Source: Mobula hypostoma (Eukaryota). From it: a DNA stretch of 64,000 nucleotides. Positions 1 to 64,000 of this stretch are shown here, in pieces (positions within the stretch are counted from its first letter, which is position 1; each line of letters opens with the position of its first letter). The position numbers and the translations under genes were made by a program. The notes beneath the pieces are model-generated. The model ran no database searches. It saw nothing but the letters and a program-made list of their open reading frames with translations, and was not told the origin of the DNA. The stretch covers positions 77,564,001 through 77,628,000 of the forward strand of contig NC_086097.1 in the NCBI RefSeq assembly GCF_963921235.1, in the 5' to 3' direction.

Positions 1-1320
1 GAATGCACGCTGTATATGGAATAAGGCAGATGATCTTGTAGCGCAGTTAGAAGTTGACAGGTAAGACATAGTGGGCATCACTGAGTCGTGGCTGAAAGAT
101 CATAATTGGGAGCTTAACAATACACACATTATATCGAAAGGACAGGCAGGTAGGCTGAGGGGTTAGGTGGCTCTGATGGTAAAAAGTGAATTCAAATTCT
201 TAGAAAGAAGTGACATGGGATTGGAAAATGTAGAATCTTTGTGGGTAGAGTTAAGAAACTGGAAGTTAAATAATCCTATGGCCTCTGAGCAGTAGCCAGG
301 ATATGGGGTACAACTTACAATAGGAAATAGAAAATGCATGCTAAAAGAGCAATGTTGCATTAGTTATTGGGGATTTCAATATAGTGGTAGAATGGGAAAA
401 TTAGATTGGTGCTGGATCCCAAGTGAAGAAACTTGTAGAATGCCTACAAAATGGCTTTTAGAGCATCTTGTGGTTGATCCCAATAGAGAAAAGGCAATTC
501 TGGACTGGGTGTTGTGTATTGAACCAGATTTGATTAGTGAGTTTTAGGTAAAGGAACCCTGAGGACACAGTGATCATAATATGAAAGAATTCACATATTA
601 TATGATATTATGAGAGAGAAGCTAGAATTAGATGTATCAGTTCTCATACAGGATACCATAAAGGTTAATGCAGGTTGAGCGAATGTAAGGAAAGCAAATA
701 CAACGTTCGCTTCATTCAAGAGAACTAAAAGAAAGGATATAATACTAAGGTTTACAATGCAGTGTTCGTACCACCCTTTTGAGTATTTGAGCAGTTTTGA
801 GCCCCTTATCAAAGAGAGGATGTGCTGGCATTGGAGAGGGGCCAGAGGTTGACCTGGAATGAAAGGGTTAACATATAACGCGTGTTTGATAGCTCTGGGC
901 CTGTACTCGCTGGATTTTAGGAGAATGAGAGGGAATCTCATTAAAACCTATTGAACATTGAATGGTCTAGACAGAGTGAACATGGAATGGATATTTTCTA
1001 TAGTGGGGGAGTTTAGACCAGGGAGCTCAGCCCCAGAACAGAAGGACATCCCTTTAGAACAGAGATGGGGAAGAACTTCTTTAGCCAGAGGCTGGTGAAT
1101 TTGTGGAGTTTATTGCCAAAGACTGCTGTGAGGCCAAGACATTGGTTACATTTAAAGTGGATGTTAATAGGTTCTTGATTGGTAAGGATGTCAAAGGTTA
1201 TGGGGTGGGGGAGTCAGGAAAAGTGGGGTTTTGAGAGATAATAAATCAGTCATTATGGAATGGCGGAGCAGACTCAGAGGGCTGAAAAGCCTAATTCTGC
1301 TCCCATGGTCTTACAGTCTT
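1..1320 (+). mobile_element. CR1 LINE remnant: APE endonuclease region (about 1-600) joined directly to the ORF2 3' end and tail (about 650-1320), i.e. internally deleted
   Basis: Start translates as NAR..NKADDLVAQLE...IVGITESWL, a CR1 APE motif. The 3' part resembles the intact CR1 3' end at 44443-45214 (GLYSL.FRR.RG.LI; PFRTE..KNFF.QR.VNLW). Many stops and frameshifts. Confidence 0.85.
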
Positions 1321-2194
1321 ATAGCACAAACCATTGCAATGGGAGCTTATTACGGTGCTATCCTAGGCCCAGTTACCTTGAACCCAAAGCAATCTGTTAG
1401 AAAATCTCAGCGGAACAAACAGCATTTGTGAGAGAAAAGGAATTGTTGACTTTTCGTGTCAAAACCCTGCATCTGGATGGTTCTCCAAATCCTGTCCTCC
1501 ATCTAGAGGGCATAAGTGAGAAGCATGATGAGTATGGCTCCAGCAACATTTAAAAAGCAAATTAAAGCTGTCCAGCAAAAATCATCCTGATTGATTTCTG
1601 GTTTTCTATCTTAAAACACTCACCCTTTCCACCACCATTATACTGAGAATATTCAAAATGCTTTGAAGCAGCTGGTAAAATGGCAGCACCTTCCATTACA
1701 GGCGGATTAAAAAGGGCAGCACTACATGAGGACACCGTTGTTTTCTAGTAGCCCTTCAATTTAAAAACCATACTGCCACAGAAATATCTCACCCATTGGG
1801 TCAAACCCTTGAAATGACTGATTCAACAGCTTGGGATGCATCATCTCATAAAATTGCACACCGCAAACTTCTCAAAGATAGTTGGAATTGAGAAGTAATT
1901 TCAGTTCCTGCCAGTAGTGCTTATGGTCTTTAAATAAATGTCAAAAATAACTGTGTCCCTTTTCATGGAATTGATCTTCACAGAGAAGTATTGTAAACCA
2001 TGACAGCTGTAGTAATTCTAACCACAATTGAAACTTTGTAATAAGTGTCATCTTGATGCATGTAGTGCATTTTGAGCAATTCGTCAAGCATATCATGTCT
2101 CAGGAGCATGTTTTTGTGGTATAAAAGTTGATGATAGTGATGTCTCATATACTATAGCATAGACAATCTGTGTTCTGCACCTTAGTTCGGAGTC

Positions 2195-2403
2195 AGAATT
2201 GTAAGGAGTCTCTGTATGTCCTCCTTGTGGAATGTGTGGGTTTTCTCCGAGTCCTTCAGTTTCCTCCCTCAGTCTGGGTAAGTTAACTGGCATTGTAAAT
2301 TGTCCTGTGATCAGTTTAGGTTTAACTGGGTTTGCCAGTTGCTGGGCGGCATAGTTCAAAGAGTTGGAAGGGCCTACTCCACACTCTATCACTAAATAAA
2401 TAA
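2195..2403 (+). mobile_element. V-SINE/HE1-type SINE fragment
   Basis: Contains gtgggttttctcc...agtttcct and tggcattgtaaattgtcc motifs shared with the SINEs at 45830 and 50520, and ends in a taaataaataa tail. Confidence 0.6.
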
Positions 2404-3273
2404 CTTGGAAGTCTGGCTGCAGCTGCACGTGATGCTCCCCCTTAACTGGATAACTGAGCACAGGAAGATGAAAAATAGAATCAGGTGCAAAACACATGGC
2501 TCCTTAAGTGTGCTAAGCCAATTTATAGAGTCATAATGGGCAGCTTCCAGAGGAATTGTCTGGCAAAGATCCCAGAAATTGCACCTGGATCCATGGATTT
2601 TGCTAGACATTTAGTTCTATCATGGTCTGACTAACCTCTGGTGTTGTATGATGTCTCTTGCATTCTGCAGCTAACTGATCACATGAAGTAACTTTCCCAT
2701 TGGTTGATATATCTCTCTTGTGGTATGTTGCCAAAACTGCTTAGAGTGCTCAAAAGTTTGCACCCAATGAGAACTTGGTGTTGCAATAGCGACTTAACCT
2801 CTCACACTTTAGTCCTCCAGATTTAAGGACTGACATTCTGTTAAAACTTGATTGTTTTCTGTGCTTCTATGTCATTTTAATGTTCCTGGATCCACTCTTT
2901 ATGGACCTCCAGTGCTTCTAACATGTTGCTCTGAAGAACATACCCTTCCATCCAGGTTTGAAATGGATGACTCTAACCAAACTAGCACAGAAATCCATTT
3001 TACATCACATTAATCTATATCATATTTTTGTTATGTAGTGATCTCTTCTACACTGCTTACACTATTACCAATATTTATGTCATTGGTGAAATTTGATATG
3101 TGACTTCCAGCCCCTTCATCCAAAAGGAATGTATAAAATGTGAACACTTGTGATGCAAATACAAATTCTTGCAGGGCAGCATGTGTTACATCCTGCCAAT
3201 TGGGTACCTTCCTATAACCATCAAAGTTGCTGGTGAATGCAGCAGGCCAGGCAGCATCTGTAGGAAGAGGTGC

Positions 3274-3309
3274 AGTCGACGTTTCAGGCTGAGACCCTTC
3301 GTCAGGACT
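3274..3309 (-). ncRNA. Minimal type I hammerhead ribozyme motif in Penelope terminus
   Basis: Reverse complement reads agtc-CTGACGA-agg gtctcag cct-GAAA-CGTC-gact: intact core boxes, stem I agtc/gact, stem II agg/cct, GUC cleavage triplet. Confidence 0.8.
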
Positions 3310-3605
3310 AACTGAAGGAAGAGTGAGTAAAGGATTTGAAAGTTGGAGGGGGAGGGGGAGATCCAAAATGATAGGAGAAGACAGGAGGGGGAGGGATCGA
3401 GCCAAGAGCTGGACAAGTGATAGGCAAAAGGGGATATGAGAGGATCATGGGACAGGAGGTCCGGGAAGAAAGACAAGGAGGGGGGGTGACCCAGAGGATG
3501 GGCAAGAGGTATATTCAGAGGGACAGAGGAAGAAAAAGGAGAGTGAGAGAAAGAATGTGTGCATAAAAATAAGTAACAGGTGGGGTACGAGGGGGAGGTG
3601 GTGCC

Positions 3606-4237
3606 TTAGCGGAAGTTAGAGAAGTCAGTGTTCATACCATCAGGTTGGAGGCTACCCAGATGGAATATAAGGTGTTGTTCCTCCAACCTGAGTGTGGCTT
3701 CATCTTTACAGTAGAGGAGGCCGTAGATAGACATGTCAGAATGGGAATGGGATGTGGAATTAAAATGTGTGGCCACTGGGAGATCCTGCTTTCTCTGGCG
3801 GACAGAGCGTAGATGTTCAGCAAAGCGGTCTCCCAGTCTGCGTCGGGTCTCGCCAATATATAAAAGGCCACATCGGGAGCACCGGACGCAGTTAGTCGAC
3901 TCACAGGTGAAGTGTTGCCTCACCTGGAAGGACTGTTTGGGGCCCTGAATGGTGGTAAGGGAGGAAGTGTAAGGGCATGTGTAGCACTTGTTCCGCTTAC
4001 ACGGATAAGTGCCAGGAGGGAGATCAGTGGGGAGGGATGGGGGGGACGAATGGACAAGGGAGTTGCGTAGGGAGCGATTCCTGCGGAATGCAGAGAGAGG
4101 TGGGGAGGGAAAGATGTGCTTAGTGGTGGGATCCCGTTGGAGGTGGCGGAAGTTACGGAGAATAATATGTTGGACCCGGAGGCTGGTGGGGTGGTAGGTG
4201 AGGACCAGGGGAACCCTATTCCTAGTGGGGTGGCGGG
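3606..4237 (-). pseudogene. Penelope GIY-YIG endonuclease C-terminal fragment (left arm)
   Basis: RVPLVLTYHP...YPCKRNKCYTC...FTCES..CVRCSRCGLLYIGETRRRLGDRFAEH...HFNSTSH...EEQHLI...LQPDGMN. Confidence 0.9.
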
Positions 4238-4337
4238 TTGTTTGGGGCCCTGAACGGTGGTAAGGGAGGAAGTGTAAGGGCATGTGTAGCACTTGTTCCG
4301 CTTACTCGGATAAGTGCCAGGAGGGAGATCAGTGGGG

Positions 4338-4675
4338 AGTCCTTCCAGGTGAGGCAACACTTCACCTGTGAGTCGACTGGGGTGATAAACTGCGTCCGGT
4401 GCTCCCGATGTGGCCTTTTATATATTGGCGAGACCCGACGCAGACTGGGAGACCACTTTGCTGAACATCTACACTCTGTCCGCCAGAGAAAGCAGGATCT
4501 CCCAGTGGCCACACATTTTAATTCCACATCCCATTCCCATTCTGACATGTCTATCCACGGCCTCCTCTACTGTAAAGATAAAGCCACACTCAGGTTGGAG
4601 GAACAACACCTTATATTCCGTCTGGGTAGCCTCCAACCTGATGGTATGAACATCGACTTCTCTAACTTCCGCTAA
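4338..4675 (+). pseudogene. Penelope GIY-YIG endonuclease C-terminal fragment (right arm)
   Basis: SFQVRQHFTCESTGVINCVRCSRCGLLYIGETRRRLGDHFAEH...LQPDGMNIDFSNFR*. Confidence 0.9.
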
Positions 4676-4975
4676 GGCCCCACCTCCCCCTCGTACCCCA
4701 TCTGTTACTTATTTTTATGCACACATTCTTTCTCTCACTCTCCTTTTTCTCCCTCTGTCCCTCTGAATATACCTCTTGCCCATCCTCTGGGTGTCCCCCC
4801 CCCCCACCCCGTCTTTCTTCCCGGACCTCCTGTCCCATGATCCTCTCGTATCCCCTTTTGCCTATCACCTGTCCAGCTCTTGGCTCTATCCCTCCCCCTC
4901 CTGTCTTCTCCTATCATTTTGGATCTCCCCCTCCCCCTCCAACTTTCAAATCCCTTACTCACTCTTCCTTCAGTT

Positions 4976-5011
4976 AGTCCTGACGAAGGGTCTCAGCCTG
5001 AAACGTCGACT
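4976..5011 (+). ncRNA. Minimal type I hammerhead ribozyme motif in Penelope terminus
   Basis: agtc (4976-79), CTGACGA (4980-86), agg..cct, GAAA (5000-03), C, GTC (5005-07), gact (5008-11). Predicted cleavage after 5007. Confidence 0.8.
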
Positions 5012-5240
5012 GCACCTCTTCCTACAGATGCTGCCTGGCCTGCTGCGTTCACCAGCAACTTTGATGTGTGTTGCTTGAATTTCTAGCATCTGCAGAATTC
5101 CTGTTTACCTTCCTATAACCCCTCTCTTTGCCTCTTGACCCAGGAAAATAACTTCCCTTCAACTCCATGGGCTTCAACTTTAGCTACAAGTGTTTCTGAG
5201 GGACTATCAAATGCTAACTGCAGGACAACATAAATGGCGT

Positions 5241-5886
5241 TCAGAATCAGAATCAGGTTTAATATCACAGGCATATTTCATGAAATTTGTTGTCTTTGTG
5301 GCAGCAGTACATTGCAATGCATTTTAACTGATAAAGAAGTGTAAATCACTGTAAGTATATATACATCTGGGGGTCCTTGATAATGGATGTTGCCTTTTTG
5401 AGGCATCGCTCCTTGTAGATGTCCTGGATACTATAGAGGCTAGTACCCATGATGGAGCTGACTAAGGTTTTGACTCTCTGCAGCTTATTTCGATCCTGTG
5501 CAGTAGCGCACACTCCCATACCAGACAGTGATACAGCCAGTTAGAATGCTCTCCATGGTACACCTGTAGAAATTGTGGGTGTCTTTGGCAATATAATAAA
5601 TCGCCTCGAATTCCTAATCTAGCCACTGTCATGCCTTCTTTGTAGCTGCATTGATACGCTGGGCCCAGAATACTCAGTGATGTTGACACCCAGAAAGTTG
5701 ACATTTCTCACTCTTTCCATTTCTGATCCCTCTATGAGGACTGCTGTGTGTTCCCTCATCTTACCCTTTTTGAAGTCCACAATCAGTTCTTTGATCTTAC
5801 TGACGTTGAGGGTAAGGTTGTTGCTGCGACACCACTCAACTAGCTGATATATCCCGCTCCTGTATGCCTTTTTATCACCATCTGTA
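5241..5886 (-). mobile_element. Rex1/Babar-type LINE 3' fragment, split by the Gypsy provirus (continues at 15403-15445)
   Basis: (TCAGAA)n tail at 5241-5255. Translation QLVEWCRSNNLTLNVSKIKELIVDF..KMREHT is collinear with the copy at 58445-59692. Confidence 0.85.
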
Positions 5887-6453
5887 TGTAACATGCTGTA
5901 GGGTTTCACTGCTGTGTAACATGCTGTAAGGATTCACTGATAATGTAATGGTTTCTCTGCAGCAGCAATGTCTGGGTTACGACTAGAGATAACGTGGGTT
6001 TGGAATGCTGTTGTTCTTTCTTGTGAGCTGGAAGAGAGATTTTCGTGGTCATTTGCCATGGAGAGATGAGGAGAGAAGATGCGAATGGAGAGAGTTGGTA
6101 GACCACTAGACAGGGTGGACTTGGAGCAAGGGTCCGAAGGGCAGCGACATTCTGAAGAGGTCGATGGTGGACAATTAACTTATCAGTAGGCTCCAACATT
6201 GTGCAACAGACTGTTTAATAATATTGGGTCCTTTATTTCTTTTTTTCTGTTTCTTTACTAACCATATAGTCAAAGTAAGAGTTATAAAGCTTAACCATTT
6301 AATTGCATATTGTGTACTGTTTGTTATTTCAGGGTACTGATTTGTAACAGAGGACACATCGCACAGCATCCACTCAAACTAGGTTTCTTCAGTTTGGCCG
6401 GGACGGGAGCTATCACCCCCTATATTAAGCCACTAGCTGAAGCGAAAGCTACA
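5887..6453 (+). repeat. Gypsy 5' LTR (567 bp)
   Basis: Starts TGTAAC, ends GCTACA; direct repeat of 14839-15402. Confidence 0.95.
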
Positions 6454-6457
6454 ATTG

Positions 6458-6475
6458 TGGGGGCTCGTCCAGGAT
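6458..6475 (+). promoter_or_regulatory. Primer binding site, tRNA-Pro
   Basis: tgggggctcgtccaggat is a 17/18 match to the canonical Pro PBS TGGGGGCTCGTCCGGGAT, 4 nt after the LTR. Confidence 0.9.
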
Positions 6476-6606
6476 TGATTCCGTTGGATGCTGTGTGATT
6501 ACCCTGAGCAATGAACCAGTGGGGCAGATATTTGTACTCTGGATGAATTGTTAATTCACCTGTTAAGTGCCGTTGAAGTTGTGATTGTGGGCGGAAGTTT
6601 GATAAA

Positions 6607-7684
6607 ATGGCTCGCGCAGCTCTCGTTCTAATGCAGGCCGGTGCTGAGGTAGTGGTAGCTGGGGGTGGAGATTTCAAAGACAGGGTTCTCTCATTTCTGA
6701 GGAGTGAGGGGAAAGAGTGGTTAGATTTGGAATGTCTAATTAGTCCACGTCCCCTGGTGAAGAGTGAGAATTCTGAGTTAGTATCCGCCTTTACTTCTCT
6801 GGTGAATAAATGGAAAAATCAGATTCAAAGTCCCAGCTATGGCAGGCTCTGCCTATTCTCTGGAATAACACCCACCCCTAAAGGGGAGGAGGAGTATGAG
6901 ACTTGGGTGGAGCGGACCTCCCAGTTGTTAGATGAGTGACAGTGCTCTGATGATGAAAAGTGACAGAGATTGATTGAAGGTTTGAATGGGCGGGCCGCTG
7001 ACGTTGTGAGAGCCGTCAGGCTGCGGTATCCCCTAGCAACCGTGAGTGATTACCTGGAAGCACTGGAAAGCTCTTTTAGCACAACAGGAATCCCAATGGA
7101 GCTCCTGGTGGGGTTTCAGAACATGTGTCAGGAGAAGGGGGGGAAACTTTCTGCTTTTATTTTTCTGCTAGAGAGGCGGCTAAATTGCTTGTGGCACAGA
7201 GGGGTCATTCAGGCGGCTGAGGTGGATCAGTTAAGAATGGACCAGATAGCCAGGGGCGCCCAGTCCCAGGACCTGATTGCTTGGGGTCTCCGACAGTCTC
7301 GTAAGATGTGCCCCCCTCCATCTTTTGTTGAGCTGATCAGAGAGGTACGGGAAGAGGAGAACCACATCGGAGGCGCAAGAGGACTCAGTCAGCAGGGTAC
7401 AGTCCTCGGGAGCAGTCCCCGGCGGTGAAGTGACCACAGATAGCCTACCCCAGGGAGTGGTAGAGGAGGTTGTGGCAGAGTTGAGAATGGAGGTATGTCA
7501 GCTGTTATCAGCAGGTGTGACCCCCCCCAATATGATGGAGCTGATGGGGGGGTGTGGGCGCATACCCCAAGGGGACGGACAATGCGGAGGGCTGCTGGCA
7601 GCAGGTGTCACGTCAGAAAGAGAGCGAGCCCCTGGGTACCTCAGCAAGGAGAGTCGCTGGGAAAACCTAGAGGAGACCCAGTGA
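6607..7684 (+). pseudogene. gag: Gypsy gag, PNMA/Ma-antigen-like capsid domain, disrupted
   Basis: YGRLCLFSGITPTPKGEEEYETWVE..QLLDE*QCSDDEK..RLIEGLNGRAADVV...VSDYLEALESSF...QEKGGKLSAF...PPPSFVELIREVREEE. Boundaries approximate. Confidence 0.85.
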
Positions 7685-9193
7685 GGGAACGGTCTGGTGT
7701 CTCTGTGTTCCCGACAATTACCAAGGAACCCCCGAAAGCAAAAAGGCCCTATTCCTGAAGGCTTAGTGGGTCCACGCTCCAGTGTGTCGCTATGAATAGA
7801 AGGCATTTATGCTAAAGTCATGTTCGACACCGGGTCGCAGGTCACGTTGTTGTACCGTTCGTTTTACAACCAGTATCTGATGCATTTACCACTGACACCA
7901 TTCAGGGCATTGGAGATCTGGGGGCTTAGTGCTAGTGATTATCCATATGACAGTTATTTGTCAGTGAAGTTGGAGTTCTCGGAGACCGATGTGGGAGTGT
8001 CTGAGGTCTTTGATACAGTGATGCTGGTTTGTCCGGACCCTGTTGAGGAGGGGCGGCATTTCAATTCTGGTGGGGACCAACACCCCTCTCGTGAGGAGGC
8101 TCATGGGGGCCTTGCAAGGAGAAGGCTGGTGAGAGCTTTCTGGGAACATTGTCCGTGCACCCGGGGATTTGAGCTGCTTTTGAGGAAGCACGTGGCAGCA
8201 TTGGGCTGGATACTGAATTTAGACGAGGGACTGTGTGGTTCACCCAGTCGAAGCCAATGGTGATACGGCCCGGGGAAGTAGCGAGAGTGATGGGGACCCC
8301 CAAATTTCCCGGAGTGCCTGAGGACAAAGTCCTCTTAGTGGACACTCTGGAAAACCACGAGGGGGAGTCGGGATTTCCTGCTGGGGTACTGGTGAGGCCA
8401 GAATTGCAGAAGCCCTCGGTTGTACAGGAACACAGGATGGCAGTGATTGTCAGGAACACTACGAAGAGGGAGGTCACCTTCAAGCGGGGGATGCCCCGGC
8501 GCATTTGTTCCCGGTGATGGTAATGTCTAGTGCCCCTGTGAAACACGTCGTGGAGAAGCAATTGGAAAAGGGGGGAGAGTTGACCGCTGAGTCATTCAAC
8601 TTCGGAGACTCCCCGGTTCCTGCGGGTTGAAAGAGGAGGTTGGTAGAGAGGATGTTGAAGCTGGAAGGTGTCTTTTCCACTGACGAGTTTGATGTGGGTT
8701 GTTCCAAAAGCACGCGTCACACTATCTGGGTGACTGAGGACACCTCGTTCTGAGAAAGGTCCTGGTGGCTGGCCCCTGCAGAGGTGGAGGATGTTCGGCA
8801 GCATTTGTGAAGGAAGCTGGGATCATTACCGAATCCGGAAGCCCCTATGTGTCCCCAGTAGTAGTGGCCCAAAAGAAGAATGGGAAGGTACAGATGTGTG
8901 TGGACTATAGGACTCTGAACAGGCACACCATCCCTCCCCAACCAGTGTACTATCCCGAGGATTGAAGATGCGCTGGCCTGCCTGGATGATGTGAAGTGGT
9001 TCAGTGTGCTGGACTTGAGCAGTGGCTACTAACAGATCCCTATGAGTGAGGCCGACAAAGAGAAAATGGCTTTTATATATCCCCTGGGATCTTTCCAGTA
9101 TGCCCCAGGGCATATCGGGAGCCCCTGCAACCTTCCAGCAGGTCATGGAGAAGACGGTGGGGGATATGAATTTGCTTGAGGTGTTGGTGTATC

Positions 9194-10036
9194 TGTCATA
9201 AGGCGGTGGTGGCTGGGACGGACCCAAGTGCAAGACACAGACACTGAAGTACTAGGGGCAGGACTAGGATTCAGACTGATGGCAAGGACATGGACAGGAA
9301 AACCAGGAACCTGGAGCAGGACTGGACAAGAGAGCTAGGAGACCAGGTTTGGACTCCAAGCCAGAGACTGGACAAGGACCCAGTACCTGGGTCTTGCCTC
9401 TAGCTTGGACCCCAGAACCAGGCAAGGATGAGGCTTGGCAGGCAGGCAGGACGAGGCTGAAGTCTTCAGGCTTGAGGCTAGAGGTGAGGCTTGTCAGGAG
9501 GCACGAGGCTGGAGTCTTCAGGCTTGGGGTTAGGCAGGCTTCTCCGGGGCAGGGTGCAGTTCACAACCCGACGGAGGCATGGGACAGGAAGGGACAGAAC
9601 CAACTGCAGGTGACGGCAAGACGGCCTGGCTTACCCAACAGAGGCAAGGGACAGGAAGGGAGCTAGGTACAGGATGGCTCCAGCACAAGACTGCAGGCGA
9701 GACGAGGCGAGAGTTACCAGCAAGACAGGCAAGGCTTCTGGCAAAACAAGGCGAGACGAGAACTTCAGGTGAAGCGAGAGTTACCGGCAAGACAAGGCAG
9801 GGCTTCAGGCGAGGAAACAGAAAGCAGAGGAAGAGATACAAGGAGTAAGGACAAGAACAATCCAGCAGCCATGCCCTGGTCTCTGAAGGTATTTATGCAG
9901 CCAGTCCCAACTAGCATCAGCTGACTCAATTAGAACTCAGCAAGAACAGAAATAGGGTAGACAGGAAAACCTGGAGCAAGGGTCATTGTACCAGACCATG
10001 AACTGGAATACAGACTTCACGGACCGGACCATGACA
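9194..10036 (-). mobile_element. Solo LTR (843 bp) of an unrelated LTR element, inserted in the RT catalytic motif
   Basis: TGTCAT...ATGACA inverted termini with perfect 5-bp TSD GTATC (9189-93, 10037-41). Removing it restores gtg tat ctg gat ggc (VYLDG). Strand inferred from a TATA-like cataaata on the minus strand. Confidence 0.9.
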
Positions 10037-10191
10037 GTATCTGGATGGCCTCATAGTATTTGGATCCACCTTGGAAGAACATGAAGTGAGGCTGCTGAAG
10101 GCGCTCAGCCGCCTGAAAGCTGAAGGATTTAAACTTTCCCTGGTCAAGTGTCAGTTCTGCCAAACGCCTGTTAGCTATGTTGAGCATGTAC

Positions 10192-11722
10192 CAGGTGTCC
10201 CCCGCTTTTCGAACGTTCGCTTTACGAAACCTCACTGTTTCGAAAGACCTACATTAGTACCCTGTTTTTGCTTTCAGAAGGTGTTTTCACTGTTACAAAA
10301 AAAAATTCTGCGCGCGATAAAAGGCAGCGCGCCCCGAGCAGCCGCTCTCCCCTGGATTGGGAACTGCTTTGCTTTAACACGTGCCTGTGAGCAGCCGTTT
10401 GCAAGATGAGTTCTATGGTATCGGAAAAGCCTGAAAGAGCTCATAAGGGTGTTACACTTACGGTAAAACTAGACATAATTAAGCGTTTTGATCATGGTGA
10501 ACGAAGTAAGGACAACATGAGTTTGGCTTGTGGAAGCTGATGAACATGATGTTGAAGAGGTTTTGGCATCCACCAAGAACTGACAGATGAAGAGCTGATG
10601 CAATTGGAAGAAGAAAAGGATAACAATTGAAACCGAATAAGTAATGATAAAGTACAACTTTAATTTTGAAGGGGTACGTCGGTTTAGGAGATATTTGCAG
10701 GATGGTTTGAGTCCTTATTAAAGAACTGTGTGATAGAAAAATGCGCGAGGCTCAGCAGTCAAGCAAGCCTTCCACATCAGCCACAGCAGACAACGAACCT
10801 CGACCTTCGACATCGAGGCGGGCAGAGATAGAAGAAGATGAGCTGCCTGCTCTAACGGAAATAGGCGACGAAATGACACCCCAGTGTCCCACCACCCCAA
10901 CCCCCAGGCCACGGACAGATACCGATTCACGGAGAATGCAAAGGTAGCCAGGAGGCACACAGCACATCTTTAAGGAAAAAGCCGAAATAAACATGCTAAT
11001 TAATTAGGTGCCGCCGACACCTAATTGTTGGCCCAGATCAGAGACGATGCAATCGGAAATCGGCACTGATCTGGGCCGACAATTATGGGTGGCACCTAAT
11101 TAATTAGCATGTTTGTTTCAGCTTTTTTCTTAAAGATGTACTGTGTACCTCCCGGCTACCGCTGGACCCCTGCATTCTTCGCGGCAATGTATTGCTCAGT
11201 GGCCTGGAGGGTGGGGGCCACTGCACCACTCAAACTCCGACAAGTCTAACACACCATCATCAGTGTGCTCTGCGCTGTCTTCCCGATTCCCGTAAGTGAT
11301 ACTACACTGTACATACATTATTTCTACTTTATATAGGCTGTGTATTTTTACGTGTTATTTGGTATGATTTGGCAGCTTCATAGCTTAAAGGTTACTGGAG
11401 AGAGTGTTCTTGCCAACAGCGCTTGTGTGAGATTTTTTGCTGATGGCGCTTGCGTGAGATTTTCGCTATGGAGAACAGTTCAGTAATGATTGTGGAAAAG
11501 TATTTCTACTTTATATAGGCTGTATATTTATCATATCATTCCTGCTTTTACTATATGTTACTGTTATTTTAGGTTTTATGTGTTATTTGGCATGATTTGG
11601 TAGGTTATTTTTGGGTCTGCAAACGCTCACAAAATTTTCCCATATAAATAAATGGTAATTGCTTCTTTGCTTTACGACATTTCGGCTTACGAAGTGTTTC
11701 ATAGGAACGCTCTACCTTCGTA
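10192..11722 (+). mobile_element. Tigger/pogo-like non-autonomous DNA transposon with right end lost
   Basis: Left end CAGGTGTCCCCCGCTTTTCGAACG next to TA. Remnant CENP-B-type HTH (KGVTLTVKLDIIKRFDHGERSK) and Tigger-like C-terminal remnant (D.EEVLAS...LTDEELMQLEE). Gypsy RT stops before it and resumes at LRSFLGFCGYY. Confidence 0.8.
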
Positions 11723-13151
11723 TGAGCACTCTGCGCTCATTCCTCGGGTTCTGTGGTTACTATTGGAGGTTTGTGAAAGGCTACGTGAAAGTGAGTCACC
11801 CTTTGAATCAGCTTCTGTGCAGTTACCCTCCTTGGGGAAGAAAGGGAGGGGGACAAAAGGACAGGAGGGTGAAGAGTGTCTTATCCCGTCGGAGCCCTTT
11901 GGACCAAGGTGGGATGCAAAATGTGAGGAGGCCTTTCAGTCACTGAATGAAATGCTGACCCAGGCGCCAGTGCTGGCTTTTGCGGGCCCCCGATTACCAT
12001 ATGTACTGCACACGGATGCCAGCGGAGAGGGTTTAGGGGGCGTCCTGTATCAGGATCAGGGCTCTGGGTTAAGGCCCGTTGCGTTTGTCAGCCGGAGTCT
12101 GTCGCCCCTCCCAAAAAAATTATCCCACTCACAAGTTGGAATTTCTGGCGTTGAAATGGCCGGTGGTGGATAAGCTGAGTGACTACCTCTACAGGGCCAA
12201 GTTTGAGGTGAGGACGGACAACAACTCCCTAACTTATATCCTGACCTCAGCGAAACTGGACGCCACAGGCCATCGATGGTTGGCAGCGTTGTCTGCCTAT
12301 GATTTTAGTCTGAGGTACCAGCCAGGAAGCAGGAACATTGATGAGGATGCTTTGTCCCAACGGGTGCATGAGGGACTGGACAGGGACGAGGAGCGGGAGA
12401 TCGTTCCTGCCCTGGGGGTGAAGGCCATATGTCAGTTTGCCATCACCGTGAAGGCAGAGGGAAAGGAGAGGCAGGATCGGGCAGTGGATCACTTGGGGGC
12501 TTCTGATGACACTATTCCCCAAGTTTACTGTAACCTGACTGCTCTGAAGACAAATCAGCTGCCGGAATTGAGGTCTGGGGAAGTGGCAGCTACTCAGTGA
12601 GATGATCTGGGCATTGGCACCATTTGGGCTGTGCTTGAAAAGGAAGGCATGGATCAGGCGGAGAAGATGAAACACTCGTCGATGCCTCCATTACTACAAG
12701 AATGGCCTCAGTTGGAGTTGAAGAACCAGATCTTATACCGGGTCACGTCACCCCCAGACCTACCCCGGCGTTGCCAGCTGGTTCTGCCTGAGAAGTATCG
12801 GAGGATGGCGTTGAAATTACTTCATGATGATTCTGGACACTTGGGGGTGGAAAAGACCTATGGATTGCTCAGAGACCGGTTTTACGGGTCCTGAATGAAG
12901 TCAGAGGTCGAAGAATACTGTAAGTCGTGCATTCGCTGCATACGGCGGAAGACACTGCCTACACAGGCAGCTCCCTTGTCCCACCCACAGAGCGCAGAGC
13001 CTCTGGACCTGGTGTGTATGGATTTCCTGTCAATAGAACCCGATGCCAGCAAGACGGCAAATGTCTTAGACATCACGGACCACTACACCAGATATGCTCA
13101 GGCTTTTCCTACCAAGGACCAGAGGGTGTCTATGGAGGCAAAGGTGTTATG

Positions 13152-13537
13152 TGTTGCACACTTGGACACAGAAGGGACTTCCAGGCGTGCAGAAGTTTAA
13201 AATAAACGTCTTTATTTTCCTTTCTAGAAATACAGGAACACAAGCGCATCGGCTTACCATTCATGCTGCCGGGCCATCTCAGTCTACTCCATCACGTGTG
13301 CACTCCCGTGTCCCCAGGACCCCTCAGCTGCCCCAAGTGCTTGTATAAGCTTTGCCCCTTGTAACCATCAATTAACCTCCTAAAATATTACCATTGCTAG
13401 TGCAACTGACCATTAATCAAATTGTGAATGAGCAAACTAACAAACCAAAGCAATATAAATAATATGAACATAATGTAAGAAAATTAGTGGGGTATCCAGT
13501 GTCCATTAATATGCTCCACATTACTATGGGTCCCACA
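13152..13537 (-). mobile_element. Solo LTR (386 bp) inserted in the Gypsy integrase core
   Basis: TG...CA ends with 4-bp TSD TATG (13148-51, 13538-41). Removing it restores AKVLWKKYFIYYGLP. Strand is tentative. Confidence 0.85.
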
Positions 13538-14825
13538 TATGGAAGAAGTATTTCATTTATTATGGCCTTCCCAGTCGAATACATAGTGATCAGGAGTGGA
13601 ATTTCGAAAGCAGACTCACCCGTGAGTTGCTGGGCATGCTTGGAGTCGAGAAGTCGAGGACCAGGCCCAATCACCCACAGGGTGATCCTAGCCAAAGGGG
13701 TTTAATCAGACCCTGCTAGAAATGCTCAGGACCCTTGAGATCAGGTGGAGTCAACATATTGGGCATCTGGTTCACAGTTACAACTGTACACAAAGTGAAG
13801 CTACTGGGTACACGCCATATTATCTGATGTTTGGACGCGAGGCAAGTTTGCCCATTGACCTTTGTTTTGGGACTGACAAGGGTGACTTACCACCAAAGAC
13901 TTAGCTGAAGTATGTGTCTGACATGAGAAGAGAGTTGAAAAGGGCTTATGAATTAGCTGGGGTCACGACTGCCCAGAAAAATCAAGGGAATAAGAGGAGG
14001 TACGATCAAAAGGTGAGGTTCTCCCAACTCCTGCCTGGAGACCGAGTCCTCATAAGGAACTTGGAGTGACTTGGAAAGCATAAGTTCGCTGACCGCTGGG
14101 TGGCTATGCCCTATGTGGTGGAGAGTCAGATGCCAAACCTACCAGTTTTCCTGGTGAAACTAGAGGATGGGAATGGGCCTGTCAAGATTCTCCATCGGAA
14201 CCACCTGTTGCCCCTGGGACAAGAGGTGCAGGTAGACCCAGAGCCCGACTTGGAACCTACACCTAGTAAGAGGACTCTGCGGAAATGTGGGACGACTATC
14301 GGGCCGCCAACAGGCAAGGTTACTCCGGTCCCACCCCCAAGAGGGATACTGATTCGGAGGATGAGAACCTGGATGTATGGTATATGCTGCCTTTCGCTAA
14401 CTCCCTAGTGATTGAGGAAGAGACTCCCGGTCCTTCTCCGATTGAGACAGGTGAAGTATGGGGGGGCTCTCTGTGGGCAGCCTGGTTGCAGCGGGACTCT
14501 GCAGGGGAGGAAGCAGGGTTTGATCATGGAACAGAGGGCTGCGAGTTTCCGGTGGGCACAAGTGATAGATCGGGGAAGCCTCACCAGGTAGACCGGAAGT
14601 ATCCCCAGTAGTGTCGGAACCTGAAGAGTTAGATGATGGGGTGCGGAGGTCTCAGCGAATTAAGAGACCACCGGATAGGTTAGCCTACATAGCACCAGGG
14701 GAACAGAGTGTGACCCCTACTGTGTTGAGGAGCTACGTCACTGCCTTTTACACCTGGATTGTGCTTTGTGTTTTGCAGGAAGGGTTGGTGAATTTGCTCA
14801 ATGTCATGAGGACATGAATAAATTT

Positions 14826-14838
14826 GGTGGGGGGAGAG
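14826..14838 (+). promoter_or_regulatory. Polypurine tract
   Basis: ggtggggggagag abuts the TG of the 3' LTR. Confidence 0.85.
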
Positions 14839-15402
14839 TGTAACACGCTGTAGGGTTTCACTCCTGTGTAACGTGCCATAAGGTTTCACTGATAATGTAA
14901 TGGTTTCTCTGCAGCAGCAATGTTTGGGTTATGACTAGAGATAACGCGGTTTGGAATGCTGTTGTTCTTTCTTGTGAGCTGGAAGAGAGGCTTTCGCGGT
15001 CTTTTGCCGGGGAGAGATAAGGAGAGAAGACGCGAATGGAGAGAGTCGATAGACCACCGGACAGGGTGGACTTGGAGTGAGGGTCTGAAGGGCAGCGACG
15101 ATCAGAGCAGGTCGATGGTGGACGATCGGCTTATCAGTGAGCTCCAACATTGAGCAACAGGCTGTTTAATAAGATTGGGTCCTGTTTTTCTTCTTTTGTT
15201 TCTTTACTAATCATATAGTCAAAGTAAGAATTATAAAGCTTAATCATTTAATTGCATATTGTGTACTGTTTGTTATTTCAGGGTACTGATTTGTAACAGG
15301 GGACATATCGTGCAGCATTCACCCAAACGAGATTTCTTAAGTTTGGCCGGGACGGGGAGTATCACCCCATATATTAAGCTGCTAGCCGAAGCCAGAGTTA
15401 CA
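14839..15402 (+). repeat. Gypsy 3' LTR (564 bp)
   Basis: Starts TGTAAC, ends GTTACA; direct repeat of 5887-6453. Confidence 0.95.
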
Positions 15403-17229
15403 TGCAATTCAGCCAACAATAGTTGTGTCATCGAGGAAATTCAGGTCCATGTTGGTTCCCTTACAAGGCCCAAGTCTTGTAAAGGTGAAGATTAAATAGG
15501 CATTCCATTCTACTACAATCCCAAAATACTGGAGCTAGCCTTGCTTTATTCATCAACTTAAGATAATTGTTTGTCCACAAACAAGAATCAAAGTGAAAGA
15601 ACCATTTAAAGATTATGGTCCCTCAAATTATATGAAAAAATATTAATTGCCGTTATCTATTCTTCTGCAGCTTTTCCAGAACTAAAAAAATATTCTGGGA
15701 AAGGAGATGATCTCAATCCATAAGCTTGCAGATATTAAATGGAACTGCAATTGTTAATGTAATAATTGGTCTCCCAAACACTTATCATAACTTGTTTTCC
15801 TTTACATGGGAAGTTGGATAATGGTGCCTTGTTTGGGAATCAGCAAATGGGAATGCATTAATCATTACTTTCTGGATGCTGTGGTTTGGCATGGTGTTGT
15901 GGGTTACTGTTTTTCTCTTCTGAGACTGTTAATCAAAGTAAAATGGCTATGTCTTGAGAGTATGTTTGTCCTTTGGAGATACAGGTGGATTCATTTGATA
16001 ACCTTTCAATGACATACAACTTCTGAAGCTACCTATATATTATTTGGGCATCATATTTTTCAAGTTTTTGGAATACTTGACATCTGTATGTGCCTTATTG
16101 TGTGGGGCATAAGGCCACAGTTGCATTAAAAGTGATTGAGATGGATTTTTTAAAAAAGAACGGAACAGCTGCTGTGAATTAGTTTTCAAATAGTAATGCA
16201 AAGCAAATGAAAATTTAGAAGCCATTTTAAATGGGTGTCAACTCACCTAGTCATGACTTTAAAATATGAAATAAGCAACATTTACAATAGAAAATATGTA
16301 CCATTGTTCTTAAGTACAAAGTTGTTGAAGCCTAGATTATGGAGCACCTCAAGAATTTAGAATGGATTGCCTATCCAAGAGTTCAGAGCTACAATATTTC
16401 CAAATACAGATTCAACTATGTTTGTGTCAATGTATCCAGACTGATTTTTAGTACTTTACACACACATTTTTGACCCAATCCTCTTTCCAATATTAACATT
16501 TTCTTTCACAAGATCTTCCCTGTGTTTCCTGCTTCAAGGGTGGGGGTGTTTGTTGGCATGGGGAGCAGAAAACATCTTACTGCTGGACCCAGTGGCAGAA
16601 GCCACAACTGCTGCAATCACTTCTGGAAAGAGGGAGTGCCACATGGCCCCGACATCTGTCAGTTTCCTCTCCCTCCTTTCATGTGGGTTGCAAGCAGGCA
16701 TGGCTGCAGCTTTAAATCCATGTGGAGCATCAGTCAAAACAACTCTGGCATGCTGCGGGATGGCTGACCAACCAAACTTAACCACAGAATTTCGAAATGT
16801 TGCTTTATTTATAGGCATCAATCTTTCAATTGATTTTAAGGCATATAGCATTATTCAAATATTAAACAGAATATTGGTATTTGTAGAAGATGTTCAAATT
16901 ATTGTTGGTACATCATGATTGAGCATAGCATAAGACCAGGCACATATAAAGGTGATTACATGGACCAGATTAAAAAGGCTAGATTTTGTTATGTGTCGGT
17001 TGGAGACCTCTCTCTGAAAGTAGTGGAAAATTACTTGTCACGATCCCTGTGGACATTTTTCTTTCTGACATGTGGGAGGCTTGAGTTCTTTCAGGAATCC
17101 ACTCATTGTTTCAAAATGTAATTAACCCTAGATTTTACTTTCTTCTTCTAGTCATTTTATAATTGTAGGAGATTTTTAACCCCTGATATTTAAGCTCAAC
17201 TCCAATTTTATATTTCAAAGCCGGTACTG

Positions 17230-17345
17230 ACCAACTCTGATGAAAGGTCACAAACCTGAAATGTGACCCCTTTCTCTTTCGACAAATACTTCCTGACCCA
17301 ACGAGTATTTCTGACAGTCTTTGTTTTTAATTTCAGCTTTACAGT
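17230..17345 (+). mobile_element. Old Penelope-derived terminus with hammerhead-like core
   Basis: CTGATGA (17237-43), a, aggt cacaa acct, GAAA (17258-61), followed by a degenerate version of the pLTR tail. Confidence 0.6.
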
Positions 17346-17614
17346 TTTTGGTTTCCTATTTTTAACTCAAACATTTAATTTATGTAAACCATAGAATGAA
17401 TTTCTGATGTATTGAAATCTACACATTTTATTCTTTGCTGCTTTTAGGTTAAGAATCGCCCAGGTCTAAGAATCAACTCTGACTTCATCAAAATAAAGGA
17501 TCTTCAGGACAAACTATCACAATTTCCTAAAATACATTTGTCTCTTCACATAGACAACAATATCCTGACTCAATTAGATACAGGGATAAAATTAAGGAGA
17601 AAAGACAGTTAAAT

Positions 17615-17925
17615 ATAATCAGATTTTTTCCCCCAGGGTGGCAATGTCAAATAGTAGAGGATGTAGTTTTAAGATGAGAGAAGGAAAGTTTAAAGGAGAT
17701 TGATGAGGCAAGTTGCTTTTTTTTGCACAGGATACATACCTAGAACGGGCTGCCAGGTGAGTTGATGGAAGCAGATATAATCACACATTTAGGTTTTAAG
17801 ACAGCTACATCAACAGGCAGAGAATGGAGAGATATGGACGAAGTACAGGCAGAAGGGATTAGTTTAGTCTAGTGCAGACCTGATAGGCCGAATGGCCTGT
17901 TCCAGTGCTGTATTGTTTTATGTTA
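17615..17925 (+). mobile_element. CR1 LINE 3' end
   Basis: tttttccccagggtgg...tttaaaggagat...ggccgaatggcctgttccagtgctgtattgttttatgtt, a typical CR1 3' terminus. Confidence 0.75.
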
Positions 17926-19349
17926 TTAACCTTTTGCACAATAGTGTAATGAAATATTAAGTTGGCATGAAGAAAACTGGATTAAAAACATAAAATGCTT
18001 TGGGACATTTAGCAGCCCAGGTAGCATCTGCAGAGGGACAAAATATATTTAGATGTCGATCCATTGCCAAAGCTGGAATTATTTTCCAACAGCTTAAATT
18101 AAAGCAAGAATATAAGTGAGACATAACTCATAAAAAGACCCGGCAAGAGAAAAAGATAACATGTTATACTTATCTTGGCTTTAAGATGTGTCAGAATGCT
18201 TTCAAACCAGTGAATCAATTTAGCAGTTTAATCATTGTTGTAATTAATATTAAGTCTGATAGAAGGATTTGAAATGACAGGAGCATGTAGTGGTTGGTCA
18301 GTGCCATTCAAAGAATGATAGAGTGTTGTTGCAAAGAAAGCTGATTTCATTGTGTCTTCCACTGCAAGATTCAGCAATGCCCCAGTCCTAGGTGGGATAT
18401 TTTCCTGCTTGTTTCAGATATTATAATGAGCCAAAATCAAAGCCAGGTCTAAAGGGAGAAAGAGTCAAAAGTCAGGGTCCTGATCCTGCACTGCACAGGG
18501 ATAGGAGAGGGATCCTGAGATCAGAGCCTGGCTGAGTAGTGGGTTGTCTAGAGATCAAAGCCTGAGACTGAGGGCAGGATGAGAGATAACAGGTGGCTAA
18601 GTAACAGGGACAAGGGAAGGGTGTAAGGGGCAGGGGTGAGGGGGTAAATGTTTGCCATATATTGGAACAAAGGAGAAATGCCCAAAGATCAGAGCCTGGG
18701 AGGTAAGGATGGAGCAGAAATCAGATAACGGGTGGGCTGTGCCCAGGCACCAGACTCTGCCGATGGGGTGGTGGCTAGAGATTGTGACTGGCTAGCAGTT
18801 TTTGGGAGCTGTGGGGATGTGGATAGACAGCTCAAATGGAGTAGGCAGAGCAAAGCTGCTGATGTGAGAAAGTAATTACAAAGGACAAGGGTAAGGTTGG
18901 TTCCCGGCACTAAGCTGGGTCATGCCCATTACAAGAGGCCCTGTGCTGTACTGTTTCTACAGTTCAATGAGAACATGCGATTGGCCACTCAACAATGTTT
19001 CATCTGCCGATCTACTTTTCCAGACAACACTCCAACTGAGCTAGCAGAAGAATTACCTGAGGAACGATGCCATTACAAGCTCAAATGATGTATAAATCAC
19101 AATAGGTGCACCCAAAGTGACTTGCAGGTAAAGACGTTGCTATGGCAAAAGTAAGTGGTTTTCAGGCATTTAGACACAGGGAAAAAAAACATGTGCCATG
19201 TTCAAATTTCTAGTCCAAGTAGCCTTTGGGCTCTGTGGTTTCTTCAGATCTTAGTTCTATGTGTTTGGATTAAATGAGAGCACTCAACATCTACTCGCCA
19301 TCTACAATATGTTCTACAATATTCATCCTCAGTGCATTAGTGAGATCGA

Positions 19350-19620
19350 CTGAATTCAGAGATACAGCACAGAACAGGCCCATCTGGCCCACCCATCAAC
19401 TTACTGAGATAACTTAGCCTAATCACAGAACAATTTACAATGACCGATTAACCTACTAACTCGTACCCCTTTGGAGTGTCAGAGAAAACTGGCGCACCCA
19501 GAGGAAGTACACGCGATTCATGGGTAGGACAAACAAACTCATTATAGACATCAACGGAAATGAACTCTGAACTCCAACACTTGTAATAGTGTCGCACTAA
19601 CCACTACACTACCGTCGCAC
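19350..19620 (-). mobile_element. V-SINE/HE1-type SINE
   Basis: caatttacaatgaccgattaacctac...gaaaactggcgcacccagagga is the reverse complement of the SINE central domain; CR1-like tail near 19360. Confidence 0.65.
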
Positions 19621-20599
19621 AGAATTATTTGTATAAAATGATAACTTGTGCCAAATTGATTGATTTTCAAATTGAAATAGCTTCAAAGATCAGATATAGG
19701 CTTTGATAAACTCAGAATAAGTAAACCCTGTTACTTAAAGAGCAGTAATTCTAGATTCCAGCAGCCCTCTTCCAAGCTATAAAAACTATTTATCTGACTT
19801 TAGGAACTTCAATCAAAAAATTTTTGGGAGTGCAGATTTCCACTAACTTTTGTCTGATAGTGTCTCCTGACTTCAATCCTAAATCATGAAGCTCTGATTT
19901 TGTATTAAAAGTAGAAGAAACGACCCTTAATTTAATTATGTCCAACCCATCATTTCCAGTTTAAGAGTTTCAGCTCCTTTTATGGGCTTGAGTAATCGAA
20001 GAAATACACCGGAATTAAAAGTTTTTATAATAACTGTTTCAACCCACACTGTGCTTTTCTGTCTCTCATCTGTAAGCTTAGACCACAAGATGGAAAACGC
20101 CTGATGCGTTGTATTGATTTTCTTGAATTCTTGTTTCTTTATTTATATGTCATCCAAGTATATGAGTCATTCAGTTAAAAAAAAATTAACTTACGTCATT
20201 TGACATATTTTCTAGCTTATTAGTCATTTGGAAGATTTCTATTAACTGCGTTATTGTATCAAACTTTATTTCAGTTACGTAAAAATTTTTGGCTCCACTG
20301 AATGTACTGAACAATGGTACTGAGGTCATCTGACAATGCTTCACAACCTGTGCAAGATATGGATGTTAAAATAAGAATGAGAGAGCATTTACTAAACGTA
20401 GAGTTATTGGGACAGTTTTCATTTAATTATAGATCACTACTGAGACAAATTCTGTGCTCAATTTTGAATTTTTATTTTATATGTGTTTTCAGGGTATTAC
20501 TGACAAGGTTAAAATCTTTTAACCATCATTAATTACTCTTGAAATGAGTGTCTGGCCAGTCGTTTTCAGAGGGTATTTACTTATCAATCACATTGGTGT

Positions 20600-21690
20600 G
20601 TCTAGTAGTTCCTTAAGGTTGTCATAGCCAGGGGGTGAGGGTAGTGGGGAAAAGCTCCCATTACCTATTAAATGCTCCCAAGATCGTGCATCTGGAATAG
20701 GCTCTGACAACCAAGTCCAGCACTTGGCCTTCATGTGAGGCTTAGCTATTAAGTTCAGTGGAACCATTTCTACTGACAGAAGGAGCAAAGGCAAGTTACT
20801 GATGTCGTAAAACCAGTCTTTTCAGACAGATGGGGCTCGTCAGCTGTGGTTAGCAGTTCACTTCTCAAATAGGGTTGCCAACTGTCCCGTATTAGCCGGG
20901 ACATCCCGTATATTGGGCTAAATTAGTTTGTCCCATACTGGACCGCCCTTGTCCTGTATTTCCCCTGCTAAGGTAGAGCGTTCCTATGAAACCGTTAGTA
21001 AGCCGAAATGACGTAAAGCGCAGAAGCAATTACCATTAATTTATATGGGAAAAATTTCTGAGCGTTCCCAGACCCAAAAAATAACCTACCATATCATACC
21101 AAATAACATATAAAACCTAAAATAACACTAACACACAGTAAAAGCAGGAATCATATGATAAATACACAGCCTATATAAAGTAGAAATAATGTATGTACAG
21201 TGAATCAGAATCGAGAAAATTAAGCCAAAACCGATTTGTAGAGAAAAATTGGCACGTACACCATGCGCACACAAGTGCCCGCGCAAGGCTTCCTGATCAT
21301 GGTAGTCTTTCTCGGGGTAAACACAAGTGTCCCGTATTTGACTGCTACTTTTGTCCCTTATTTGGGAGTGAGAAAGTTGGCAACTCTACTCTCAAACCTC
21401 CCCTCATATACCCACTCATGGGGAAGGCTTCAGGATTAAACCCCATGGAAAAATCCTGAGCTCGAGTCTCTAAGGCAGTCCTACACTGAGTCCAATGCTT
21501 ACTGGTAATGCCTGCAGCACTGCTGGTGCCTAACTGTATCGGTGTGTGTCGCTCCTTTCGATTCATCAGCTGTGTGGAGTGGAGGGAGCCATCTACATGG
21601 GAATCAGCTTTCTCTCTTTATCGTACTGCCCTGGCTTGCGTACCACATTGAGAGCGATACACAATGTCCATGGTTGATCCCGAACAACAG
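20600..21690. repeat. Non-coding interspersed repeat, possibly an RTE-related non-autonomous element, split by a hAT MITE
   Basis: GC-richer block that continues on both sides of the hAT TSD. The family assignment is from recollection only. Confidence 0.4.
20870..21388 (+). mobile_element. Non-autonomous hAT element (519 bp) carrying a captured Tigger fragment
   Basis: Terminal inverted repeats (TIRs) TAGGGTTGCCAACT / AGTTGGCAACTCTA; 8-bp TSD ttctcaaa (20862-69) / ctctcaaa (21389-96); subterminal tgtcccgtat repeats. Confidence 0.9.
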
Positions 21691-22165
21691 AGGGCCACAA
21701 ATGTGTCTGGAGTCACATATAGACCAGACCTGGAAATGAAGGGAGATTTCCTTCTCTAAAGGCCTTTAGTGAGCAATATAATCAGTTGTGACAATCCATT
21801 AGTTTTGCACTGATCAATGACTAGACTAATTTGATTTTCAACTTCAGGTGGTGGAATTAAATTGAAATCTCTAGACCATCATTCCAGACCTGGGGATTCG
21901 AAGGCCAGCCATCATTGTACATGAGAAAGTGGGAAATGACAAAGCAATGGGCCCTTCGAGGAAAGTCAGAATTACTATTTTATTAAATTTGTTGCAATTT
22001 ATTAAATGCAAGTCACTCTTGACACCAGAATGTCAAGTCTATTTTTTATCTTCATTGATAATAAACACCATGTTTTTGTTTGCTGACCAAATGTTTACGG
22101 ATCTGCAAAGGCTCACCCAAGGCTCCATTCAAATCTCTTCAGAGGCATCAAAAGAGTATGAAAGC

Positions 22166-23995
22166 TCTTTAATTGATCAGATTAAACATTTGTTTACTAA
22201 ATGGTCACCAATCTCTTTGTCTTTGATTGGTCGGATTAATGCTATTAAGATGATCATTTTGCCCAAAGTTCTGTATGTATTTCAATCGGTTCCAATTTTT
22301 ATCCCAAAATCTTTTTTTGATAACATAGACTCAAAAATTTCCTCATATATATGGCAGAACAAAAATCCTAGGTTAGGTAAAAGGTATTTACAGAAACCAA
22401 AAAGGAGGGGGGGGGCTTGCCCTCCCGAATCTTAGATTCTATTATTGGGCAATTAATATTTGATATTTAAAATTTTGGTTATGAGATTTGGATGTATCTT
22501 TAAATCCACATTGGGTAAATCTTGAATGTAATTCATTACAAGGGTTTTCCTTGGGTTCGGTTTTAGGAACTTCGCTTCCTTTTACTTCTTCTAAATTGTA
22601 TAAACAAATGAATAATCCAATAGTTAAGCATACTTTACGTATATGGTTTCAATTTCGAAGATTTTTTGGGTCTAATCAATTTATTTTAGCAATCCTATTA
22701 TATCTAATTTCCTTTTTCAACCTTCCACTATGGATCAAGCTTACTTTGACTGGAAAACCAAAGGTATAATACGTTTTCGTGATTTATTTCTAGATAATTG
22801 TTTTATGTCTTTTGATCAACTTTCTAATAAATATAACTTACCCAGATCTCACTTTTTTAGACATCTACAGATTAGAAACTTTTTAATTACTGTTTCTCCT
22901 AATTTTCCACACCCATATCCAATGGACACTTTGGAAAATATTTTAGATTTAAATCTTTCTCAGAAAAGTGTTGTAGCAATTATATATAATATAATTATGA
23001 ATTTATGCCTTGATGTTTCCAATAAAATTAAAGCTGACTGGGAAAGAGAATTTAAGATTATTATACCGATTGAAAAATGGGAAAAAATTCTTCAATTGGT
23101 TAATTCATCCTCTATATGTGCTAAACATGTGTTGATACAGTTTAAAGTAGTGCACAGGGCTCACATGTCCAAAGATAAACTATCTCGTTATTATTCTTAT
23201 ATTAATCCAATATGTGATAGATGTCATTGTGAGATAGCTTCTTTAACTCACATGTTTTGGTCATGTCCTTTGTTGGAAAAATATTGGAAAGATATTTTTG
23301 ACATTATTTCAATGGTTTTGAATATAGACTTACAACCTCATCCAATTACTGCTATCTTTGGACTACCAATGATAGATTCAAATTATTTAACCTCTCCAGC
23401 ATGTAGGATGATTGCATTTCTTACTCTAATGGCTAGAAGATCCATTTTGCTGAATTGGAAAGGGATTAGCCCTCCTACTGTATTTCATTGGTTTTCACAA
23501 ACTATGGTGAGTTTGAATTTGGGAAAAATTAGCAGTGCGGTTTATGACCCTTCCATTAAATTTGAAAAAACTTGGAGGCCATTCATTCAGCATTTTCATT
23601 TGATGTAATTTGACCATTTCCAAACTTGTTTTATTTCTCTGTACTGTTGGTTGAGAGGAATGGAGTCATCGACACTAAGGTTTTCTTCCTTCCCATTTTT
23701 AAGTTGTTAGTATTGCCCAAGTCTTTTAGTTTAGTTGACTAATTCTGTTTAGTTTAGTTTTTTTGGGGGGATGGGATTTTTTTTTTCTTTTCTCTTTTTT
23801 TCTTTTTCATGATTTTTCTTCAGTTTTTTTTGCTTTGTATTATTCATTGTTATTCTACATGATTGGGAGCTTTGTCAATTTATACTATTTGGTCTTACAA
23901 TTACTCATTTTAAGTGTAACAATGTATCTCCTACTATTTGTATTATTGCTATGTTATGTTTTCATTCTATGAAATTAATAAAAAGATTGAAAAAG
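22166..23995 (+). mobile_element. 5'-truncated L1-clade LINE (ORF2 C-terminus and 3' UTR) with 16-bp TSD
   Basis: LSLIGRINAIKMIILPK.LYVFQ, K..GG..LP and CCHC knuckle CDRC..SLTHMFWSC. T-rich 3' UTR with AATAAA at 23977. TSD aaaagagtatgaaagc at 22150-65 and 23996-24011. Confidence 0.93.
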
Positions 23996-25789
23996 AAAAG
24001 AGTATGAAAGCGTACTTGTCCTCACAGAGTCAGGCAGGGATGTGCGCTAGATGTGTGCATGGAGCCAGGGCTGGAGTGCTTGTGCTTCAGTTTGTTAATT
24101 AATTTCAGATAATTGACACTGTAATGAAAGTTCAGTACTTGTGATACATTGAACCCTCATTGCCATTGAGGATCTGAGCACAGACTTCTCACAAGTAACA
24201 AAAACAAACATGGATACCACCAAGGCCACATGGATATAACAACTTGTCTGTGAGGAAGTTTCAGTTGGTTGCATATTATTTGTTATCTTTGGGTTGAGTT
24301 GTTCTCCAATTCTGGCAATCCATTTGCAAACATTTCATCACCATATGAGAAGACGTCATCATATGCTATTCACTTGTTATCTGCAGGAAACTCATGCCCT
24401 CACATATGGATAAGGTACAATTACCTACGGGAAGTAAGAGGAATTGAAACCTATAAATAAAATAATGGTAGGGCATTTCTAGTTTGCATTGAGTTCTCCA
24501 TTATGTTTTGCCACTGATTCTGAATCTCATGTACTGTATTTATTGCTTTACAGCAGCAGGAAATGTTTGTTTTGGGTTGGAGAGAAAATTCTGTTGGCAG
24601 ACTTGGTGATATACTAATTAATTGTGGGCCTGTCAGTGCCACGTGCATTACTCAATCAAAGCTATGGGGACGGTGTCCCTTTTTCCAGTGCTCAGCATGA
24701 AAATTATATATTTTGACCTTTAAGAAGTCAAAGTCATTATCACAGTTGACATCTCCTCTCTCCCGTCTAATTGTAAGGCCAGATAAAGAGATCTCAGATG
24801 CAATAGAAAACTGAAGATAAAGAACGCAAGTTTATGCTCTTGTAACAAGCAATTCCTTTAGTCTGCAAGTTAATGCATGATTGTGATTGAGAGAATGAAA
24901 TAATCCCTGCGAGTGAATTGAAAACGTTCAAGTCTATATTGGAAGATTTCAAACCTGCAATAAGCATTCAAAGGTCACAATATGTGGTGGAGTGTTAAAG
25001 AAGGCAATAGACATATTTGAGTCTATAACATTTCAAAATTCAATAAATTGTAACTTCATTAAGAAATAACATTTGGAAATATATTCTATCTGACACTTCA
25101 TGATTTGTGAAACTTGTTCCAAGTTTCTTTAGGAAGGCTATGCCAGAAATCAGTACTGCAGACAAATCTACTTTATCCATTTTACAGCTGCATTGGACAT
25201 TGACCAAATAATGACATAAACCATGACAGAACTCCTTATAAGAACTTCCACAACTCTAATTGACAGAGTAGGTGGATTGGAGTAGGATTATCCCAGAGGT
25301 TACACCCCTCTTATGTTCAGCACCATCTGAGCTATCTCCTGCCTCCCCCGGGATGAATCACGGAACCCAATAATCAGACTTCTCTTAGGAAATTACAGGG
25401 TACCCGAGAGAGCGTTTCACAATGATTGTATCGGAAAGTTGCGTAAAACTTGAAGAACGTGGCTACTTGCTCTTTTAGCCTCAAGTATTATTAGCCAAAC
25501 TGCAGTTAGAGCATACACTTTTTGCATGATAATACAGCCAGATCTTCAGTCCTGATGAGGTTACAGTGGTAATTATCATGAATATTAATTATGGACCAAT
25601 AACATGCAGCATACTGGATATTAACAGGATATACTTCAAACTTTATTCTGAAATAAAAGAACTAAGGTTAAATATAAATGAAATGAAATAGTACAATAGA
25701 AAATGACAAAAAACAAAAATTTTAAAAATTAAGCAGAATAAATGAAAGATTTGTTTCATTAAACGACACTAAAGACAGAAATGATCATT

Positions 25790-26159
25790 GATCATCATGT
25801 GGACACCATTGTCTCTAGTTCCTCAAGAGGCTAAAGAAATTCGGCATGTCCCTTTGACCCTCACCAATTTTTATCCATGAACCATAGATAGCATTCTATC
25901 TAGATACATAATGGCTTGGTCTAGCAACAGCTCTGCCCCGAAACCTTAAGAAACTACAGGGAGTTGTGGACACAGCTGAACACATCATATTTTTGGTGGG
26001 CTCACAACTTATTGCCGCTTGCACTGCACTTTTTCTATTATAGTACCGTTTTATTCTGCACTCTATTGTTGATATTCCTTATATTACCTTAACAAACTGA
26101 TGTGATGAAAGTGAACTCTCTACATGGCATGCAAAATAAAGTTCTTCCTGTACATCAGT
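25790..26159 (+). mobile_element. Old Rex1/Babar-type LINE 3' remnant (target of the RTE insertion)
   Basis: FLKRLKKFGMS..TLTNFY...IDSILS..I.AW motif, followed by a 3' UTR-like segment. Confidence 0.6.
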
Positions 26160-29100
26160 CATCATCATCATCAGGTTCCATGCCCAGATTGAGCTTTGAC
26201 GGCCATGGCCCACACACTCCTGTTTCGGGTCAAGTGGATCAATTCATTGGTATTCATTTCCAGTTCTCTGGCTGCTGTCTCCATCGTCATTTGTCTTTGC
26301 CTTCCTCTTGCTTTCTTCTCTTCAATCTTTCCCATAATAACCTTGCATTCTAACTCCTCTTTCCTAATCATATGTCCAATGAAGTTATGTTGCCTTTTCA
26401 TGATCTCATACATTATTTCTCTTTTTGTGCTTGCTCTGTTCATGACATCCTCGTTAGACATTCATCTCGTCCATGATATTCTTTACATCCTCCTCAAAAA
26501 CCACATCTCTGCTGCTTCAATTCGTTTCCTCATGTTACTAGATATTGTCCAACATTCTGAGCCATATAACATAACTGGATAAACGTAACATTTCAATACT
26601 CTGAGGTGGGTTGTCATGCCTAGTTTAGTATTGGTCAGTATACTCTTCATTCTCGTAAAGGTGTCTTTTGTCATCTCTATTCTTCTTTTGATGTCCACGT
26701 CGCACCTTCCATCTGATGTCAACCAGCTTCCTAAGCAGCAAAAGTTCTGTTCTTGTTTTATGTCTTCCCCATTTATTCTCAGCCTGCAGATAGGATTATC
26801 CATCTTTTTGGATATCACCATATATTCTGTCTTTTTGTAATTGATAGATAGACCCATTTTTGCACTTTCTTCAACAATTATATCAATTAACTTTTGCAGT
26901 TCTTCCTCTGTACTTGCAAATAGCACGGTGTCATCCGCATATCTGAAATTATTGATGTTTTCACCGCCAACTTTGATTTCCAAGATGTCTCTTATTTTTT
27001 GTAATATTGTTTCACTGTACACATTGAACAAATCAGGGGAGAAAACAAACCCTTGTCTAATGCCTCTCTTGATTTTCATAAACTGACTCACTTCTCCATC
27101 TATTCTTACAGCGGCAGTTTGTTCCCAGTACAGATTTCTGATTAGGCGGAGGTCTTTTGAATCTAGCTCTAGAGTTTCCTGTAGTATTTCAAATAATTTA
27201 TTGTGCCTCACTTTACCAAATGTTTTTGTGTAGTCGATAAAACAAACAAACAAATCTCTTTGCACTTGAATAGCTCGTTCTGGTAGTATCCTGAACATCA
27301 ATATTGTGTTTCTTGTACCTTTGTCTTTCACAAAAGCACATTGTTCTTTACCTATTTCAGCTTGTATCTTACTTTTAGCTCTTGTCATCAAAATTCTTTG
27401 AAGTATCTTAGTGATATGACTCATTAAACTTATAGTCCTATGTAATTCACATTCTATTGCTCCAGGTTTCTTAGGAAGAGTGATAAATACTGATTTTTTC
27501 ATCTCTTCTGGTATTATTCTTGTCTCATAAATGTCATTGATTAAATCAGTAAGTTTTTCAATTCCATAATCTTCAAGGGCAATAGTTTGTTCTATTACCA
27601 ATTCATCAGGACCTGCTGCCTTTCCTTTCTTCATCTTATTTATAGCATTACGAACCTCAGATTTTAAAATGTTTGGACCTTCAATATCCTTCTTAATTTC
27701 TGGTTTTTCACCTCGATTGTCTTTAAACAATTCCTGAATATACTCAGTCCATCTGTTCATAATTTCATCTTTTTCCATGATGATGGTACCATCCTTTGCT
27801 TTCAAACATCCACCTGAAGAACAGAGGAGCTTTTTACCAGTGATATTCTTGATTTGTTGATGTAACCTATTTGGATCAGTAATAGGGATTCTTTCTATTT
27901 GCTCACATTCCTGGTTTAACCATTCTTCTTTGGCTTTATAACATAGGCTTTTAACTTTTTTATCTATGGACTTATATTCTATATGATTTTCTTTCTTCAG
28001 TCTCCTTTCTTCCATTAGATTTTTGATTTCATCGGTCATCCATTTATTCTTTGTGCTTTTTTTCTTTTTTAGGAATCACTGACTTTGCTGATTCTACCAA
28101 GGCAACTTTCAGAGAGTTAAACTTCATTTCTACATGATTGCTAACATCTTCAACAGATTCTATTTCTGGACTTTGAAATCTATTCCTTACTTCAATTGTA
28201 AATTTTTGTCTTAAGTTTTCTTTTTCAATTAATTGCAAGTAGTCAAGGGATTGTTCAGGTTTTTGCTCCTTTAGTTTTTAAAGTTTTACTTTTACATGAC
28301 ATACTACTGGTCACGATTACAGTCTGCACCTGGATATGTTTTGCATTGAGTCACTGAGTTTCTAAATCTTTGGTTTATAGTAATAAAGTCAATTTGATTT
28401 CTAGTGTTATCACCTGGAGTTTTCCAGGTCCACAAGTGTCTTGGATGGCTTTTAAAGTAGGTATTCATAAAGACCTGATTATTCATCTTGCATCATTCTA
28501 CCCATTTCTCGCCTCTTTCATTTCTTTCCCCTAGTCCAAATTTTCTTATGGTATTTCCATCAGCACCTTGTCCTACTTTAGCATTTAGATCTCCCATGAC
28601 AATAACCATATCTTGAGATTTGCATCCATTCTTTGCTTGTTCAAGCTTTTCATAGAATTTATCTATATCCTCATTTTTTCCATCTGTTGTTGGTGCATAT
28701 GCCTGTATAATTGCTAAATCAAATGGTTATCCTCTGAACTAACAAGAAGCACTCTTTCTGATATTGCCCTATATCCTAAAACACTTTTTGCCATGTTTTC
28801 ATCCATAAGAATTCCTACTCCGTTAGTATGGGATGTTCCACAAGAATAAATTAGTGTTTTATTTCTATTCTGACATGTTCCAGCACCTGTCCAACGAACT
28901 TCGCTAATTCCCATGATGTTAATTTTTAGTCTTTCCATTTCATTTAGCACATTGTCCAATTTTTCTGCTTGATATAGGGTTCTTACATTCCAAGTGGCAA
29001 TAATTTTCTTTTGTGTTACTTGATTTTTATGAGCTGTAGCTTGATGACGGTCAGGGATCCCCTGCTGCCCAGAATCAACGCTACCGAGCGAAGCATCTTC

Positions 29101-29538
29101 AGAATTGTCTTGAAGATCCTCTTGATGCTGTTGTTGTGTGATACATTTTGTGAGTTTGACCATGGTTTTCTTAGCAAACAGAATCTAGGAAACCTAGTAT
29201 CTAGCAACGGTGGTTTCTATTGGTGCCTTCTGTTGGCGAACTGAAGAAATCGCCATTTCTCTTCCCAAATGTTCATCTGCCTGTACAATAGCCATTGTCA
29301 ATTGAGGTTGTAGCTCATCTGCCTTCTCCGTCACAAGTTCAGTTACTGGACCTACCAGACTTGCTGTTGGCCTTCGCTCATATCCTGAGCAGGAACCCTT
29401 GCAGGTGCTACCGTTCCGGGTCAGAGCTGCCCTGGGAGCAATGAATGACTAAGGGGTAACTCCACTTTCTCCAAAGCTCTGATAGTCCCCAGTCAGAGCC
29501 TCATCACCGGTTGCAGTTTAGAGTCATGCCCAGGACAA
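26160..29538 (-). mobile_element. Full-length RTE-clade LINE (3379 bp) with 11-bp TSD
   Basis: TSD tgtacatcagt at 26149-59 and 29539-49; (GAT)n tail at 26160-72; single APE-RT reading region and a leader of about 375 nt. Confidence 0.93.
26171..29163 (-). pseudogene. RTE APE endonuclease-reverse transcriptase, broken by a few frameshifts and stops (518-aa RT block intact at 26483-28039)
   Basis: IATWNVRTL, GISEVRWTG, GVGI, VMGDLNAKVG, NQIDFI; KAAGPD, CFIDYTK.F, GIRQG..FSP.LFN, NNFRYADD, MLYGSECWT. Confidence 0.92.
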
Positions 29539-30412
29539 TGTACATCAGTACATGTAACAATAAAAAAACCAGCTTACCATTGCCACCACCCATGAAATCT
29601 CTCTGTAAAATTATTTGACAAATAATTGCATACAACATCCAAAAATATCACTTAGTAGTGTAGCAAAGAAGTTAGTAAGTTGTTAAGGTTGATAATTTTG
29701 AATAAAATCTTTTGCAGAATTTTCCAGATTATTTTTGATCTTATTTCTTTACAGAAAATTAATTTCAGATTGGCGAACTTGCTGCAAAATTATGACCATT
29801 TTGTACACACTGTTACAAATTAACATGTTGTACTGATAATATGTCTGATTGTAACTGTTAGTTGCTGCAAGAATGTCAATTTTACTGATCTGTCCAATTC
29901 AATCTGGTTAATCTTTGAAGAAACAAGTGGAAAAACACACTGGCCCATTTACCCCAAGTGAAACTATCTCCATGGTACCTCCATGGCCATACATAACTGG
30001 ACCAAATACCAGTTTTGCAGGCTTCAGCTTGCTGGATATCAGCAGCATGGTCTGAATGGCATCAGGATCTCTGGTGGTGCACTGAGTAGATTTCTCCAAC
30101 AATCCCATTCCAAAACTGCCCCGGCAAGATATGCGACCCCAACTTTGCTGGCTGTAAAAGCAGAAATTGATTTTTTTTTCTAAACTGCTAGTCAATGTGA
30201 TTTTCTGACATACAATTTAAAGTGAAATATAGAACTAAATTTAAATTTAATATCACTTTAAGTGAATTGGTTAAACATCTAGAAAGGTGAGGAGGGTAAA
30301 GGTAAAATTTCTATAAATGTGTGTCAGGCAGCGTGATGAATCAAATGCAGTGGAGAGGTTATGCTTAAATTCAAGTTCAATTGTTCAGTTGTCATTCAGC
30401 CATTCATGTGTA

Positions 30413-30950
30413 TTAGATTAGATTAGATTATGAGGAGACGCAATCCTCTTTTAATGTCATTTAGTAATGCATGCATTAAGAAATGATACAATATTCCTCT
30501 GGTGTGATATCACAGAAACACAGGACAGACCAAGACTGAAAAACTGACAAAAACCACATAATTATAACATATAGTTACAACAGTGCAAGCAATACTGTAA
30601 CTTGATGAAGAACAGGCCATGGGCACAGTAAAAAAATTCAAAGTCTCTCGAAAGTCCCACATCTCACACAGATGGGAGAAGGAAGAAAACTCTCCCTGCC
30701 ATGCCCGACCACAGTCCGACTCTGAGTCGTCCAAAAACTTCGAGCCTCCAGCCAGCCCTCCGACACCGAGCACCGAGCACCATCTCTGCCGAACACTTTG
30801 ACCCCAGCCCCGGCCGCCAGCAGCAGGCAAAGCCGAGAATTTGGGGCCTTCCCTCCGGAGATTCTAGATTGCACAGTAGCAGCGGTAGCGAACCGGGCAT
30901 TTCAGAAGTTTCTCGAGATGTTCCTCCGCGCTTCTCATGGCTGTCTCCAT
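30413..30950 (-). mobile_element. Non-coding 3' portion of a LINE-derived element with (TCTAA)n tail
   Basis: (ATTAG)n microsatellite at 30412-30430 followed by a CpG-rich, non-coding block. Family uncertain. Confidence 0.5.
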
Positions 30951-31029
30951 CAACTATACAACTAAACAAAACCGTGTTCATCCGGGATTATGCAACACAA
31001 ACAAAATGCTGGAGGGTCTGTGTAAGGAA

Positions 31030-31400
31030 AAGAACCGCCAACATTTGGATCAAAACCTCGCCTGACTTCCACAGCCGCTTATACTACAGATGTTCTCCAC
31101 TGTCTCTTATGAAGATGTCATTTATTTCTCTAAGGTTCTCCGTCTCCTCTGTATCTGCTCTCAGAAAGAAGCTTTCTGTTCCAGAACATCTGAAATTCCT
31201 CCTTTTTCAGAAAGAGTTGTTTCTCTTCTGATGTAGTTGATGGGAGCCTGAACTCACATCTCCTCTGTTTCTTATATCACTACTGTTACACCACCTCCTC
31301 CGTATGGTTTTGTCGCGAATCATTGACAATTCCTTTCCTCCCACATCTATTGCTCTACATATTGAGCTCTTCCAGAAGATTGGCTGTCGTTCCTACTCCA
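31030..31400 (+). mobile_element. Degenerate Penelope internal fragment (RT C-terminal region)
   Basis: Alignable by eye to the reverse complement of 47990-48230 (D.HS.L.Y...FS..LRL..ICS). Confidence 0.55.
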
Positions 31401-31569
31401 TAATCAATCTAATCCTTTCCTCCAACACAGCCCATAACCCATAGCCCATCTGCAGACTTTTGTATCTCCATTTGACTGACTTGATGTAGGGAAGACCTCT
31501 AGGTATAGAGCAAGGTCACACTGTAAGATATTTAGGAGAAACTATGACGCTATAACAAAATGAAAACCA

Positions 31570-31700
31570 TAAAAAAGTAGCAAATGCTGGAAATCTGAAA
31601 TACAAAGAGAAATATGAGAAACATTCAGCAGGAAGCAACATCTGTAAGAAGAAAATCAGTTAATGTTTCAATTCTGGGGTCCTTCATCAGAACTAGGGGA
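31570..31700 (-). mobile_element. Penelope terminus with hammerhead motif (31658-31694)
   Basis: Minus strand reads agtt-CTGATGA-agg..-GAAA-CATT-aact, with stem I agtt/aact. Confidence 0.65.
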
Positions 31701-31739
31701 GAAAACAAGTTAGTTATGGTCATCTGGTCTTACTTTTAG

Positions 31740-32005
31740 AATATAGAAGATAAGGCAGTACACCACAACGTGACACACGATATTGAGTTCACCTAATAAA
31801 CCTACTCCACAATCAATCTAATCCTTTCCTTCAACACAGTCCATAACCCTCAATTTTTCTGTCCATACGTGTGTTTATCTAGGGCTCTCTTAAATATTCC
31901 TATTGTATTCGCCTCTGTCACCAACTCCAGCAGTGTGTTCCAGGCATCCACCACTCTCTGTGTAAAAAAAACCTACCCTGACATCTCCCCTAAACTTTCC
32001 TCCAA
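31740..32005 (-). mobile_element. CR1 LINE 3' end
   Basis: ccataaccctc...tcttaaat...ttccaggcatccaccactctctgtgtaaaaaaa, the reverse complement of FFTQRVV..WN. Confidence 0.7.
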
Positions 32006-32033
32006 AACTGATGCTTTGGTTAGCAGAGAGAGG

Positions 32034-33312
32034 AAGTCAAGTCAAGTCAATTCAAATTTATTTATATAGCATATTTAAAAACAACCCACGTTGACCAAGG
32101 TGCTGTACAGATCAGAGCAAATAGCTAAAATCACAAATACAAGAAACACAGACACAACCAACAAGGCAAACAGCTTATAGGCACAAAAGAAACAGCACAA
32201 AGGCCCAGGCACAAGCCAAAAATCAACCACATCAGAAGGATTCAAAGGCTAGTGAATAAAAGTTAGTTTTGAGCCTGGATTTAAAAGAGTCGATGGAGGA
32301 GGCAGATCTGATAGGGAGGGGAATGCTGTTCCACAGTCTAGGGGCTACAACAGCAAAGGTGCGGTCACCCCTGAGCTTAAGTTTAGATCGCGGGACAGCC
32401 AGGAAACCCAAGTCAGCCGACCTGAGGGACCTGGAAGTAGAATAAGGGGTTAGAAGGTCTGTGATATAAGCGGGGGTGGGGGGGGGAGCCCATTTAGGGC
32501 TTTATAAACAAACAGGAGAATCTTAAAATTAATTCTGAACCGTACTGGCAGCTAGAGGAGGGAGGCCAGGATAGGAGTAATATGGTCCCTCTTCCAGGCA
32601 CCTGTCAGGAGCCTGGCTGCGGCATTCTGGACCAGTTGCAGGCGGGACAGGGACGACTGACTAATCCCAGTGTACAGGGAGTTGGAGTAGTCCAAGCAGG
32701 AGGATATAAGGGCATGGATGACTTTCTCAAGATCTTTGAAGCAGACAAACTGCTTGATTTTGGCAATAGTACAAAGCTGGAAAAAACTGGCTTTTACTAC
32801 TGTATTAACTTGCTTGTCAAACTTAAAGGTGGAATCAAATATCACACGAAGGAATTTAACATGGGGTTTGACAAGGGTGGACAAGTTACCAAGACTGTTG
32901 GTAATCACTTTGATGGAGTCAGGGGGGCCAAATAGGACAACTTCAGACTTGTCTTCATTCAGCTGTAAGAAGTTTTGTGCCATCCAACACTTCATGTCCT
33001 CAAGGCAATTCAAGAGGTTGGCTAGTTTTGACTGGTCGTTTGGTTTCAGGGGGAGATAAAGCTGTGTGTCTTCAGCATAACAGTGGAAAGAAATGTCACA
33101 TTTTTGAATGATTTGGCTGAGGGGAAGCATATATATATAAAGAAAAGAATGGGACCTAGGATGGAACCTTGTGGGACCCCGCAGGAGAGATTAGCTGGGG
33201 GAGAAGAGAATTTTCCTACGTTGACAGGGAAGCTTCTATTTTTGAGGTAGGATATAAACCAGTTCAAGGCAGTGCCATCAACACCAACCCTGTACTGGAG
33301 ACGGTCTATTAA
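32034..33312 (-). mobile_element. 5'-truncated L2-clade LINE (RT C-terminal half and 3' UTR)
   Basis: GVPQGSILGPILF, FHCYAEDTQLY, WMAQNFLQLNEDKSEV, LDYSNSL, LQLVQNAAARLL..RDHITPILASL; (TTGAC)n tail at 32034-50. Confidence 0.9.
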
Positions 33313-33924
33313 AGTGGAAGGGGAGGGGTGGGTAGGACTGAGGGAGTATCTCTGGTAGTGTGAGACCAGATCACCTAATATGCCATTTAAGGAGCAATTA
33401 AATTCAGTTTAAGTAACTTTTATCTGTATAATGTATTGATAATGGCAAAAAAAAACTTTGCTAACATCATGGCAGATATAAATGATTAAATCTAATACAG
33501 ACAGAAAGGAAGAATGAGTTACATAAAGCTTGAAAGTTGAATATTGAGTTTTTCAGGCTGCCATGTGCCCTGACAGAGATGGGGTTCTGTTCCTCCAGCT
33601 TGTATTAAGCCTCATTGTTGAAATGTGCAGCAGCATAGAGCAGAGTCAAAGCAGAAAGATGATGGGAATTCATGAAAGATCAAGCCTTGCACCTCTTAAG
33701 ATTGTAGGGGACAGAAGAAGAGACCCAGAAGTCGTGAAAGGTATAGACCCTTTGAAATGCTGGAAGGTTGGAGGGTGAAAGAGTGGAGAGGGATGGAATC
33801 TTGTTGGAGAAGATGGAAGTTGTTACAGATGATCAGTGAATGCAGAGTGTTGGGATTGAAGACCAATGAATCTCTATTCTACTTCTAGAGAAGGGGTGAG
33901 AGCAGAGACGTTGGAAATAGATGT

Positions 33925-34135
33925 CCAGAGAATGCTTAAACAGAGAGTAGTGAACTTATGGAATTCATGAGCCCAAAGCTTTTAGAGACCAAGGCACTGA
34001 ATACTTTAAAGAAGGAGATGATTGTGTTTTTAGATGCATCAAATGTCAAAGTGTAATGAGAGAGATGAATAGCCATGTCATGTTAAATGGCCAAGCAGGA
34101 TTGCAGAGTCTGTTCTTATTCCTGATTTCTAATTA
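33925..34135 (+). mobile_element. Degenerate CR1 3' end
   Basis: cagagagtagtgaacttatggaattc...tttaaagaaggagatgat motif. Confidence 0.55.
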
Positions 34136-37100
34136 TTTGTGTAAGTACTGTATGGTATGAACTATCAAGAACTGAGGATGGAAATAATCCAGAAAGAGGA
34201 GAAAGACTGGGGAGGGTATGATGAAGAGGGGAAGATACTAAGGAACTTATTAGGGAACTGTTCTTGGAACTCATGAACTCCATGACATGTCCCACTGCAG
34301 ACTGCAGCTCACTCTGAAATTTGTTAGTCCTTGCACTGAGAGATGCCAACAATTGAATGCGGAACCACAGGCAAAGCCCTGCATCATTTCCAATAGTCTG
34401 GTAAGAGCATTGAGGTTTACAGAGAACACTCTTGAGATACCCTGTAATGTGAATGCATTAAAGAAACCCATCAGACTTGATGCCAAGGTAAGCATCTATG
34501 ATTGACTGCTGAGATGTCTGACCTTCACTTAATGAATGATGTAACCTTAATCAAACAACACTGGTATTTGAATTATGTTATGCTCATCACAAGCAACTCT
34601 CTTCAATAATTCTGGAAGTGCATTTGCTATTCATTTTGAAGTCTTTCTGGCATGAAATGAGAACTTTTAATTGACTCCCATATCATCAGAAGACTGCTTA
34701 GTACGAACTTGTTATTTAGATTGAAATATTTTTCACTTTGCTGCCCTCAGGTACACTGAGAATAAGTCAATAACTGCACATGCATCTGCCAGAAACCCCT
34801 GTACTGAGACCATTAATCAGAAAGCTTTGCTAATTGGAAAATGTTGATTTCTGAGCTATTAAACTGCCTATGCCTGATGTTTATTCATAGAAAGAATAAA
34901 TGAAACTACACAAGAGCACTAAGAAAACAAACACCTTTCTGAACCAGAGCAAACATGGTAGGTCACAGTTTCACCCTCGGGGCAATGGGCAACTTTACAG
35001 GTAGTGTTAGATTTTGGTAACATTCTTCTTGAACTCTAATTAAATATCAGAAAGAGCATGGGAGTGGGCATTTTTTTGCAAGTTTCTTACATTTGAACTC
35101 CTGTCTGTTACATTAAGTGTGAAGTACAGAAATTGATCACACAAGAACTCCTGCAGATAATGGAAATCCAGATCAACGCACATTTTTAGAGGAACTCAGT
35201 AGGCCAGGCAGCATCTATGGAGGGAAATGTACAGTCACCAGTTTGGGCTGAAACCCAGCTGATCTTTACCAGGGTTTATTTTCCAGCAGAACTTCCCCTG
35301 ACTCTTCTTCATCCAAATTTAACAACAGTTCCTTTCAGTTATTTTCTCTCATGAAATAATACAAATTTCCCTTTAAACCATTTATTCTTTGCAACAACTC
35401 CTTGTATTAATGCTTTTTCTACTTTATCCTGTGTTCGAATAAGGACTATCTCCTAAATTTCCTTTTAGATTTATGAGTATATGATTATGCAACATATATG
35501 ACCATTGCAAGTAAAAACATTTTCTCAACTTTATCCTATGATGCTCTTCCATAATCATATAATTCCCCACTCAAGCCTTTTTGTTATCCTTGGAGACTAG
35601 GTGACTGCAGTTCACCCTTTCATCACTGAGGGATGTTTCTCAATTCTGCCCTGGTGCCTCTTTCTCCTCTTTGTAATGGGCTGACTAGAACCATGTTTGC
35701 ACAGCCCACCAAGTATGGTCCTTCCAAGGTCCTATATAAATTAAACATAACTTCTTTACTAGGTTAGTTTACTTGGATTCAGTTGATTTAAGTACTTAGC
35801 ATTAATACAAATACTGTACATTGTATTTACCCAACACTCCACAGCTTCCTTACAACACCATTATCTCATTATTTTTGTGCAACTCATGATTGTATACAAG
35901 ACTGGTTCAAACTGATTGTACACCAGTAATGCATGAGGAACCTATTTCTGTAACAAGCTAAAACAAGGTGCCCTCTCTTCAGCTGTATTAGTATTGGTAT
36001 GTTCTCTGTTTTTTCTGGGGAAAAAATAAAGGCAAAGGCAAAAAGCCATCTGAAATTAATTTACAGACAAAACACTACAGATACTGGAAATCTGAAAAAA
36101 AATCAGAAAATACTGGAAGTGGTCACTAAATCAGGCAATTATGCACAGAAAAAGGAACAGTGTAACCATTTCAAGCCCATGAAGAACTGTTGACCTGATA
36201 TGTTAACTCTGTTTCTCTCTCCTTAGGTCTGTTTGTTCTAGCTTACTTTGGCTCTGGATTAAATTTTTTCAGAGCGTCACTGTTAATACTACATGCTTTG
36301 TAAACTATGCTCTTAAATAACTTGATCAACAATTTACTTTTGATGATCCTTTTTCTTTTTCTTGAGATTGGGATGAACACTGATTGGTCTAACTTCAGAA
36401 TTCATCATCTGTTATTTACCGACTGAGTGTATTACAAGATTAAAAAAAATGTAGCCTCACAAGCACCAAAGGAAGGTCTGAACTTTGGCAAGAGCCATTA
36501 TTATATTCCCAGAAAACCTATAAATCAGCGTGATGCGGTCTTATCATTGCTATGCTTTTGAAAAACAAAACAGTGCAGTCTTAACTCAGCTTCTATCAGT
36601 CCTTGGGACCACAGCACCTGGATTTTCCTAGTTTATTGTTAATTGACACTCTCATTCTGAGAGCCCCAAGTTTTTAGTTCATGTAGGAAACTGAGTGATG
36701 TGTCACTGATGGAGTAGCTGATAGAAATCTGATGTTGGAAGTGATATACACTTGAGTCACACACGATCGAGCCTTATTCTGCAGTTGGCCATACAATACC
36801 TGAAGTGTTCCTCATCACCCACAAGTTTTATTTTGAGGAGCTCAAAAAACAACGTGGCAAAAACATGCCAAATCTGGCAATATTTCTTTTAATTTTGTAC
36901 TCAGTCCTTTGTCTCGAACAGTGTTGTCATCAGGAGAGTTGAACTTGAACAGGAGAAAGAAACCCAATATGAAATGAGTTGGCTCATCAGACTGACACCT
37001 AGAACGTGTCACTGTTGGCTCTGCACACTTCAACATTCTGAGAGAAGCAAACAACCACAAGTTATCATAGTCTAAATTTTGCAGTGATGGCTAAAAATAC

Positions 37101-37406
37101 TGCTGCCATTTTAAGCTGGAGTTACCCTTTGCACATTTAATGTCAGTGATATTTCACAATGCAAATTGCACTACTCTGGAGATGAAAAGACAGTGCTACT
37201 GTGGGCCGTTAGACAATAGGACAACTTTCATAGATTTTCTTAAAGAACTATACTAAAAGATTCTGCCAGTTCTGTTCAAATTAGATTTTTTAAAAATCAT
37301 TTATTGATGTCACTGGCAAGATCATTGTTTATTATCCCTGAGAAAGTGGTAGAAACTCACGTTCTTTAAATGATGTAATTTGTGCAGTGAAGGTGTAAAT
37401 CTACAG

Positions 37407-38637
37407 CAGCAGTCCCCAACCACCGGGCCGTGAACCGGTACCGGGCCACAGAGAATGGGCTACCGGGTCGCGAGGAAACGATATGATTTGGCGATATGAG
37501 TCAGCTGCACCTTTCCTCATTCCCTGTCCCGCCCACTGTTGAGCTTGAGCACACGCGAGGTCATTAACAGCGCGTCATCCATGTCAGGGCGGGAAGGAGA
37601 TCAACTCCTCGAGCTTGCAAATGACGGCGGGCTGAAAAGTGTGTTTGACATAACATTTCTGCCGGCTTTCTGGATCAAAGTCAAGGCTGAATATCCTGAG
37701 ACAGCCACGAAAGCACTGAAAATGTTGCTTCCATTTCCAACATATCTCTGCAATGAATGTAATGAAAACTAAATTGCGGAATAGACTGGACATAAGGAAC
37801 CCCCTTCGAGTATCGCTGTCTCCCATCACCCCTCGATGGGACCATCTTGTTGCAGGAAAACAAGCCCAGGGCTCCCACTGATTCAGCGATATTGGTGTGT
37901 TGCAATGATTTTATATTTCCATACGGGGAAAATATGTGCTGTGTGTTTAATATCCAAACATTACTTAAAACGTTATGATGCTATTGACTGATAAGTGACT
38001 TATACAACCGTATAACAATTACAGCACTGAAATAGGCGATCTCGGCCCTTCTAGTCCGTGCCAAAAACTATTCTCACCTAGTCCCACCAACCTGCACTCA
38101 GCCCATAACCCTCCATTCCTTTCCTGTCCATATACCTATCCAATTTTTCTTTAAATAATATCGAACCTGCCTCTACCACTTCTACTGGAAGTTCTTTCAA
38201 CACTTACTTCAAGCACCCCCTCCTCCCCGATGATTGACTTAGCATTATATTCATGCGAGGCAAATATGCGCTGTGTGTTTAATATTAAATTCGTTAGATA
38301 AACCCTTTTAGAAACGAAATTGAGTGTATTAGCCCCTTGTTACCAATATTCCGGTCGTGATTACCCCCCCCGAACAGAATCGCCAAAAAAGATTTGCAGA
38401 GAATATCATCGGCAGGTACACACATGCGCAGGTCATGCATGCGCACTGGTGTCCGCGCAAGGCTTCATGGTCATTGTAGTCTTTCTCGGGGTAAACACAA
38501 CGTATTTTTTGACTGCTACTCTTGTCCGTTGGCAACCCTACCCTCCAGCACCCCCCCCCGCCCCCGGGTCGGCTGGTCCGCAAGGATATTGTCAATATTA
38601 AACCGGTCCGCAGCGCAAAAAAGTTTGGGGACCCCTG
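37407..38637 (+). mobile_element. hAT Charlie/Buster non-autonomous composite element
   Basis: TIRs CAGCAGTCCCCAAC / TTTGGGGACCCCTG; 8-bp TSD atctacag (37399-406) / atatacag (38638-45). Transposase dimerization-domain remnant QLLELANDGGLKS.F...FWIKVKAEYPE.ATKALK.LLPFPT at about 37590-37880. Confidence 0.9.
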
Positions 38638-38809
38638 ATATACAGGACCATCAGATTTTGATTTTCATGATTTTGGCCTAGTAAAAATAAAAACAAGATA
38701 CTTCTACATTTTCTCATGAGGATGGCGTAGAATCTGGAAGGAACAAACAATTGACGGTGTTCCGATTCACTAGCTAGTACAGGCTGCAAGCTATGGACCT
38801 GGTATTGTG

Positions 38810-40075
38810 GCACATGATAAAATAGGCTGAAGCCAGCATGGTTTCCTGAAGGGGAAATCTTGCTTGACGAATCTGTTAGAATTCTTTGAGGAAATAACAG
38901 GCAAGATAGACAAAGGAGAATCAGTGGGTGATGATTCCCTGGGTTTTCAGAAGACCTTTTGACAATGTACTGCACATGAGACTGCTTAATAAGCTTTCAG
39001 ACCATGGTATTACACAAAAGATACTAGCATGAATAGAAGATTGGTTGACTGGCAGAAAGCAAAGAATGGGATAAACAGGGACTCTTCTGGTTGGATGCCA
39101 GAGATTAGTGGTGTTCTGCAGAGGCTGGCATTGGGACCACTTCTTTTCATGTTATATGTCGATGATTTGGATGACAGATTTGATGGCTTTGTGGCCACAT
39201 TTGTAGATGATACAAAGATAGGAGGAGACACAAGTAGTGCTGATGAAGCAGGGAGCCTGCACAAAGACTTAGACAGATTAGGAAAATGGGCAAAGAAGTG
39301 TCAGATGGAATATAGGGCAGGGAATTGCCTGATCATGCACTTCGGTAGACTATTTTCTAATTGGAGGAAACATTCAAAATTAGAGGTGCAAAAGGACTTG
39401 GGGGTCCTTGTGCATGATTCCCTGAAAGATAACTTGTAGGTTGACTCTGTGATAAGGAAGTTAAATGCAGTGTTAGCATTCATTTCAAAAGGAAAAGAAG
39501 CAAGGATGTAATGCTGAAGCTTTATACAAAATTGGTCAACAGTTATGGGCCCATTATCTTAAAAAAAGATGTGTTGGCATTGGACAGAGTCCAGATGAGG
39601 TTCATGAGACTGATTCCAGGAATGAAAGATTTAATATTATGAGGAGCATTTGATGGCTCTGGGCCTGTACTCAATAGAGTTTAGGAGAATGAGGGGCAAT
39701 CTTCAAACCTATTGAATATTGAGATACTTAGAGAGGATGTGGAGAAGATGTTTCCTGTAATGGGGAAGTCTAGGACCAGAGGGCACAACCTCAGAGTAGA
39801 GGGATGTCCATTTAGAACAAATGTGAGGAGAAATTTATTTAGCCAGCAGGTGGTAAATCTGAGGAATTCTTTGCCACAGACAGCTGTGGAGGCCAAGTCA
39901 TTTGGCATATTTATGGCAGAGGCTGATAGGTCCTTGATTAGTCATGGTGTCAAGGGTTATGGGGAGAAGGCAGGAGAACGGGGTTGAAAAGGCTATTAAA
40001 TCAGCCATGATGGAAGGTCAGAGCAGTCTCGATGGGCTGAATGGCCTAATCTGCTCCTATGTCTTCTGGTCTTTG
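38810..40075 (+). mobile_element. CR1 LINE, RT region to 3' tail, decayed
   Basis: QHGF..GKSCLTNLLEFFEEIT, SGVLQ...LGPLLF.LYVDDLD, FVDDTKIGG, PFRT.VRRN.FSQ.VVNL.NSLPQ. Confidence 0.88.
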
Positions 40076-40469
40076 AATGTGATCATTTATTTGAATGGAA
40101 TGTTATTAGACAATTATTAGACAAGGGTCAACAATATGCAAGATGTACAAACTGCATCATAGTCCAAGATATTGCAATTTCAGTTTTGTGGAATCAGTCA
40201 TGAACATTACCACTTTTAGCCTTATAATGCAAAAAATAATTGCCTGCTGAAGCAGCTGATGACAGCCGATCCTTAGTCTCTGCCCTAAGAAAGTCATGCT
40301 ATAACGTCTTATGCTCAGGACCACATAAGATGGTGTTGCGTTCAACTCTAGCTAATGTATATTTTTCCCCATTACTGATCATTTTGATTTTATTAGTGTT
40401 TGTTGAGGCAGAAATAACTCAGGTGCCTACCTGATGTCAAGAAGGGTCAATCTTGCATCTTCTCAGCAA

Positions 40470-40755
40470 TGCCAAGGTTGGACTAATATTTGGCAAAATA
40501 TATACAAGGCTTCCATGAGTAGGTGAATAAGGGAAGAATGACAGCATTCCCAGCAACTCCTACTCCCAATATCATTCTCTTTTAACAGTGAAACCTTGTT
40601 GTCCAGAACTGACTGGGGCTGTAGCCAAGATATTCCAGAACAAATATAACTCAAAGTGGAAAACTGCCCAGGCATGTTATGTGCGTAAAAGTCAGAACAA
40701 TTTCAATTCCGTCAACTGTTGTTCAGTGAATCCACTCTCTGATATTATCGGAAGA
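40470..40755 (+). mobile_element. Highly decayed LINE RT N-terminal fragment
   Basis: KPCCPEL...AKIFQ...WKTAQ...V.K....NS.N..S.N.LS.I resembles the conserved pre-RT motif (WK.A.V.PV.K...NYRPISLL). Confidence 0.45.
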
Positions 40756-42261
40756 GTCCCACACCCTGGGTGTGCATTGGAGGAAGATCAGAGCGACGAT
40801 TTCACAAATCTTATGAGGGACGACTGCAAAAGTGTTGGTGTTGGATGGTAATGGCCAATAATTGGCTAGTTGGGATAATGATGGATAGAGGCATTTGAGG
40901 GAAGTGAAGGCAGGTATGATCAGAAGTGAGGAAAGTTTATGTAAGTATCTCCAGTAGGAACCTGCTGAACTGGGACTTTATAGCAGTAGTTCAGGAAGAA
41001 TAAACTCCTTAACCTTACCTGAGACAGGCCGAGTCATGTGATATCTAAGAGCATCTGCAGCACAGAGACAAGCAAATCAGTCCAACTGGTGCATACTGAT
41101 GCCTATGCTCCACAGAAGACTCTTCCCATTTTCCTGTATTTAAATCTATCAATGATACATTCTATTTCCATCTCCCTCTTTTGTTAGTCCGTCTCTGAAA
41201 TTGATCCATAGCATTGACTCTGATCACTCTCTGTGAAGTCCATATTCCCTCTGGTCTATGGGTAAAGAGGATTCTTAGTTGGATATCACATGTTGAAGGC
41301 TTCTGGTCACACCCCTTTCCTATATCTGCTCTATCCAAACTCATAATTTCAATGATGTTTATTGGGCCACCGCTTGGTATTTTCTCAAGAACAAGACCTA
41401 CCTTAGAGTCATTAGGAGTCTAGTGCTTGGACTTTAAATAATGAAAGACATCAGGCAAGTGTTGTATGTGGTGTGAAGTCAGTACACTTCCCTGGTGGCT
41501 TTGTGAATGGGTACCTTATATGCACCAACATGCCAGCAACAATTGTAATCATTGCTCTTCTAAATGAATGATGCCTTTCTAAACTAAGTATCTGGATCTT
41601 TTGGTTTATAGTTTGCTACTCACAGTTTAGTTTGAATGCTGTTTATTTGGTGCTATTCAAGTGTGATGCAATGGTGGTAATTCATAACAGAAGGAAAAAT
41701 AAGATGAGAGACAGAAGGATTGGTTTTTGAAAGAAAAGAGCTCCGAAGAAATATCAAATAACCGCAATTCAAAACAAAAACAAAGAGGGTGGTAGCCAAA
41801 GGATAAAATCCGATGTGTGTATAAATATTGTTGAATTAATAAATTTGACTGGGGACTGAAAATTGCTAGGAAATTACTTGAAAAGACCTTGTAAATTCAC
41901 CTGTGATGATGCTGGGCCTTCAGTTCAGTGACTCACTCTGATTAGATCATCCAGCACTTCTATCTGCATGGCCCTGAAGTGCCATCCTGGATTCCAGGAA
42001 CAGTCCAGGAACAGCTCCTCAACACAAGACCTTCTGGCAGTGAAGCGAGGCCGGCACTAAGTGTCAACTAGATTAAATTAAAAGATCAGTGAAGAACCCT
42101 TGGAGGAAATTCATTATGAAAAGTGCTCATTAGTTCCAAATACTACTACTGCTACTCTGAACCATAAACTCACATGTTGATATTTGCATTAGACTAAATT
42201 GTATGAGATTATAACTAATATTTTCAGCAATGCATTATGTTATAGAAAATATATTTGCAGA

Positions 42262-42670
42262 TTAGCTTGGAAGAGGCCTTTGAAAGGAAGCTCTCCAAGT
42301 ACGCAGGACTGGTCAGCAACTGTCAGCAGGCTGGGTGGAGAGCGAGGTGTTTCCCAGTGGAGGTTGGTTGCAGGGGATTCATAACCTGTTCTTTAGTTAG
42401 AGCCTTCAGCATTTTGGGCATCGAGGGAGAGAGGAAGAGGAGAGCCATCCACAGTACCACCGATGTGGCAGAGAGGGCCTCAAGATGGCTGTGGCTCAAA
42501 AGAGGGGAGCCATGGAGTCAGAAGTAGCTAGCCATCTGAACACAAGCTGGGGTCTGATCAGCCCCGGTTGGGTCACCTGGAGGAGGTTGTATGATGTTGA
42601 AAGACCTGAAACACCCGATGATTTCAGGAACATCACTGAAGATGTGTCCAGAAGCATCAATAGATGTATG
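42262..42670 (+). mobile_element. Hero-like (restriction-like endonuclease, R2 group) LINE 3' fragment
   Basis: EEAFERKLSKYAGLVSNCQQAGWRARCFPVEVGCRGF...AERASRWLWLKR has the K..KY and P.EVG.RG restriction-like endonuclease signature; short 3' UTR follows. Confidence 0.8.
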
Positions 42671-44442
42671 TACACAGAGTGTACAAACAGCACCTTTGCT
42701 ATCTGGCTTGATTCCATCAACTCTATTCTCCCAGGTTTAGAATGTGCTGGCTATTATTTCAAAACAGGAAGGCTGCTTGACTGATTTACAGATGGAGGTC
42801 ACTTTCTGACACTTCCAGTATAGTGTTATTTAAGAGAGCATACTGTATATAAAAATGTCAATATGTTTCAGTAATGTACTGAAATGTGCTTAAATACTTG
42901 GCAGACACTGGAGTTCACAAAATGATGAACTATTTGTTGCTAGGGGTGAATGCAACAAAACTGTTTTTCTGGGTAGATGGTGCTGTGTCCATTTAATTTT
43001 TTAAAATTTGTTCGGCATTGCTGGAACAGGCGGTCTGATAAACCTGAAGTGAAGTGAAGAAACAGGCATTTGTGACCCAATGAAAAGGACAAGCAGCTCA
43101 GAGATATCTGCATGTATTGTTTAATATGGAACTCACAAAGTGACAGTGATACAGCGCTCCTTCAGAGGCTATATCACCTTGAACTCATGCAAATTTAAGG
43201 TATTTACAAATTAGTCACACTTTAAAATGCACAAAAATATTAGCACTGCTGCAAGGAGTTTGTGTGAGGTTTAATGGCATACTAATCCATGTTTACTGCC
43301 CAGAAATTTCTCTGTGCCTCAAAAAGTATTCTAATGCAGTGAGGTTTTTCCAATTGATTACAGAAGTACTTCAAAATTCGAACAACTGTAATATGTTACC
43401 ACTATTTGATGTTTCAGTTTCTACTTGAATCATATTTTTCTCCAATATTTGTCTAGAAATACAAAAGTACTTATAATATTAAATGACATCTGTTCATTTT
43501 ACTTATGATTTGCTGTCTGTGAGAAATTTTAATGTGACTAGCCAGCTTGATGACATCATTGCTCTGCTGAATGCCAAGGATCACCTTGAAACGACTGCAA
43601 CCAATAGCTCAATCCATGCCAGCAGCTTTCCTTGAGATCAGTGGTGAGGACTGCTGCCACTGACCACAAAATCCATCCCATTCATTTACTAAGACATGAA
43701 ATGCTGTCAAACCAATTATCTGAACCCACTTGTTTATGTATCAGAAAGGTCCCTGGTTTGCCAAAGGAATTCAACATTAATCATAAGGAGATCATTATTC
43801 CCTTACTTCTGCCTCTGATTGGAACAAGTAGTGTATAAATCCTAGGTAAATTTATAGTAACATAGTAATATAAGATTATAACATATTAACATAAGATTGT
43901 TGTCATGTTTCTAATGTAAGAGTCACATTTAAATGTAGATTACATCTATGAGAGGTCAGTAATTATACTTTCAAGGAGTAATTGGATAAATTTTACAATA
44001 CTGTTTGTAGATAATTAAGATGTGATGCAGCCAAGGCATAAGCATAACTGATATGTCCAAAGATAATGAATCATAGATTTGAATCTAATTGAGTAAAATT
44101 CTGATTCACAAAGGATGCAATACTTTGGAAGCTACTGACATATTGCAATGTTCTTGCTAATTACAGCATACATTAACCTTAAACAGGAGGATTAAAATTG
44201 TTCACTTGCTCATTTCAATGAATCAAATTAGTTAAGTTCTAAAAGTGGATACTGAGTCACAAGTATTTAGGGCTTTTACTCACTGCAGCAGTTCATCAAA
44301 GTAAAGAACAGTGTTAAAGGATATACCCAGTAATTGAATTTGTGGACTCTGAGTACTTTGTTACAACATGTTGCTTGAGTCTTCTCTTATCGATGAACAG
44401 ATTGGTGAATGTGTGGAAACTGTCAGTGAATACCTCTGTTAA

Positions 44443-45214
44443 CATAGAAACATAGAAACATAGAAAATAGGTGCAGGAGTAGGCCATTCGGCCCTTCGAG
44501 CCTGCACCGCCATTTATTATGATCATGGCTGATCATCCAACTCAGAACCCTGCCCCAGCCTTCCCTCCATACCCACTGATCCCTGTAGCCACAAGGGCCA
44601 TATCTAACTCCCTCTTAAATATAGTCAATGAACTGGCCTCAACAGTTTCCTGTGGCAGAGAATTCCACAGATTCACCACTCTCTGTGTGAAGAAGTTTTT
44701 CCTAATCTCGGTCCTAAAAGGCTTCCCCTCTATCCTCAAACTGTGACCCCTCGTTCTGGACTTCCCCAACATCGGGAACAATCTTCCTGCATCTAGCCTG
44801 TCCAATCCCTTTAGGATCTTATACGTTTCAATCAGATCCCCCCTCAATCTTCTAAATTCCAACGAGTACAAGCCCAATTCATCCAGTCTTTCTTCATATG
44901 AAAGTCCCGCCATCCCAGGAATCAATCTGGTGAACCTTCTTTGTACTCCCTCTATGGCAAAGATGTCTTTCCTCAGATTAGGGGACCAAAACTGCACACA
45001 ATACTCCAGGTGTGGTCTCACCAAGGCCTTGTACAACTGCAGTAGTACCTCCCTGCTCCTGTACTCGAATCCTCTCGCTATAAATGCCAGCATACCATTC
45101 GCCTTTTTCACCGCCTGCTGTACCTGCATGCCCACTTTCAATGACTGGTGTATAATGACACCCAGGTCTCGTTGCACCTCCCCTTTTCCTAATCGGCCAC
45201 CATTCAGATAATAA
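44443..45214 (-). mobile_element. Young 5'-truncated CR1 LINE
   Basis: Uninterrupted frame YYLNG..LG.GEVQRDLGV...LYKALVRPHLEYCVQFWSP...; (TTTCTATG)n tail; tctgttaa duplicated at 44435-42 and 45215-22. Confidence 0.92.
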
Positions 45215-46977
45215 TCTGTTAAAACAGTGACGAATGGCCTATGAGTGAAGGGCTCGGGCTGCAGTGTTGAGGTTCTGCTGTGTGAACTAGTGCTCAGCCA
45301 CACTTTGCCCAGCTTAGTCAAGACATGTGTGAACGGGGAGGTAAAGCAAAATGGCTTTTCACCTGGGAAATTGCCATCTCATGTCTCCCTCCCTCCACAG
45401 ATAATGACCTTGAGCCTTTCCAGCATTTTCTGATTTAATTTGAAACTTCCAACATCTTAACTTTGAAAGAAGATTATTTTATTTGTAAGTGCACTAATTT
45501 ACAAAGCTTATATTAAAAGCAATATTCTTCCATTATGAAGAGTACCTCGATTACCGTGAAGGTTATTGAATGGACTGACTTTTTGCAGTCAGAATGGACT
45601 GCAAACAGTCACATGGTTACACAATCAGCAGAGAAGTTATTTTGCTCCAGGCCACTTGATATCCAATTGGTAGGTGCTGGAAACCAAGAAGAACCCAAGC
45701 AGACAGTCCTTTATGCACCTTCTGTTCTTGATATAGACATCCACCTCCATCTCACCAACCTCACCTACAACAAATGTGCCACTCTTATTCACATGATAGA
45801 AAGGCAGCGATAAACAGTTTAAAATTAGGGGTGTGGAGTTAATAGAGCTACTGCTTCATATCCCCAGCAACCTTGGTTAAATCCTCACCTGCGGTGTTAT
45901 CTGTGCGGAGTTTGTACATACTCACTTTTGCTGGATGAGTTGCTTCTAGGTGCTCTCATTTCCTCCCATGACCTAAAGACATGCAAATTGGTAGATCACC
46001 CGGTCACTGTAAATTACCTTTGTGTAAGTGGATGACAGAATCTGGGAACACACATCAAAGTTGCTGGTGAACGCAGCAGGCCAGGCAGCATCTCTAGGAA
46101 GAATTTGAAAGTGGGAGGGGGAGGGGGAGATCCAAAATGATAGGAGAAGACAGGAGGGGGAGGGATGAAGCCAAGAGCTGGACAGGTGATTGGCAAAGGG
46201 GATATGAGAGGATCATGGGACAGGAGGCCCAGGGAGAAAGACAAGGGGGGGAGAAAACCCAGAGGATGGGCAAGGGGTATAGTGAGAGGGACAGGGGGAG
46301 AAAAAGGAGAGTGAGAGAAAGAATGTGTGTATAAAAATAAATAACGGATGGGATACGAGGGGGAGGTGGGGCATTAGCGGAAGTTAGAGAAGTCAATGTT
46401 TATGCCATCAGGTTGGAGGCTACCCAGACGGAATATAAGGTGTTGTTCCTTCAACCTGAGTGTGGCTTCATCTTTACAGCAGAGGAGGCCGTGGATAGAC
46501 ATGTCAGAATGGGAATGGGATGTGGAATTAAAATGTGTGGCCACTGGGAGATCCTGCTTTCTCCAGCGGAGAGAGTGTAGGTGTTCAGCAAAGCGGTTTC
46601 CCAGTCTGCGTCAGGTCTCGCCAATATATAGAAGGCCACATCGGGAGCACCGGATGCAGTACATCACCCCAGCCGACTCACAGGTGAAGTGTCACCTCAC
46701 CTGGAAGGACTGTCTGGGGCCCTGTATGGTGGTAAGGGAGGAAGTGTAAGGGCACGTGTAGCACCTGTTCCGCTTACAAGGATAAGTGCCAGGAGGGAGA
46801 TCAGTGGGGAGGGATGGGGGGGACGAATGGACAAGGGAGTCGCGTAGGGAGCAATCCCTGCGGAAAGCAGAGGGCGCAGGGGAAGGGAAAGATGTGCTTA
46901 GTGGTTGGATTCCATTGGAGGTGGCAGAAGTTACAGAGAATAATATGTTGGACCCGGAGGCTGGTGGGGTGGTAGGT

Positions 46978-47935
46978 CATAGTCATAGTCATAGTCTTAG
47001 TCATACTTTATTGATCCCGGGGGAAATTGATTTTCATTACAGTTGCACCATAAATAATAAATAGTAATAGTAATAGTAATAGTAATACTACTATTAGTAA
47101 ATAGTAAATAGTAATCGCCATGGAAATAATAAATAGTAATAGAATAGTAATAGAAAAATAGTAATAACTAGTTAAATAGTAATATGTAAATTATGAAATA
47201 AGTCCAGGACCAGCCTATCGACTCAGGGTGTCTGACCCTCCAAGGGAGGAGTTGTAAAGTTTGATGGCCACAGGCAGGAATGACTTCCTATGACGCTCTG
47301 TGTTGCATCTCAGTGGAATGAGTCTCTGGTTGAATGTACTCCTGTGCCCACCCAGAACTTTATGTAGTGGATGGGAGACATTGACCAAGATGGTATGCAA
47401 CTTAGACAGCACCCTCTTTTCAGACACCACCGTGAGAGAGTCCAATTCCATCCCCACAACATGACTGGCCTTACGAATGAGTTTGCTGATTCTGTTGGTG
47501 TCTGCTACCCTCAGCCTGCTGCCCCAGCACACAACAGCAAACATGATAGCACTGGCCACCACAGACTCATAGAACATCCTCAGCATCGTCCAGCAGATGT
47601 TAAAGGACCTCAGTCTCCTCAGGAAATAGAGATGGCTCTGACCCTTCTTGTAGACAGCCTCAGTGTTCTTAAACCAGTCCAGTTTATTGTCAATTCGTAT
47701 CCCCAGGTATTTGTAATCCTCCACCATGTCCACACTGACCCCCTGGATGGAAACAGGGGTCACCGGTACCTTAGCTCTCGTCAGGTCTACCACCAGCTCC
47801 TTAGTCTTTTTCACATTAAGCTGCAGGTAATTCTGCTCACACCATGTCACAAAGTTTCCTACCGTAGCCCTGTACTCAACCTCATCTCCTTTGCTGATGC
47901 ATCCAATTATGGCAGAGTCATCCGAAAACTTCTGA
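46978..47935 (-). mobile_element. Rex1/Babar LINE 3' fragment nested in Penelope
   Basis: KFSDDS, WCEQNYLQLNVKKTKELVVD, YKYLG, YFLRRLRSFN; (ATGACT)n tail and (TAATAG)n tract in the 3' UTR. Penelope ggtaggt|gaggacc resumes at 47936. Confidence 0.9.
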
Positions 47936-48974
47936 GTGAGGACCGGGGAACCCTATTCCTAGTGGGGTGGCGGGAGGATGGAGTGAGAGCAGATGTACGT
48001 GAAATGGGGGAGATGTGTTTGAGAGCAAAGTTGATGGTGGAGGAAGGAAAGCACCTTTCTTTAAAAAATGAAGACATCTCCCTCGTCCTAGAATGAAAAG
48101 CCTCATCCTGAGAGTAGATGCGGCGGAGACAGAGGAATTGCGAGAAGGGGATGTCATTTTTCCAAGAGACAGGGTGAGAAGAGGAATAGTCCAGATAGCT
48201 GTGAGAGTCAGTAGGCTTATAGTAGACATCAGTAGATAAGCTGTCTCCAGAGACAGAGACAGAAAGATCTAGAAAGGGGAGGGAGGTGTCGGAAATGGAC
48301 CAGGGTGAAAGTTGGAGGCAAAGTTAATAAAGTCAACGAGCTCAGCATGCGTGCAGGAATCAACGCCAATGCAGTCGTCGATATAGCGAAGGAAAAGTGG
48401 GGGACAGATACCAGAATAGGTACGGAACATAGATTGTTTCACGAAGCCAACAAAAAGGCAGGCATAGCTAGGACCCATACGGGTGCCCATAGCTACAGCT
48501 TTAGTTTGGAGGAAGTGGGAGGAACCAAAGGAGAAATTATTAATAATAAGGACTAATTCCGCTAGACGGAGCAGAGTGGTGGTAGAGGGGAACTGATTAG
48601 GTCTGGAATCCAAAAAGAAGCAGAGAGCTTTGAGACCTTCCTGATGGAGGATGGAAGTATATAGGGACTGGACATCCATGGTGAAAATAAAGCGGTGGGG
48701 GCCAGGGAACTTAAAATCATCGAAAAGAAATACACACATTCTTTCTCTCACTCTCCTTTTTCTCCCTCTGTCCCTCTGACTATATCCTCTGGTTCCCCCC
48801 CTCCCCCCTTTTCCTTCTCCCTGGGCCTCCTGTCCCATGATCCTCTCATATCCCTTTTGCCAATCACCCGTCCAGCTCTTGGCTCCACATCTCCACCTCC
48901 TGTCTTCTCCTATCATTTTGGATCTCCCCCTCCCCCGCCCACTTTCAAATCTCTTACTAGCTCTTCCTTCAGTT

Positions 48975-49010
48975 AGTCCTGACAAAGGGTCTCGGCCTGA
49001 AACGTCGACC
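48975..49010 (+). ncRNA. Hammerhead motif with core mutation (CTGACAA), probably inactive
   Basis: agtc-CTGACAA-agg gtctcgg cct-GAAA-CGTC-gacc; G-to-A change in the CUGANGA box at a CpG. Confidence 0.65.
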
Positions 49011-49879
49011 GTACCTCTTCCTAGAGATGCTGCCTGGCCTGCTGCGTTCACCAGCAACTTTGATGTGTTTTGCTTGAATTTCCAGCATCTGCAGAACTCC
49101 TGTTGTTTGCGACAGAATCTAGGACTAGTTGATAAAAGTGTAGGGAGATGCAGGATGTTGGGAGGTGCAAGGTTAATGTAGGATTGGTATAAATGGTCAT
49201 TGGAAGTCAGCACAGATCCAATGAGCTAAATGGACTGATTCAGTGTTGAGTGAGCTCTGGTAATCAAAAATTGAAGGCTAAGTAACGTGATGAGTAACTG
49301 AGACAGACCCTGTGCATTTCCAGCATTTCCGCTGAGACAGGCCAATGAGTGCAGAGCCTCTAGATAGCACGGCTGCAGAGTGAAGAGTGTTCCAAAACCA
49401 TGGCTGCTCTATCAGTGAACAAAAGGAATAAAGTTGAAATTTTCATTGTGGCTTGAATTTTGTGCATGACACTACTGGCAATCTCCTTTGGGGAAGTTTT
49501 ACATCGAAAGAGAGGTGTTGAAGCAAATGAAAATCGCTTTGAAAAGTCCAAGATCCAAATTTCCCTGTGGGTTAGAAAAGCATGAAGAAGCAGGTGCAAT
49601 GTCACTGTACTCTGGGCTCATTTGATTTTCATCTGCAGAGCACCGTAACGTTAGGAGATGTGTAGAGATCTCCAGCTCTCCTCCTCTATTTGAGGATAAG
49701 ATGGCAAACGTCAGAGGCAGCTGAATACAGAATAGACTGTCGATGTTTGCAAGAAAGCCATATTGAGAGAACAATGAACTAGACTGTGGCCAACGCTTGT
49801 GCAGCCACCACTGTGTTCTCACGACCCTCCTTGTACACAGTTCCACTCACTTCTTCATACATGAACATCGGCCTGACAC

Positions 49880-50065
49880 CGAGGACATAAAAATATGCTT
49901 CAGAGACTCAGCCGCTCAAGCAGTATCCATTGAAGGAGAAAAGAAGTTCTTCGTCAGAACTCCTGAAATATTTTTGACCTGAAACACTAACTGTTGTTGA
50001 TGGACTGAGAGTTTCTGGTATTTTGTGTTTTGATTTCAGATGTTCAGCATCTACGATTTTTTGAT
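49880..50065. mobile_element. Old miniature palindromic Penelope derivative
   Basis: Minus-strand terminus ending ttcgtcagaact, joined to plus-strand cctga...gacctgaaacactaactg and tail. Confidence 0.5.
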
Positions 50066-50519
50066 GGTCATTTTTGTTGTGATTTTCACACCAGTACATG
50101 GTTGTAAGTAATCTATACCCAGCGATCTCACATATTTTTGTTCACAAGTGTTTATGCAATTATATCATCCCCAGAAGTTCCAAGTAGAAAGCAAGTGTCG
50201 GAGGGGGGGGGGAGGTGACTGAAACTGAGGAACTTCAGAGGACAGTGGTTCTTATCCTAAGGTAGACTGCATCTAAAAGCATGCTTTGATAGCACAGTTA
50301 TTCTTTAGAATAAAAATTAACTGGACAAAAACATCTGATAGGATCTGATAATAGCTAGCATGAGGGTAGGAGGTATGTCTCTTCAGTCAACCAGAATGAT
50401 TTAAAGATACCACCACTTGCAGCTTTAAAGGTATCTACATTGGAATTGGTTCTAAGCACAGTGTGAATACTGGGATTATTTTTCCAAAGGTTTGGATTCT
50501 GCGCTATAAGAGAACTGTG

Positions 50520-51070
50520 GCTGGGCCTGTGACGCAACAGTTAGAGCTGCTGTGTCATAGTTCCAGGGACCCATGTTTGATCCTGACCTCAGGTGCTGTC
50601 TTTGTGCATGTCTCCCCTGTGACCTTGAGCAGCACATGTAAAACGTTCGAGAAACTCAACAGGTTCAACAGGATCTACTGAAGGAAATAAACAGTTGATA
50701 TTTTGGCCCAGGACCCTAAACCAGGTCTCTTCATGAAGGGCCTCGGCCTGAAATACTAATTGTTTATTTCTCCCCCGTAGATGCTGCTTGACTTGCTGAG
50801 ATCGTCCAGCATTTTATGTGTGTTGCTCAAGATTTCCAGCATCTACAGAATCTCTTGTCTCCCTATAACTTGGTAGGTTTCCTCTGAGTGTCTGGACCCT
50901 TGGCAAAGACATACTGTTTGTAGATTAATTAGCTTCAGTGCATGAGCCTTAGAGTAGGTGTATTACATGAGAATTGGTGTGCTGCTGAAGTTGATGGTGA
51001 TGCATGAGAATTAAAATAGGATTAACATAGGACACGATGGGCTGAGTGGCTTGTTTCCTCACTTGATCAC
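50520..51070 (+). mobile_element. V-SINE/HE1-type SINE split by a miniature Penelope palindrome
   Basis: tRNA-derived head (gttagagctgctg...cagggaccc.tgtttgatcctgacctc.ggtgctgtct); the body resumes at about 50856. Confidence 0.7.
50628..50855. mobile_element. Miniature (about 230 bp) palindromic Penelope derivative: two inverted hammerhead-containing termini, no ORF
   Basis: Arms pair (gatctactgaaggaaataaacagttgatattttggcc versus ggcctgaaatactaattgtttatttctcccccgtagatg). Flanking near-duplication tgtctcccctgtgaccttg / tgtctccctataacttgg. Confidence 0.75.
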
Positions 51071-51444
51071 TATGACGTTAAAAGTCACCTCTCTACTTGA
51101 GCACGCTGGGTGGGTGGGGGGTGGTGTTGAGTGTATAAAGTTATCACTGGCTAGACATCTCTTTCTGTGCAAAAAACTTGCTGAAAGGCAGTTCTCAACA
51201 ACAGGGATCAGGGTAAAAGGAGGGACAGGTAGGATAGCTTCAGCCTGTCAAACCCTACTGTCTCAGCTATACTGTCCATCAGTAGGGGATCTAAAACAAC
51301 TGGCTAACACAGCAGTGCACATGATCAAATCAATGGCAGGGAACAGGAACACTACTGCATCTCAATTGCATGGCACTTACGTACCTGGTCATAGAAGTCA
51401 GGGACTTTAACTGTTTCTTCCAAAGGAGAAACACATATGGGTTA

Positions 51445-51540
51445 TGGGTAAGCCTAGTAATTTCAAAGGTAGAGACATGTTCGGCACAACTTTGTGGGCC
51501 GAAGGGCCTGTATTGTGCTGTAGGTTTTCAATGTTTCTAA
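51445..51540 (+). mobile_element. Short CR1 3' tail
   Basis: tgtgggccgaagggcctgtattgtgctgtaggttttc.atgtttcta. Confidence 0.7.
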
Positions 51541-51867
51541 AACAAATATGCATGGATTAGATCAACAGGGGGAGTTACTAGGCATAGAGAACACTGATTA
51601 AAATGATATACATTAATTACCTAGGGGATATCTTGAAGTTAGTGAAAATTCAAATTAGCAGAGACGGGGATGAGTTTCCTTGGTAATTTATAGAACCATA
51701 ATGGAGATTGTAAATTGGTTCAAGAACTCACAAATATATCAGGATACCATAGAATCAGAGTCCCTTGGGAGGGAGTTTGTAAGCTCCATTAAGTTGGAAG
51801 GGAGTGTGTAATTATATAGATATTGGTTCAAAGTTTAAATTGAGTGAAGAATGTAGAGAATGGGATC

Positions 51868-52344
51868 ACAAGCATGAAAATATCTGCAGATGCTGGAAAT
51901 CCAAGCAATACACACGAAATACTGGAGGAACTCAGCAGGCCAGGCAGCATCTAGGCTTCCTCTACTGCCACAATGAGGCCACACTCAGGTTGGAGGAGAA
52001 ACACCTTATATTCTGTCTGGATCGCTCCAACCTGATGGCATGAACATCAATTTCTCCAACCTTCAGTAATTGTCCCTCCCCTCCCCTTCATCATTCTCCA
52101 GCCCTTTATATCTTCCACCAATCAACTTCCCAGCTCTTACTTCACCCCTTTCCCTCTCCTAGTTTCACCTATCACCTGCCAGCTTGTACTTTGTCCTTCC
52201 TTCCCCCACCTCCTTCTTGCTGGGACTTCTCCGCTTCCTTTCCAGTCGTGACAAAGGGTCTTGGCCAAACATGTCATCTGTTTACTCTTTTCCATAGATG
52301 CTGCCTGGCCTCCTGAGATTCTCCAGCATTTTGTGCATGTTGCT
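51868..52344. mobile_element. Short fold-back Penelope derivative: inverted terminus, last codons of GIY-YIG, 3' terminus
   Basis: 51868-51953 is the reverse complement of the tail. Then GFLYCHNEATLRLEEKHLIF, a pyrimidine-rich UTR and a degenerate hammerhead at about 52243-80. Confidence 0.8.
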
Positions 52345-53950
52345 GAGGAAGGGAATGGGGTTGGGGTGGGATAGGGTGGAGAGAAAATTAACCTCGTAAA
52401 GTGTTTGTTTACCTTTCACGTTGGTGTCCCATTTCCAATGGTGTATGACATTGATGTTAAAAAAACAAGTTACTACTTCTTGATGAAAGTGTAAAAGCTA
52501 TTTGAGACAATGAGCCAAACATCCCTGATGTCACTGATGAATGGCCTTAAATAACATTGGCACTGGCAGGGCACTTGCAAAAATTTTTCCACTTTTCTTT
52601 GAATTATCCAAAAGGACAGTCCTTGGATAATTCAAAGTCCTTTAAAAGATGGCACCAATGATAATGCTCATTCAAGTGCTCTCCAGTCTCTGTAGCTGGC
52701 TTGAATCCATGACCTTGTGACACAAAAGAGCCAAGGATGACAACAGTAGGTAAAGTATGGAACCAATCTTTCAGAAAGCAGAAAATGATAATGGGTTAGA
52801 AAATAAACTGTTTGGCTTCCCATCTTGATCACTATTTTAAGTAATAGCCCATGTTTGTGAACTTAAGCCAAGGAAAAACATGCTAAGTGGCTTCACAACT
52901 CTTGAAGCCCGAGGTACAGTCATTCATTTTGGAATAATGAGTAAGGAATATTTCAGCAGAACTGAATGTACTGGCAGCTGTGAGACACTTCCTGCAACAA
53001 GTAAAACAGACATTGAAATCCATTTGCACGACTGGCTTCTGTAAACCTACAACCACAGTGCACCAAGATCTGAATGCTCTATAAACCACAGCAAGAATTT
53101 ATTTTCAAAACATTAAATAAATTGCATTCTTATTCCTTTGTTTTTCATTTTTCTTGCTGCAGAACAAGAAAGAACAGAAGCTTTTCTTTTCCAATTCTGC
53201 TACCCATCTTTACTTTCTGAATCTTGCCCATGTTTTTCCTTAGACAGTTTCCAATAAACAATTTTAATGCAAAATAAAATTGAATTCAAAGTAATAATCC
53301 AGCTTTTACATTCTCATGATTTAAACTAAAAAAAATGGATGCATCAATATTTTATGTCAGTAAAAGCACTTATCCAATATTTAAAGAATTAGAGCAATTT
53401 TTATGCGTAGATATGCTAAAAAGAGAGTAACAATTCAGTTTGGAAAATTTTTGACCAATCCATTGATTATTAAGTCTTTCGAACAGATTAAAAGTATGCT
53501 AATTATTTAAAGCAAGAGAGGGAAGAAGTAGGGGATAAAGAGATTGTATTGATTGCAACAGATAGGGATATCTGCTTAGCATTCCACCATATATAAATCA
53601 CTCAGTGAAAAGAATCAAGACTTGTCTGTCCAAATCGACAGAAAGAATTCAGAATTATCAATCCAAACCTATAGATGACACTAAGTTAACAAATGGAGTG
53701 ACCTACGTAGTAAGTTACAGAAGGGTCAAAGACAGAGCAAAATTGGGGCAAGTGGTGTGCATTGTGGGAGAATTACGAGGTCATCCACTTTGCAACATTG
53801 AAAGATAATTTATAATACTTTTTTCTTGCCAAAAGATTAGGAGCTCTGGGGGGGGATAAAGTAATTTATGAATGCAGAAAACACTAGCTGATCAGTATTA
53901 AATAAACATAATGTATATTATATTACAAAAGTATTAAATAAACATAATCA

Positions 53951-54077
53951 AACAACATACATCAAAGTTGCTGGTGAACGCAGCAGGCCAAGCAGCATCT
54001 ATAGGAAGAGGCGCAGTCGACGTTTCAGGCCGAGACCCTTCGTCAGGACTAACTGAAGGAAGAGTGAGTAAGGGATT
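53951..54077 (-). mobile_element. Solitary young Penelope 3' terminus (about 125 bp)
   Basis: Near-identical to 3220-3336. Confidence 0.9.
54015..54050 (-). ncRNA. Intact minimal hammerhead ribozyme motif
   Basis: Reverse complement: agtc-CTGACGA-agg gtctcgg cct-GAAA-CGTC-gact. Confidence 0.8.
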
Positions 54078-55819
54078 CATGAAAGTTTATTGTTTATCTC
54101 ACGATGATTAGCTGTGAAAGCTGGAACTGATGCTTTGGCTGCTTAAGGCCTTAGTTAGATCAACTCTGGATAACTTTCAGTTTTTGGCACTAAAGATGCT
54201 GGAGGATTTGGGTTTGGGCCAGCACAAATTTCTAGAGCAGTATCAGAGCTTACAGAGTTAAAATTTGGGAATGGGCTGGAGACACTTGGCCGATGTTTGG
54301 CTGAGTTTATTAAGTAGCGTGGAAATTTAACTGAAGTCGCCAAAATGGTAAATGAATTCAAAAAGGGGATGTGAAAAAGCTATTTCCTGTGGTGAATGAA
54401 TCCAAAACATGAAGATCATTCTCATTAAAGTTAGGATTGACCAAAGAAGGCACTTTTCCACAGAAATGAGAGTGAAAATAGTGTGCTATACATATGGGGT
54501 AAATGGATTGTTTTTCAAGAGTAGAATTGGCCCTGCTTTATAAGCTGAGGGTTTTAAGGGAAGCACGTCAAAAATAAGTAAGCACAATTGAGACTTAGAT
54601 CAGATTAATTAATCTGATTATGGAATAGGCTCAAGGCATTGAATAAGCTACTTCTGTTCCAAATAGGCTTTCAAAAGGAAGGCTTCAATAATAAAATCTA
54701 AGAATATGATCATGATAGATTTGAGAGTGCTTTCTCACTGACACTTAATTCCATTTCACAATGGGCCACTTGCATGCTGAAATTCACATTTTATTTCACT
54801 CTCTATAGTCCAGTGGCACCAAATTATTTTCACAGCCTCATAATCTTTGGCCCTTGGAAGAAAAATCATTTAACTATCACATTGTCTGATTGGTGGATGG
54901 TATTATAATATGGTATAATCATTTCTCAAAGAAACAAGACCATGTATGCTGCATTTTCCTGGTTATGAGCTATTTGGTAAAAGAGAGGATAGCCATGGGT
55001 ATAGAAGTATATCAGAGATATATCATGCTTCACCTACCTTGCGATCAAACTGGCCCCACTGCCTCTGTTTCCTTGTGGCAGCCCCAAATCCAATTTAATC
55101 TTTTTTTGGCCTTGTGACTGCCAACCACTGAGGTGGTATTGGCAAAGGTTTCAATGTTATTGATAATCTGAGAATCCTGAAAATTGTTTTATTTGATGAA
55201 AATAACTAAAAGCAAATTAAATGTAATGCAATAAATATTGTTTATCTTTCATTGTTTCAATACACAAAAGGGCTTTAAAATAATGAAAATTAAAGAATAA
55301 ACAGCTAAATCTATGCTCTGGTCAGGACAGTATTGACTCCACACATGTAGCACTTCAAAGACCTACAGTTCAGCTGATGGGATGTATTCTGCTGCATCAA
55401 CATGTTGTTGGTATACAGCTATAAAAGGATCCTCATAGAAAGGTTTGCATGATACATTGATCCTGTAGCAGTCCATGCTCTCAAACTCTCTTTGTAACTG
55501 GAAGCAGAGTTGGTTGTTTGGAGACAAAGCTTGGCCTCCAACCCTGGCTGACGTAAACATTCCAGAAGCTTAAGTAATCAGGTTGAAAGTGAGAAGAAGG
55601 TTTTCTCTGTGAGTCACTGGCATCCTGAAGAGGCATTGACAGATCCAGCTCACTAAGTAGAGGCTCCAGAAGGTTAGTGATACACTGCATTTGCAAATCA
55701 CAACCAACAGTGAGACTTGGGCCTGCAGAGGAACAAGGTTCGGAGCTCAGAGCTTCCAAGGATCTCCAACCAAGAACAGTAGGACAAAGAACAGGAGGAG
55801 GTGGAAGGCGGTTTAAATG

Positions 55820-55935
55820 ATGAGCCCAAAACGTTGACTGTACCCTTTTTCATAAGTGCTGCCTGGCCTGCTGAGTTCCTCCAGCATTTTGTGTGTATTG
55901 CTTGGATTTCCAACAACTGCAGATTTTCTCTTGTT
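55820..55935 (+). mobile_element. Penelope 3' terminus fragment
   Basis: gcccaaaacgttgactg...tgctgcctggcctgctgagttcctccagcattttgtgtg. Confidence 0.7.
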
Positions 55936-56691
55936 TGAAGAAGGTAACTGAAGTGGTTGGAGTGAAATGCACCTCAGGATGCACACATTTTTCCCTCTCC
56001 ACTTTGGTCTCAAAGCTTTTTGCTATGGCCATACAGGGGTTAAACCTGCGAAGTTGGTTAACTTTGAGGACCCCACTCCACCAGTCTCATTATTGTACAT
56101 AAGTGGCCAAGTAAGGTAGTGGGATCTGTGATTACTTGCCCAATTGTGGGCAGAAAAATTGGCCAAGATTTCACAACCCAGACCACCCACTTTTTGAAGG
56201 TTAATTCCCACCACTCCTCGTCTTGAATAAAATATTTCTCTTTAAGTAATACATAACAGCAAACACAGTATGGTATAAATAGCCAACTTTACTGAGGAAG
56301 TGGTGGTATCAAAAGTATATTATTTTGAAATTTTCTATGAAAACACCGGGGAAGAGTAATGCATGGGCACAGGATGAACTACTGTGATCCAAACTAAGGG
56401 GACAGTGGAAGACTATTGCAATGGCTGAAATATCAGGTTCACAGAGCCAACCTCAACATATTAGTTACTGCCACCCCTTGAATTTTCTGCTTACAGAACA
56501 AGCAAAGGATAATTTTTCTTTCAGTGGACAGGAAACTAATTCAAGCCAACAGATGCTGGTTTAGCAGTGGAGGAGAATCTGGGGGTACACAAGGTTACAT
56601 GAACCTCAGTCTGAACAGTCAGTATAGAAGGGATATGGTTATATACCAATAAATTTCTGCTGTATAGGTTTCATGCATACTAAAAGAACAT

Positions 56692-57385
56692 ATCAGAATC
56701 AGAATTAGGTTTATTATCACTGGCATGTGTCGAGAAATTTGTTAACTTAGCAGCAGCAGTTCAATGCAATACATAATTTAGAAGAGGAGGGAAATAATAA
56801 TAATAATAAAGAAATTACAGTGTATGTATATTGAACAGATTAAAAATTGTGCAAAAACACAGAAATAATATATATTAAAAAAATGAGGTAGCGTTCTTAG
56901 GAATCCAATGACAGAGGGTAAGAAGCTGTTCCTGAATCGCTGAGTGTGTGCCCTCAGGCTTCTGTACCTCCTACCTGATGGTAACAGTGAGAAAAGGGCA
57001 CGCACTGGGTGCTAGAGGTCCTTAATAATGGACACTGCCCTTCTGAGACACCGCTTCTTGAAGATGTCCTGAGTACTTTGTAAGCTAGTACTCAAGATGG
57101 AGCCGACTAAATTTACAACCCTCTGCAGCTTCTTTTGGTCCTGTGCAGTAACCCCCCACCCCATACCAGACAGTGATGGAGCCTGTCAGAATGCTCTCCA
57201 TGGTCCATCTACAGAAGTTTTTCAGTGCATTTGTTGACATAACAAATCGCTTCAAACTCCTAATGAAGTATAGACGCTGTCTTGCTTTCTTTATAACTGC
57301 CTCGATATGTTGGGACCAGGTTAAGTCCTCACAGATCTTGACACCTGGGAACTTGAAACTGCTGATCCCTCTATGAGGATCGGTA
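56692..57385 (-). mobile_element. Rex1/Babar-type LINE 3' fragment
   Basis: [38 protein letters not shown] and LFSLLPSGRRYRSL; (ATTCTG)n tail. Confidence 0.88.
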
Positions 57386-57884
57386 TAGTAAGTAACTGTA
57401 GCCTGAACAGATATCAAAAGCATGTAGGAAGGACCACTGCGGTCCAGTAGATCCTGTGTAAATTCTGAGATCACGACCTTTGAACATTCTTTTACTTAAC
57501 TGATCAAAAGTTATGCTGGCAGAATAAAAACGAATGCAAATTTCATCAGCAATTTCTGGCTTCACAAAGGGATGAAGCCTGATGTGTAAGAAGTGGTCTG
57601 TGTTCTTCCTGAAAAATGAACCTTTTTCCTCAAAGGACCATCTGATAATAGACAGGGGGTCTTTGTTAAGCAGAGGTTGAATATAAGGCTCATTCTCTCT
57701 CTTATCCTTCAGTAGTCAAGTTGACGATGACTTGGAGCTCAATGACCGAGCATGTGCAAGTGCTTTATCTGCGAGTGATCGACTTCTGAGCTGGTGTTAG
57801 TTCTGGCGTGTATCTTGAAAGGATCATGCTTTGAGATAAACTCAAAATATGGGGTATCTTTGCTTACTTATTTTTTCTCAAACA

Positions 57885-58400
57885 GTGCACCAGGATTGGA
57901 GATGACTTATTTCTACTCCAGTTTTCTGAGTTCCAAGGTCAATGTGGGAAACACAGTGTCTTCCATAATGAGATGAGAAGTATCTTGCAGGGCAGTCAAT
58001 TGCTCCAAGCAGAATAATTTGTCATTAGTTCTACAAGAAACATTGTGATGAGAAAAATTGAAACAAGGTTGTGACAATGATGCATCCTTGATACTGGTCT
58101 TCACTGAGGTTCGGTTTGTTGTTCCATTGCTTAGGAACATGCTATCAGGTCGTAAACCCATAATAGATAAAAATTTTAGTGGACAACCAAATTCAATGAG
58201 GTTGCCCCACACTCCCTCCCAGCTGATGGAGTCAAAGACTTCAGAAAAGGTGAGAAAGGCCATGTAAGATGATTTGTACTGCACCCCATATTGTGCTTGA
58301 AGTTGCGCATGGCAAAGATCATATACAGCTCTAAATTACCTGGAGGGACAGGCAACGAGATCAGTATTCCTTCACAGACTAACTTCCACACCAGTGAAGC
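57885..58400 (-). mobile_element. Decayed RTE (BovB-like) RT fragment
   Basis: MIFAMR, YMAF..FSEVFDSISWEGVW..L.EFGCP.KF, VKTSIK motifs. Confidence 0.6.
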
Positions 58401-58444
58401 CATACTCACATTCTGAATAAGTGAGTAACTGAGTATCTGAGTAT

Positions 58445-59694
58445 TGAGCCACAATAGGTCGATGGCAGATGCAATTTCAATGGCTCTCCACACGGCTTTA
58501 GACCACCTGGACAACACAAACACCTATGTCAGGATGCTGTTCATCGACTATAGCTCATACCATCATTCCCACATCCTGTTTGAGAAGTTACAGAACCTGG
58601 GCTTCTGTATCTCCCTCTGCAATTCGATCCTCGACTTCCTGACCAGAAGACCACAATCTGTGTGGATTGGTGATAACATCTCCTCCTCACTGATGATCAA
58701 CACTGGTGCACCTCAGGGGTGTGTGCTTAGCCCACTGCTCTACTCTTTCTATAACCATGACTGTGTGGCTGGGCATAGATCAAATACCATCTATAAATTT
58801 GCTGATGATATAACCATTGTTGGTAGAATCTCAGGTGGTAACGAGAGGGCGTACAGGAGTGAGATATGCCAACTAGTGGAATGGTGCCACAGCAACAACC
58901 TGGCACTCAATGTCATTAAGATGAAAGAGCTGATTGTGGACTTCCAGAAGTGTGAGATGAAGGAAGACATACCAATCCTCATAGAGGGATCAGAAGTGGA
59001 GAGAGTGAGCGGTTTCAAGTTTCTGGGTGTCAAGATTTCTGAGGATCTATGGTCCCAACATATTGATGCAGTCATAAAGAAGGCAAGACAGTGGCTATAT
59101 TTCATTAGGAGTTTGAAGAGAGTTGGTATGTCAACAAATACATTCAAATACTTCTATAGATGTACTGTGGACAGCATTCTGACAGGCTGCATCACTGTCT
59201 GGTATGGAGGGGCTACTGCACAGGACTGAATGAAGCTGCAGAGGGTTGTAAATTTAGTCGGCTCCAGCTTGGGTTCTAGCCTACAAAGTACCCAGGATAT
59301 CTTCAAGGAGTGGTGTCTCAGAAAGGCAGCATCCATTATTAAGGACTTCCAGCACCCAGGGCATGTCCTTTCCTCACTGTTACCATCAGGTAGGAGGTAC
59401 AGACGCCTGAAAGCACACACTCAGTGATTTAGGAACAGCTTCTTCCCCTCTGCCATCCGATTCCTAAATGGACACCGATCCCTTGGACACTATCTCACCT
59501 TTTTTAAAATATATATTATTTCTATTTTTTGCATGATTTTTAATCTATTCAATATACATATACTGTATAAAGTATACTGAATAAGATTTATTTATTTATT
59601 TATATCTATATTATGTATTGCATTGAACTGCTGCTACTAAGTTAACAAATTTCATGTCACATGCCGGTGAGAATAAACCTGATTCTGATTCTGA
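58445..59694 (+). mobile_element. Rex1/Babar-type LINE, RT to 3' tail
   Basis: [51 protein letters not shown]; tail aataaacctgattctgattctga. Confidence 0.92.
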
Positions 59695-60125
59695 CATTCA
59701 GCTGACTCCATTGCGCATGCCACCTCATAGCCAACTCTTAAAATAGATACTCTATTTAGAACTGTGTCACACAAAGAGAATATCAGTAGGAAGGGGGGAA
59801 GTATTCAAGAATGCACACAAAACCTTCAAAATAAACAAAACACAGTGTACCCACTGACTCTAAAAAAATATCTGGTCCATGACTGCCTAAAGTGGCGAAG
59901 GAGCATTTGGGATGCTACTGAATCCATGCATCAGAAGCACAGGTTATATAAATTGTTGGAAGGAGGACACAAAACTTAAATACAGCATCTGGCCACCCAT
60001 TATGGCTCATCCCATTATAGAAGAGCCTGTTTTCCCACATTGGCTTTATCTTTCACCTTGGAATTCAGAAAACTGGAATATAAACAAATCATCTTCAATC
60101 CCAATGCACTGTTTGAGAAGAAGCA
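59695..60125 (+). mobile_element. Decayed RTE 3' end
   Basis: RMP...L.K..LY.EL.H...G.R..FK and L.HD..KWRRSIWD motifs. Confidence 0.5.
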
Positions 60126-60799
60126 AGTGTGCAGAGATACCCCATAGTTTGAGTTTAGTTCAAAGCATGATTCTTCTAAGATACCCATTTAATGTAAGGA
60201 TTACATTGCTTATTTCATCTTTAAGCATGTTTGAAGTTCTTGGAGAATCTCCACGCTCCCATTGGTCATGTTTTTTTGATTTATGTTAATCATTTCAATA
60301 CAAACAGCTTTTCAGAAGAGGTTGAATGCTCCTAAGGAGAAAAAAAGCACTTCATTCAAGCAGCTCCCTTCAAACAGTGGATAGCCTTTCACCGGCTCTG
60401 CCCAGTGTCATGAAGAGTTCACCACGCACATCTTGCCTCAAAATCCTTGCGCTTCTCTTTGTGTACTTCAAATGTTATTTTAACATTATTTATGAACCAG
60501 GGTATTTCATTGGAGTGTATTGTACTCATTTGAAGCCAATATTTCTATTGCAGCAGTCTTGATGATGATGTATCAAATTAAATCCGCATGATAAATTTCC
60601 ATTCAAGTGTATATCTTGGCAATAACTGCTTGCCCACTCCATTTTCTTCATTCTCTGCTTCTGATCACTGTTAGTTTCCCTTTGCCAATTAAGAAGCAGG
60701 CTTAATGCTTAATGAATATAGCATCAAGAGTTCAGAAGGAGGAGTCATAGTCTCAGGACTTGCATCATATCTCCTTGTTAAAAACAAATCTATACTAGA

Positions 60800-61170
60800 C
60801 AAACATACATAAAATGCAGGAGAATCTCAACAGGTCAGGCAGCATCCATGGAAATGAACAAATAGCCAAGACCCTTCTTCAAGACTTACAAACGTAGAAG
60901 GAAGGGGAAAAATGCTAGAATATAAAGGTGGGGTTAGGGAAGAAGGTGATAGGTGAAGCCATGTGGGTGGGAAAGGTAAAGGGCTGGAGGTGAAGGTGTT
61001 GGAATGATAGGAGAGGAGACTGGACCATAAAATAAATGGAAGGGGGAGGTGATAGGCAGCTGAGCAGGAGTAAGAGATCATCTATAGTGAGGAATAGAAG
61101 TGGGAGGTTGGAGGGAAAATGTTTTGCCAGAAGGAGTAGTTGATACTCATGCCAACAGGTTGGAGGCAGC
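60800..61170 (-). mobile_element. Old Penelope 3' fragment
   Basis: Terminus aaaatgc.ggag.a.ctca.caggtcaggcagcatc, a purine-rich UTR complement, and tcatgccaacaggttggaggc (LQP.GM). Confidence 0.7.
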
Positions 61171-62330
61171 AATCTCATTCATTGCAAGCCTCTAATAAGG
61201 ACATGTGGATGAAAGACATATCTTCAGTATTCATTGACCTTAATTTCCATTTTTTTCAACAATAAAAATAGCAGTTAAAGAAAAATTAATGGATTTGAGT
61301 TTTGGAAACATGCAGGCAGTTAAAAAAAAAATTGAACCCATGGTTAATAGTTTCATTTGCATTTCCTGTAAAGGGGCTGAGGTTTTGCATCTGAACATTA
61401 AGACTGGGAAGTTTCCATTCTATCTCTTGGGAGTATAAAGTTTATTGTAGATTCTGCAGAATGTGGTTTCTCCATTCCATTTCTGACTTGATCTCACATT
61501 GAACAGTTGATTCCTTTGTGATTGCAAACTGGGACGTGTCCCTTGGTGGAGAGGAAAGTATTCCTTTCTGTGGCTACCTCGCCCTCTATTGTACAAAAGC
61601 TTGTGGATTGCATTATTTGTTCAGAAATCTCTGGAATGTAGAAAGAAATATTCTCTACTTCAAAACGTTACAAAACCCTGAATGATAAAGCGCATTCCTT
61701 GTCTGAAGCCATTAGCAAGTATCGACATTGGCAACTGACCACTTATTTTGGCAAAGGAGATGAAAGAATGAATCATGAAGATATAGCTCAACAACTAAGT
61801 ACAGACGCACAAAAAAGCACAATCTGCCTTACACAATTACATTGCCATATGAATCATGAAGTATACCATTTCCAACCCACCTGAAGAAATGTAACTTCCT
61901 GCAAAAGATCATTTGTTTTGAAGTTCGAACCAATTTGGGAAAAAAAGGAGAATTTTCTTGCTGATTCCCTGAAACAATCAGAATCAGAAATCACTCTGGT
62001 GTTGATAATTCTCAGCAGTTCAAAAGTTTTCATGTGATAAATTTTGGCCAAACCAATGAGAGGAATCAACTAACCTATTTAGTCTCATGTCTTATTTTAT
62101 GAGCTATTTAAAATCAATAATTAATTGTCTACTTGACAGACCTTTACTGTTAACCGTATGCTTTTGAAATTTTTGCTGCATCATTAACTGGACAAATGTG
62201 GCTTCAGAAAGCAATGTTTTTATTCATCAGCTGCAGAAAGCAGTCAGACTAGCTTCAACCATATTATTTCCATAACAAGAGAAACAGTTGATTTTATCCA
62301 AAGAAGACACAGCCTGTACAGAGTTTATAT

Positions 62331-64000
62331 CAGTGATTCCCGAAGGGGCGGTCATGTGTCCTAAGTCAGCGTTAGGAGAACTAGAAGTCACTGGGGCGCA
62401 TTCAAGATTTCTGGGGGGGGGCATTAAGTGACACCCTAACTTGAGGCACAAAACCTGACCGACCGTGTCATCAACATCTGACAGGCATTCCCAGGTTGTG
62501 TTAATTTCTTATTTTAATTTAGTCCCACTAATGATGGATAAATACATATGGCACAATCTCTATGAGCCTGAAGGCAGTAAAGTCTTGAATTTTTAATCTT
62601 GCTAAGAAACAGAAACTACAGAAAGTGCGTCAATACAATTGTAATATTGTATTACACACCTGAAGTATGGTTTTACTCTGCTCCTGTCAGATCAACGCCA
62701 TCCCATGTGTCTTGTTTGTAATACTGTACTGTCTAATGAAGCCATGAATCCATCAAGATTGCAGAAACGCTTTTATAAAAGACACTCTGAAAAAGCTAAT
62801 TATGGTATTACTCAGTTCCAGAAGATGAAAGAACCTTTTGAAAAGAGTTGCACACTCGTCATTTGCCAAGAAAGCTAAAAATGACCTTGATAATGGTCTC
62901 ATTGCTTTTATAACATTTCCAAACTGATGGCAAAATGTGGAAAATCTCACAGAAATGGTGAAAGATTAATAATGTTTGCTGTATCAGAAGTACTCACCAC
63001 TCTTCCCAAAATGGATACCAGTATTTTTAAAATAATTTCCTCTGAGTAATAACTCTATGGCTCGTTGTGTTGATGAAATGAGTGAGGGCATTGACTATCA
63101 ACTATGCACAGAGCTACAAAAAACAGAATTTAGGATACAACTTTTTTCAAGCATGACTCTTGTAATATCTGCTATCAACAAAATGAAAGCCCATCCATTA
63201 AATAACAGAATATTTCACCAATTATGCCAAGATAACAATGAAGAATTTGAATACTTGCTGCTTCACACTGAAGTGCGTTCGCTGTCAAAAGGCTGCTGCT
63301 TAAAATGTTTCCTTGATCTTTTTGACGCTGTGGTTGAAGCTTTGCTGAAAGTTGTCAAGAGCTTAGGAAACAAGATTGAGCTTTTACGTGGAGGTGTGGC
63401 ATACCTAGCCAATCTGTATGACAAAATGAATATTCTAAATGTGAAACCGCAGGGCAAGAATTTCAATTAAATCCAGGCAAAAAGTACAGCATCCACGTTT
63501 ATCAGAAGATTGGAAATATATAAGCAAAACATTGGGAGAAGTATGTTCTCACAGTTTCCCTGCATGGAAAGTGTGGCTCCTTTTTAGAGATGGTGATTTG
63601 CAAGAGTACTGCTTACACCTGCAGTCACTGAAAAAGGATTTTCAGAATCGATTCAGGAGTTGAACAATCTCGAAATTCTGAAATGGGAAATAAACCCATT
63701 TCTTTGCAAGGTGGAAGAACAGGAAGAGAGCTTGCATAAAGAAATTATTGAAATTCAGAATGATGATGAAGCAAAAATGCTTCTCAAAATTTTGGCTTTT
63801 GTGATATGTGGCTACACTGTCATATGAAGTTTCCTGGTCTTTAGAGAAGAGTCAAACTGTTGTTCATTGCATTTCCATCCTCCTACCTTGTTGAAAGAGA
63901 TTTCTGAGCAGTGAACCTCATACTCACAAAAAAACAGAAACCACTTGGAATTGTTACATGTGGGAACTTAAGGCTTTTGCTGTCTCAATTTGAACCAGAT
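62331..64000 (+). mobile_element. hAT Buster/Charlie-type transposon with decayed, internally deleted transposase; runs off the window end
   Basis: Possible TIR cagtgattcccgaagggg at 62331. BED finger YGF....PMCLVCNTVLSNEAM.PSRL, LSNNSMARCVDEMS, LLLHTEVR.LSKG.CL, FPSSYLVER.F..V, RN.LEI...G.LRL.L..FEP. Confidence 0.88.

Follow-up and report, generated by a model that had tools for sequence, protein, structure and literature searches.

Minimal type I hammerhead ribozymes (min-HHRs) have been described in the terminal repeats (pLTRs) of metazoan Penelope-like elements (PLEs), including Xena, Poseidon and Neptune of fishes, coelacanth and Xenopus, together with the weak dimer cleavage of this class (Cervera and De la Pena 2014, PMC4209133). 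In the part of that source covered here, which includes two of its three supplement files, cartilaginous fishes are not named. For the Poseidon element PAc of Anolis, protein-assisted cleavage is reported to be dispensable for insertion (Frangieh et al. 2024, PMC11167929), and the CX2-5CXXC linker of PLE proteins is reported to be common to Neptune, Nematis and Naiad (Craig et al. 2021, PMC8557442). Non-LTR retrozymes, which carry type I hammerheads, were reported in the one chondrichthyan sampled (PMC7229834; bioRxiv 10.64898/2026.07.22.740005). Two of these sources leave the function of Penelope hammerheads unsettled (PMC8557442, PMC11167929). Thousands of such ribozymes per genome have been reported before in other vertebrates, and in the open-licence literature we found no paper on Penelope hammerheads of elasmobranchs.

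The window analyzed here, a 64,000-nt stretch of the genome of the ray Mobula hypostoma, contains several copies of a 36-nt motif with the hallmarks of this ribozyme class. We consider it highly probable that the motif is a min-HHR residing in the terminal repeat at the 3′ end of what is likely a Neptune-clade PLE, that its activity depends, by prediction, on dimerization or on a protein, and that the copies in the window are likely decaying passengers. The copies of the young family are the following:

3274..3309, minus strand: intact motif in the left arm of unit A, i.e., in the same insertion as the motif at 4976
4976..5011, plus strand: intact min-HHR motif in the right arm of unit A, found with the strict descriptor and with the outside-built covariance model; stem I 4976-4979/5008-5011, core 4980-4986, bulged A 4987, stem II 4988-4991/4996-4999 (G·U closing), GAA 5000-5002, ACGT palindrome 5003-5006
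5007/5008: predicted cut of the plus-strand motif
48975..49010, plus strand: motif of the right arm of unit B, carrying G8A (CTGACAA) and a single mismatch in stem I
54015..54050, minus strand: intact motif in a short solo 5′-truncated terminus (about 53948-54080)

A strict minimal-hammerhead descriptor retrieved exactly the three copies that the first-pass annotation had listed as intact (3274, 4976 and 54015), compared with a mean of 0.017 matches (maximum of 1) in 60 shuffled windows. The predicted cut site at 5007/5008 had also been placed correctly, as had the core mutation at 48975, which is accompanied by the stem I mismatch. All three intact copies possess the CUGANGA core, the GAAA and a NUH cleavage triplet; this combination is broken at 48975 by G8A, a CpG-type change.

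Could an amplified repeat resemble a hammerhead simply by chance? The 36-mer has a folding z-score of only −0.97, Rfam hammerhead families yield no match at the gathering threshold in the whole window (and none at E ≤ 10 within 4800-5200), and repeated copies are not independent observations. However, the same architecture with compensatory stems recurs in ten other element families. A search of 20 related-element loci with the core alone produced 13 matches, of which all 13 have a palindromic stem III and a stem II of at least 3 bp, and 12 have a stem I of at least 3 bp; among 102 null matches, the respective frequencies are 15%, 5% and 5%. In an alignment of 11 ribozymes, ten of them from related elements in other assemblies, 96.4% of the 110 cells are paired and 42 changes affect both sides; none of 500 shuffles scored as high for pairing and double-sided change, and slid controls reached 23-36%, although the number of pairs with a double change did not exceed that in shuffles (61/500). 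Even the loopless stem III palindrome covaries between families (ACGT/ATAT/AGCT), and, apart from one U4C variant, the core letters are invariant, whereas the stems covary and the flanks are unrelated. Finally, a covariance model built from the ten outside ribozymes, with no sequence from the window, gave 13 matches (E ≤ 5), the top five being the copies at 31658, 3274, 4976, 54015 and 48975 (E 3e-4 to 0.17), with the copy at 17233 ranking eighth (E 1.7). The core-only search, the covariation and the outside-built model together refute the chance reading, to which we assign a negligible probability. The identification as a minimal type I hammerhead of a Penelope-like terminus, made at first pass, is borne out by this cross-family structure and by the position of the motif, in sense orientation about 300 nt past the stop codon of a GIY-YIG endonuclease; the loopless ACGT stem III is likewise found in the intact copies. 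Covariation within the window, as originally claimed, comes down to a single event, a double-sided change of the innermost stem I pair, next to which the copy at 17233 shows changes on one side only; as evidence it does not support the claim.

Remnants of the protein-coding part of the host element are recognizable next to the motifs:

3606..4301, minus strand: left arm of unit A, with the CX4CXXC linker and the CCHH-bearing GIY-YIG endonuclease end (PF01541, E 2.9e-4, below the curated cut-off); the first ~35 codons are part of a rearranged junction
4340..4675, plus strand: GIY-YIG endonuclease end, right arm of unit A
47937..48727, minus strand: Penelope-type reverse transcriptase (RT) remnant with a YIDD motif, frameshifted and 5′-truncated, in unit B

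In unit B, the RT remnant lies upstream of the endonuclease. The window fragments match PF00078 (E 0.004) and PF01541 (E 2.9e-4) below the curated cut-offs of both families, whereas the full-length relative P0104 passes both, and Pfam returned nothing at E ≤ 0.001 for the four uncut Penelope open reading frames. The closest RT matches are from Mobula (87-88%) and Hypanus (84%), and full-length relatives encode both the RT and GIY-YIG domains. Open reading frames crossing the terminus are not read as genes. The CX4CXXC linker, which is found in units A and B and falls within the Neptune CX2-5CXXC pattern, and the C-terminal GIY-YIG domain with CCHH resemble those of Neptune-clade EN+ PLEs (PMC8557442), and the domain order rules out an assignment to Naiad. 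Judging by these sequence motifs, the host, likely an element of a ray, is a likely Neptune-clade EN+ Penelope-like retrotransposon, of a different clade than PAc, from which the CX4CXXC linker distinguishes it (PMC11167929).

The motifs at 3274 and 4976 belong to the arms of one and the same insertion event (unit A), and a second insertion (unit B) has a comparable layout:

3205..3219, plus strand: left copy of the unit A target-site duplication (15/15 identical; null p 0.0003)
3220..5105, both strands: unit A, two outward-pointing 5′-truncated Penelope arms, 96.9% alike over 386 nt
5106..5120, plus strand: right copy of the unit A target-site duplication
46034..46047, plus strand: left copy of the unit B target-site duplication, 13/14 identical to 49111-49124 (null p 0.0007)
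46048..49110, both strands: unit B, with a left arm (minus) carrying RT and endonuclease remnants and a right arm (plus) at 48730-49110

In both insertions the arms point outward, the target duplications measure 14-15 bp, and one arm only has a tail, of 39-40 nt (40 nt in unit A). Relative to the cut site, the arms end at +58/59 (left) and +98 (right) in unit A and at +64/65 and +104 in unit B, the left arm of which has lost the ribozyme (junction 46102/46103) and which carries an unrelated LINE piece inserted at about 46978-47936. Target duplications were significant at 2 of the 14 places tested (units A and B) and borderline at one (p 0.035). Inverted 5′-truncated arms, a tail at one end and a target duplication are also features of Neptune EN+ PLEs, which differ in having the tandem pLTR-ORF-pLTR unit that is absent from the window (PMC8557442); the window, in which all copies are truncated, contains neither direct pLTRs around a full open reading frame, nor a full-length or tandem element, nor the 5′ end of a full one. 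Similarly, animal non-LTR retrozymes share with these copies type I hammerheads in vertebrate repeats and a pLTR derivation, but form head-to-tail tandem arrays, whereas the window copies are solo or inverted (PMC7229834; bioRxiv 10.64898/2026.07.22.740005), and none of the seven tandem-repeat rows of the window overlaps a motif. Since unit A is a single insertion with outward-pointing arms, there is no same-strand partner near 3274 or 4976. The earlier suggestion that cleavage needs an RNA dimer fits the published work and the covariation of the palindrome, but a dimer at these loci is not supported, as 50.7 kb separate the closest two intact motifs on one strand; among the 20 related loci, flanking ribozyme pairs on the same strand occur in three (L139, L141 and L146).

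The fold of the young motif differs from the one first proposed: instead of agg/cct (pair probability 0.02), stem II adopts the register GGGU/GCCU behind the bulged A4987 (0.96). Compared with the min-HHRs of Cervera and De la Pena (PMC4209133), the young ray family has a short stem II of 4 bp and a G·U pair in place of G10.1-C11.1, a canonical and highly conserved, though not invariant, pair. The G·U pair is present in four of the four young copies and in 2 of the 11 aligned ribozymes (the other nine have G-C), whereas in four outside sequencing runs C at 4999, which restores G10.1-C11.1, accounts for 11-39% of the depth. Closure of stem II by G·U may weaken the ribozyme of the young family. 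By prediction, a single copy forms an inactive rod with GACG of the core paired to CGUC (−11.0 versus −7.0 kcal/mol for the open core). The nearest-neighbour model assigns −11.5 kcal/mol to the active dimer, well short of the stability of two monomer rods (−22.0) or of the minimum free energy dimers (−25.2 and −30.3), and thus the naked dimer would likely cut poorly. Cleavage is predicted only upon pairing of two copies via the ACGT palindrome or with help from the protein of the element.

These predictions bear on the possibility that the motif is a hammerhead-shaped protein-binding or folding signal near the start of reverse transcription, which in the young ray family never cuts in vivo. 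Apart from the G·U pair and the predicted rod, this explanation draws on the observations that both insert A and insert B extend across the cut site, and that catalytic mutants of the anole ribozyme are without effect on insertion, with 0 reads ending at the cut site (PMC11167929, in the part covered here). Nevertheless, a catalytic core that is invariant, save for U4C, in 11 families with unrelated stems argues against it, the G·U occurs at the same pair in the unrelated family L149, and cleavage by the anole ribozyme does take place in the presence of its protein (PMC11167929). On balance, we regard a non-cleaving signal as improbable and favor the protein- or dimer-dependent ribozyme. As in PAc, the ribozyme would lie just upstream of two reverse-transcription starts that define a tail of 30-40 bp, both DNA strands would be primed and uncut RNA would serve as the insertion template (PMC11167929). 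In the ray element, the cut site would lie 58-104 nt upstream of where reverse transcription begins and would be read through, so that site-spanning copies would derive from uncut (or rejoined) RNA. Selection on the ribozyme would act in active master elements, the tandem repeats of which would place two same-strand copies on one RNA, and dispersed copies are likely passengers that decay once inserted.

The older copies illustrate this decay:

1388..1477, minus strand: decayed solo terminus
17233..17269, plus strand: older motif with paired stem II AGGT/ACCT, but with ATGT, G at position 17 and without stem I
About 17986-18038 (minus), 35151-35305 (minus), 55792-55922 (plus) and 60802-60892 (minus): further decayed solo termini
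31658..31694, minus strand: older-subfamily motif that retains the core and stem I (AGTT/AACT) but has lost the palindrome (now ACAT) along with half of stem II; a pyrimidine tract and TAG lie just upstream
36075..36230, both strands: unit F, decayed tiny inverted pair with its joint within the ribozyme (weak match of the right arm, E 0.62)
49885..50055, both strands: unit E, tiny inverted pair; the left arm begins with the AGTT-core followed by a deletion, the right arm is decayed, with AACT
50627..50856, both strands: unit D, tiny inverted pair of decayed ribozyme and tail arms, which join near the 5′ edge of the ribozyme (junction read by eye)
51884..52345, both strands: unit C, of an older subfamily that is 68-72% alike to the young arms; a short tail arm lies on the minus strand, and an endonuclease end with UTR and a decayed ribozyme (at 52244) on the plus strand

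An nhmmer search with the terminus gave 23 matches, 18 of them at E < 0.01 (9 being seeds), and none in the reversed window. Copies are thus more numerous than the nine or so initially counted, but ribozymes are fewer: three intact motifs from two insertions, with background-rate decay in all others. The paired stems that the first-pass annotation had pointed out at 31658 (both sides of stem I) and 17233 (stem II) are real, yet losses in the palindrome, stems or cleavage site rule out both as working variants, and the copies it placed at 49945, 50728 and 52243 lack a complete core. All 11 core positions are kept in only two of the 11 older copies (31658 and 17233), and core, palindrome and cleavage site are kept together in none. 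By leave-one-out identity, the cores of the 11 old copies (64%, or 72% without CpG-prone sites) are no better kept than their tails (69%), and at the level of sequence these copies are relics; superior conservation of the core over the flanks, proposed as a test of function, is seen between families but not among older copies of the window.

The same figures weigh on the idea that dispersed intact copies are active in host transcripts by pairing in trans and constitute a large functional ribozyme load. The family is indeed very abundant, with 9532 and 9224 contigs mapping to a 571-nt stretch in two of the four sequencing runs from which contigs were drawn, and the young copies are identical across the motif except for one loop base. 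However, core and tail of old copies decay at the same rate, unit B has lost the ribozyme from one arm and bears a mutated one in its other arm, and the trans duplex, consisting of 4 bp plus swapped stems, is predicted to be unfavourable, making this scenario very unlikely. A functional load of ribozymes on host RNA does not follow from these data; the large load anticipated earlier is plausible as a property of element copy number, with thousands per genome known in other vertebrates. Compared with the elements of Cervera and De la Pena (PMC4209133), the density may be higher here (two insertions in 64 kb, in one window only). The findings add rays to the hosts of an already-described ribozyme class, in a very abundant and recently active family.

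More speculatively, and with rather low probability, the AG that makes up the first two bases of stem I could be a 3′ splice acceptor kept across ray subfamilies, and the spacing of reverse-transcription starts could be measured by a protein dimer. A pyrimidine tract and YAG lie just upstream of stem I in the young family and in the copies at 52243 and 31658, and the start offset between outward arms is 39-40 nt in both insertions (+58/+98 in A, +64/+104 in B). If so, splicing would rebuild stem I and switch the ribozyme, and would explain why tiny copies begin at the edge of stem I rather than at the cut site, providing a testable handle on the role of Penelope hammerheads. With its high copy number and clean insertions, the young family is good material for this purpose, as arm ends, 5′ breakpoints and decay rates lend themselves to counting across the genome.

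Beyond the window, DNA pattern scans for the family returned nothing but chance matches, at 13 loci in viral contigs, 120 in genome contigs and 2 in metagenomes; of the 135 pattern-scan sequences, two (those from metagenomes) scored against the terminus profile, over the pattern itself only. A protein scan of viral contigs yielded 80 candidates and no relatives. A joint 4902->4977, considered as a product of splicing, is explained instead by a short microhomology. In the outside contigs of the family, arm ends pile up at 5073-5075 (11 and 25 contigs) and 5102 (53 contigs). Among the loose contig ends listed, those at 5012 (71, 71 and 10 contigs) and at 4976 (81, 68 and 2 contigs) fit a block common to the subfamilies, but they are given no weight here, since the former may reflect a 1-nt indel and the latter (agreement about 0.45-0.5) may include 5′-truncated copies.

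The 36-nt minimal type I hammerhead motif lies where the first-pass annotation had placed it, and its copies are as follows:
3274-3309 (-), intact 36-nt motif
4976-5011 (+), intact 36-nt motif
54015-54050 (-), intact 36-nt motif
48975-49010 (+), motif with G8A
With a strict descriptor requiring the core, at least 3 bp in each of stems I and II, a palindromic stem III and NUH, three matches were retrieved (3274, 4976 and 54015), whereas 60 shuffled versions of the window averaged 0.017 each. A profile of the ribozyme with its downstream tail gave 23 matches at E<=5, 18 of them with E <0.01 (nine being the seeds), and none in the reversed window; an Rfam search gave no match for the motif. In the predicted fold, the favoured register of stem II is GGGU/GCCU behind a bulged A (probability 0.96) and not the one originally drawn (0.02). 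The observation is real and the motif was correctly recognised, as a further example of a class already described; earlier publications already cover this class, the proposal of a dimer, pairs on opposite strands and occurrence in large numbers. No elasmobranch example of the motif was found named in the open-licence papers searched, although a 2026 preprint (bioRxiv 10.64898/2026.07.22.740005) reports retrozymes in one chondrichthyan.

The motif is carried in sense orientation, about 300 nt past the stop codon that closes a GIY-YIG endonuclease frame:
3606-4301 (-), GIY-YIG endonuclease frame
4340-4675 (+), GIY-YIG endonuclease frame
In a second insert (unit B, 46048-49110), a reverse transcriptase (RT) remnant is also present upstream of the endonuclease. 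The nearest RT proteins belong to rays (Mobula, 87-88%; Hypanus, 84%), and both RT and GIY-YIG domains are found in relatives of full length; the window's own RT and endonuclease fragments score under the Pfam curated cut-offs. Because its CX4CXXC linker and CCHH motif match the definitions in PMC8557442, the carrier is, by these sequence motifs, likely a Neptune-type Penelope-like element. An old Penelope body fragment at 31093-31293 (39% protein identity) adjoins a decayed tail at 30992-31046 (-), and the two are probably a further broken inverted unit. Pieces of the carrier also occur in proteins of rays and skates that bear host-gene names, including an ATP synthase subunit, VKORC1L1 and a chitinase-domain protein (P0071, P0081, P0085, P0089, P0092), presumably through exonisation or as annotation artefacts.

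A protein search of prokaryote assemblies yielded 20 loci encoding related proteins (L136-L155). These Penelope-type proteins in prokaryote genome records, six of the 20 loci being from one metagenome-assembled genome, likely represent contaminating animal DNA. A core-only search in which pairing was not required produced 13 matches, some duplicated, in 11 of these loci. Stem III is palindromic (ACGT, ATAT or AGCT) and stem II has at least 3 bp in all 13, and stem I reaches at least 3 bp in 12, compared with 15%, 5% and 5%, respectively, of 102 null matches. The nearest outside family (L136, L138, L142; 45% endonuclease identity) has a U4C core variant (CCGACGA), spotted by eye about 100 nt past the endonuclease end, in an architecture otherwise the same as that of the window motif. 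When the window motif, nine distinct core-only matches and L138 are aligned (11 sequences), 96.4% of 110 cells are paired and 42 cells are changed on both sides, which none of 500 shuffles equalled (slid controls, 23-36%); the number of pairs showing a double change does not exceed that in shuffles (61 of 500 as high). A covariance model built from 10 outside sequences alone places five window copies at the top. These results indicate selection on the structure at the element-family level, and this extends to the palindrome, which is unable to base-pair inside a single strand.

The older copies in the window, which had been read as covarying variants, do not bear this out. All 11 core positions are kept in only two of 11 (31658 and 17233), both of which have lost the palindrome through changes typical of CpG decay, and 17233 has a G at position 17. 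Since leave-one-out identity across the 11 is 64% for the core (72% when two CpG-prone sites are left out), against 69% in the first block of the tail and 60% in the stems, the core is retained no better than the tail after insertion. The AGTT/AACT change in stem I at 31658 is real and reappears in both arms of a tiny inverted pair (unit E), and is therefore likely a subfamily trait, but it counts as one event.

The copies at 3274 and 4976 are the two outward-pointing arms, 96.9% alike, of a single insert (unit A, 3220-5105). An exact duplication of 15 bp borders this insert (null p 0.0003). Unit B is flanked by a 13/14 duplication (p 0.0007), its ribozyme being deleted in the left arm and altered by G8A in the right. 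Target duplication was clear at these two of 14 places tested, borderline at one and not significant at 11. Relative to the predicted cut site (5007/5008), the arms end at +58/59 and +98 in unit A and at +64/65 and +104 in unit B; the long arm thus reaches 39-40 nt further downstream in both, although the end positions themselves are shifted by about 6 nt from one unit to the other. Contig ends from outside sequencing runs also cluster near 5073-5075 and 5102. The inverted partner and one-sided tail are shared with Penelope-like elements described in PMC8557442, and in an anole element the one-sided tail marks two reverse-transcription start sites (PMC11167929). Reverse transcription would begin downstream of the cut site and, as the copies run through it, their templates would be uncut or rejoined RNA. 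Three tiny, decayed inverted pairs (unit F, 36075-36230; unit E, 49885-50055; unit D, 50627-50856) comprise ribozyme and tail only; read by eye in copies about 30% diverged, their junctions lie at or within the ribozyme 5′ half, not at the cut site. Among outside contigs on 4560-5130, single-contig joints 5095->4977 (119 nt) and 5050->4613 (438 nt) suggest same-strand tandems elsewhere, and another suggests a strand switch exactly at 5007.

Dimer-dependent cleavage, as envisaged by the first-pass annotation, is not supported at the loci of the window, where the closest intact same-strand pair is 50.7 kb apart. Same-strand motif pairs occur in three of the 20 related loci. An energy model that leaves out tertiary contacts and Mg2+ predicts that the lone motif folds into a core-burying rod (-11.0 kcal/mol, against -7.0 for the open core) and that a pair of rods (-22.0) is by far more stable than the active dimer (-11.5). 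These predictions agree with results for other species in two papers: in one the monomer was inactive and the dimer had low activity (PMC4209133), and in the other cleavage required protein and was dispensable for insertion (PMC11167929). Most likely the ribozyme would show weak activity when tandem master elements are transcribed and a pair of copies on the same strand can exchange strands through the palindrome, or when the element's own protein refolds it.

A pyrimidine tract with a YAG ending on the first two stem I bases is found in three subfamilies, with a mixed picture in outside families:
4957-4977, tract and YAG resembling a 3′ splice site
52225-52245, tract and YAG resembling a 3′ splice site
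31693-31720 (-), tract and YAG resembling a 3′ splice site
A branch-point-like ACTAAC is also present at the 31658 copy. For Drosophila virilis, PMC4209133 reports a splice acceptor at this edge of stem I. The recurrence in three subfamilies makes this edge a candidate acceptor, and the two inserts, units A and B, make the 39-40 nt distance between two start sites a candidate fixed spacing; that both hold together seems to us unlikely. At 5013-5030, about 20 nt past the cut site, a second pyrimidine tract and YAG precede an ATG and are kept in most subfamilies, possibly as an acceptor or a start codon.

With regard to the proposed genomic ribozyme load, the 64 kb hold three intact motifs that stem from two insertions, or ~30-50 per Mb; the interval around this figure is very wide, the count being so small. 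Four sequencing runs contained 9532, 9224, 699 and 27 contigs matching the terminus, which shows that it is abundant, in counts not convertible to copy number. PMC4209133 reports ~4,000 minimal motifs for coelacanth and ~9,000 for Xenopus, and 126,247 canonical type I motifs have been reported for axolotl.

The window also holds a decayed Gypsy-like LTR retrotransposon (5887-15402) with PNMA-type gag and RT_RNaseH matches, and LINE remnants of several types, some with RVT_1 or zf-RVT matches:
5887-6453 and 14839-15402, direct repeats of the Gypsy-like element, 87-91% alike
21875-23608, LINE remnant
26483-29184, LINE remnant
32552-33400, LINE remnant
44542-45378, LINE remnant
46978-47936, LINE remnant
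56690-60184, LINE remnant
A frame near 63 kb (63036-63470) without a Pfam match resembles a DNA transposase. One LINE remnant sits inside unit B, and the LINE pieces at 56.7-60.2 kb are in inverted arrangement.

Follow-up and report, generated by a model that had tools for sequence, protein, structure and literature searches.

A short head-to-head pair of Penelope-like 3' ends within a SINE of Mobula hypostoma, read as a minimal insertion product

A palindrome of about 230 bp, with no ORF left in it, raises the question of whether very short fold-backs made of retroelement ends are units that replicate or by-products of the way in which their parent element integrates. It lies in a repeat-rich stretch of 64,000 nucleotides of the Mobula hypostoma genome (contig NC_086097.1, positions 77,564,001 to 77,628,000), which was analysed as a whole and is referred to here as the window. 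The first-pass annotation had offered two alternatives for this locus, a non-autonomous, retrozyme-like family or the minimal product of the integration of a Penelope-like element (PLE). The choice matters to annotators, as such stumps are easily misfiled as MITEs, and it also matters for PLE biology, in which the origin of the inverted copies is stated as open in the accessible text of two recent accounts (PMC8557442, PMC11167929). Very short fold-backs, having gone through the fewest confounding steps, are a useful probe of how these inverted copies are formed.

In the target (50628-50858), which lies within a SINE, the 3' end of a GIY-YIG PLE is present twice, head to head. Both arms are recovered by nhmmer with a profile made from nine further Penelope ends in the window, the target and the elements at 49880 and 36060 being excluded. 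The minus arm lies at 50627-50738 (E 1.6e-7), the plus arm at 50733-50856 (E 2.8e-20); in the reversed window, the top match of the same profile has an E of 6.1. The arms are 73% identical (70 of 96 alignment columns), and among 3000 random centres only 2 reached their pair score, both inside an unrelated palindrome near 11050. Folded as RNA, the target forms a single rod from which the 3' tail stays free (z -8.2), and none of 200 shuffles was equally stable. The earlier description of some 230 bp of minus and plus termini that meet at the hammerhead is therefore borne out by both profile and fold. In element coordinates, in which the C of the hammerhead core CTGATGA is position 0, the left arm (50628-50728, minus strand; nhmmer, mapping and subfamily profiles) is a PLE 3' end without tail that extends from -4 to +95, and the right arm (50728-50858, plus strand; nhmmer and subfamily profiles) is a PLE 3' end with tail that extends from -2 to about +128, its final 3 bases overlapping the target-site duplication (TSD). 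The head-to-head junction is found at 50725-50729, where the left arm reaches -4 and the right arm begins at -2, with one shared base, and the core Cs (50724 and 50730) are 6 nt apart. The tail, of about 30 nt, is present only on the right arm (50828-50858, plus strand), is unpaired in the fold and agrees with the 30-40 nt described in the available parts of the PLE literature (PMC8557442, PMC11167929).

The host SINE, interrupted by the target, is presumably of the HE1/V-SINE family, a name for which a search gave no result. Its 5' part, with a tRNA-type head (50522-50627, plus strand), is colinear with a second copy, and its 3' part, placed by the same colinearity, occupies 50873-51000 (plus strand), with an approximate end. 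A decayed TSD of 15-19 bp borders the insertion: the left copy (50609-50627, plus strand) matches the right one (50856-50872, plus strand) in 14 of 19 columns, and 50624-50627 can also be read as element. This TSD is modest to marginal when taken alone, because 3.1% of 20000 unanchored random pairs and 2.9% of 1000 anchored pairs are as good; the call is strengthened by another SINE copy (45842-46040), with which both flanks align colinearly across the site of insertion (E 2.2e-7), in agreement with the first-pass reading of a SINE insertion with a degenerate duplication of about 18 bp.

Both arms were scored with subfamily profiles from which the tested arms had been left out. The left arm gives 57 bits with the middle-aged subfamily, 36 with the old one and 3 with the young one, and the right arm 108, 84 and 57, respectively, so that both appear to be of the middle-aged subfamily. 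In a tree of 18 arms, 1 of the 15 inner branches was well supported; it was resolved in the young group only and did not group the two target arms. Judged from these sequence scores, a chance adjacency of two ends seems unlikely; arms of different subfamilies and absent TSDs had been named beforehand as the signs of such an adjacency, and neither was observed. Two independent solo ends adjoining by chance might be expected where PLE ends are as dense as here (about 20 arms in 64 kb), and the 27% divergence between the arms is compatible with them; a MITE, in turn, would share with the target its short size, its non-coding nature, its inverted repeat and its TSD. Both are nevertheless highly improbable, given that the arms share a subfamily, a single TSD surrounds the pair, the SINE is colinear across it and there is no spacer. 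Moreover, the inverted repeat is asymmetric, since it ends 30 nt before the right end and leaves the tail outside, the TSD is long for a MITE, and the sequence is homologous to the 3' end of a GIY-YIG retroelement.

The target is a real, old and fixed insertion that is common to at least three related species. A Logan contig of 1752 letters from the window species spans the left boundary and the centre without a single difference, at a depth of 16.8 (14-17 in the flank), and contigs of two relatives, organisms B and C, span the same two points at flank depth; for organism D, none of the contigs listed lay over the target. Assembly error is ruled out because the centre is bridged at single-copy depth in three species. 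The orthologue of organism B differs from the window at 8 of 284 positions in the element and at 63 of 3281 in the listed flank contigs (Fisher p 0.27), and that of organism C at 25 of 288 and 108 of 1918, respectively (Fisher p 0.047). The element diverges faster than its flanks in both comparisons, indicating that it is not conserved.

Three young arms retain an intact hammerhead motif, and each target arm carries a decayed one at the homologous position. The minimal-hammerhead descriptor identifies 3 sites in the window (3305, minus strand; 4980, plus strand; 54046, minus strand), all in young arms, and none in 50 shuffles; neither target arm passes it, and Rfam gave no hammerhead match in the window. 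In the left arm (50692-50728, minus strand) the core and the GAAA are mutated, and in the right arm (50728-50762, plus strand) the core and the cut triplet, so that both target hammerheads are mutated and, as far as can be read from these changes, dead. The term ribozyme-bearing that was applied to this locus is correct by descent and does not describe an intact motif. The motif of the young copies is of the same minimal type I as that reported for PLEs in the accessible text of Cervera and De la Pena 2014 (PMC4209133), where Schistosoma is said to have opposite-strand hammerhead pairs about 100-700 bp apart, linked to truncated PLEs, whereas the target cores are 6 nt apart, head to head and mutated. 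Self-cleavage was considered as the maker of the junction and discarded, since the junction lies at -4 to 0, about 30 nt upstream of a cut triplet that ends at +27.

Five further fold-backs of the window can be compared with the target, which together form a junction census of six elements. Copy A (3219-5106) is a young PLE insertion with inverted arms 96% alike, a perfect 15-bp TSD, intact hammerheads and a GIY-YIG frame, presumably belonging to the Penelope/Poseidon clade. Its frame matches GIY-YIG with an E of 0.0017, under the Pfam cut-off, and its homologues carry RVT_1 and GIY-YIG (P0011) or RVT_1 (P0013); the top matches are from rays and sharks (92% with a Mobula protein, 74-76% with Hypanus; 14 matches among 612 candidates). 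Several ray gene models with host names (P0002, P0007, P0012, P0014) contain Penelope-derived peptide, either by exonisation or by annotation error. Copy A also contains a 101-bp direct duplication (3934-4034 and 4239-4339) beside its inversion junction, which makes it a composite of three segments. Copy B (46047-49112), also young, has an RT remnant, a 14-bp TSD and a nested LINE, and is inserted in a SINE; a protein comparison of its frames with those of copy A found nothing. Its place in the size series proposed by the first-pass annotation (46048-49110) holds for about 2.1 kb of Penelope sequence and fails for a nested piece of a different LINE (about 0.95 kb, at about 46978-47935). Element E (51866-52344) comprises an 88-nt tailed inverted arm that ends at +46 and an untailed arm of about 390 nt with the end of a GIY-YIG frame, which contradicts its earlier description (51868-52344) as a mini-element without ORF. 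Element F (49889-50087) is a fold-back of the older subfamily with a TSD of about 13 bp and deletions in both arms; its left arm types weakly as old (41 bits, against 32 for the middle-aged subfamily) and its right arm as old (75 against 23). Element G (36062-36262) is an old fold-back that can be retained only as weak: the arms of the fold-back formerly placed at 36060-36240 have E values of 0.14 and 9.6 (first round), and its TSD is at the 7.5% level. The TSDs of copies A and B were equalled by none of 1000 pairs, that of E by 1.0% and that of F by 2.9%; TSDs of 13-19 bp, longer than the 8-10 bp of the rotifer PLE examples seen in the accessible literature, flank five of the six fold-backs at or below the 3% level. 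The three fold-backs with unequal arms (A, B and E) all have an untailed longer copy and a tailed shorter inverted copy. Two of the six (B, at 45842-46047, and the target, at 50522-50627) are in the same SINE at different positions, too few to speak of a preference.

The target has the features that define a PLE insertion, namely an inverted 5'-truncated copy adjoining the 5' end, a tail on one end and a TSD, and both of its arms agree in sequence with the ends of copies A and B, as a PLE 3' end (pLTR) should. The EN+ PLE insertion units described in the available parts of Arkhipova et al. 2013 (PMC3846280), Craig et al. 2021 (PMC8557442) and Schostak et al. 2008 (PMC2377424) share with it the inverted 5'-truncated copy, the one-ended tail of 30-40 nt, the TSD, the palindrome at the inverted junction and inverted repeats of variable size, the last of which are also reported in PMC8969392; in the target, unlike these units, both copies are cut to about 100-130 nt and no ORF is left. 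On these grounds, the target is very probably a dead-on-arrival, extremely 5'-truncated insertion of an EN+ PLE with the usual inverted second copy, and no replicating unit. This fits the second of the two initial alternatives and is near the published accounts (PMC11167929, PMC3846280, PMC8557442). The locus is thus an ordinary decayed repeat, a new instance of a known architecture, and a mini-family is not supported by the six fold-backs compared. The literature searched, including that on chondrichthyans and consisting mostly of papers outside subscription and without Repbase, yielded neither minimal ray fold-backs nor breakpoints at the hammerhead 5' edge.

The inner breakpoints carry most of the information on how such stumps arise. 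They are at -4/-2 in the target, at -4/-2 or -4/0 in F and at about +16/+3, inside the hammerhead, in G; in E one is at +46 and the other several hundred nt upstream, and in copies A and B they are hundreds of nt upstream. The junctions of the target and F, just 5' of the hammerhead core and about 30 nt from the cut site, agree within 0-3 nt, a weaker statement than the identical junction considered at one stage, since the right arm of F has two registers of equal cost. Were ends distributed evenly across about 60 nt, one would expect both ends to agree to within 3 nt among three minis in a few percent of cases or less, a rough estimate on which the greater ease of spotting fold-backs that reach the hammerhead also bears. 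Solo arms with an apparent start close to the core (1390, 17237, 31580) were left out of the count, because homology between subfamilies begins there. The outer ends of the arms in the window also recur, at about +86 to +97 and at about +119 to +130.

Agreement between two junctions could be expected of a fold-back mini-family, in which a palindromic master would be transcribed and reinserted whole by PLE proteins. The target and F do have the same polarity, non-autonomous PLE derivatives are known (retrozymes, and MRC1 in the accessible part of PMC8557442), and PLE proteins are reported to mobilise unrelated sequence between pLTRs in trans (PMC3846280, seen in part). This reading is unlikely, however, as the target and F belong to different subfamilies (middle-aged and old) and have short outer ends about 8 nt apart, two of the four small fold-backs (E and G) have other junctions, and the F-type junction motif occurs exactly once in the window. 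In addition, the RNA of such a unit would fold into a rod in which its hammerhead and start sites are themselves paired, and with one hammerhead per strand it would presumably not allow the excision of a unit-length circle. The retrozyme-like alternative of the first-pass annotation fares no better, in that the locus has no head-to-tail repeats and a single hammerhead per strand, and that subfamilies and outer ends differ. According to the accessible text of Li et al. 2026 (10.64898/2026.07.22.740005), non-LTR retrozymes, reported there in one chondrichthyan, are also short, non-coding, pLTR-derived and hammerhead-bearing, but they consist of units repeated head to tail, each of which has its own hammerhead, whereas the target is a single head-to-head pair with a TSD and both cores broken. 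Pattern scans for further copies gave 0 and 0 hits in viral_contigs, 0 in metagenome_contigs and 0 in genome_contigs; 119 metagenome_contigs loci with a 19-letter motif were attributed to chance, 9 of them reaching E 1e-3 by profile, almost all with little beyond the motif.

Long inverted repeats are unstable, and a longer ordinary inverted PLE insertion could have lost its interior by hairpin-driven deletion, leaving a symmetric stump. The internal deletions in the arms of F and in the left arm of copy B are in line with this possibility, which we consider quite improbable: such deletions usually leave a spacer and broken symmetry, while the target arms stop no more than 2 nt apart, without a spacer and at the same place as in F, and the junction is bridged in three organisms.

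Under the preferred reading as a truncated PLE insertion, the 5' edge of the hammerhead would probably be a true preferred stop point, which suggests a simpler account than a family, as the latter needs two masters with the same junction. A recurrent junction remade at a preferred stop was missed by the rule proposed initially, by which one shared junction denotes a family and random junctions denote two-ended priming. What would halt the cDNA at -4 to 0 may be the start of the RNA, a splice acceptor or the hammerhead stem itself. About half of the likelihood granted to a preferred stop goes to the template RNA's 5' end. An initiator-like 7-mer is present at -4 in young, middle-aged and old copies; it was discarded as a sign of RNA start, as 6 such sites occur in 427 nt of element end and its bases also make up hammerhead stem I. 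The Drosophila virilis element has, in the accessible text of PMC4209133 and PMC2377424, a start about 120 nt upstream and an intron ending at helix I, which makes a splice acceptor an equally good reading of the -4 site. Position +46 (51953, 49025), where the short arm of E ends, marks the 5' border of a short inverted repeat within the element end, after a pyrimidine tract and AG, and is possibly a second preferred breakpoint.

The mechanism that would produce the target can be sketched as follows. The RT/GIY-YIG protein would nick the two strands of the target at points about 15 nt from each other, which gives rise to the TSD, and each nick would prime reverse transcription in the element RNA at about +90 or about +128, generating the untailed and the tailed end, respectively. 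One RT start site would be used per strand; the link between RT starts and ends has been shown for an anole element. Both cDNAs end after 100-130 nt at the hammerhead 5' edge; these ends, which share one base, were presumably linked head to head and then filled in, and the copy, now common to at least three related species, has since decayed neutrally. According to the available part of Frangieh et al. 2024 (PMC11167929), the anole Poseidon element PAc acts in vitro on both strands of the target, cutting and extending each, and has two internal RT start sites whose spacing equals the tail, a predicted dimer and no need of hammerhead cleavage. PAc differs from this sketch in that the same start site use was reported for both strands, and that text neither derives the inverted copy from two-strand priming nor reports a preferred 5' stop point.

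Within the preferred reading, we lean slightly towards priming from both strands. A single primed cDNA followed by snap-back or template switch is a less probable, though substantial, alternative, and in the accessible text of Arkhipova et al. 2013 (PMC3846280) inverted junctions are attributed to self-priming and not to two-strand priming; the window data are compatible with both. A more tentative idea, doubtful at present, is that these minis are run-off products resembling a strong stop: the RNA would start about 4 nt before the core, a protein dimer would prime from both target strands at the two start sites of the 5' pLTR, and the cDNAs would fall off the template end and join. If this were true, a very large fossil record mapping the 5' end of the element RNA would be preserved in the genomes of rays and sharks, two-strand priming would be documented in vivo, and the inverted repeats of PLEs would be explained across subfamilies.

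Between 118,000 and 238,000 contigs per run align to the stretch, and 877-1665 per run have loose unrelated ends behind 50858 and 52335 (1352-1665 behind 50858). As loose ends are found behind both terminus types, the family is very abundant and both end types recur. Depth over the left arm (2466) and the right arm (229847) is uninformative in this respect, the left arm being too diverged to catch paralogues at 80%. Among the 12 listed of 800 spaced joints, some land at element positions 0, +3 and +46 (the latter twice); contig depth is no copy number, and these joints are leads only. The 15 listed of 3840 joints are mostly paralogue switches. One contig of run X1 joins the short terminus at 49065 to the start of the hammerhead core at 48979 with 3 letters between them, which, if it is a direct repeat, would be a head-to-tail, retrozyme-like unit of about 90 nt.

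Other repeats of the window are a very high-copy short repeat at 51442-51584, which we take to be a LINE 3' end and whose summed depth exceeds 1 million in all four runs, and a decayed LTR retrotransposon (5887-15402) whose gag/pol frames are broken and whose terminal repeats, 567 bp in length, are 88% alike. The pol region of the latter harbours the strongest fold-back of the window, a 322-bp palindrome (10895-11216) that is DNA-transposon-derived in appearance and whose weak Rfam match to mir-7131 (32 of 74 bits) reflects only its hairpin.
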